This document shows, in pieces, positions 1-53,826 of a stretch of DNA of 53,826 nucleotides. Numbering within the stretch: the first letter of the stretch is position 1; each line of letters begins with the position of its first letter. Below the pieces are notes generated by a model, which searched no databases, was not told where the DNA came from, and worked only from the letters and a program-made list of their open reading frames with translations. The stretch is taken from the NCBI GenBank assembly GCA_030141605.1, contig JAQGDQ010001227.1:1-53826 (forward strand). Direction: 5' to 3'. The stretch comes from Tubiluchus corallicola (Eukaryota; Animalia; Priapulida). The position numbers and the translations under genes were made by a program.

Positions 1-412
1 GAAATTTCTTGGCAGTCGACCATTACCTGAGTCGGATGATTCTCTAACTGCCCATTGGAGGGTTTTTCCGTTAGAGGTGCTGACAATTCTTCTTTTGAAT
101 AAGAAGGCTCTGCTTCCGGTGAAATTTCTTGGCAGTCGACCATTACCTGAGTCGGATGATTTTCTAACTGTGCATCGGAGGGTTTTTCCGTTAGTGGTGC
201 TGACAGTTCTTCTTTTGAATAAGAAGGCTCTGTTTCCGGTGAAATTTCTTGGCAGTCGACCATTACCTGAATCGGATGATTTTCTAACTGTGCCTGGAAG
301 GCTTTTTCCGTTAGTGGTGCTGACAATTCTTCTTCTGAATAATAAGGCTCTGTTTCCGGTGAAATTTCTTGGAAGGAGATTTGGACAGCCTCCTGTCTTT
401 CCAAAACACTGC
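1..412 (-). CDS. Duplicate copy of gene B terminal exon (runs off window edge)
   Basis: 1-549 is nearly identical to 6060-6609, including the acceptor at 413-415. Confidence 0.5.
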
Positions 413-727
413 CTGAAAATAAACTAGGTGTGAACTTTCGTTAATCTTAACAGATTAATCAAGATTGCACATGACCAAAACACTGCCTGAAAATAAACTT
501 GGTGTGAACTTTCGTTAATCTTAACACATTAATCAAGATTGCACATGACCAAACTTTGCAGGTATTTTGAAAAAGAAGTGCCATTTGATACCAAATGAAA
601 AAAAATCATTAAAAGATGTTGGACGGTGACATCCAAAAACACATTTGACATAATATAAAAAAATTTACTGTGCAAGATACATAGCTACAATGTTCTATTG
701 CTATGAAGCCACGCAAATGGTTTAGTT

Positions 728-1227
728 CAGGGGTATGCAAATTGCGGCCCACGGGTCACTTGCGGCCCGCCGAGAGAATTTGTGCGGCCCGCGAAGAGAT
801 TTGTCAACCTAATGAAAGTGCGGCCCGGGCGATTAATTGAGTGTATCCAGCTGAAGTCCGTGCCACGATCCCAAAGATAGTGCGGGTAGTTTTTTCTACT
901 AGATCGGATGCCATTAACCCTCACAAGACGGTTGTAGCTTAATGTCACTGTACTACACAGACTGTGTGATACACATTACTAATATGCATTGTAATGAAAT
1001 TACCACAATCTGTCCTGAAAGTAGAAATATATGGTTTGTAATAGAAATTTTAATAACTTCTAAAATAGTTTCTTGAGTGTAGTAGTAATGATGTACGCAG
1101 GTCGGATGCAAAAAAATCGTTATTAGGTCCTACTGTACTTGGCTCCTTGATCAAACTGCCTGTGGCCCGCAGGAATTGCGGGAAAGTTTAATGTGGCCCA
1201 GTTAGTCAGATAATTTGCACACCCCTG
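728..1227. mobile_element. hAT (Charlie-like) MITE
   Basis: TIR CAGGGGTATGCAAATT / AATTTGCACACCCCTG. The 8-bp TSD GTTTAGTT/GTCTAGTT matches at 7 of 8 positions. Confidence 0.8.
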
Positions 1228-2026
1228 GTCTAGTTTCTACTTTCTGAGAACTTCAATTCACATTTTAGCCATAATTCAGCTTCGTATTGTGTTGATGGCG
1301 TGAATGATTCAGTGTTCTCTAACCCCTCTAGGGAATGCGAGACAGCATTTCAGAGGTTGCAACAAATATACATTATGATGGTTCATTTATCTATTTTGGT
1401 TCACATATGTGCGCTTGCATAGCAAAGTCGTCGATAAGTCGGTAACTAATCTTTTCTAGTTATTCACATATCCTAAAACTCCATTTCATGAGAATCATTT
1501 TGATACCAAGTTCATCACTCTATGTTATTTCTAAGCTAAGATAATCCACGTTGAAGTTGAGGTGCAGGCTGCACACTGGAAAACATAATCTTGAGAAAAT
1601 CAGTGTTAAAGTCAGCCATTGTTTTTTGTTGCATTTCTACAAAACACTTAGCTACCGTACGGATATTAGTTGCTATGGACTTTGCAAGAACACATTGAAG
1701 TTATGTTTAAATCCAGTAGATGGCTCTTCCTGACAAACATTTGGTCTTGGTAACAGGAAAACCAGAAGCAAAATGAATTCTCCTACGAGCTACAATCAGA
1801 GTTTGAAAATTGCAGTACTAGTTTCTAGCCAGAATAGTGGGTCGGGGTCATAAATTTTGTATTTTTTGAACATTTTCTTGATAATTTGTTGCTAGAATAC
1901 AAAAAGTCCAATAAATTTAGCATTTGTTTTTATAAAAAACAAAAATTGGCATTTGACCCACAATTTGGTGCATTCGTCTTTGAGGCATCATAATGCAGTT
2001 TTAACTATGCCAACTTATTGACGGTT

Positions 2027-2355
2027 TTGTAATCATATTGTTTGTAATTTCTTATTGTTTGTAATCGTATTGTTTGTAATCGTATTGTTTGTAATCGTAT
2101 TGTTTGTAATCGCATTGTTTGTAATCGCATTGTTTGGAATCGTATTGTTTGTAATCGTATTGTTTGTAATCGTATTGTTTGTAATCGTATTGTTTGTAAT
2201 CGTATTGTTTGTAATCGTATTGTTTGCAATCGTATTGTTTGTAATCGTATTGTTTGTAATCGTATTGTTTGTAATCGTATTGTTTGTAATCGTATTGTTT
2301 GTAATCGTATTGTTTGTAATCGTATTGTTTGTAATCATATTGTTTGCAATCGTAT
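2027..2355. repeat. 15-bp minisatellite (TTGTAATCGTATTGT)
   Basis: Direct reading. Confidence 0.95.
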
Positions 2356-3711
2356 AATATTGTAGTCATTGTTTTCCAATTATTAATAATTCACCAAATC
2401 TTCTAATATTGTTTCATAAAATTAGAAAGGATGCGATAAGATCACGTGAGGTAAAAATGACTCTAAACCCCAATCTGGAACCCTTTTGAGGCTCCATACA
2501 GTTTGTGAGGACCCCTAAGCTCTGGCTTGCTTATTTTTTTACATTATTATGATATATTATGACTCCATTATAGATTTACTTGCTTATGTTTAAGAATTAT
2601 GTTTGTGTTAGGGTTAGGGTTAGGGTTAGCATTTATTTTTCTATTAGTTTTAGTACATATTCTCAGCAGATGTGAAATATCCATTGAAAATGCTGGATGT
2701 TATTAATTGTATTATTCAGTTCATATGCACAGAGACTGATATTTCTTTGTTTTGCAGTCATTTTTCTACTTTTTTGACTAATTATTATACATAAAAACTT
2801 ACATATATTTTCAAGTTCTTACTTTGTTTTGAAGTTATTATAGGTTTTACATGTCAAATGTAGACCTGCGTTAACTCAAATGTAGATTTAGGTAATTCAA
2901 ATGTGTCTTGGTAACTCAAATGTAGACTTAGGTAGTTCAAATGTGTTAACAATGGTTTTCAACAAATCTTGAGCGTTTTTGGTAAGTCAAATGTAGACAC
3001 ATGTCAAGTCAACTGTGACATTGGTATCTCAAATGTGGGTAGGTGGTAAAGTTTAAGGATGTTAAATTTAATCTTCTTTAATTTCAATTTAATAATTGCT
3101 CTTAAGTTAAAATAACAACGTTATAGGATCACTAATATTCTGTAAACTTTACATACCATTGGAACTGTTAGAGAAAACAATACATTCTTAAAATAAACAA
3201 CGTTTATATTCGCTGTGTGTATCTATTTAAGCTTGCAGCCAAATCTTTACAGAACTCTGTTTGAGTAAATGTGTTAGTGATGTTAATGTAACTGTATTTT
3301 CGTTATTTGTAATTTTATTTTTAATTAGCCTTTGATTACTGTACTTATTTACTATAAATTTAATTTATATTTCTATGTGTGCATCTATTTTAACTTGTTT
3401 ATGCAAAACTGCAAGTATTGTTAGCTACATTTGTGTATAAAAATAAAAATGAGAATGTTAATGTAAGTCATTCTACTCAAAAAGCTGCTTAGAATTCATA
3501 TTCAAACATGTTTGTTTATCATATCTATAAGTGAAATGTATCGACTCTCTTGCCAAGACAAGTATGCTACAATCGTACTGAAAAACGTCTGAATTACATC
3601 GATAAAAACTTATCTATATACGATAAAAATGTTTTTACTTAAAGTCAATATGTAAAAAACCATAACAATAATCATGGTCACCACCTCTTCAACAACAATA
3701 ATAATAAATAT

Positions 3712-4074
3712 CTAGACTGGCAACAATTATATTAGACTGGCAACAAGTATATTAGACTGGCAACAATTATATTAGACTGGCAACAAGTATATTAGACTGG
3801 CAACAGATATATTAGACTGGCAACAATTATATTAGACTGGCAACAAGTATATTAGATTGGCAACAAGTATATTAGACTGGCAACAATTATATTAGACTGG
3901 CAACAAGTATATTAGACTGGCAACAAGTATATTAGACTGGCAACAAGTATATTAGACTGGCAACAAGTATATTAGACTGGCAACAAGTATATTAGACTGG
4001 CAACAAGTATATTACACTGGCAACAAGTATATTAGACTGGCAACAATTATATTAGACTGGCAACAATTATATTA
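3712..4074. repeat. 20-bp minisatellite (TATTAGACTGGCAACAAGTA)
   Basis: Direct reading. Confidence 0.95.
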
Positions 4075-4640
4075 GGCCCCAAAGAATGACACCAACGAAT
4101 AGCACCAAATTTTAACAATTCTACTAAAACGAAAAAGACCAGTTTTACAATAAAAATATCTCAAAGTAGAATATCGAACAGACGCATGTACCGTACTCAA
4201 GATTTCAGAAAATGACACTCAAAAATTTCATGTACAGAAAATTAAAAAAAACACAAAACCGGATAGGGCCATCAACAAGTTTGAACATGCACGCAATGAC
4301 ACTGTTATAATGACAAAATTTTACAATAAAGTACCACATTTGAAGACTGAAAGCCAATATAAAAATTTCATCAGTATCTTAACCAAAACAGCCTCATAAT
4401 GCAACTGCAAAAATTTCAAATATTTATTATGTAAAACTGGCAATACGTAATTGAAATGCATTACAAAAAAAATTCAAAATTTTGGTAGTACTTTAGCATT
4501 ATGCTAAGTTGTTGCTTTTAGTAGTTTTCAATCGCATATTTGTTACTAAAAGTATACATAAGTACTTTATGTGCGAGTAAAAAATGATATTGTAAGATAC
4601 AAGATATAATATCAATTTTTCTCTATCGTATTTATATCTA

Positions 4641-5183
4641 CCGTATTTATTCGAGTATAACTCGCAAACTTTTCTACCTAAAAAGGACTCAAAGTTTGGG
4701 TGCGCGTTATAAACGAGGGCTGGGGTAACACGCTTAGATGGTGCAATGACTTTTAGTCAAAAATATCGCTGACCACAATCACAAAATATTGAATGCAGCC
4801 ACATTTCTCCACACACAAAACGCCTATGGTCTATTTTTAGTAACAGTATCCAAAGCATTTGCGTGGACAATCTAAAATAAATAATTCTCAATGGCTCATG
4901 CGCAACACACTCACTGCAGAGGCGAGGCGTAGCTAAGGAAATATTCAATAATATTTGCGTCATCAGCAGACTTTGTCAGACGGTGCCATTTCCAAGAATT
5001 CTCATTATCCGCTGTTCATAGTTTACTTTACATTGTCAATAAATGATTTTTATCATGGCCGCACGTGTTCAACAACGTTTGTCACTTACAATGCTTGGTC
5101 TGAGCCGAGAAAAACTGAAACGAAATTTTATACCGATTTTTAATGGAAAATTAGGGGTGCGCGTTACACTCGAATAAATACGG
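4641..5183. mobile_element. Tc1/mariner-pogo-type MITE
   Basis: TA|CCGTATTTATTCGAGT...ACTCGAATAAATACGG|TA. Confidence 0.75.
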
Positions 5184-5950
5184 TATATGCAAAAAGAGGA
5201 ATATTATCACAGACACATGAACGTATGAAAGTTTGATATGTAACTATAAAACTTGTACAGATGAAATGCTAAGTACTTGTACTGGATAAGAAACTGTCTG
5301 CATTAACATAAATTACTTTAATTAATGTGAATTCTGATCTTGTATAAAATGCACCAACCGTTTGCAAGTTCATTAAACTCCAGTCTTTACAAGGCGACAC
5401 AGACACAAGTTTGCATCAAAATTTTCTTCCAAAGTTCAGATCATCTCTGAGCCCCCAATCTCGTTTTCATCTGTGGCTGGAGAAGCATTACGGTCAAACA
5501 TCTCTAAGCGGACACTCATTCAACTTCATTCATATTCAAACTTTTCCATTGGACGAACAAGAAAATGGAGTCACATTTTATAAGATCACAATAATATTCT
5601 CATCATGTCTGTATATCCTAGTAACTTTGAGTTAAACATTCGCGCAGAAGAGTGTCTGTAATACAGATGAATAAAAACTAAATTTTGCTCTACCACGCAT
5701 TTCATTCGTGAAAAAATTTTCATCATGCAGCTTATTCTGATTGGTAGAGCGATCTATCACGTACTTAATCTAACCCAAACCCACTACACACAACTCAGAA
5801 TCATTAGAGAAATGATCACAGAAGTTCTGCTTTATGTTTGTGCCCATTTTAACACAAGCTTCATGTACCTAATCATGTAGCATAGCAGCACAGTCATGAG
5901 TCAGAAGTTCTATTTCATCCAACATTTATAAGAAGCAGTTAACATTGCGC

Positions 5951-6471
5951 TCAGTCGACCATTGCCCGAGTCGGTTGATTCTCTAACTGTGCATCGGAGG
6001 GTTTTTCCGTTAGTGGTGCTGACCGTTCTTCTTCTGGATAAGAAGGCTCTGCTTCCGGTGAAATTTCTTGGCAGTCGACCATTACCTGAGTCGGATGATT
6101 CTCTAACTGCCCATTGGAGGGTTTTTCCGTTAGAGGTGCTGACAATTCTTCTTTTGAATAAGAAGGCTCTGCTTCCGGTGAAATTTCTTGGCAGTCGACC
6201 ATTACCTGAGTCGGATGATTTTCTAACTGTGCATCGGAGGGTTTTTCCGTTAGTGGTGCTGACAGTTCTTCTTTTGAATAAGAAGGCTCTGTTTCCGGTG
6301 AAATTTCTTGGCAGTCGACCATTACCTGAATCGGATGATTTTCTAACTGTGCCTGGAAGGCTTTTTCCGTTAGTGGTGCTGACAATTCTTCTTCTGAATA
6401 ATAAGGCTCTGTTTCCGGTGAAATTTCTTGGAAGGAGATTTGGACAGCCTCCTGTCTTTCCAAAACACTGC
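5951..6471 (-). CDS. Gene B terminal exon: four 40-aa acidic Tyr-containing repeats
   Basis: tattttcag acceptor, phase 1. The 120-bp tandem unit encodes QEISPE(T/A)EPxYSxEELSAPLTEK.SDAQLENHPTQVMVDC. The full model sums to 1491 nt (497 codons including stop). Confidence 0.7.
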
Positions 6472-6691
6472 CTGAAAATAAACTAGGTGTGAACTTTCGT
6501 TAATCTTAACAGATTAATCAAGATTGCACATGGACCAAAACACTGCCTGAAAATAAACTTGGTGTGAACTTTCGTTAATCTTAACACATTAATCAAGATT
6601 GCACATGACATCAAACTCAGACAAAATCTGAAAATTCTACAGAAATAAGCTGTCAATTGCTGTGTCAAATAACATTTTAGAATTAAAGCAT

Positions 6692-6940
6692 ACAGCCAAT
6701 CAGAATTGAAAGTGTACAGCCAATCAGAATTGAGAGTATACAGCCAATCAGAATTGAAAGTATACAGCCAATCAGAATTGAAAGTAACCAGCCAATCAGA
6801 ATTGAAAGTATACAGCCAATCAGAATTGAAAGTATACAGCCAATCAGAATTGAAAGTAACCAGCCAATCAGAATTGAAAGTATCCAGCCAATCAGAATTG
6901 GAAGTATACAGCCAATCAGAATTGAACGTATGCAATCAGA
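6692..6940. repeat. 24-bp minisatellite (CAGCCAATCAGAATTGAAAGTATA)
   Basis: About 10 units. Confidence 0.95.
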
Positions 6941-7062
6941 GGCCAAACTTATCGTAATGAAATGCTGCTTAATGCATTACTTTCAGCATATTAAACACGA
7001 TGCATGACTGCAATAAACACAAAAAAAAACTGAAGGCTTAATGAATATTTGAATGCTGTTAC

Positions 7063-7113
7063 CTCCATGACTGTTTCTGCCTCCATGTGGAGCAAATTCA
7101 ACGTTCATCTTTG
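7063..7113 (-). CDS. Gene B cytoplasmic exon (51 nt)
   Basis: ttcttttcag acceptor and G|gtaaca donor, phase 1-1. AKMNVEFAPHGGRNSHG. Confidence 0.6.
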
Positions 7114-7390
7114 CTGAAAAGAAAATGTTATGGATGCCGACAACTAATATTTCTTGCTAAAACCAAAATGGTGCCACCAGGAGTGACCATCGAGTTTTCT
7201 AATTAGATTCGAATGAGTTTTCTTAATTCAAATTCGATTCAAGCCTAAAATGATAAATTCAAATAATTCAACTATGTATGTTCATTATTACAAAAACATT
7301 TGAATCGTCACACAATCAGCACAATTTCTGTGCACAATTTTTTAACAAATAAAATCAATCGATATGCAAGTTTTGTGCAAAATCGCTTTT

Positions 7391-7845
7391 TCATCATCAT
7401 CATCACCATCATCATTGTCACCATCATCATCATCACCACCATCATCATCATCATCATCATCATTGTCACCATCATCATCATTATCATCACCACCACCATC
7501 ATCATCACCATCATCATCACCACCATCATCATCACCATCATCATCATCACCACCATCATCATCATCATCACCACCACCATCATCATCATCATCATCATCA
7601 TCATCACCACCACCATCATCATCATCATTATCACCACCACCATCATCATCACCACCATCATCATCATCATTATCACCACCACCATCATCATCATCATCAC
7701 CACCATCATCGTCATTATCATCATCACCACCACCATCATCATCATTATCACCAACACCATCATCATCATCATCATCATCACCACCATCATCGTCATTATC
7801 ATCATCACCACCACCATCATCATCATCACCACCATCATCATTGTA
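7391..7845. repeat. (CAT/CAC)n microsatellite
   Basis: Direct reading. Confidence 0.95.
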
Positions 7846-9099
7846 ATCATATGGTTTTGAATCCAAATTCAAAATCAATTTATTTTTCTCTAACATACTT
7901 TTTTGATTTATCATTCGAACATCTTTACAAAATTCAATTCAATTCGGGTTTGAAATCTTGAAATTTGGTTTGACGCAAGTTTGGAGGTCAAATACTTGAT
8001 TGGAATTCAAATTTTGATAGAGAATGCTCAACCCCTAGGTGCCATAAACCTGCATTGCAGCACCAACTGTGATTTACCAAACAAGATGCATTCACATCAG
8101 ACCTACCAATACACGAATTTGATGTATAATGAATGTATTTGATGTATGTATGCTGTAGGTCGATAATTTATCGATAAAGCAAAACAAAAGAACATGTAAC
8201 TCACTAGCGAGAATGTTATCGTAACTTGCCATGCTAACCATTTCTGTAACGAGAAGCGTAAAAACAGAAAATTAGTTTTAAGACTATTAATTACGGAAAG
8301 GTTAGCCAGTTGTTTGAGCTACTCTCGATAAAAATATGCTAATAAGAGAACATGCGCTTTGTAATGAGTGTGAAACAGCTTTATGATTACTAAATATTAG
8401 GCACATTATAAGAAACATTCCTTCAGTAGTTCAAAATTTGAGGCAACGGGTAAAAAGTGCAAAATATTTTTATTACATCAGGAAAAATAGCTATATATAT
8501 AGACGATCTCGAAGATTTCAGCATATGAAGAGCACCCGTATTGCCGTTTGCTAGGAGGCAATTCTTAACACATTTAACAATAAGAACTCCATGCAGTGTC
8601 GAGCAGATGTTTAACATTTAGAACGGTATATTATTTGCAGTTTTACTTTTGTGATTAAAGGAACAATTCTTGAATTAGTATAATTCGAAACATTTATATT
8701 TGCACTTACGCTCTATGCGGTATGGCAGTATTATATGTAATTATTTTGTTGTTGTTATTTCAGCCTGATCATTGCTGCTATATCATAAATAAACCACTTT
8801 GATTGATTCAGCAAAAACTTTCATAGTTATTTAATATACACATTGCCCAGTAAAAATTATTCTACACAACAGCAAGATCTGCAATGAAATTACGTATTGA
8901 AAAAACAAGAAATCAAAATAGCTCTTCCCGTGTTTTCGAACACTACGCAGTAAACAAACTCTTGACCTAAGTTTTATTGATGACTAAGATTTTATTTTTA
9001 TTTCTGAACACAATTTATTTCTGAAGAATTCACTGCCAGTTACTGTCAAGCGGCCATAGTGCTTTTAGAAGATGTAACTAAGCCAAACTTTTTTTGAAA

Positions 9100-9300
9100 A
9101 TCCAGTCAAGATAAATGTAAAAACATAACAATACCAGACATAATGAATCTATAAAAAGACGTTGTAGAACAAATATGGCAAAACACTTCATTAGCTATAT
9201 GGGACCAGTCCTACGGAATAGACTAAGCCGCAATTCAAAATGTAGTCACTCCCTTTCAACTTTTAAAAAAACCGTCACAAAAGAAATATTTCAAAAGTAT
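9100..9300 (+). mobile_element. Degenerate CR1/L2-group LINE 3' fragment
   Basis: Degenerate HNTR...RTNMAKHFISYMGPVL..RL...FKK motif. Confidence 0.5.
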
Positions 9301-9814
9301 TAAGAGTAACACAGTTTGATAATGGTAATAACCTGCATTTTTTTTCCACAGTAATCTTAATAAAACGTGACTATGCTCAACAGGTTACTGAACACTTTTT
9401 AATCATGATCACAGTTTTTCTTAGTTCTCGCTCCATTTCATCTTTCATTCACTACTCCCCCCACTTTTATGTATATATTATCATCATTTCAATTATTAAT
9501 CACTTCTTTAAGATTTCCACGTACAGTTTCGCCTGTCAAGCTATGTTTTTAGGCTCAAACTGTATGCATCAAAATTATTCTGTAATGTAATTTGCACATG
9601 TATATGCTGCATTTTGTAATTTCTGGATAATACTGCATTTATATTTATATTTACTTCAGTGAAATTATCTGTATTTTTATTATAATTGTTAGATGCAGAG
9701 TGGAAATAAATAAACTTACAAACGTGAAATCTTATTAGAAACTGATTTTCTCGTAAATTACTTAGGAGATGAGGAGAAAAAAAAATTTGCTAGCTTGCTT
9801 ATTAGTCTTACAAG

Positions 9815-9990
9815 TTATGTATTACAGGTATATCCATTTACTAAGATTTTTGTGTATTTTTTGGAAGCAGAAAATAAGCTACCTTCAACGGAATCTTTTG
9901 GCAACGAGTTCCATAATTTAACTCTTTGTGATTTTAAGCTATTGAAACCATGTCGGGTAAAAAATCTCTCCAGAAAATACTGTTCATTAG
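9815..9990 (-). mobile_element. CR1/L2-group LINE 3' fragment
   Basis: TRHGFNSLKSQRVKLWNSLPKDS...KKYTKILVNGY. Confidence 0.6.
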
Positions 9991-10682
9991 AAGGAATTAT
10001 TTTTATTTTCATTTTATTTTATTTCTCGTATTTTATTTCCTTTTCGTTGCTGTCGTTAATGTAGCATGCTCTCACTTACTGCACCCAGAAGGAATTTGGT
10101 CAATTATCACGTCGTAATCATATGGAGGAAAGGTACACCTTTTGTATATCTTTAGACTTTAATATTATGCAATAATGAACGCTAATCCTAAAGAATTTTA
10201 AGATACTTTTCTTTCAACTCTTTTTTTCATAACTAAACATACATGTTTATCCACTTTTGCTAGCTACAAGCGAGAAATTAATTTTTTTCTCCTTCCTTTG
10301 GCTCTAGGTCCTCATAATATGAATTTTAAATACGTAATGGTTAAATTATTATTTAAAGATAGTCACGTGTGTCTCTTCTTTCCCATTATTGAACATTATT
10401 TTATTATAAACTAACACATTCGCATAATGTTCAATTTTCATTCGTCTTAAATGCAAAATCTGATAATTTTTAATTACCTGGTACATTCGCATTAACTAAT
10501 TAATTATATTAGTAACAATTCTGAGAGGGCGGCTGACCTCGATAAGTTATAGTTCTTTTGCCACCCTTTCACCACTAATCAATAATTACTTTTGCACTTT
10601 GTAATATTATTGTATGTTGTACAGATTTATAAATCTCTTAGTTAAGTGTTTTGCTATTTTAAAAATGGTGATAAACTAATAA

Positions 10683-10729
<47 letters not shown>

Positions 10730-11021
10730 CGCTCATATAGCAGTCGAACGTAGAAAACTCACTAAAACAATGTACAATCCTTTTGACTGAACCCTTGATT
10801 TTACAAGTTTTCGAACCCAAATAAAGGCCCAGTTTGCCACTGTAGTATGGAAAGTCACTTTTAATGACTCACGCTCAGCACAAAAAGGGACTTTTATTTT
10901 AATGCCCTAAAATGGGAGCTCAAGTTTCTAGAAATAAGAATGCAACTTAATAGTGACACAAAATTAATGTCTAGTGTGTCTGTTCTAATCTGGCAATAAC
11001 TGTAAATTTATGGTAACGTAC

Positions 11022-11057
11022 CGTAGTGCCTAGGCAACTCAGATGCTACTTTCTCTG
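11022..11057 (-). CDS. Gene B cytoplasmic microexon (36 nt)
   Basis: tcttttctag acceptor and G|gtacgt donor, phase 1-1. SEKVASELPRHY. Confidence 0.6.
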
Positions 11058-11102
11058 CTAGAAAAGAGAAGACTTTGTTTACATGATAATCATAAAGAAA
11101 CG

Positions 11103-11756
11103 GAGGATTTTATACATAGACAAACATGTGCACAAACACAGAGGATTTTATACATAGACAAACATGTGCACAAACACAGAGGATTTTATACATAGACAAA
11201 CATATGCACAAACACAGAGGATTTTATACATAGACAAACATATGCACAAACACAGATGATTTTATACATAGACAAACATATGCACAAACACAGAGGATTT
11301 TACACGTAGACAAACATGTGCACAAACACAGAGGATTTTATACATAGACAAACATGTGCACAAACACAGAGGATTTTATACATAGACAAACATATGCACA
11401 AACACAGAGGATTTTACACGTAGACAAACATGTGCACAAACACAGAGGATTTTATACGTAGACAAACATGTGCACAAACACAGAGGATTTTATACGTAGA
11501 CAAACATATGCACAAACACAGAGGATTTTATACGTAGACAAACATGTGCACAAACACAGAGGATTTTATACGTAGACAAACATATGCACAAACACAGAGG
11601 ATTTTACACATAGGCAAACATATGCACAAACACGGAGGATTTTATACATAGACAAACATGTGCACAAACACAGAGGATTTTATACATAGACAAACATGTG
11701 CACAAACACAGAGGATTTTACACGTAGACAAACATGTGCACAAACACAGAGGATTT
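11103..11756. repeat. 38-bp minisatellite
   Basis: GAGGATTTTATACATAGACAAACATGTGCACAAACACA units fill most of the intron between two microexons. Confidence 0.95.
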
Positions 11757-11840
11757 CCAAAAATGTATGAAAATGCCTACAACTCATAAATTATAATAAA
11801 TAATTGGTAACGGTAAATACATGGTGCATCTTTTACTTAC

Positions 11841-11873
11841 ATTTCTGTAGGGGAGGAGGGCTTTCTGCTGAAG
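11841..11873 (-). CDS. Gene B cytoplasmic microexon (33 nt)
   Basis: ccatttcag acceptor and T|gtaagt donor, phase 1-1. SSAESPPPLQK. Confidence 0.65.
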
Positions 11874-11976
11874 CTGAAATGGCAAAAAAATATCGTTGAA
11901 ATAAGTTCATTTTGAAAGAGAATAAGTTTCAAAGTCTGACAATGTGCCACAGCAACACAAATTAAAAACAGAGCGT

Positions 11977-12024
11977 ATCACCATCATCATCACCATCATT
12001 ATCATCATCATCATCATCATTGTC

Positions 12025-12056
<32 letters not shown>

Positions 12057-12261
12057 CATCATGTCATTATCATCATCATCATCATTGTTATCATCATCAT
12101 CATTATCATCATCATCACCACCGTCATCATCATTATCATCATTGTTATTATCACCATCATCGTCATAAATATCATCATTGTCATCATCATCATCATCATT
12201 GTTATTATCACCATCATCATCATTGTTATTATCACCATCATCATCATAAATATCATCATTG

Positions 12262-12314
<53 letters not shown>

Positions 12315-12550
12315 GTCATTGTTATTATCACCATCATCATCATTATCATCATCATCATTATCATCATCATCACCACCGTCATCATCATTATCATCATTGT
12401 CATCATCATCATCATCATCATCATTGTCACCATCATCATGACCATCATCATCATCATTGTCACCATCATCATGACCATCATCATTATCATCACCATCATC
12501 ATCATCATCACTATCATCATCATCATCATCATCACCACCATCATCATTGT
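11977..12550. repeat. (CAT)n microsatellite
   Basis: Direct reading. Confidence 0.95.
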
Positions 12551-12874
12551 AATCATATCAATTTATTTTTCTCTTTCTCGTAAAAATAAGAGACCATTCA
12601 AACACTATTTTGCTGACTCTGCACACAAACGGGGGGTGGGTGGGTGGGTGGGTGGGTGGTGTAGTCGTATGTTGATAGTCCTGGGATGTAAGTTGTCAAG
12701 TCAATAACTGTGGTGTGAAACCTTCTGAGCAGTTAGGCATATTTCGTGACAAACGTTTGAAATATTTGTATTGCACTGAATTGTTATTCAGGTAGGTAAA
12801 TTTTAAAAGCAAATTGATTTGAATTACAACTTTTTATACCACATTAATCATATTCACTTTAAAGATGTACTTAC

Positions 12875-12985
12875 AGGCAAAGCACGACAATCTCTTGAAG
12901 TAACAATAGAAACAGGAAGCTAAAATTACAGGAAGAAGAATACCGATCGACAGACCAATTGATGCCACTATGTATGAAGGCTTTT
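12875..12985 (-). CDS. Gene B exon: transmembrane helix
   Basis: ctttccag acceptor and T|gtaagt donor, 111 nt, phase 1-1. EKPSYIVASIGLSIGILLPVILASCFYCYFKRLSCFA has juxtamembrane Cys residues (possible palmitoylation). Confidence 0.85.
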
Positions 12986-13768
12986 CTGGAAAGAATGTTG
13001 TTATCAAATGTAAATACAATTTTATTATACAAGACTACATGTAATAATTTAAATCCATCTACCAATGTAGGAACCATCTACTATTATAAACGCAAGTTTT
13101 AGTAAAGTAAAGTACAGTAAGTCTTCGCTTAACGACGCTAATGTGTTCCACCTAAAGATGATTTTAAGTTTATTAATTAGATACCAATTTTCTGTGAAAT
13201 TTTTTTTTGTTCAAATTACATTACTGCAGACGAGACCATTAAAATACATGTAGTGTACATTTCCTAAACATTACATGAAAATCAGGGATACCATGACTCG
13301 TTACAGTCACTGTTATCGGCTAATTACACAATTACCCATATAATTTGTTTTTTATTTTTCCCGCATGGGGGAGCCAAAAACTAAAGGGGAAAAGTGGGCA
13401 ATTGCAGGCAGGCTTGACTGGTTATTGCAGAGACTTACTTGTAATGTGGATAATGCAATTTTTATGTGAGAAATTTAATGTCATGCTTCAACCATAAACA
13501 GTGTGCGCTCTCTACCCGAACGAAGTAAGTGATTTTTGTAAATCTGAGTATATTACTAATTAAATTTCATGAATTAGATAGCAATTTTCTGTGCAATTTT
13601 TTTTGTTCAAATTTCTGTATTTTTTGTTCAAATTGCATTACTACAAATTCTACGTACTCTTTTGTTTTTTCTCCTTTAGAAAATAAAGACTGCAGTAAAC
13701 ACCTTATGAAAGGAACTCTCGTGTTTTGCTGTGTTAACAATCACAAACAGGCAAACAAACAAACATAC

Positions 13769-14122
13769 CAGGTGGCAGGATGATAAGATCCCTAACATGG
13801 ACGTTGGCGCTTAACAACACGACAGTTTTTCTGTTGCCGAGCGTAAGTGTAAAAATGCCGTCATCTTCCTTCATGGCACGGCGTATGAACAAAGTCGCCG
13901 CGTAGCAGATCCGGTCGACTGTGTCAATCCGGGCGGTAATGTGCTCATCAAACTGGAGGCTTACATTAGGATTAATAACATGAATCCGGTTAGCTCCGTT
14001 TCTCCACGCCCACATGGCGGCCTTGTACGGAGGGTAACAGCAAAATTTCAGAACAATGTTAAAATTCTCCTGTGCAGGCACTGAGTAATCCATCTGATTA
14101 CTGGGCACTGGCGCTGGCTCAC
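13769..14122 (-). CDS. Gene B exon: Ig-like domain D2
   Basis: tatttaag acceptor and G|gtatgt donor, 354 nt, phase 1-1. CEPAP...LKFCCYPPYKAAMWAW...ICYAATLFIRRAMKEDDGIFTLTLGN...ANVHV. Confidence 0.88.
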
Positions 14123-15524
14123 CTTAAATAAATTTAGTGACAGTTAACTACCTCGGAATAACTAACCCTTTCACTACGGAAGGTGGCACACTGCGACCCA
14201 GGTCTGTTTATATCACTTCTAAAGCCATGCATTACATTGTGGCGGATTATGATTTTATGGGCCTTAGGCTTGAGCTTGGAACGGGCCTTTTAAATGTTGC
14301 TACACTGCTGAGCTGACGTGTTTTTGTGGAGCTCTCGTCGTTTGTAAGTTTGTTTAATTTTGTGAGTTTTTGTCCACCGATTGTGATAAAAATTATATCT
14401 TCTTGATCCTTGAGTTGTGGACTAGGACTATATAAAAAATTTTTTCGTTTTATTTTGCCGGGCCCCTTTTGATCCCGGGCCTTAGGCTTCAGCCTATAGG
14501 GCTATCCGCTACAGGCCCTGGGATTGGGGTTGCTTCACAGTAAGTAATGTTAACCAGCCAATCAGTGTCTGAAATCAGCTGCATTCCATAATACTGTACT
14601 GTATGGTATATTCTCATGCAAAATCACTTGTAGATCGTGGATAAACTACATATTTAATTGATTGTTCTGCATTCTTATAAAATGATTGAATATGATACAT
14701 TAGTATTGTGTCTTTTGTGAAAACTGGTTTCTAAATATAAGAACATGCTTATTTATGATTGTGTGTGTGTGCGCGAGTGCATGTGTGTGTGTGTGCGTGC
14801 GTGTGTATGTGTGTGCGTGTGTGTGTGTGGGCACGTGTAGAAATAAAAATAATATTAAATTAGTATTCAATAATGAACAGATATTCGTTTATTTACAAAA
14901 TTTTGTTTTAGTAACACACCACAAGAAGTTATTGTCAAATGTGCAAAAGTCAATATGGCCCAGGCTCAGTAAAAAGCAACAACGTAGTGAAAGGGTTATT
15001 ATTTATTCGTACGAAAGATACATTAATACCACACAGTCACACAGTATATTAGTAATTGTGCAATATATTATTACTGTATTAGTGAACTGCACTAACAGCA
15101 TAAGAAAAAGCCATGGTACCCAAAAATGGGCTTAATTTTTGATATTTTAATCTCAACACACAAACATGCAAAAATTTCGGGGTGTAATTTGTCCCCCAGG
15201 ACCAGTCGACAGGGGCATCATGATCTAGAGACTTGCTACGTTTCGCTCTGTATTGTAACGTAAAATGGCTGGCGGATCTGTCTACCCTTACGAAAGTTCA
15301 CGTGTCTATGAGTTTGGTGGAGACACAACAAGTGAACGTACATGAAAGGTAGAGCCGGCTCATGTATAGCAACTGCAGCACCCTCTATTTTTACTTGATA
15401 TTATCGATAACATTCAATATAATTTTTCCTTTAATTTTTTCCTTATACTTGTACATTATGTAATCCTTAAGCTTAATGCCAGTAGTCGTTCGTTTCCTCG
15501 TTCATGAAAAAATTACAAAAAAAC

Positions 15525-15976
15525 TTACATAGATAGTTGACTTATATAAATTGTCAACTTACATAAGAGGTCAACTTACACAAAGGGTCAGGTTACATGT
15601 ATAAAAGGTCAACTTATACAAAGGGTCAAGTTACATGTATAAAAGGTTAACTTATACATAAAAGGTCAACTTACAGAAAAGGTCGACTTATATAAATGGC
15701 CAACGTCCATAAAAGGTCAACTTACACAAAGGTCAACTTATGTAAAAGATCAACTTGTACAAAAGGTTGACATACATAAAAGGTCAATTTACATAAAAGG
15801 TCAACTTATACAAAAGGTTGACATACATAAAAGGTCAACTTACAGAAAAGGTCGACTTATAAAATGGCCAACTTCAATAAAAGGTCAACTTACACAAAGG
15901 GTCAACTTACGTAAAAGGTCAACTTACTCAAAATTGTTAATGTACACAAAAGGTCAACTTACATAAAAGGTCAACT
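15525..15976. repeat. ~17-bp degenerate minisatellite (ACATAAAAGGTCAACTT) overlapping an exon donor
   Basis: Direct reading. The last unit lies in the Ig exon. Confidence 0.85.
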
Positions 15977-16277
15977 GGAAATTGCAAAAGCAGATCATCT
16001 CCATCTTTGAAAAGAAGCTCGTATAAAGTGCTGACATCTACTGGCTGCACATTAATAATAGTAAGCGTCACAGTCAGACATTTGTCTTGCTCCTGCACCA
16101 CTGAGTGAAATTTCCCATTTCCCCATTCTAGTGCACCATGTTTGTGAACCAGTTCTGCACCATTGTATTTCCAAATGACGGCGAAAGAGGTGCTGGTGAC
16201 ATTGAAACAGCGGGATACTGTTAACGAGCTGTTTGTATATAGTGAAACCCACACTTGTTCTAAATCTTTACTTTTGA
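15963..16277 (-). CDS. Gene B exon: Ig-like domain D1
   Basis: tatttttag acceptor and T|gtaagt donor, 315 nt, phase 1-1. EQVWVSLYT...RCF...VIWKYNG...KCLTVTLTIINVQPVDVSTLYEL...PVDLL. Confidence 0.85.
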
Positions 16278-16647
16278 CTAAAAATAAAGAAAAAAGATTG
16301 GTAGTTTAACCAGCCTCTTTGTCTTAAACACTGCTAGTTCATTCTATGTACAGCAAAATGTCTACTGGACACTTTTAAATGTATATGGCTTTTTCATACA
16401 TGTCACCAAGAATAAGTTACTAGCTTTGCATGCATGTATGCGTGTTAGAAAATAAGTAATGACAGCTGTTACTGGTCATTCTATGTATTTTAGACTTGGA
16501 TGCACACTTTCCATAGGAATGCATGAGGTCACTGGTCAGCTGGTTACTGCTCAAGACATTACTTGGATGCACACTTTCCATAGGGATGCACGAGGTCACT
16601 GGTCAGCTGGTTACTGCTCAAGACATTACTTGGATGCACACTTTCCA

Positions 16648-18066
16648 TAGGGATGCACCAAAACCAGATTTTAACGAGCCGAACTGGACCGGTACCAAAT
16701 GTTTCAAACTTCTTTGGCCGAACCATATTTAAATCATATTTCTATAATTCTATTTCATTTTTGTTTTGCCGAAACCAAAATTAGTCAAATTTCAGAATTT
16801 CTTCACTGAAACCAAATTGAACTGAACCAAATCATTAACTTACAGTAACAAATTTCAAACTTTACAAGTGGTCTCAGCAAATTTTTCAAAAGGGGTTCAT
16901 TTTCACGCTCAGAGAGGTAAAAATTTTTTGTTATGTAATCCGTTTGACATGTTTACAAATTTCATCTAGAAAATGCAAACAGTGAATACCAGTACATAAA
17001 TTACAGTTTTCATTAACAGATAACAGTTCAGTAATTGCTTTGATATTGTGGCTTAATCAGTAATCATATAGCCAACGTTTCACCTATTGTATCAAATATT
17101 TATTTCACACTAAACTTAATGAATAAAACTCTCATGTGCTTGCATCTGATACGCATCATTTATCCGCGCTTGAAACAGTTACACTAAATTCACTGAGTAA
17201 TGTTGACAATAATTTTAAATCTTCGCAAAATTCACAATTTTTTCTGCTAAATTCAGGGCCGGAACTAGATGTGGCAAGCAGGGGGGGGGGGCGCAAAAAT
17301 TTTCTGGGGGGGGGGCGAGGTATCCAAAGTGGTTAAGTAATGCTTAAGCCAATTTTTAACCCCTTTTATACTGCATGCAGGCCTATAATTAGCTCTCAGT
17401 TAACCGAACGTTATTAATGTGCCTCTAACTAAATTGTTATTTACAGAAATTTATCACACACAAGTTTTAAGAAAATAATACACTGAAGCTACCAAACATT
17501 TTTTACCTAATTCTAATTCATATTGAAAATGATTACATGCGAACTGCAATTTTCACTGCAAAAAAAATTATTTGTCCGATTTTGCAGGGGGGCGCAAATT
17601 TTGACAGGGGGCGCCCCCCCCTCGCTCCCCCTAGTTCCGCCCCTGGCTAAATTAACAAAAAAATCACGTACATTGTACAAATAAGGACGTCGACAGGTAA
17701 ATGACTTCACGACACCCAGTCGCATCACCCCAAATGGTAAAACTTTAAGAAGCTAGTTCAAGCTGCCATCCTACCACGTGCAAACAGTTTTCTTTAAAAA
17801 TTGTCGGTTAGTTTTGTCTGGCTTAGTTCTATTGCTTAATGAGGTCGTTAAATGACAAATTACACATTATAAAATGAATTTTTTACCGGACAAATTACAG
17901 ATTATAAAATGAATTTTTTACCGGTCGCCACCGAATTCATTTAAACAAACAGAATTTTGCAAAATTTTGGCCGAATTTCTTAAAAAAAATCACAAAAATA
18001 AAACTTTACCAAATTGTTTCTACCAACGAAACAAAACGGCTGTTTCCAAATTTCCGTGCGTCCCTA
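16648..18066. mobile_element. hAT-like non-autonomous element
   Basis: TAGGGATGCAC...GTGCGTCCCTA termini with a degenerate 8-bp TSD (ACTTTCCA/ACCTTTCA). Confidence 0.55.
17254..17645. mobile_element. hAT MITE nested in 16648-18066
   Basis: CAGGGCCGGAACTAG...CTAGTTCCGCCCCTG with a perfect 8-bp TSD GCTAAATT. Confidence 0.8.
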
Positions 18067-18485
18067 ACCTTTCACAAATACTAGGTAACATCTTCCTTAT
18101 TAATGCAACATAAAGGTGTAACTTAAACCTCACATTTTTTTACCATTCACAATGATATTCTGCATCATTAAAAAGGACCGAGAATCTATTAATCGTCTTA
18201 CTACTCCCAATAACTAAAAATTTATTACTTATTTATTTCTATTACTTAAAAGTATTTATTACATAGGCATCAACTAATAATTAATGCTTTTCCCCTTCTT
18301 ACATTAATTGGGCTTGCCCCCCCCCCCACACACACACATTTGTCCAATAAACCATATTATTTTATTGAATGCTTGCAGTATGAGTGTATCGCGTATTGTC
18401 TGCTACTTTATCGTTGAACTAATCAATGCCAGTGTTTTTCTAAAAAGAATAGCAACTTCATAGTTAATATATTCAAAGTTCTTAC

Positions 18486-18508
18486 CATAATTAATATTGA
18501 GTATCAGA
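18486..18508 (-). CDS. Gene B signal peptide exon part 2
   Basis: ctattttcag acceptor and G|gtaaga donor, 23 nt, phase 2-1. LILNINY joins in frame to VKSKDLEQ of the Ig exon. Confidence 0.5.
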
Positions 18509-18577
18509 CTGAAAATAGAAATTATATCACGCAGGCTGAATCTCGTTCCTTTTTCCATTAATCATTTTATTCATGAC

Positions 18578-18624
18578 CGTAACAAAGTCACAGAAAGCCG
18601 GATCACGAAAGAATCGATGGTCAT
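18578..18624 (-). CDS. Gene B putative start exon (signal peptide part 1)
   Basis: ATG at 18624, downstream of a ttattcag acceptor (a candidate 5'UTR-exon donor lies at ~18960). MTIDSFVIRLSVTLLR ends at a weak phase-2 donor CG|gtcatg. Confidence 0.45.
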
Positions 18625-20641
18625 CTAGTCAATCTTCCCTGAATAAACATACATGATGGTCGTTATTGAAAGTTTTTTAGTACAAGTTATTTGAGAAAAT
18701 AAATTACGCCAACTGTGAAAGTTAGAGTCACGGCTGAAAAATGCAATTATAGTTTTTTATGGAAAGTAATAGCGAAGGAATTAAAGCTAATTTATTATAT
18801 GCACGTACAGCAATGATATGTAATCAACGTAACTGAGAGTTTTAAAACAAGTAGTCAACTAATGATCTGTCGCAATGATGCCACTCGTAATTAAATATTA
18901 TTCTTACTAATAATTTTTCCAAAGCTACCTCTTTTACATTCAGCAGCCGCTGCTTATTTACCTTAGTTACCGCAAAAACACCAAACTTGTTGAGTAACAT
19001 CTACGAACTTGTCGCTTGCTCAACTCACGACGACAAGTGCTAAACGTCACCTTTCCGTTAATGACAAAGTTACTTAAATATTGTAACAACTAACAAGTCG
19101 TCGAAAATAGTACTTTAAGTTTTAATATTGAAAATAATTAAGACTTAAAACTCCTCACTAAAATAATAAATGGTAAAGTTAAATTATTAAATTTTTAGTC
19201 TTATTTTAGTACGAGGAAATCTTTAGTGTAGTGTGTTTAATTTTCAATTAATTTTTTCTAATAACTTCTGTTGTGGCTGATTTGCTCACCCCTGATTTGC
19301 TAAAAATGCTTTTTTCGCCACCCTTCCTTTAAATACTAATAACCTATTTTATTTTATATACTATGTACTTTGTTTTTCGTGTGTATAAGAGATAAATAAA
19401 TCTGAACCTACAATATGTGACACGCTGAATGCAAATGCCTTTGTACAGTTTTTACAGCATATACACATGTCCAATCATACAAAACTATTTTAAAAATCGT
19501 TGTACAACTAGTATTTCTTTTGTACCTCAATTTATTTCACTTGATTGTTTCGCTTTATTTTGTCACCAGAAAAGTTTTAGTACCGTGTTGTTAATTTTCG
19601 ATTTTCTGATCATTTCTGTTTTTCACCGTCTCACAGCCCATTTTGCCCAAAGCACCGTTCAAACATTAAGAATGGTAAACACATACACATGCGCGTGGCT
19701 CAAACGATACTTCTGACATAAATGTCTGAAGGTATCTTTGTTTTCTTTTCAGTTTTATTAATAGCTAGTGTACATAGATTCCATTCTTAGATCTGTACTT
19801 TCGTTAGATTTGTATCAATATATTTTTAAAGTTGTTTATATCGTTTTAGTCATTTTTATACTAGCTGCTTTTTGCCAAATTTTTGCAAAATTCTGTTTGT
19901 GCAAAAATGTTATTACTATTATTACATTATTACTGTATATATTACTGTAATTTAAACTTACATTTTAGTGTTTGTCGTTCAGTACTGTTCCTTTCACTGT
20001 ATTCACTAATTCACTGTATTTTGATATACACTTTAATGCCCGGATCAATTTTAACTTGGACATGCAATACTGCAATAAGTATTCCTATATGTTGGGTTTA
20101 TGGATAAAAATAATGAACATTTTAATAGAAATCATCCTGCCTAGAATTCCTATTCCAACGTCCATTTTTCACCTGTCCATCAGTCAAATTTATTAACTCT
20201 CCTGCCAAAAGAAATACAAGTGCCAAAAAATGTCCAATAAACATAAATAACAAAATTATCCATTTACAATAAAAGACCATGTTTTTTATTATAATTAATG
20301 TCATTATAGAATAAGCATGACAATAATGATCAATGGTCCCCACCGCTTCAGCAACAAGAATCTGATGAAAATTATATTAGTCCCCAAATAATGACACGTT
20401 ATGGCATCAAATCTTAACAATTTGGCTAAAACTAATAAGACCAGCTTTACAAAACAGCGAATCATGAAAATTTATTATAAATAAATAAAACATATGATAT
20501 AGCAAAATAGAATATTATCACAAAGACACATGTACAGTACTGTGCTAAAGATCTTTAAAAATGATGTTCAAAAATTTTCGTATGAAACAATGAAAATAAT
20601 AAAAACTGATAGTAATATCTACAAGTTCTTAACAGCAATAT

Positions 20642-20684
<43 letters not shown>

Positions 20685-20926
20685 CACACACACACAAAGA
20701 AACACCCAGTGACACTTTATTACTTTATTACAAAATTTTAGAAAGTTCTTCATTTTGAACCAAGCCAGACAGCCTCATATGCAATTTCAAAAATTTCATA
20801 TACGTTTTGGTTCAATTATTCCATGTGCTTTTTACAAAAAAATTACAATACATATTTGAAATTCATTACAAAAACGGTTAGTCAAACTTGCGATAACTTT
20901 CCAAATTCCAAATGAAGACTTAAAAA

Positions 20927-21185
20927 ATAGTACTGATGTTTCTTCTACTTGGCCAATATGGAAGTAGTACTGATGTTTCTTCTACTTGTCCAATATGGAA
21001 GTAGTACTGATGTTTCTTCTACTTGGCCAATATGGAAGTAGTACTGATGTTTCTTCTACTTGGCCAATATGGAAGTAGTACTGATGTTTTTTCTACTTGT
21101 CCAATATGGAAGTAGTACTGATGTTTCTTCTACTTGGCCAATATGAAAGTAGTACCGATGCTTCTTCTACTTGGCCAGTATGGAA
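20927..21185. repeat. 37-bp minisatellite
   Basis: AGTAGTACTGATGTTTCTTCTACTTGGCCAATATGGA units. Confidence 0.95.
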
Positions 21186-22127
21186 ATAACGACCAGGGAT
21201 GCCCCATAATTAAAATTAGAGGGGATGCTGCTTCAGAAAATTTTCAGCCATTGTTTTAATACTGTGCAAAACAAAACAAACATATGTAATTTTAATGTTG
21301 TAATAGTAATTTTAAACAAAAAACATACAAAAATTTATACATAAACTTGATAATATCTTAAACAGTAGTTTTTTTGCTTACGAATAGCACATAAACCTGA
21401 TAAAATCCTAAACAGAAATTTTTTACTTATAAATAGCCTAAATTGTTGCAGTTCAGGAATATGAGCGACAGTACTTTCTCTACTTATCAGCAGACGCTAG
21501 CGTTGCAGGGTGTTACCTTAGACATGTACGCATGGCCGCATGCGCATAACAGCCAAGCACACCACTGTGCTGTGCGCTGGTTCTATACAGAAACGAAAGT
21601 TTAAAGAAAGAACTGAAGAAAAAGACTTATTTTATTGAATATTATCGATAATATTGAGTGAAGACAGATGGTGCTGCAGTACCAGTACCTATACACGAAT
21701 CCCCACTGGTAACGAGAAGTAATGAACATCACCACAGTGGAAATAAGCAAGTATTAAAGTACTTTAGCTGTTGTCCCTGGACTGTCTTACAGAAGTAAAT
21801 TATTTCTGGAAAGCAATTACTTTTTTAACTTTACACAATTGAAGGCATAACTCAGTGGCAGGACTGGCACCCATCCATTCTTAAGGATAATTCTTTAAGA
21901 ATGAAGTACTAAACCATCAGAGTTGTCTCAGCCGCGTTCAGATAGACAGAAATGCACCACTAATGAAAGTAGTGATTACCCTCATTCATTTACTTTCTGA
22001 ACCACTTGGCTATTACGGTGGCATTGAATTCATATAATAGATCGATTATGTATACATGGGCTCAAAACAAGCACCAAACAAATCAAACGTGAATAAAATA
22101 AGTAAACAAAAAATAAATGGCATACTT

Positions 22128-22537
22128 ATATACAAGTGTATACAAAAATAAATAAGCAAATATTAAATAAGTAGCAGTATATACAGTGTATACAAAAATA
22201 AATAAGCAAATATTGAATATGTAGCAGTGTATACAAATATAAATAAGCAAATATTGAATATGTAGCAGTATATATAGTGTATACAAAAATAAATAAGCAA
22301 ATATTAAATAAGTAGCAGTATATACAGTGTATACAAAAATAAATAAGCAAATATTAAATAAGTAGCAGTATATACAGTGTATACAAAAATAAATAAGCAA
22401 ATATTAAATAAGTAACAGTATATACAGTGTATACAAAAATAAATAAGCAAATATTAAATAAGTAACAGTATATACAGTGTATACAAAAATTAATAAGCAA
22501 ATATTAAATAAGTAGCAGTATATACAGTGTATACAAA
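22128..22537. repeat. 50-bp minisatellite
   Basis: TATACAGTGTATACAAAAATAAATAAGCAAATATTAAATAAGTAGCAGTA units. Confidence 0.95.
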
Positions 22538-23318
22538 CACAATATTAAGTACTTACCTATACAGATTTTTTTGTATAATCTAAGCTAATCTTACATTATA
22601 AGTGTAGTAATTTGAATCCAAATTTTAGTACCTAGAGCAGTCAGGTGACCTGTCATGTGACCTATTTGTTCTTACTAATGGTGAAAAACTGGAAACATTT
22701 AAATTGACAGCATGATGGCTCTTTTATGACAGTATTAACGATAATCATCAGCATCTTCTCGTATTCGAGAAGTCAAGCTCTGTCCAATTCTGTTCCATCT
22801 GTGAGGTGGTCATCTCTTCTCTAGGTATTCACTCTTGCATGGCACTGGTAGACTGCACTGGCTCCTGACTAGCGGAAGGTGCAGTTGGACTGCTTCTTGA
22901 ATCTTTCTTTATATAAAGTTCTGCTGAAGTGGCAGCAGCTTATGCAGACTATGTATTAGTCACATCATTCATTCATGCTTTGCCAAAGCAATTTTAGTCA
23001 AGTTTGAAAGTTTTGCACAAAGTAAGTGCACCAGCTCAGCAGACATGTTGTTAAATCATTTGACTGTTCAAATCTTTTTCTTAATACAGGCTTCAGATTA
23101 TGCACTACGTTGAGCATTTAGACGAGACTACATGACTTCTCATTATCAAGTCTTTATGCATTTATACAGATGTAAGTAATGCACAACATGGCCGCACATC
23201 CATAGTACATTACGTACATTCTACTGTATCGTCAATTATTGAAAACCCCAACGTGCAAAGTGTCCTAGCGTTCGACACCGGTACTCGGTTTTTCTTAAGT
23301 GACGTTAAAATTTCAAAG

Positions 23319-23479
23319 TCAGCCAACATTGATGCCTTCCATGCTTTTGAGCACTTGCTTAAACTTCTCAGCTGCGGAAAGCTCCTCCTCGCTGTTGTTC
23401 GTCGACCAGAATGATTCTTCCTCCACCAATTCTTGCATGGGAGCTTTTTTGTCTGGCCCAGACTTGAAACTATCTGTAG
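23319..23479 (-). CDS. Gene A putative terminal coding exon
   Basis: tttttgttag acceptor, phase 1. (A)TDSFKSGPDKKAPMQELVEEESFWSTNNSEEELSAAEKFKQVLKSMEGINVG*. The summed exon lengths stay in frame to this stop. Confidence 0.6.
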
Positions 23480-23700
23480 CTAACAAAAAACAGCTATAAT
23501 TATAAGGGTTCCTTAATGGTAGAGTTGTAATGATAGCCACGATAGTAACGGAGTGTCGGAAGGTCATTCATCAACTTAGTATGCATTGCAAAGGTTTTTA
23601 ATGAATCTTAGAAACAGATTAATGTCAAAAATTATGCAATTATCTAAGAAGCATAATTCATGTAAGTGAATTAATAAAAAAGAAAAAAATTGCAAAAATC

Positions 23701-24601
23701 TGATTATTACAAAAATTCATGCAAGGTCAGTTGATTATTACAAAAATTCATGCAAGGTCAGTTGATTATTACAAAAATTCATGCAAGGTCAGTTGATTAT
23801 TACAAAAATTCGTGCAAGGCCAGTTGATTATTACAAAAATTGATGCAAGGTCAGGTGATTTTTACAAAAATTCATGCAAGGTCAGATGATTTTTACAAAA
23901 ATTAATGCAAGGTCAGTTGATTATTACAAAAATTAATGCAAGGTCAGTTGATTATTACAAAAATTCGTGCAAGGTCAGTTGATTATTACAAAAATTCATG
24001 CAAGGTCAGTTGATTATTACAAAAATTCATGCAAGGTCAGTTGATTATTACAAAAATTCGTGCAAGGTCAGTTGATTATTACAAAAATTCGTGCAAGGTC
24101 AGTTGATTATTACAAAAATTCGTGCAAGGTCAGTTATTATTACAAAAATTCATGCAAGGTCAGTTGATTATTACGAAAATTCATGCAAGGTCAGTTGATT
24201 ATTACGAAAATTCATGCAAGGTCAGTTGATTATTACAAAAATTCGTGCAAGGTCAGTTGATTATTACAAAAATTCATGCAAGGTCAGTTGATTATTACAA
24301 AAATTCATGCAAGGTCAGTTGATTATTACAAAAATTCGTGCAAGGTCAGTTGATTAGTACAAAAATTCGTGCAAGGTCAGTTGATTATTACAAAAATTCG
24401 TGCAAGGTCAGTTATTATTACAAAAATTCATGCAAGGTCAGTTGATTATTACAAAAATTGATGCAAGGTCAGTTGATTACTACAAAAATTCGTGCAAGGT
24501 CAGTTGATTATTACAAAAATTCGTGCAAGGTCAGTTAATTATTACAAAAATTCGTGCAAGGTCAGTTGATTATTACAAAAATTCATGCAAGGTAAGTTGA
24601 T
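23701..24601. repeat. 31-bp minisatellite
   Basis: TGCAAGGTCAGTTGATTATTACAAAAATTCA units. Confidence 0.95.
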
Positions 24602-24603
24602 AA

Positions 24604-25005
24604 AAATTTCTATCAGTATCCATCCTCACAGTAGTTGCAAAACAGTGGTGTTAGCTTAATCAAGTTATCTTAATTTTACATACTATTAACAAACAATAGT
24701 CTTTCTATCTTTTATATCATCTCATACATGAGCTTCATTCATTACATCATTCCATTTTAAGCACTAATGTTTTTTTATCACACGATTCACTTTAAATTTT
24801 CAGATTATTTCCATTACTTTTTTTTCTATCACTGTGTGGGACAATCTAACAAACCCTGCTTTTTGATTGCCCGCAACACATTTACCTTTGTATATAGGTG
24901 AACAGTGTTTGAGGCTTTTCCTGTGCAGTATTTCTTATTTGTATTACGTTCATTGTAGGCCCTTTCACTAGATATTGTACATGTAAATGTGTAATGTGAA
25001 ATAAA
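24604..25005 (-). repeat. Dispersed repeat, inverted copy of 36060-36718
   Basis: Reverse-complement near-identity, except that the 31-bp array of the other copy is present here as a single unit. Confidence 0.85.
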
Positions 25006-25574
25006 TGACTTATCAAGGGTTGAATGGCCTTTTTTAACTGCAACTTTCTCGCGGAGAAACAAGAGTAAAAACTTGAGCTGTTAAAGTTCACTTACAGTCA
25101 CGGAACTTTATTTTCCTGAGCAAGGAATCAATTATTAAATTATTTAAATTCCAAGAACAAAAAGCTTAATCAGAATCTAATTCTTCACCTTATCACATTG
25201 AATAATACGCTGGTACCCAGTTTTTAAGCACGTGACAACTTGAAAACTGGGCACTGCGTGAGCGACAGTGCTTTTTCTACCTAGAAAGCAGCAACTTATC
25301 TCAGAGATGTGGGCACAGTCGCATGCGCACAACAGCCAACCGCCATGTTGCTTGGGATGTGTTGAAGTTTTATAGTTTCAAAAAGTACTTGAAAAGGACC
25401 ATTTTTGATTCATACTTTTTGAAAAGGACCATTTTGATTCATAGTCATAATACAATTTTTATGGTTCCATGTCTCATGCAGTCGCAATATATGGCCTCCA
25501 ATCAATTATAATGCTATTTTAATATACCTCTATGTAAATTAAACATACACTGTGGTCATTTCTTCTCCTCTTTT

Positions 25575-26112
25575 CCTTCTTCCTATCCCAAATCTTACTA
25601 TTTTTTCCATTCCATCATGTCTACTAACCCTAACCATTCTTTCATTCACTCATCCTCCCCTCCCTTCCTTCTTCCTATCCCTAATCTTACTATTTTCTCC
25701 ATTCCATCATGTCTACTAACCCTAACCATTCTTTCATTCACTCATCCTCCCCTCCCTTCCTTCTTCCTATCCCTAATCTTACTATTTTTTCCATTCCATC
25801 ATGTCTACTAACCCTAACCATTCTTTCATTCACTCATCCTCCCCTCCCTTCCTTCTTCCTATCCCTAATCTTACTATTTTTCCATTCCATCATGTCTACT
25901 AACCCTAACCATTCTTTCATTCACTCATCCTCCCCTCCCTTCCTTCTTCCTATCCCTAATCTTACTATTTTTTCCATTCCATCATGTCTACTAACCCTAA
26001 CCATTCTTTCATTCACTCATCCTCTCCTCCCTTCCTTCTTCCTATCCCTAATCTTACTATTTTTTCCATTCCATCATGTCTACTAACCCTAACCATTCTT
26101 TCATTCACTCAT
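25575..26112. repeat. 92-bp pyrimidine-rich tandem repeat
   Basis: About 6 units, each containing CTAACCCTAACC. Confidence 0.9.
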
Positions 26113-26339
26113 TTGTGCCACCTTAACAAGCCAAGCTTTCAAAGTGTCATACAGCAACTCTTTTATTTGGTTAATTTGACTTCATCAACGTTTTTTCTTA
26201 CCTATACTGTTTCTTTTTGTTTCAATAATATTGTATGTTAATGTATTGTATATGTATTGTTGGAGTGAAATAAATTGATTGATTGATTGGATGTGAAGCA
26301 AACAGTAGTACCCTAATGTGTTCTGGTTACATACAAGTA

Positions 26340-26683
26340 CAGTCGACCCTCGTTAAACCGGACCCCGTTAGCCCGGATATCGGATAAGACGGACGTCATC
26401 CGTGGTAAAGGAAACTGACCGATTTCCGTCCGAGCCGGAGCGCTAAACACAACACGGCCTGCCAACTGTACAATATTTTCTTTATCCTCACAGGTTAACT
26501 ATTTTAAAGTAACATACAGTATAGTATATAGTGCAATGTATATAGTGCAATGTATATAGGCCTTATTATGGTGATTATTCCTGTATAATATAGACCATAT
26601 ATAGGCATATCGGATAAATCGGACAATCGCTAAACCGGACCCCCCCCCCCCCCAAATTAGTCCGGTTTAACGAGGGTTGACTG
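26340..26683. mobile_element. pogo/Tigger-like MITE
   Basis: TA|CAGTCGACCCTCGTTAAACCGGAC...GTCCGGTTTAACGAGGGTTGACTG|TA. Confidence 0.8.
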
Positions 26684-26806
26684 TATAAAGAAAGACTCAT
26701 TATATTGAATATTATCAAGTGAAACTAGGAGGCGCTGCACTAGCCACCTGCTACACACAGCAGATACAACAGTTTTTCCTACATGTACAAAATTTGCTGT
26801 ACTCAC

Positions 26807-26830
26807 CAGATTGCCAATCGAAACTGCCAA
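26807..26830 (-). CDS. Gene A cytoplasmic microexon (24 nt)
   Basis: ttattttgcag|TTGGCAGTTTCGATTGGCAATCTG|gtgagt, phase 1-1, (V)GSFDWQS. Confidence 0.6.
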
Positions 26831-27023
26831 CTGCAAAATAAACAAACTTGTCAAATAAATAAACGAACAATCAAGCAAATGTATGAAGAAAATACACTAA
26901 CAGACAACGCATGTCAGATCCCCCCCACACTCAGGGCCGGCCTTAGGTAATTGGAGGCCCTAGGCGAAGTAAATTTGGTGGCCCCAAATGAAAAATAAAA
27001 AATAAATACGAAAAAAATAAAAT

Positions 27024-27068
<45 letters not shown>

Positions 27069-27074
27069 CTCCCT

Positions 27075-27170
<96 letters not shown>

Positions 27171-27180
27171 TCTCTCTCTT

Positions 27181-27212
<32 letters not shown>

Positions 27213-27277
27213 CTCTCAAGAATTCACCCCTATTCAATTAGATAAACAATACCTGCTTTGTCGTAAAATGATCTTAC

Positions 27278-27295
27278 CTGAGTGTTGCAACATAC
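27278..27295 (-). CDS. Gene A cytoplasmic microexon (18 nt)
   Basis: tatttttgcag|GTATGTTGCAACACTCAG|gtaaga, phase 1-1, (S)MLQHS. Confidence 0.55.
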
Positions 27296-27379
27296 CTGCA
27301 AAAATAAATATGCAGAAATTACTAATTATGTATTTACAAGGAAGTGAAATATGTAAAGAATTAACAGAACAGTTGGGAA

Positions 27380-27971
27380 GAAAGAGGTACAGTAAAAGTA
27401 TAGCTAGATGTCTGTAGAAAGAGGCACAGTAAAAGTATAGCTAGATGTCTGTAGAAAGAGGCACAGTAAAAGTATAGCTAGATGTCTGTAGAAAGAGGTA
27501 CAGTAAAAGTATAGCTAGATGTCTGTAGAAAGAGGTACAGTAAAAGTATAGCTAGATGTCTGTAGAAAGAGGTACAGTAAAAGTATAGCTAGATGTCTGT
27601 AGAAAGAGGTACAGTAAAAGTATAGCTAGATGTCTGTAGAAAGAGGTACAGTAAAAGTATAGCTAGATGTCTGTAGAAAGAGGTACAGTAAAAGTATAGC
27701 TAGATGTCTGTAGAAAGAGGTACAGTAAAAGTATAGCTAGATGTCTGTAGAAAGAGGTACAGTAAAAGTATAGCTAGATGTCTGTAGAAAGAGGTACAGT
27801 AAAAGTATAGCTAGATGTCTGTAGAAAGAGGTACAGTAAAAGTATAGCTAGATGTCTGTAGAAAGAGGTACAGTAAAAGTATAGCTAGATGTCTGTAGAA
27901 AGAGGTACAGTAAAAGTATAGCTAGATGTCTGTAGAAAGAGGTACAGTAAAAGTATAGCTAGATGTCTGTA
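27380..27971. repeat. 37-bp minisatellite
   Basis: AGTAAAAGTATAGCTAGATGTCTGTAGAAAGAGGTAC units. Confidence 0.95.
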
Positions 27972-28534
27972 ACTTATTTAATTTCTCACCAGAGTCAAAA
28001 ACATTTACTAGTTCACATTTCTTAGTGAAAAAGCACAACTACTTAGAAAGAGCTTAAAAAGTAATTACATATCATTATATTCTTCAGCTAATCTGGAACA
28101 ATATAACCTCTGCTATGCTACTGTACACCAGAGATCAAAAATTAACCCTTGCCCAACGGCAATGGAGTACAAAAGCATCATAACCATCTTTATTTAGTTA
28201 TATGATTACGCTACTAAATCGTCAATACCTGTTCTCGTCTGTGATTGAAAGGTTAGTCGTTGAATTTAAATGTCATTTCGCCTCTTAATGTCAATTATGA
28301 CTCAGCAGAGGCCTGTTTTCAAAAAGACCGATGATTTTCTGACAGAGACAAATGTAACAGAGTAAATGTTTAAGATTTTTGTAGTGTGGGTTGGTTGAGT
28401 TTGGAATTTACTATTAAAAAATGCGTTGTTCTAACAAATGGCAAATATTAAGCCTTTAAAGCTTAAGTAAAGTAACATAGGTTATTGCTTTATTAGACGA
28501 AAACCTGCCTTTAAACCATTGTGCTCTGACCATG

Positions 28535-29437
28535 TGTAACAATACCATAGATATGGTTTGTGTAGATCAAAGATCTTGCTGATTGCTGAGGAGTGCTCTG
28601 CATTCTAGAATGTCATGCTGTTCTGGTCTTCTTCGTTTCTAATTAGTTTAATAAATGCTACTTTATTATGCACGCATTTGTCTGGTTGCTAATATTATTG
28701 AAGATTACAAACTGCCAAAGAGACTCACGTACTGCGAGCTGAAAGAAGGGAAACGGTCAGTTGGAGGGCAACGGAAAAGATACAAAGACACCCTCAAAGC
28801 CAGCCTGAAAGAATGCAACATGAATGTCGACTCTTGGGAAGATGTGGCACAGGAGAGATCACGTTGGCGGTCCCTCGTCAAATCGGGAGTGACCGACTAT
28901 GAGTCCAGGCGCATCCAAGTGAGGCAGGAGAAAAGACAGCTTCGAAAAGACAGACAACGCAATGTCTATCAAGATACATCATTCTCATGTCCTCATTGCA
29001 GGAGGAGGTTCTCAGCAAGAATCGGGCTTATAAGCCACCTCCGTACCCATCATATGATGTCAGAATGAAGTCATGGTCCTCTTCGACTACGCAGGATGAA
29101 CAACAACAACAACAACAACAACAAATATTATTGTAGCGTGTAACATGGTGTCAGAAGTGAACTAGTTGTTTTGAGTATTTATTCGTACAGCAAATTTGTA
29201 GAGAACTATGAATCAGCTAAAACCACCTAACGCACTAAACTTCGAATCACGCAATCTGTCACAAGCATGGAAAAAATGTCGTGAAAAATTCAGCTTGTAT
29301 ATGGAACTTGCACTTAGTGACAAACTGAAGAAGTGAAAAAGAAGATCAGAACAGCAAGACAGTCTAGAATGCAGAGCACTCCTCAGCAATCAGCAAGATC
29401 TTTGATCTACACAAACCATATCTATGGTTTTGTTACA
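28535..29437 (+). mobile_element. Gypsy-like LTR retroelement relic with inverted LTR termini
   Basis: LTR TGTAACA...TAACA (28535-29145, interrupted). PBS TGGTGTCAGAAGTG at 29146-29159. gag-like MNQLKPPNALNFESRNLSQAWKKCREKFSLYMEL from 29208. Inverted LTR arm at 29339-29437. CCATG TSD. Confidence 0.75.
28701..29123 (+). mobile_element. 5'-truncated RTE-clade LINE
   Basis: LPKRLTYCELKEGKRSVGGQRKRYKDTLK...WEDVAQERSRWR...CPHCRRRFSARIGLISHLRTH is the RTE C-terminus with a C2H2 finger. (CAA)n tail. TSD AATATTATTG at 28691-28700 and 29124-29133. Confidence 0.9.
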
Positions 29438-29489
29438 CCATGTTCCTGGTAAACTTCATACAGCATACGGTAACACAGTAGAGTAGTCA

Positions 29490-29696
29490 TATACTACGTT
29501 AATACAGTAAAGTAATCAAATACTACATTACTACAGTAAAGTAGTCAAATACTACATTACTACAGTAAAGTAGTCAACTACTACATTACTACAGTAAAGT
29601 AATCAAATACTACATTACTACAGTAAAGTAGTCAAATACTACATTACTACAGTAAAGTAGTCAAATACTACATTACTACAGTAAAGTAGTCAAATA
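29490..29696. repeat. 30-bp minisatellite
   Basis: TACTACATTACTACAGTAAAGTAGTCAAA-type units. Confidence 0.9.
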
Positions 29697-29809
29697 TGTG
29701 ACATAGGTTTAGCTACCAAAGGAAGCGGTACATCACATCAACATTTCTTGTACATTTATGGAAGGGATGCTATTGCACTCCCTGTCGATATTAAACTGAT
29801 TACAAAAGG

Positions 29810-30558
29810 GCATCAGTGGACAAGGGTCAACAACAAGAATAACATGCATCAGGTGGAAAAGGGTCAACAACAAGAATAAAATGCATCCGGTGGACAAAGG
29901 TCAACAACAAAAACAACATGCATCAGGTGGACAAGGATCAATAACAACAATAACATGCATCCGGTGGACAAGGGTCAACAATATGCATCAGGTGGACAAG
30001 GGTCAACAACAAGAAAACATGCATCAGGTGGACAAGGGTCAACAACAAGAATAACATGCATCTAGTGGACAAGGGTCAACAACAAGAAAACATGCATCAG
30101 GTGGACAAAGGTCAACAACAAAAACAACATGCATCAGGTGGACAAGGGTCAATAACAACAATAACATGCATCCGGTGGACAAGGGTCAACAATATGCATC
30201 AGGTGGACAAGGGTCAACAACAAGAATAACATGCATCAGGTGGACAAAGGTCAACAACAAAAACAACATGCATCAGGTGGACAAGGGTCAATAACAACAA
30301 TAACATGCATCCGGTGGACAAGGGTCAACAATATGCATCAGGTGGACAAGGGTCAACAACAAGAATAACATGCATCAGGTGGACAAAGGTCAACAACAAA
30401 AACAACATGCATCAGGTGGACAAGGGTCAATAACAACAATAACATGCATCCGGTGGACAAGGGTCAACAATATGCATCAGGTGGACAAGGGTCAACAACA
30501 AGAATAACATGCATCTAGTGGACAAGGGTCAACAACAAGAATAACATGAATCCGGTGG
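29810..30558. repeat. ~37-bp minisatellite with higher-order periodicity
   Basis: CATGCATCAGGTGGACAAGGGTCAACAACAAGAATAA variants recur in a fixed order. The array ends a few nt from the TM-exon donor. Confidence 0.9.
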
Positions 30559-30565
30559 TACATAC

Positions 30566-30682
30566 TTCTTTGCTTCTGCTGCCTCTTGTAAAGCACAAAG
30601 ACAAGAGCACAGATGATGACGATCGTTGACAAGATAGTGAACAGGCTCGGAAGGATTGCAGAAGACTCTGGATCAGTCTGTT
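30566..30682 (-). CDS. Gene A exon: transmembrane helix
   Basis: Not in the ORF track. tttaacag acceptor and A|gtatgt donor, 117 nt, phase 1-1. EQTDPESSAILPSLFTILSTIVIICALVFVLYKRQQKQR is a hydrophobic stretch followed by a basic stop-transfer. Confidence 0.85.
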
Positions 30683-30771
30683 CTGTTAAAAATAAAATAA
30701 ATTAAAATAAAATAGAATACTGTTCATTACAGAAGAAACTTCGCTATTTTAGTTTCCAGACGTCAGAAATA

Positions 30772-31364
30772 CAGCTACTTCGCGGTTCGTTTATCGCGGA
30801 CTCGCTGTTTCGCGGGTTTTCAAAAATATTAATGTGAAATATTTATCGCAGTATTTTCGCTGTTTCGCGGGTTTTTGTGGTACTCCATCCATAGTATTTT
30901 TGCACAGGCGTAGTACGTGTTGTACAGTAATGTATAGATTTGATGAATTTTTCATAAAATGTCAAAAAATGTATAAAAATATATTAAAAATTTTAATTCT
31001 AACATTGAAAGAATATTATAAATCATAAAAAATTACCATTTACAGTAAATAGTGTATTTATTCGGTGGATGAATACACACCAAAAACGAAATGTAGTACT
31101 TGCGCCGACTTGAGATGCTACAAGGTTTAAGAGTTTAAAACATTTTTATGAACATTTGAGTAAAGTTTTTTAAAAGATACATGTACAGTATGGGAAAAGT
31201 TATTAAGGGAATGGGAAAGGGTTATGTATAAGAGTGTGGGGAGGGTTTGTAAGGACTTAAAAGATTGTATAACTACTAAAAGAAGTATAGCGTCTTTACT
31301 TCTCGGAAATTCGCTTATTGCGGGTGGGCCTGGAACGGAACACCCGCGATAAGTGAGGGAACAC
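30772..31364. mobile_element. Tigger-like MITE (partial second copy at ~47775-48110)
   Basis: TACAG start, ATCGCGG/CCGCGATAA subterminal motifs, and internal sequence shared with 47820-48100. Confidence 0.6.
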
Positions 31365-32197
31365 TTTAACAACAAAAATAACAATAAGCCTTTTCACAGT
31401 TCCAGCGAATAACAATGATCGTTAAAAGGTCAAAGGTTAAGTGTACCAGACAATGCATTTGTGCACATTTGACAGCGCCTTGTAATCGTAACAGTACTGT
31501 AATAGTAACAGTTATAACAGCTAGCTAGAACCTTACCTAGTTCATTTTTCTTGTTTTCAAGCAAGATCCTGCTTGTAAATCTCTCTATGCACAGGCCAAT
31601 GCATAATTAAGTAAAGTTCACGTAAAACAACTGAATTTATTGAACTGATACGGCAGATAGCTTTACTTTACCACGTGTGATGCTTGTAGCTAAGACACGT
31701 TATTTTGGTCCACTCTACCTTTGACCTGCAGCAACTGCGCATGAACACAATGAAAGTGTGAAAAAGCTTTTTAACAATGACAGAGTATCATCCCCAGATG
31801 TTCCTTGTCAAAAACAGGAAGTAAAATTATAGTTGATTCACTTGCACGTCCTTGACTCCACTTCTCCTGTCAGAGTTCAGTGAATAATGCTGCAACTTTG
31901 AAAAATCAGTGCCCCCCGGGGTACATACACCCCGACCGTTACCCCCTTCCAAATCCTCAATGAAGGAATATTCTAATTTGAAATCTGTTACCACCTTTGT
32001 AGCTGCACGGATGTCGGTATCAAAAGTCGCATTCAGTTTCACAAACACGTGGCTTTTCCATGACGTTTCTCACAGAATTTTACAATAAATTATCCCTGAC
32101 CAAATATTGATTTTCCATGACCAAGATAAGCAGAAATTGCATTACTAGTATAACATACTCAAGCATTTTAGTGTATGGACATTCATACATATAACTC

Positions 32198-32720
32198 GCT
32201 AGTACTCCTCTCGGTGGACCTGCCCTAACATATAGCCCACATCATCTTGTAGCCCTGTCCTTCCTCTTTCTGATGAGCCCCATATCTCCTTCCTAGAGTC
32301 CCACCGGGCGACGCTAGAACGTTTTTCCCGCATGCTGTTTGGTCAAAATTTCGAAAAAATCGCGAGTTGGGTCCGGGAAAACGCCCGTTGCGGGGCGCCC
32401 TGGCCCTCTCGGGAATTCTAAATATGCCTACTACACCCACTGCTGAACGGGCTATCTATCCATACCCAGTACCCCCCTCGGCCCGTTCCCGTTCTCTACA
32501 TCTCAGCCGTATAACTTTTGCAATTTTTTGCAAAAAACGGTCGAAAGGGGGCATTTTTGGAGGTTTTTCGCCTCTCCTTTCTCCCGGTGGGCCCGATTCG
32601 AAAAATAAACCATCAATGAGAAGACACTAGATCGAGACCTTTCGTTTGATATATAGATCGCCGCAAATTGTGCCCTCGTCCGGGCTGTAGCCTCGAATCT
32701 TATATATAAATATATATACC
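32198..32720. mobile_element. GC-rich insertion, possibly Helentron/DINE-1-like non-autonomous element
   Basis: Abrupt GC rise, a CGAGACCTTTCGTTTGATA core, and a (TA)n end. The family assignment is tentative. Confidence 0.35.
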
Positions 32721-33085
32721 AAGAATATTAATTCATACATATACTGATATATATATAATGTGTTAGCAGTTGTAGTACTGCTAACAAAATTACACTAATC
32801 ACATTAAATAAACTCTCTCAGTTCAATCATTATCTTTGGAACAGAAATTAATATTGATAACCTGCCTTAGCAAAATTTTATTTGAACATGAATCATTGAG
32901 ACAAATGTTTGGCAGCCCTTGCAATTTCCCCGATTTTTCGCCCCATTTTCATCTTTTTCAATGACATTTTATATCTTTTTTCCTAACTTTCTAGGATAGC
33001 CTGTATTTTCCAGGATTTTCCCAGACCATGGGAACAACAACAATAACAATAACAGTGCAAGTAAGTACGGGATCTACAAAGCAAA

Positions 33086-33315
33086 AATTGGGAGTTTTGC
33101 CAATTGGAAGTTTTGCCAATTGGGAGTTTTGCCAATTGGGAATTTTGCCAATTGGGAGTTTTGCCAACTGGGAGTTTTGCCAACTGGGAGTTTTGCCAAT
33201 TGGAATTTTGCCAATTGGAGTTTTGTCAATTGGGAGTTTTGCCAACTGGGAGTTTTGCCAATTGGGAGTTTTGCCAACTGGGAGTTTTGCCAATTGGGAG
33301 TTTTGCCAATTGGAG
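33086..33315. repeat. 16-bp minisatellite (TTGGGAGTTTTGCCAA)
   Basis: Direct reading. Confidence 0.9.
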
Positions 33316-33427
33316 TTATTATTATAATTTACACAAAGTAATGGCACAGAGTAAGATACCTACACTTTTTGACTTAAATAACAATTGCTTGCTCATTACA
33401 AAGATGTATCTGTATGTAAATACATAC

Positions 33428-33883
33428 CGGTAGTTATTTTTGTTAGAGTTGTCGTTATCGATGATTGGGTGCCTGTACTGCCACCTTCACTACTGCCAAT
33501 AGTGGTAAACTGCAGCACATGTACTTTCACTGTATATGGTACAAACGCGTCTTTGTTCTTAGCAGAGAACACGTAAGTGCCCTCGTCTTCGACACTGACT
33601 CTGGGAATTTCCAACTCGGTGGTGTAGCAAAGAGGCGTGTCCTTGTGATTTCTAACAATAGCGGATATCTTCTCGTGAAATGCACTCACTTCTGGGTCAT
33701 CCTCAGTAGGCGGTGAGAGGTTGATGATGCTGCCTCCCGGTAACTTCCACCCAGCGGTTTGCCAGACGGGCTTGCAGCAGAAGTGGAGATAAATTTTAAT
33801 GAGGTCACCAATGCCACCTTTACCTTTGAAGGTTTCCCGTGTTTCCAGTTCTGTCACGTTTGTATTGACAAAGTGAGGCTCAC
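33428..33883 (-). CDS. Gene A exon: Ig-like domain D2 plus Ser/Thr-rich stalk
   Basis: gtcgcag acceptor and G|gtatgt donor, 456 nt, phase 1-1. CEPHF...LHFCCKPVWQTAGWKLP...LCYTTELEIPRVSVEDEGTYVFSAKN...VKVHV, followed by TTIGSSEGGSTGTQSSITTTLTKITT. Confidence 0.88.
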
Positions 33884-33944
33884 CTGCGACATGACAAAAC
33901 ATCAATGTTACACAGTGACAGACATAGTTTTACTGTTATTGCAC

Positions 33945-34126
33945 TTCATGCACTCATGCACACACATCCATGAACACCTACATGCACTCACGCACACACA
34001 TACATGCACTCACTCAAACACATCCGCACACACATACATGCACTCACTCACACACATCCTCGCATACATGCACACACATCTGCACAAACATACAAGCACA
34101 CACATCTGCGCACACATACATGCACT

Positions 34127-34157
<31 letters not shown>

Positions 34158-34292
34158 ACACACACACACACACATTTCCACACACATAAATGCACTCAGG
34201 CACACACACACATCCGCACACACCTACATGCACGCACGCACACACATCTGCACAAACATACAAGCACACACATCCGCGCACACATACATGCA

Positions 34293-34325
<33 letters not shown>

Positions 34326-34580
34326 TTACACACACATAAATGCACTCAGGCACACACATCGGCACACACCTACATGCATTCATACACACACATCCACGCA
34401 CACCTACATGCATTCATGCACACACATCCACGCACACATATACGCACTCACGCACACACATCCGCACACATTTACATGCACTCATGCACACACACATGCA
34501 GTCACTCACACACATCTGCGCACACATACATGCACTCACACACACACACACACACACATCTTCACAAACAAGCACATACT
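33945..34580. repeat. CA-rich compound microsatellite
   Basis: Direct reading. Confidence 0.9.
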
Positions 34581-34978
34581 TATATTTAGAAACCAATTTT
34601 TACAGAAGTCACACTATTATCCCTTATTATAATACCGTGTTGTGCGCAATGAACCTGCCTTCAGATACTCATTACCAGGCTAGCACTTCTGGTTGTGAAG
34701 TAACCCCCAATCCTAAAGCTGTTATAGTTTTCTACAATGTTTTGTATGGACGTGGCAGTGAAATAAACACACGTGGATGACTGTGCCTAGTGCTGAGCTT
34801 GGGCAGCACTTAACCTTTTCGCTACAGAAGGCGACACACTGCCACCTATGTGCAAGGGACTGAAGCTGTAAAGGTTAAGTCTTTGAAACAGATACAACAG
34901 ATACAATCATATTTCATTTCAAAAACTACCACTTAGAGTCCACCTTATTATAGCACCCACCCTATATAATGCAAATTT

Positions 34979-35590
<612 letters not shown>

Positions 35591-35690
35591 CTCACCAAAC
35601 TCAATTAACTATGACTTTGTTTAGGAATCCCAAAGTAAGCAGTATGAATAGGGTTGTTTGTATTCTTAATCATAAATTGTAGAATCTTAC

Positions 35691-36017
35691 ACAGAAGGTT
35701 AACAGTGAGATTAGCGATGACACCATAAATGGACTCAGCCTCAATGGTGTAGTTAGTGAGATCATACGGCCTCACATTGTGGATTTTAGCGTTCACGTCA
35801 AAGGCTGTGTAAGAGGTGTCGCCATCCGATGTTAGTGTAAGCAGGAGATTTTCTTCTTGCAAGACATGCTCTCTGTACTTGATGTCTCTTCGACTACCGT
35901 GATAAATCAAGCTGACTCTATGGTAAGTACCGAGCTGCAAGTTGTACACCTTCAGGTGAAATACACCCGTCGTGAATAAATTAACCCAGATAGTTTCACT
36001 GCCGGTTACATTGATGT
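35691..36017 (-). CDS. Gene A exon: Ig-like domain D1
   Basis: tgttacag acceptor and T|gtaaga donor, 327 nt, phase 1-1. ...ETIWVNLFT...AKIHNVRPYDLTNYTIEAESIYG..NLTVNLL has the Ig E-F-G motif I.NV...D...Y. Confidence 0.8.
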
Positions 36018-36209
36018 CTGTAACAGAACAACAGTCATAAATAATTAGTCATAAGTCACTTATTTCACATTACACATTTACAATAGTTTCATGTACAATA
36101 TCTAGTGAAAGGGCCTACAATGAACGTAATACAAATAAGAAATACTGCACAGGAAAAGCCTCAAACACTGTTCACCTATACACGAAGGTAAATGTGTTGC
36201 AGGCAATCA

Positions 36210-36487
36210 AAAAGCAGGTCTTGTTAGATTGTCCCACACTAAAAGCAGGTCTTGTTAGATTGTCCCACACTAAAAGCAGGTCTTGTTAGATTGTCCCACA
36301 CTAAAAGCAGGGCTTGTTAGATTGTCCCACACTAAAAGCAGGGCTTGTTAGATTGTCCCACACTAAAAGCAGGGCTTGTTAGATTGTCCCACACTAAAAG
36401 CAGGGCTTGTTAGATTGTCCCACACTAAAAGCAGGGCTTGTTAGATTGTCCCACACTAAAAGCAGGGCTTGTTAGATTCTCCCACAC
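36210..36487. repeat. 31-bp minisatellite
   Basis: AAAGCAGGGCTTGTTAGATTGTCCCACACTA, about 9 units. Confidence 0.95.
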
Positions 36488-37737
36488 AGTGATAGAAAAA
36501 AAAGTAATGGAAATAATCTGAAAATTTAAAGTGAATCGTGATAAAAAACAACATTAGTGCTTAAAATGGAATGACGTAATGAATGAAGCTCATATATGGG
36601 ATGATATAAAAGATAGAAAGACTATTATTTGTTAATAGTATGTAAAATTAAGATAACTTGATTAAGCTAACACCACTGTTTTGCAACTACTGTGAGGATG
36701 GATACTGATAGAAATTTTGATTACTCACTGATACTTACTTAAAATTTGATTTTTTAGCATTTTTTTAAATCTAGTAATAGATCTGCTATTTTTTGCGGAT
36801 TGACAAATCTTATTTCAGATTTTTGGTCGTTGAAATATTATGAAATGTTTAGCCAAGTTGGTTCTACAGAAAGGCACAATGTATTGATTAAATCTTGTAT
36901 TATGTCTCTTAGATGTCAATTTCACAGGAATTGCAAAAAACTTAGGAAATAGTTTGTTAATTTATTTATTGGTGTATTGCAGACAGTGACGTATAACAAC
37001 AAAGAATAAACATTATACATCAACTAAGCAACTGTAACGTTATAGAATAATGTAATGTAATGTAATGTAATGGAATGTTATAACTCACTAACAAATAATG
37101 CGGAACATTATTAGTAAAATGAAAGGTGCAGCTTCCTTAAAAATTTCAGAAACCATTTCTGTGTTTTTATAGTAATTCTGGGACGAATAGACATTTCTGC
37201 TCGATGTGGTAAGTTTCCGGATGCATTATGGGCCATCCTTTTATCGATTGATTACAGTGTTGTTTAACTTCAGTTCTGCTCCATTTGCTTACGCTACTAC
37301 ACTGCCCCATATGCCTTGTACGATTACAGTCAATGCCCTTTCTATCACACCAACCTCACGTAACTCCCAATTTTTTTGCAGAAGAAAATATCTATATTTG
37401 AATAGATATGTATGTGTTATTATGATACCCAATTATGCGTTTAATGCCAAGTTCTTCTGCAGTCCAAAAGTAGGTGATATAAAAAAGTTTAACTGCTGTC
37501 GCTTTGACCCAACAATTTCAACCAATCCAATTTCACAGATTTCAGATATTCAGAAAAAGTGCAAAAATGCCAAGCTTGATTCGGCGAAATGGATTTTGGA
37601 TGCAACACAAATCAAACAGGTTTCAGCAAAAAATGTTCAATAAAGCAAAGCAAGGAAAGTTTTAGCTTTTTACATAAAAAAAGATATTTGCAAAAGTTTG
37701 ATGACTTTGCCTTTAAAATGTTTAGAGTGGAAAGAAG

Positions 37738-39289
37738 TGTTCACACTCACCTTGTGTTCACGCTCACCTTGCGTTCACGCTCGCCTTGCGTTCACGCTCG
37801 CCTTGCGTTCACGCTCGCCTTGCGTTCACGCTCGCCTTGTGTTCACGCTCACCTTGCGTTCACGCTCGCCTTGCGTTCACGCTCGCCTTGCGTTCACGCT
37901 CGCCTTGCGTTTACACTCGCCTTGTGTTCACGCTCGCCTTGCGTTCACGCTCGCCTTGCGTTCACGCTCGCCTTGCGTTCACGCTCGCCTTGTTCACGCT
38001 CGCCTTGCGTTCACGCTCGCCTTGCGTTCACGCTCGCCTTGCGTTCATCGCCTGCTCTTGCGTTCACGCTCGCCTTGCGTTCACGCTCGCCTTGCGTTCA
38101 CGCTCGCCTTGCGTTCACGCTCGCCTTGCGTTCACGCTCGCCTTGCGTTCACGCTCGCCTTGCGTTCACGCTCGCCTTGCGTTCACGCTCGCCTTGCGTT
38201 CACGCTCGCCTTGCGTTCACGCTCGCCTTGCGTTCACGCTCGCCTTGCGTTCACGCTCGCCTTGCGTTCACGCTCGCCTTGTGTTCACGCTCACCTTGTG
38301 TTCACGCTCACCTTGTGTTCACGCTCACCTTGTGTTCACGCTCACCTTGTGTTCACGCTCACCTTGTGTTCACGCTCACCTTGTGTTCACACTCACCTTG
38401 TGTTCACACTCACCTTGTGTTCACACTCACCTTGCGTTCGCACTCACCTTGCGTTCGCACTCACCTTGCGTTCGCACTCACCTTGCGTTCGCACTCACCT
38501 TGCGGTCGCACTCACCTTGCGTTCGCACTCACCTTGCGTTCGCACTCACCTTGCGTTCGCACTCACCTTGCGTTCGCACTCACCTTGCGTTCGCACTCAC
38601 CTTGCGTTCGCACTCACCTTGCGTTCGCACTCACCTTGCGTTCGCACTCACCTTGCGTTCGCACTCACCTTGTGTTCGCACTCACCTTGTGTTCGCACTC
38701 ACTCACCTTGCGGTCACACTCACCTTGTGTTCACACTCACCTTGTGTTCACACTCACCTTGTGTTCACACTCACCTTGTGTTCACACTCACCTTGCGTTC
38801 ACACTCACCTTGCGTTCACACTCACCTTGCGGTCACACTCACCTTGCGTTCACACTCACCTTGTGTTCACACTCACATTGCGTTCACACTCACCTTGTGT
38901 TCACACTCACCTTGTGTTCACACTCACATTGCGTTCACACTCACATTGCGTTCACACTCACCTTGCGTTCACACTCACCTTGTGTTCACACTCACATTGC
39001 GTTCACACTCACCTTGTGTTCACACTCACCTTGTGTTCACACTCACCTTGTGTTCACACTCACCTTGTGTTCACACTCACCTTGCGTTCACACTCACATT
39101 GCGTTCACACTCACCTTGCGTTCACACTCACCTTGTGTTCACACTCACCTTGTGTTCACACTCACCTTGTGTTCACACTCACATTGTGTTCACACTCACC
39201 TTGTGTTCACACTCACCTTGTGTTCACATTCACCTTGTGTTCATACTCACCTTGTGTTCACACTCACATTGTGTTCACACTCACCTTGT
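37738..39289. repeat. 17-bp minisatellite whose minus strand is a 5' splice site
   Basis: GTTCACACTCACCTTGT reads ACAAG|GTGAGTGTGAAC on the minus strand. Confidence 0.95.
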
Positions 39290-39504
39290 CGTTTAAATGT
39301 AACCGGACGACGGAGAGCAACTTTCATACCCTCGCTATTCGGTGTGCCAACGCTAACGGCTGCCGTGTACGTTTTATTTTGCTCTACATTACTCTGGAAG
39401 CAGCAAGACTGGACATTCATCCTTTCACATGTTTTCATCCATCCAGTTCTGGCAACTTCCCGGATATACGCACGAAATACTACGTCATCAGTCGACTTCC
39501 TCGC
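39285..39504 (-). CDS. Gene A exon: fibronectin type III domain, C-part
   Basis: ccttctag acceptor and G|gtgagt donor, 220 nt, phase 0-1. ARKSTDDVVFRAYIREVARTGWMKTCERMNVQSCCFQSNVEQNKTYTAAVSVGTPNSEG...KRQ contains a Tyr-corner-like NKTYTAAV. Confidence 0.7.
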
Positions 39505-40342
39505 CTAGAAGGACGCGAAAGGGGAGACTTGCTTTCAGTCAAAATACAAAGTGTGACTTATGTACGACAAAATGAGGCCTGCTATCCTACAGACAATACA
39601 GCTATAGTTAAATTCTGCATATATATATATACAGAATTGTTTTAGTATGAAACATATTTTAGTTTTAAATCTTTAAAATCATTTAGAAAACAACGGAGCA
39701 TTCCAGAAGTTCTTCTTAGCTGCATTCAATTTGTTTATTTGCTTATATACCTAATGGAATGCAGTTAGTACGTCTAAGCCATACTAGTACTATCAAACTA
39801 GTTTTTGCAGTCAATTTTAGACTGCAATAAAAGTTGCCATTACCGCTGGTTTGATATTATGTAGCGGGTGCATGGGCCACTTTTGGTTTTTATTTAGTCA
39901 CTGCCACGGTGCTGCCACCTGTTTGTTTATTTAGTAGAGTTTTACCTTTTACAGTAGTCACTCTTTTAAAATTGAAGCACCTAATATCCTTGAATACATT
40001 AGCATTTTGGCCTTTCGTGAGCTACAGCTGTAGTAGTTGTATGACATTTTACCCGTCTTTTGGTTCTCTCCGCCATTGCTCTATTTTTCTGACTGTGATG
40101 AGCATTATGACTGTAAATTTCTTACAAATTTATTGTTGTGACATTGTTGTTCTTAAGGCTACTTGGAGTTCTCATTCCTGTCTTTGTAACTGTTAAAGGC
40201 TCTAACAACGTAAGTTATTATTAATTAACTTCAATATAGTTTATATAATTTTTATATCAGTTTTCTTATTTATAGTCATACATCTAATCATGCACTGAAC
40301 TCTCTTCTACTCAATGCAAATTAAACTAATTGTTAATCATTG

Positions 40343-40880
40343 TATAGGTTTTACATGTCAAATGTAGACCTGCGTTAACTCAAATGTAGATTTAGGTAAT
40401 TCAAATGTGTCTTGGTAACTGAAATGTAGATTTAGGTAGTTCAAATGTGTCTTGGTAACTCAAATGTAGACTTAGGTAGTTCAAATGTGTTAACAATGAT
40501 TTTCAACAAATCTTGAGCGCTTTTGGTAAGTCAAATTTAGACACATGTCAAGTCAAGTGTGACATTGGTATCTCAAATGTGGACAGGTGGTAAAGTTTAA
40601 GGATGTTAAATTTAATCTTCTTTAATTTCAATTTAATAATTGCTCCTAAGTTAAAATAACAACATAATAACTAATAGATGCACTATCTTTGGTTTATCTT
40701 TTTCTAATTTGCACTTAAATAAGTTAATTACCGATTTATTCAAAGTAATGCATCTACATTTGACTTACCTAAGTCACATTTGAGTTACCAAAACACATTC
40801 GAAATTCCTATGTCTACATTTGACTTACCTAAGTCACATTTGAACTTTCCTGTGTCTACATTTGACGTGTAAAACCTATA
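40343..40880. mobile_element. Foldback-like MITE with subterminal repeats (partial copy at 2839-3120)
   Basis: TATAGGTTTTACATGTCAAATGTAGAC...GTCTACATTTGACGTGTAAAACCTATA with repeated TCAAATGT units in both arms. Confidence 0.7.
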
Positions 40881-41241
40881 GAACAGAATAAAGAAAACTT
40901 TTGGTCAACACATTAAACTGGTGTTTTGCATCCATTTCATATTATAACAAGGTGCATTCATATCTATGCAAATATAAACTTGTTGCTTTGCTAAAAATCT
41001 GGGCTTTAACGGAGGTTGACATTATGGGGGGGGACGGCTATAACAAGATTTTACTAATAATAACAACCTCTATGACGACCACAACAGCAACAACAACAAC
41101 AAAACAGCAACTGAAGCAACAATGACAACAAAACACCAGCAGCAGCAGCAGCAACAACAACAAAAGCAATGTTCATAATTTGTGGTCTTCTAGCAGTCTC
41201 TATTCAACACAAGTTCAAAGCATGCTAAAATGTCAAATTTA

Positions 41242-42050
41242 ATACAGTTTATATACTGCGTATATACAGTTTATATACTGCGTATATACAGTTTATATAC
41301 TGCGTATATACAGTTTATATACTGCTTATATACAGTTTATGTACTGCTTATATACAGTTTATATACTGCTTATATACAGTTTTATGTGCAGGTTTTATAC
41401 AATTTGTACAGCTTATATACAACTTATTACAGCTTATATACAACTTATTACAGCTTATATACTGCTTATATACAACTTATGTACAGCTTATATACAACTT
41501 ATTACAGCTTATATACTGCTTATATACAACTTATGTACAGCTTATATACAACTTATTACAGCTTATATACAGCTTATATACAACTTATGTACAGCTTATA
41601 TACTGCTTATATACAGCTTATATACAGTTTATGTACAGTTTATATACAGCTTATATACAGTTTTATGTGCAGGTTTTATACAATTTGTACTGCTTATATA
41701 CAACTTATGTACAGCTTATATACAACTTATTACAACTTATATACTGCTTATATACAACTTATGTACAGCTTATATACAACTTATGTACAGCTTATATACA
41801 ACTTATTACAGCTTATATACTGCTTATATACAACTTATGTACAGCTTATATACAACTTATTACAGCTTATATACAGCTTATATACAACTTATGTACAGCT
41901 TATATACTGCTTATATACAGCTTATATACAGTTTATGTACAGTTTATATACAGCTTATATACAGTTTTATGTGCAGGTTTTATACAATTTGTACTGCTTA
42001 TATACAATTTATGTACAGCTTATATACAGTTTATGTGCTGGTTTTATACA
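41242..42050. repeat. Complex AT-rich tandem repeat
   Basis: TACAGCTTATA-type subunits. Confidence 0.9.
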
Positions 42051-42532
42051 GTCTGGCATTTTGCAACACAGCACCCAGGACATGTTGATAACTGCACCAG
42101 GCTGTGAATTTGTCTCATTATGAAGGCTAATGCTCTAAAATGATATACTTAATAAGATCCTAGGCACATTTCGTTTCTCATGCGCCCCTTTTCTTCGACC
42201 TTCTTTCTCTTTTACTGTACTAATTTTTAGATATCTGCATTAATTCTTGCAACAAACCCGGATGAAGGCATGAAGTTGGTTTGCACATGCACCTTGTCAA
42301 CGTAATATTGTTATTATGAAATGTTTGTAAATAAGCTGATGTATGTTTGTGCAAATCAGCCAAATCAAAAATTTATGTCTAAATCTAAATCCTCTGACTG
42401 TAATTTCCTTACCTGTAATTTTATTAGCTACATTTGTTAGTCTAATTTACCAGTTTAAATTTAAATTTTAATTTAAATTGGTTTAATTTACCAGTTTTAA
42501 ACATTTAAACAGTGCGAGGGTTAGGTAGTAAG

Positions 42533-43408
42533 ACTACTTTTTGAAAAGTACACTACCATGGTGAAACTACTTTTTGAAAAGTACATTACTTTGGTGAAAC
42601 TACTTTTGAAAAGTACACTACCTTGGTAAAACTACTTTTTGAAAAGTACATCACCTTGGTGAAACTACTTTTTGAAAAGTACACTACCTTGGTGAAACTA
42701 CTTTTTGAAAAGTACACTACCTTGGTGAAACTACTTTTTGAAAAGTACACTACCTTGGTGAAACTACACTACCTTGGTGAAACTACTTTTTGAAAAGTAC
42801 ACTACCTTGGTGAAATTACTTTTTGAAAAGTACACTACCTTGGTGAAACTACTTTTTGAAAAGTACACTACCTTGGTGAAACTACACTACATTGGTGAAA
42901 CTACTTTTTGAAAAGTACACTACCTTGGTGAAACTACTTTTTGAAAAGTACACTACCTTGGTGAAACTACACTACCTTGGTGAAACTACTTTTTGAAAAG
43001 TACACTACCTTGGTGAAACTACTTTTTGAAAAGTACACTACCTTGGTGAAACTACTTTTTGAAAAGTACACTACCTTGGTGAAACTACACTACCTTGGTG
43101 AAACTACTTTTTGAAAAGTACATTACCTTGCTGAAACTACTTTTTGAAAAGTACATTACCTTGGTGAAACTACTTTTTGAAAAGTACACTACCTTGGTGA
43201 AACTACACTACCTTGGTGAAACTACTTTTTGAAAAGTACACTACCTTGGTGAAACTACTTTTTGAAAAGTACATTACCTTGGTGAAACTACTTTTTGAAA
43301 AGTACACTACCTTGCTGAAACTACTTTTTGAAAAGTACATTACCTTGGTGAAACTACTTTTTGAAAAGTACACTACCTTGGTGAAACTACTTTTTGAAAA
43401 GTACCTTG
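42533..43408. repeat. 33-bp minisatellite (with 20-bp deletion variants) abutting an exon donor
   Basis: GAAACTACTTTTTGAAAAGTACACTACCTTGGT units. Confidence 0.95.
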
Positions 43409-43409
43409 C

Positions 43410-43495
43410 CTTGTAGTGAGCCTCCTTCCACGTAATAGTAAAGTAATCGGTTGATTGAGACTGGACGACTGGTTTTTCTATTAAATAAGGAAAAG
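43410..43495 (-). CDS. Gene A exon: fibronectin type III domain, N-part
   Basis: Long polypyrimidine tract plus tttcag acceptor. SFPYLIEKPVVQSQSTDYFTITWKEAHYK has the FN3 P..V..S...I.W pattern. The donor is AAG|gcaagg (phase 0) or AG|gtactt 5 nt further. Confidence 0.7.
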
Positions 43496-43802
43496 CTGAA
43501 AGAAATACAGAAACAGAAAAAAGCTAAACAATCTTCTAAAGCAATAAGGAAAGTCTCTCGGAAACTTGAATTATGAATTTATTCCACAACAACTCAAACA
43601 TACATACAAATTTATACTACATTGAAAAAAATAAACTATGAGAGTTACTGTGAGAAGGAGGAAGGAACATTGAGCTTTCGAGTCCTCCTCCAGATAAGTG
43701 AAACAATTGACAATTAACGTTACATTTTCATCAGTTATAACGTGCATTAGAACAAAATAAGTTTTGCTAGTAACTTAAGATCAGGATGAGTAAAATTGTG
43801 AG

Positions 43803-43970
43803 TTAATTATACCGTTGTAGTAGGTAATTCTTTGATGCTTTTTTAAATTGATAAATATTAAGAGTTTTCATTTCACATGGAATTGATGACCATATTTTAA
43901 TAGCATTATATTTTGATGACTGTTTCATTATATTCGTTTTTGGAAGAGGGAGTACATAGTTTCTTTTTTT
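43803..43970 (-). mobile_element. CR1/L2-group LINE ORF2 3' fragment
   Basis: RNYVLPLPKTNIMKQSSKYNAIKIWSSIPCEMKTLNIYQFKKASKNYLL is a typical C-terminal motif. Confidence 0.7.
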
Positions 43971-44152
43971 AGGTACAAAAGTTTGCGCGTTATACTCGAA
44001 TAAATACGATATTTTATAATTCAATTTTTTTCGTTTTAAAAGACTTTAGCTGTTCTAAAGAAACGCATGAACATTTTACTTTACAAGACATTTTGTAGAA
44101 TTAGTTTTTTAAATGCATTGGCCTCTAGCCTAGGCTTTATCGCTCCTTAATT

Positions 44153-44634
44153 CAGGGGTGTGCAAATTGCGGCCCGACGAGAGAATTTGTGCGGCCCACG
44201 AAGAGATTTGCCAACCTAATGAAAGTGCAGCCCGGGTGATTAATTGAGTGTATCCAGCTGAAGTCCGTGCCACGATCCCAAAGATAGTGCGGTTAGTGTT
44301 TTCTACTAGATCGGATGTCATAAACCCTTACAAGATGGTTGTAGCTTAATGTCACTGTACTACACAGACTGTGTGATACACATTACTAATTTGCATTGTA
44401 ATGAAATTACCACTATCTGTAACAAAAGTAGAAATATATGGTTTGTAATATACATTTTAACAACTTCTAAAATAATTTCTTGAGTGTAGTAGTAATGATG
44501 TACGCAGGTCGGATGCAAAAAAATCGTTATTAGGCCTTTCTGTACTTGGCTCCTTGATCAAACTGCCTGTGGCACACAGCAATTGCGGGAAAGTTTAATG
44601 TGGCCCGGCTAGTCAGATAATTTGCACAACCCTG
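44153..44634. mobile_element. hAT MITE, same family as 728-1227
   Basis: High identity to 728-1227. TSD CCTTAATT/GCTTAATT. Confidence 0.8.
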
Positions 44635-44704
44635 GCTTAATTCAATAATCAGTAATGACCCAGGAATATATAACAAAACTCAAGACTCAGTCAAATGCAC
44701 TTAC

Positions 44705-44911
44705 ACGTGTTTCGTATATACATGTTGTAATAATCTGTTCCTCCACAGGTGGCGTAGTTGTGCCTGCCGGTAAACGATCCTGCACAAGCCGTGTTGCAGT
44801 GATGAGACGGAACGGGCCGGACTATTGAAATGAATGTTACATTGTTGAAGACGTTTTTTTCTGCGCACAAACATGTTCTGTAATCAGTCAAAGCTGCCAT
44901 CGAATATCTGT
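44705..44911 (-). CDS. Gene A exon: WSC domain 3, C-half
   Basis: atattttag acceptor and T|gtaagt donor, 207 nt, phase 1-1. DRYSMAALTDYRTCLCA...HCNTACAG...TCGGTDYYNMY completes the WSC begun in the previous exon. Confidence 0.8.
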
Positions 44912-44954
44912 CTAAAATATAAGGAAATATTTATTAATAAAATGATAAAACAAA

Positions 44955-45404
44955 GTCTGATCACCGAAGTTAAGCAGCATAGAGCCTGGTTAGTGCTTGG
45001 ATGGGTGACCGCCTAGCAATACCAGGTGCTGTAGGCTTGAGGGACGCCCACACTGTATCTCTACACTAGGTGGAGGAGCTGTACAAGCAGCCAACGGCTA
45101 GAGGGGCAGCTTCCAAATGTGTAGAGGAGTAAACCTTCCAAATCAGGAGTGGAGCCCCGAAGGCGGACCAGTGCAGCATGCTCACTGACTCCAGCAGCTC
45201 CTGCAGCCAACCTGGTGCCAAACGTGTCGCTCCGCTTTCTTTTGGACTTCACCAGCGAGGAAGAGAGGGGGTTCCTGCAGTTTGGGCAACTCAGGATCTC
45301 CATACACCTTGCCCAGGCAGGCGTCCTGGAGACGTTCAAGGATCGGACTCTCTTGGCGCACATTCCATTGTCTTCCGAGACAGAAGGATGCCAACAGTTA
45401 TGTA
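44955..45404 (+). mobile_element. 5S rRNA-derived SINE (SINE3-like), 5'-truncated
   Basis: 44955-45038 matches the 3' two-thirds of 5S rRNA (..GAAGTTAAGCAG..GCCTGGTTAGTGCTTGGATGGGTGACCGCC..ACCAGGTGCTGTAGGCTT), followed by a GC-rich body. TSD ATAAAACAAA at 44945-44954 and 45405-45414. Confidence 0.75.
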
Positions 45405-45512
45405 ATAAAACAAACTTCATGTAATATATCAGCTCATATGCAAAAGAAAAATACTTACTCAAGCTATAAATAATTAATAAGGACATTATATTACTTCTTA
45501 CCAATACAAATA

Positions 45513-45938
45513 CACTCGTATCTCGGTTTACCGTACGTCGCTTTTACGGATATCAAAAAAATCGGACAAAATCTGTTTCGTTAAAGCATTCCGCATACTA
45601 CTGACATAGTCCATTGTTTCGCGAGCTGACCGCTAGTTGGCGGGCCGTCACCTTGTTTACATCGAAACAGCATATAACGACACGTGTGTAGCTTGTCTGT
45701 CAGCGTCTGTAAGCGGTTTCAAGTCAATTATGCAGAGTTGTTTGAGTCAATTGCCGACAGTTTTTATATACTTTTGCATAGGAGCGGGTCGTACTAGACG
45801 TTTTTGAGACATTTAGGCGACTGATTTTACGTTACAGTGAGTCTAATACACAGCACCTACTACATTAGCTTACCATCGAAAAATATGGACGATCGGCAAA
45901 TTCGGACCGCTTTTGTCCGGCAAACCGAGATATGAGTG
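45513..45938. mobile_element. pogo-like MITE
   Basis: CACTCGTATCTCGGTTT...AAACCGAGATATGAGTG inverted termini. Confidence 0.65.
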
Positions 45939-47072
45939 TTGGCTAACTAGGGTGTAGTCCAGGATGCCAGATTCCAGCAACACAGCATTAAAAAAAATCT
46001 TCGACAACTCCACTGTCAAAATTTTTTATGCCAAATTACTAGCCTAGAAATGGACTTTTGCTAATAATGCGACAACACTTTATGAATCACAATCATGGTG
46101 ACTATTATGTCTATAAAATGGCAATAATTTAAGTCTTCTAAATAACATTGTGTAGGATAAAAAATATATGACAAAAAATGTGAAACCATGTGGCTAATGA
46201 GTTTATTTACTGATATACAAAAGTAAATAGGATTGTAAACTTGTCAAGTAAAAGATCAGATGATAAAATCAATGCGGGAAATCTTTACTGTCAATACAAC
46301 CTAATCTATACATCCCGACAAACATTTTAGCCTAAATTTTTACACGAATAACCACACATTTACATAATTTTACTTGATGTGCAAACAGAAAAACTAATCA
46401 AAATTGCTCATCATCATTAATCACAAAATTTTTATAAATGTTAGAAAATAGCATAAAAAACTGGGTTACAAATGCTGGTAACTTTAAACTGTGGTCAGTA
46501 GTTAATTCCATGCTCTGATTAAAATAAGAGACGTTGTATTTTACAAAATTCAAAAATTCAAATACAAAAATCAAAATGCAAAATAAGAAATAGAAAATTT
46601 CATTTACCGGTTGTTAAAAAATGTCTGTTGAAGCCATATTGCAATATTTCATAATTTGTATCCCACTTCTGACACCAGTGTAACGGATCCGGGTTCCAGC
46701 GTGGATCCGTCTCAGGATGTATAGAGTGGCATACAAGTTATGAAATACTTCACAGCAGACGAGAAAAGTAAAAAGAATACGAATGTAAAATAAACTTTAA
46801 TGCACAACCAGTAGCTCCATGACATGTCAACAAACTTTGCCATAAAAATCAGCAAGCCTACAGCATTCACCTTTACAGACAGAAAGGCCAGGTTGGAATG
46901 TCAAATTAGGCATGCATTCTGTTTTATACAGGTACATTTGCATTACTGGGCTTCTCGACCATACCCATTACTAACATTAGGGGGTTGGTCATAATCTGCC
47001 TTCGTAACAATATGTTTAAACTAAAATACAAAACAGAACGAAAGCATACAAAATTGCAGAAAGTTTGCTTAC

Positions 47073-47204
47073 CATGCTGTAAAAAGCAGTAAAATGAACA
47101 CATTCTTGGGGACATGCTCAATAGTTGAAGTTTCGATGAGTCATTTAGGAACTTATCAAAATTGGCAGCCCAAAAACAGCCTTTATGCTGGCCAATAATA
47201 GGTA
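47073..47204 (-). CDS. Gene A exon: WSC domain 3, N-half
   Basis: tttttcag acceptor and G|gtaagc donor, 132 nt, phase 1-1. PIIGQHKGCFW...SMSPRMCSFYCFLQH. Confidence 0.8.
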
Positions 47205-47315
47205 CTGAAAAAAATGCAAGCAAAATAGATTATTGCAAACGTTTCTGCTCGAATGTCAGATGAAATATTTCATTGAAAATGTGACTGAGGGGGGTAGTGT
47301 AAATAAAGTCTTGAA

Positions 47316-47739
47316 CCCTTTCAGTCCCAAATTACTTTTTTAATAAGAAAAATTTTTTTGGTTGGTACTTTTGTTCAGTATGTCCATCTTGTTTACATAT
47401 AATAATTATTTTTCTACCTGTGCCCGCGTGCTAAATATAGCCTGTATCCCACGGGATACATTGGGATTCAATGGAAGCATAAAATGTGCTTCATTTTGCA
47501 ACTGCTGATAATTTTTTAAAGTATTTAAGACATTTAGTATGCATGCTATGCTAATCTGTACAAAGTCGTCTCTAAAGTACTGTACCTTGCGCAGTTTTTT
47601 ATGTTAGTAGATTTTCTAGTTTGCCATTTTATCACCATTTTAGTCTATTGTTATTGGCTTAAATCAAAATAACTATTTTATTAATTTTAAAGGCAGAAAA
47701 TGTTCTCGTATCCCACGGAATATAGCGGGTATGAAAGGG
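47316..47739. mobile_element. piggyBac-like MITE
   Basis: (TGAA)CCCTTTCA...TGAAAGGG(TTAA). Confidence 0.55.
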
Positions 47740-48127
47740 TTAAGCTCTTTTGTCATGACTTTTCTCATCCTGTACAGTTGGCCAGAGTTTATCAGCTCTC
47801 GCTGTTTCCCAGGTTTTCAAAAATATTAATGTGAAATATTTATCGCGTCGCTGTATCGAGGGTTGTTACCTAATCTAAAGTATTTTTGCACATGCGTAGT
47901 ACGTACAGTAATGTACAGATTTGATGAATTTTGCATAAGAAATCACTAAATGTATAAAAATATATTAAAAATATTAATTTTAACATTGAAAGACTATTAT
48001 GAATCATAAAGAATTACCATTTACAATAAATAGTGTATTTATTCAGCGGATGAATACACACCAAAAAAATGTAGTTACTTGCGCCCGCTTGAGATGGTAC
48101 TTGCCGACGTGAGACTGTACACAACAC

Positions 48128-48436
48128 ACCTGTGACTTTTTTACCTGTGACTCTTTTACCTGTGACCTTTTATCTGTGACTTTTCTTAACTGTAACTCGT
48201 TTACCTGTTATTTTTTACTTGTGACTTTTTTACCTGTTATTTTTTTACCTGTGGCTTTCTTACCTGTGACTTTATTAGTGACTTTTTTACCTGTGACTGT
48301 TTTAAGTGACTGTTTTACCTGCGGCTTTTTTATCTGTCACTTTTTCTGACTTTTTTACCTGTGACTGTTTTACCTGTGGCTTTTTTACATGTGGCTTTGT
48401 TACCTGTGGCTTTCTTACCTGTGACTTTTTTACTTG
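48128..48436. repeat. Degenerate ~15-bp repeat (TTTTACCTGTGAC)
   Basis: Direct reading. Confidence 0.8.
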
Positions 48437-48484
48437 AATTCATTGTTATCAAGGTATGACATATTCAAAAACCCATGTATTTAC

Positions 48485-48874
48485 TTGTAGAAGGATGAAC
48501 TTGCATAGCATTCTGCCCGCCGCACGTTTGGCACTGTGTCTCATCGACAAACCATCCATCACTGCGTTCATTCAAGCGCTTGTACTCGCAAGTCTTGTAG
48601 TAGCGAGTACACATCCGATTGCAAGAGTTATTCGCTGGACCGCCACTTCCGTATTTATAATGACAAGAGCATTCGATTCCGACCCTATTGCTCGTCAGGC
48701 CCACGTACGGGTAGCTCCGGTTTCCACAGAAATGTTTGCAATCGTTTAACACTTGAGAACCACTGCCGTAGTGGCGCCACGCGACGTAGGAGGTATCGTC
48801 CAGCGGATCGACGAGAATCTTGTCTCCTTCTGATACCTCCCAGCATCCCAAATTGTCTGACTGCACATCAAAAT
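48485..48874 (-). CDS. Gene A exon: WSC domain 2
   Basis: ctctttcag acceptor and A|gtaaat donor, 390 nt, phase 1-1. NLGCW...DCKHFCGNRSYPYVGL...ECSCH...SCNRMC...QTCGGQNAMQVH. Confidence 0.85.
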
Positions 48875-50032
48875 CTGAAAGAGAAGAAACACTAGATGAG
48901 AGAAGAAACGCTAGACTCTTTATGAAAACCAATATAAAATTGGTCTTTGAAATGCGATAACCAAAGAGGTTATGCTAGGTGCGAGCACATGTCTTTAAGT
49001 TGTACTGAAGTATATCGCTAAGCAGCGGCTGACCAGCAAGTGGCACCTGGCATTTGTTAGTAGATGTAGTTTGTACTAGAGAGAAAAGAATTATATAAGA
49101 AATGAGAAAAGGGAGAGTTAGGTGGGTCAGTAAGAACAGGACAGCGATAAAAAACAGTTTGGAGAAAGAGGCTCATTGGAGTATGTTTTAGATATTATAG
49201 TTTTAGTTTTTCTAGAGGTGATTATGTTCTTATTTTTGCAGGATTGTAATTAATAATTATAAAATAGTTTGTGTTAATGGAGAGAAATTTTGTATACATA
49301 TAGTTATATATATATAGTTAATATTTTGCAATGATTATGTTACAAAAGGAGTAAGGAGAACACAAAGACAAATACAATTACAGGTTTTTGGAGTCCTCAA
49401 GAGGAACTGGAGAGTCGAATTTCGGCTGCTACTCCTGTACAACACACAAGAGCCTCCTGTACAACACACTTCAAGAATGATATTGAGTAATGCAAATACG
49501 TTAGGTTTAGATAACACAGAGTAAAATTTGAAAAACTAACCACGGCATTCGTAGCGCACACGTTACTAACTAAGTAAAATAATAAATTATTGTATCTTGT
49601 CAATAAGGTTAAAATTATGTTTTTTGATTAGTGAGTGGTGCACCCTGGAGGTGAGTCAGCGACATTTTGCCCATTTGATGAAAACATTTTCAATAATTAA
49701 TAATTTTCTTTTCTAGATGCCTAAATCTTTCAAGCAGGTAAGTGAAATGCTCAGTAATATAGATTTGCATGGAGTTTTTTTAGACATAGCATAACATTTC
49801 CTTTTCTTCCCCTGATGTAGAAGTTGGAATTGTACATTTTAATTAGGTGCTGCCATCTATGAGCTAATTCTGTTACATTCTACCAGCCAACTTACCCCCA
49901 GTATAAATGTTTGGTCCAGTGAATGCATATTCACTGGTTCTCTCCCTATTTTAAAGTAATGGTTGTTGTGAAGCCTGAGCGTCTGCATAGGTCACCTATA
50001 CCTATATATACTGACTGGTTTTACTTTCTAGT

Positions 50033-50422
50033 CACTCTCTCACTCTCACTCTCAGTGTTCAGTGCAGGAGACTCACACTGTCACTCTCAGTGTTCAGTGC
50101 AGGAGCCTCTCTCACTCTCAGTGTTCAGTGCAGGAGACTCTCACACTCTCACTCTCAGTGTTCAGTGCAGGAGACTCTCACACTCTCACTCTCAGTGTTC
50201 AGTACAGGAGCCTCTCTCACTCTCAGTGTTCAGTGCAGGAGCCTCTCTCACTCTCAGTGTTCAGTGCAGGAGACTCTCACTCTCAGTGTTCAGTGCAGGA
50301 GACTCTCACACTCTCACTCTCAGTGTTCAGTACAGGAGACTCTCACTCTCAGTGTTCAGTACAGGAGACTCTCACTCTCAGTGTTCAGTGCAGGAGACTC
50401 TCACTCTCAGTGTTCAGTGCAG
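50033..50422. repeat. Tandem repeat (CTCTCACTCTCAGTGTTCAGTGCAGGAGA)
   Basis: Direct reading. Confidence 0.9.
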
Positions 50423-51180
50423 CAGTCGTGCTGCTCATGTGTCTGTAGTTTTAATAAACACTTTTCTGTTTTGTTCAGTGCAAATATGTATTATAGATTT
50501 TTTATTCTTGTTCATACTTCTGTGCCTAAACTCAATCATAACAAAGTGAGTGATCTACAACTTCAAACATGACTTTCACACATGATTTACGTTGTGCGTA
50601 TATGATGCCATGTGATGGTGCGGTCAGAATAGTATTGCGACAGATTTAAAATTAAGACAAACAAAATATCATCTCATCAATGCGAGTGAAATACATAGAT
50701 ATAATTGCTATAAAGTGATATCATTTTTTAAGCCAATTTTTCTGAAGCCTCTTTTATCTACCCTTAGATGGTGCGTCTTTTATCTACCCTTTTCTTTGTC
50801 CTTTAACATATTTCAATTTTGTTCATCGCCGATCGTGCAGCTAAATTCATGAAACTCATTATAAATAGCTGTGCACAAATTAGAACTGGGAAAATTTGTT
50901 AACTAAACGAAGCAGTATTGGGTTCGTTACTTTTTGAAAAGTAATCTGTTGTGACTGCTAATTACTTTATAAAAACTGTAATCAAATTACTTATTACTGA
51001 TTACTTTTAGCAAAGGTAATCCTTTATTGATCACTCATTACTTCTGTGAGGCTTCAGTGAAAAGTGTGCAGCTATCTGAAAAGTTCAGTGAAATCAGAGC
51101 ATGCCTAAATCTATCTGAGGCTAAATCTAATCTGTCTTAACCATATTAACTTAACAGGCTAACAAGGCTATAGTCTAGGC

Positions 51181-51478
51181 CAGGGGGGTGCAAATTATCT
51201 GACTAGCCGGGCCACATTAAACTTTCCCACCATTCCTGCGGGCCACAGGCAGTTTGGTCAGCCAAGTACAGAAAGGCCTAATAACGATTTTTTTTGCATT
51301 CGACCTGAGTACATCATTACTACTATACTCAAGAAACTATTTTAGAAGTTATTAAAATTTATATTACAAACCATATATTTCTACTTTCAGGACAGATAGT
51401 GGTAATTTCATGACAATGCATATTAGTAATGTGTATCACACAGTCTGTGTAGTACAGTGACATTAAGCTGCAACCAAG
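51181..51478 (-). mobile_element. Truncated inverted copy of the same hAT MITE
   Basis: Reverse complement of ~927-1227. Confidence 0.75.
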
Positions 51479-51683
51479 TGGGGATACTTCCCCGGGGCCT
51501 CCCGCCAAGGTAACATGTTTTTGCTTTATGCGAACATACTGCCTCCTCTCTCCCTCTCTCTCTCTTGACAGGTGAAATAGGCGGTGCGTGTTACTATGCA
51601 ACACTGTGAACAATGTAACACAAAGGAATACGAATATTTAAACAATAACTATAGATTAACACTGCTTGTGCAAGAAAACTTAC

Positions 51684-51989
51684 TTTCAGTATAATACACA
51701 GCAGCTGCCATATGAACTCCACCACACATCTCGGCTAAACCACCGCTAACCGACGGACACGGCCTGCAGTTGGAAGAAAAGTTGAAAAATGGATATTCGT
51801 TGCCGCACTGACATCTGTCCGTAACGGACGTATTATACAAGCTGGCAAAAACGGCAGAAGCAAAGTAGAACCCTTTCTTACGGCATTCAGTTCTGCATTG
51901 TAATGGAATTGAAAGAGAAGCGTCGACATAGAAGGGTTTGGGCACTTCTACAAGCCAAAAACATCCCTGATAGAACCAGATGTCTGATG
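51684..51989 (-). CDS. Gene A exon: WSC domain 1 (first in-window exon)
   Basis: ttattacag acceptor and A|gtaagt donor, 306 nt, phase 1-1. Translation SDIWFYQGCFW...QCRTECRKKGFYFA...CQCGN...CRPCP...MCGG...AVYYTE fits the 8-Cys WSC pattern (YxGC..C..C..CxCG..C..C..CGG..VY). Confidence 0.85.
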
Positions 51990-52020
51990 CTGTAATAAGA
52001 AAGAGTTTTTAGGAGTGGAA

Positions 52021-53826
52021 AGTTTACTTCTAAACACGACATTAGTTTACTTCTAAACACGACATTAGTTTACTTCTAAACACGACATTAGTTTACTTCT
52101 AAACACGACATTAGTTTACTTCTAAACACAACAGGAGTTTACTTCTAAACACAACATTAGTTTACTTCTAAACACAACATTAGTTTACTACTAAACACGA
52201 CATTAGTTTACTTCTAAACACAACATTAGTTTACTTCTAAACACAACATTAGTTTACTACTAAACACGACATTAGTTTACTTCTAAACACAACATTAGTT
52301 TACTTCTAAACACAACATTAGTTTACTACTAAACACGACATTAGTTTACTTCTAAACACAACATTACTTTACTTCTAAACACAACATTAGTTTACTTCTA
52401 AACACAACATTAGTTTACTTCTAAACACAACATTAGTTTACTTCTAAACACGACATTAGTTTACTTCTAAACACAACATTAGTTTACTTCTAAACACAAC
52501 ATTACTTTACTTCTAAACACGACATTAGTTTACTTCTAAACACAACATTAGTTTACTTCTAAACACGACATTAGTTTACTTCTAAACACAACATTAGTTT
52601 ACTTCTAAACACAACATTAGTTTACTTCTAAACACAACATTAGTTTACTTCTAAACACAACATTAGTTTACTTCTAAACACAACATTAGTTTACTTCTAA
52701 ACACAACATTAGTTTACTTCTAAACACAACATTAGTTTACTTCTAAACACAACATTAGTTTACTACTAAACACGACATTAGTTTACTTCTAAACACAACA
52801 TTAGTTTACTTCTAAACACAACAAACCTAAACACAACATTAGTTTACTTCTAAACACAACATTAGTTTACTTCTAAACACAACATTAGTTTACTTCTAAA
52901 CACAACATTAGTTTACTTCTAAACACAACATTAGTTTACTACTAAACACAACATTAGTTTACTTCTAAACACAACATTAGTTTACTTCTAAACACAACAT
53001 TAGTTTACTTCTAAACACAACATTAGTTTACTTCTAAATGCAACATTAGTTTACTACTAAACACGACATTAGTTTACTTCTAAACACAACATTAGTTTAC
53101 GTCTAAACACAACATTAGTTTACGTCTAAACACAACGTTAGTTTACTTCTAAACACAACATTAGTTTACTACTAAACACGACATTAGTTTACTTCTAAAC
53201 ACAACATTAGTTTACTTCTAAACACGACATTAGTTTACTACTAAACACAACATTAGTTTACGTCTAAACACAACGTTAGTTTACTTCTAAACACAACATT
53301 AGTTTACTTCTAAACACGACATTAGTTTACTTCTAAACACGACATTAGTTTACTTCTAAACACGACATTAGTTTACTACTAAACACAACATTAGTTTACG
53401 TCTAAACACAATGTTAGTTTACTTCTAAACACAACATTAGTTTACTACTAAACACGACATTAGTTTACTTCTAAACACAACATTAGTTTACTTCTAAACA
53501 CAACATTAGTTTACTTCTAAACACAACATTAGTTTACTTCTAAACACAACATTAGTTTACTACTAAACACAACATTAGTTTACTTCTAAACACAACATTA
53601 GTTTACTTCTAAACACAACAGGAGTTTACTTCTAAACACAACATTAGTTTACTTCTAAACACGACATTAGTTTACTTCTAAACACAACATTAGTTTACTT
53701 CTAAACACGACATTACTTTACTTTTAAACACGACATTACTTTACTTTTAAACACGACATTAGTTTACTTCTAAACACAACATTAGTTTACTTCTAAACAC
53801 AACATTAGTTTACTTCTAAACACAAC
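52021..53826. repeat. 23-bp minisatellite (ATTAGTTTACTTCTAAACACAAC) to window end
   Basis: Direct reading. It starts ~30 nt from the WSC1 acceptor. Confidence 0.95.

What the first reader, a model, noticed from the sequence alone, without database searches (positions are those of the whole stretch)
23319..51989. Hidden receptor with an unusual WSC x3 - FN3 - Ig x2 - TM architecture
Seen: 12 exons, several missing from the ORF track, splice in frame on the minus strand. They give three WSC domains, an FN3 domain, two Ig-like domains, a Ser/Thr stalk, a TM helix and a short acidic tail. Established: WSC is a Cys-rich putative carbohydrate-binding module (yeast Wsc1, Kremen, polycystin-1, xylosyltransferase). 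Invertebrate recognition receptors often fuse Ig domains with glycan-binding domains (amphioxus VCBP: V + chitin-binding; snail FREPs: Ig + fibrinogen). Inference: this may be an undescribed lectin-Ig chimeric pattern-recognition or adhesion receptor. I do not recognise this domain combination from any named protein.
Basis: partly seen in the sequence, partly recalled or inferred. Interest (0 to 1): 0.85.

Follow-up and report, generated by a model that had tools for sequence, protein, structure and literature searches.

The report
WSC-tipped immunoglobulin surface receptor gene
Twelve exons of an unidentified animal splice cleanly on paper into a predicted cell-surface protein with three WSC (putative sugar-binding) modules mounted on a fibronectin and two unusual immunoglobulin domains, beside a sister gene that has only the immunoglobulin stalk; it likely works as a non-signalling capture or adhesion receptor, but no RNA or binding data confirm this yet.

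Summary
Observation confirmed at sequence level. Twelve minus-strand exons (51989 to 23319; ten GT-AG introns, one GC-AG) join into one open 811-residue frame: WSC x3, FN3 (split over two exons), two atypical Ig domains, Ser/Thr stalk, one membrane helix, 73-residue tail. The 5' end (start codon, signal peptide, possibly more domains) lies outside the window, so the architecture is a minimum. No RNA confirms the junctions. The membrane-proximal Ig lacks both canonical cysteines and keeps a different invariant pair, shared with two unnamed public proteins that carry other N-terminal parts. No WSC+FN3+Ig protein or paper was found, but the protein searches were driven by the Ig domain only. The design (lectin-like module + FN3 + Ig + TM in a tandem cluster) is known from Biomphalaria with a C-type lectin. 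The tail has no ITAM/ITIM. Verdict: real, probably lineage-specific exon-shuffled receptor, a new variant of a known kind; pattern recognition untested. The scan had not noted this architecture elsewhere.

The parts
51684..51989 (-). Gene 1 exon 1 (first in view, internal phase 1-1): WSC domain 1
   Evidence: Pfam WSC E 0.00095, below gathering score; 7PZ2 Wsc1 E 0.33
48485..48874 (-). Gene 1 exon 2: WSC domain 2, with an insertion and two extra cysteines
   Evidence: 8-Cys/CGG pattern; Atlas best cluster 0.93, WSC on 17% of members; no Pfam hit
47073..47204 (-). Gene 1 exon 3: N-terminal half of WSC domain 3
44705..44911 (-). Gene 1 exon 4: C-terminal half of WSC domain 3
   Evidence: (Pfam WSC E 0.023)
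43410..43495 (-). Gene 1 exon 5: N-terminal part of FN3, ends at a GC donor (phase 1 to 0)
39285..39504 (-). Gene 1 exon 6: C-terminal part of FN3 (phase 0 to 1)
   Evidence: exons 5+6: 14.2 bits, 0 of 500 shuffles
35691..36017 (-). Gene 1 exon 7: atypical Ig-like domain 1 (no canonical cysteines)
   Evidence: 8.5 bits, 0 of 500 shuffles, max 7.4; E 7e-6 to P0015 domain 1
33428..33883 (-). Gene 1 exon 8: atypical Ig domain 2 plus start of the Ser/Thr stalk
   Evidence: (I-set E 0.006)
30566..30682 (-). Gene 1 exon 9: end of stalk, transmembrane helix, basic juxtamembrane stretch
   Evidence: hydropathy up to 2.77 over 19 residues
27278..27295 (-). Gene 1 exon 10: 18-nt micro-exon (tentative)
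26807..26830 (-). Gene 1 exon 11: 24-nt micro-exon (tentative)
23319..23473 (-). Gene 1 exon 12: last coding exon, tail and stop
18486..18558 (-). Gene 2 candidate first exon, signal-peptide-like, phase-1 donor (tentative)
15963..16277 (-). Gene 2 Ig-like domain 1 exon
   Evidence: (E 0.005 to exon 7)
13769..14122 (-). Gene 2 Ig domain 2 exon
   Evidence: 32% identity to exon 8, E 2e-11
12875..12985 (-). Gene 2 transmembrane exon
11841..11873 (-). Gene 2 micro-exon (tentative)
11022..11057 (-). Gene 2 micro-exon (tentative; the acceptor at 11054 would create a stop, 11057 does not)
5951..6471 (-). Gene 2 candidate last exon, four 120-bp repeats (tentative)

Best explanation
These exons likely form one gene, missing its 5' end here, for a predicted single-pass surface protein whose three WSC modules would sit at the tip of an FN3-Ig-Ig rod and likely grip glycosylated surfaces (other cells, matrix or microbes), working as a capture or adhesion receptor that would not signal by itself. 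Shown: the exons, their open splice, the domain calls, the membrane helix, the absence of ITAM/ITIM motifs and a downstream paralogue with the same Ig-Ig-TM core. Inferred: one transcript; that the WSC x3 + FN3 head was added to an older Ig-Ig-TM stalk by phase-1 exon shuffling; that three WSC modules bind with avidity; that the 37-residue Ser/Thr stalk is O-glycosylated and extends the rod; that the membrane-proximal Ig is closed by a non-canonical disulfide between neighbouring strands; that any signal would pass through a partner chain.
For: Open 811-residue splice with sound splice sites. WSC3 and FN3 are each split across two exons and only make sense when joined. No signal-peptide-like phase-1 exon in any of the 11 introns, while one lies between gene 1 and gene 2. 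All domain borders fall on phase-1 introns. The paralogue models as signal-Ig-Ig-TM-tail, 480 residues, no internal stop; core 67 of 226 identical, 0 of 1000 shuffles. Two unnamed public proteins share the odd membrane-proximal Ig plus TM but have different N-terminal parts (P0015, P0071). Tail: 1 tyrosine (juxtamembrane), no ITIM, ITAM, YxxL-type or dileucine motif. Fungal WSC domains bind beta-glucan (SiWsc3, as stated in PMC9024836); in Kremen the tail can be replaced by a GPI anchor (PMC5014086).
Against: Ten of 11 junctions are phase 1, so any such exons would splice in frame. The signal-exon scan also gives chance hits (3 loci on the plus strand, 6 on the minus strand), so its silence in the introns is modest evidence. 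The WSC domains score below Pfam's gathering threshold and WSC2 has no Pfam hit; no residue-level test of glycan binding was possible. In animals the one structurally studied WSC that I read about (Kremen1) binds a protein, DKK1. Exon 4 reads only 4 codons past its donor to a stop and an AATAAA lies at 43583, so a WSC-only form is possible. The unseen 5' part could add domains that change the reading.
Confidence: 0.45

Rival explanations
1. It is a dedicated pattern-recognition receptor for microbial beta-glucan or similar, in a diversifying immune cluster like the Biomphalaria C-type lectin/FN3/Ig transmembrane genes.
For: Same design and tandem setting as BSUD.12903 and neighbours (PMC10875847 section 15); paralogues only about 30% identical; no close relative among 146, 7993 and 7933 word-sharing candidates, which fits fast evolution; fungal WSC lectins bind beta-glucan.
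Against: No polymorphism, expression or induction data; only two family members in view; no signalling motif in the gene 1 tail; a lack of close relatives also follows from a poorly sampled lineage.
Confidence: 0.2
2. It is a Kremen-like co-receptor whose WSC domains bind a protein ligand rather than sugar.
For: Kremen1 is a type I protein whose Kringle and WSC domains bind DKK1 and whose tail is dispensable for Wnt antagonism (PMC5014086 passages); tail length is similar (73 here, 60-75 there).
Against: No Kringle or CUB domain in view; three tandem WSC modules suit a repetitive ligand better (inference).
Confidence: 0.15
3. The exons are not one fixed transcript: either a secreted WSC gene lies upstream of an FN3-Ig-Ig-TM gene, or the WSC-FN3 head splices to either of the two Ig-Ig-TM-tail cassettes.
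For: Phase-1 borders allow either join; stop 4 codons past the exon 4 donor and AATAAA at 43583; gene 2's signal exon is only a candidate.
Against: Intron 4 is only 1208 bp, largely a dispersed repeat, with no signal-like exon; gene 2 has its own signal-like phase-1 exon with the best donor score of the nine loci found.
Confidence: 0.15
4. It is a Wsc1-like mechanosensor (WSC tip, Ser/Thr spring, membrane helix) sensing strain in cuticle or matrix.
For: Same outline as yeast Wsc1 (PMC9024836); the stalk is 18 of 37 Ser/Thr.
Against: The stalk is only 37 residues and is separated from the WSC domains by FN3-Ig-Ig; no tail similarity to fungal sensors was tested.
Confidence: 0.05

Closest known systems
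Biomphalaria clustered single-pass C-type lectin/FN3/Ig receptors (BSUD.12903 and neighbours; PTC-linked; PMC10875847 section 15 read)
   Same: Single-pass proteins in tandem clusters that combine a lectin-type module with FN3 and Ig domains; neighbours with Ig only; candidate recognition receptors.
   Different: C-type lectin there, WSC x3 here; sequence homology not tested; hyperdiversity shown there, untested here.
Kremen1/2 (Kringle-WSC-CUB-TM; PMC5014086 passages)
   Same: Type I membrane protein with a WSC domain, a linker and a short tail without a catalytic domain.
   Different: One WSC between Kringle and CUB; no FN3 or Ig; here three WSC over FN3-Ig-Ig.
Hydractinia Alr family (10.1101/2022.03.04.482883, passages)
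   Same: Tandem family of single-pass proteins with I-set domains that lack the canonical disulfide and carry new intra-sheet disulfides, plus an FN3-like domain; exon shuffling.
   Different: Alr order is V-Ig, I-Ig, then FN3-like next to the membrane; here FN3 is distal to the Ig pair; Alr has no WSC in the passages read and many tails have ITAM/ITIM; cysteine positions differ (A-B strands there, predicted B-E here).
FREP/CREP/GREP (VIgLs; criteria in PMC10875847 passages) and amphioxus VCBP (recalled)
   Same: Ig domains fused to a glycan-binding type of module.
   Different: VIgLs are secreted with Ig first and lectin last; this gene is membrane-anchored with the lectin-like modules distal.
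Yeast Wsc1 and fungal WSC lectins (PMC9024836 passages)
   Same: Eight-cysteine WSC fold with CGG motif; Ser/Thr stalk and membrane helix.
   Different: Single WSC, no FN3 or Ig; fungal.
Unnamed public proteins P0015 (274 aa) and P0071 (466 aa), Logan singletons
   Same: Same atypical membrane-proximal Ig (invariant F-C, P, W and second C) followed by a membrane helix.
   Different: No WSC or FN3; P0071 has two canonical Ig domains in front; P0015 may be incomplete at its start.

Membership tests
WSC domain (PF01822) | Eight conserved cysteines and the CGG motif (PMC9024836) | tested here: met
   All three repeats show the pattern; WSC2 has two extra cysteines
WSC domain (PF01822) | Pfam gathering score 27.8 bits | tested here: not met
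   19.8 bits (exon 1), 15.3 bits (exon 4, half domain), no hit for exon 2 or 3; WSC3 could only be scanned in halves
WSC domain (PF01822) | PAN/Apple-like fold | tested here: inconclusive
   Single-sequence model of exon 2 failed (pLDDT 33)
WSC lectins | Binding to beta-glucan or another glycan | not testable with these tools
   Needs a glycan array
Immunoglobulin superfamily | Ig beta-sandwich fold | tested here: met
   Exon 8 model pLDDT 82; VIA Z 12.2, rmsd 2.1, 98 aligned to DIP-alpha Ig3; KIT D4 Z 11.5. Exon 7 not folded; profile score only
Immunoglobulin superfamily | Canonical B-F strand disulfide | tested here: not met
   Canonical positions hold Leu and Phe in exon 8 by alignment to titin; invariant cysteines are C35 and C85 of the exon. 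Disulfide-less I-set domains are known, so this does not exclude the superfamily
Fibronectin type III | Match to an FN3 profile | tested here: met
   14.2 bits, 0 of 500 shuffles, profile built from 237 FN3 repeats of fetched proteins; Pfam missed both halves scanned apart
Kremen | Kringle-WSC-CUB triplet | tested here: not met
   No CUB after the WSC domains; no Kringle in view, though the 5' end is missing
FREP/CREP/GREP (VIgL) | [quoted passage not shown] | tested here: not met
   Membrane helix present, order reversed, none of those lectin domains
Hydractinia Alr | V-set/I-set Ig then membrane-proximal FN3-like domain with six invariant cysteines | tested here: not met
   Domain order differs; direct sequence comparison with Alr proteins not made
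ITAM/ITIM immunoreceptors | ITAM or ITIM consensus in the tail | tested here: not met
   None in either gene's modelled tail
Biomphalaria PTC-type hyperdiverse receptors | Excess non-synonymous diversity in the ectodomain | not testable with these tools
   No second haplotype or genome held

The most novel reading that the evidence does not exclude
The locus is part of an undescribed invertebrate family built on one atypical Ig-Ig-TM stalk with swappable tips, in which this member uses tandem WSC domains as a microbial-glycan sensor: a WSC-based immunoglobulin-superfamily pattern-recognition receptor, possibly with the WSC-FN3 head spliced to either of two neighbouring stalk-and-tail cassettes.
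Probability: 0.15. Interest if true: 0.62.

Novelty: new variant of a known kind. Interest (0 to 1): 0.36.

Why it matters
If expressed as modelled, it adds WSC to the modules (C-type lectin, fibrinogen, galectin, chitin-binding) that invertebrates have joined to Ig domains, and gives a direct test of whether animal WSC domains bind glycans at all, which is shown for fungal ones but, in the papers I read, not for animal ones. The head-bearing and head-less paralogues side by side are a clean case of exon shuffling on an atypical Ig stalk. New mosaic architectures of this kind are frequent in invertebrate genomes, so without function the specialist surprise is moderate.

Tried and rejected
No whole genome is held, so the 5' end and further paralogues could not be sought. 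RNA: no RNA holder was listed for exon 8; one small same-label run (X1) laid on 43405-48120 covered only dispersed-repeat pieces (5 records) and on 22540-23700 nothing; this is no evidence on expression. Word-based protein searches: exon 8 alone, 0 of 146 candidates; profile with full-length P0015/P0071, 3 generic Ig proteins of 7993; Ig2-only profile, 2 of 7933, both seeds. All three and the HMMER job used the Ig2 domain; no search was run with a WSC or FN3 query against the large collections, so the architecture census is incomplete. Of the 78 HMMER hits, 76 are partial generic Ig matches; I scanned 13 of 78 with Pfam (no WSC) and all 81 fetched proteins with my WSC pattern (0). Single-sequence fold of WSC2 failed. 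The Atlas look-up of exon 7 gave no result. Atlas hits of P0015 to basigin/neuroplastin (0.95) were taken as generic two-Ig-TM likeness, not orthology; not tested further. The shared 7-residue tail motif of genes 1 and 2 is not significant (354 of 5000 shuffles). The four 120-bp repeats in gene 2's last exon show 17 non-synonymous and 3 synonymous differences, no sign of coding constraint. A hydrophobic ORF at 20304-20173 was rejected as gene 2's first exon because its donor is phase 0. Paper searches for the architecture returned no description of a WSC+FN3+Ig protein in the listings or passages seen; supplements were not read and may hold domain tables that do.
Full report
Setting. The window is AT-rich animal DNA (36% GC) dense in micro- and minisatellites (86 Tandem Repeats Finder rows) and ends in a 23-bp satellite from 52021 to 53826. 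No whole genome is held. The organism was not identified; earlier scan notes on the same genome call it an invertebrate that is likely not an arthropod (unchecked).

Check of the observation. From six-frame translation of the repeat-masked window and a splice-site scan I rebuilt 12 minus-strand exons: 51989-51684, 48874-48485, 47204-47073, 44911-44705, 43495-43410, 39504-39285, 36017-35691, 33883-33428, 30682-30566, 27295-27278, 26830-26807, 23473-23319. All acceptors are AG, ten donors GT and one GC. They join into 811 residues with one stop, at the end. Exon GC is 0.457 against 0.368 in the unmasked region. The first exon begins at a phase-1 acceptor, so the start codon and signal peptide, and perhaps further domains, lie beyond the satellite.

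Domains. Residues 8-90, 111-221 and 240-333 each match an eight-cysteine/CGG pattern; 0 of 20,000 shuffles match once (the pattern was written after seeing the sequence). These are the features that PMC9024836 (passages) gives for WSC. Pfam WSC hits exon 1 (E 0.00095, 19.8 bits) and exon 4 (E 0.023), both under the 27.8 cut-off, and misses exons 2 and 3. Exon 1's best PDB match is yeast Wsc1, 7PZ2 (E 0.33, cysteines in register). Exon 2's best Atlas cluster (0.93) has WSC on 17% of members; its single-sequence fold failed. The three repeats are only about 30% identical. Exons 5+6 score 14.2 bits against an FN3 profile built from 237 repeats of fetched proteins, above all 500 shuffles (max 5.8). 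Against an Ig profile exon 7 scores 8.5 (0 of 500, max 7.4) and exon 8 24.7. Exon 8 folds as an Ig sandwich (pLDDT 82); best matches are KIT D4, neuroplastin, DIP-alpha Ig3 and TCR V domains, all near Z 11-12 and so not a family call. A 37-residue stalk is 18 Ser/Thr; one hydrophobic helix follows; the 73-residue tail has one juxtamembrane tyrosine, 12 acidic and 10 basic residues, and no ITAM, ITIM, YxxL-type or dileucine motif.

One gene or several. Ten of 11 junctions are phase 1, so the open frame is not proof by itself. For one gene: WSC3 and FN3 are each completed only by joining two exons, and a scan for signal-peptide-like phase-1 exons found none in the 11 introns. Against: that scan gives chance hits (3 loci on the plus strand, 6 on the minus); exon 4 reaches a stop 4 codons past its donor and an AATAAA lies at 43583. 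The micro-exons are moderately supported: at the loosest threshold the plus strand gives 3 chance loci, and the minus strand gives 4 loci, two after each of the two membrane exons. RNA could not decide the matter: no RNA holder was listed and the one small run offered covered no exon in the two stretches laid. I put one transcript at about 0.8.

Downstream on the same strand lies a paralogue: candidate signal exon 18558-18486, Ig exons 16277-15963 and 14122-13769, membrane exon 12985-12875, two micro-exons and a last exon 6471-5951; the model is 480 residues with no internal stop. Its second Ig is 32% identical to exon 8 (E 2e-11); the Ig-Ig cores share 67 of 226 residues, 0 of 1000 shuffles. 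No WSC or FN3 exon was found between the genes. So a head-bearing and a head-less member of one family sit in tandem. Gene 2's last exon is tentative.

Relatives. A profile of the two Ig2 exons against 1.84 billion representatives gave 78 hits at E up to 0.001; only 2 of 78 (P0015, P0071) align across the domain. Both are unnamed singletons with the same Ig directly before a membrane helix; P0071 has two canonical Ig domains in front, P0015 a domain related to exon 7 (E 7e-6). In the four-way alignment C35 and C85 of the domain are invariant; they end and begin strands that are neighbours in the Ig fold (and textbook topology), while the canonical cysteine positions hold Leu and Phe (alignment to titin). 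A non-canonical intra-sheet disulfide is thus inferred, and both window genes also keep a second cysteine pair at the Ig1-Ig2 junction. None of the 81 fetched proteins has the WSC pattern. Three word-based searches found no closer or WSC-bearing relative. All these searches used the Ig domain; none used WSC, so absence of the architecture elsewhere is weakly tested.

How it likely works. The protein would be a type I membrane protein holding three WSC modules away from the cell on an FN3-Ig-Ig rod and an O-glycosylated stalk. Tandem modules would bind a repetitive glycan or glycoprotein with avidity. With no tyrosine motif or catalytic domain in the tail it would tether or capture, leaving any signal to a partner. 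The phase-1 domain borders and the head-less neighbour suggest the head was added by exon shuffling. The ligand is not shown: fungal WSC lectins bind beta-glucan (as stated in PMC9024836), but Kremen1's WSC binds the protein DKK1 (PMC5014086 passages). Rivals: dedicated microbial pattern receptor (0.2), protein-ligand co-receptor (0.15), split or alternative transcripts (0.15), Wsc1-like mechanosensor (0.05).

Comparison with what is known. It works most like the Biomphalaria clustered single-pass proteins that combine C-type lectin, FN3 and Ig domains next to Ig-only neighbours (PMC10875847, passages and section 15), with WSC in place of the lectin; homology was not tested. It is not a FREP/CREP/GREP (secreted, reverse order), not Kremen (no Kringle or CUB in view) and not Alr (FN3 on the other side of the Ig domains), although Alr shows the same habit of disulfide-less I-set domains with new intra-sheet bonds (10.1101/2022.03.04.482883, passages). 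WSC is among the five commonest partners of SRCR domains in sea urchin (PMC10855680, passages), so it is a mobile module in invertebrates. Seven paper searches aimed at the architecture showed no description of a WSC+FN3+Ig receptor in the listings or in the passages read (PMC3927609, PMC8242945); subscription papers, supplements and InterPro/CDART were not seen. VCBP is recalled, not checked. The scan's own notes hold no look-alike.

Verdict. A real, intact-looking, 5'-truncated gene with the stated domain order, in a two-member tandem family on an atypical Ig stalk. New variant of a known kind; interest 0.36; 0.62 if it proves to be a WSC-based pattern receptor with swappable parts (probability 0.15).

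Noticed in passing
window 5951-18558, minus strand: Paralogous gene, modelled as signal peptide-Ig-Ig-TM-tail (480 residues), without WSC or FN3; tail of four 40-residue acidic repeats each with a tyrosine, no ITAM/ITIM.
   Followed up: yes
window 1-555 and 6060-6617: Exact duplicate (0 mismatches in the 472 bases compared) of gene 2's candidate last exon and its acceptor at the window edge: a very recent duplication giving a second last exon, or an assembly artefact.
   Followed up: partly
window 8205-8243, minus strand: Possible third phase-1 micro-exon of gene 2 with a tyrosine motif of the YxN/YxxI type; weak donor.
   Followed up: no
window 43410, minus strand: GC-AG intron splitting the FN3 domain, directly followed by a 33-bp-unit minisatellite (42533-43404).
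   Followed up: partly
window 28655-29065, plus strand: 137-codon ORF that looks like the C-terminal end of an RTE-type LINE (recalled likeness, not tested).
   Followed up: no
window 760-1228, 44167-44635, 51175-51476: Dispersed repeat of about 470 bp in three copies (91-94% identity); other dispersed repeats at 24603-25013/36051-36718, 2839-3125/40343-40669, 30801-31121/47798-48100.
   Followed up: no
window 52021-53826: 23-bp satellite running to the end of the window; it cuts off the 5' end of gene 1.
   Followed up: partly
proteins P0015 and P0071: Unnamed single-pass proteins with the same atypical membrane-proximal Ig domain (invariant non-canonical cysteine pair) but different N-terminal parts; no Pfam family describes this Ig subtype.
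   Followed up: partly
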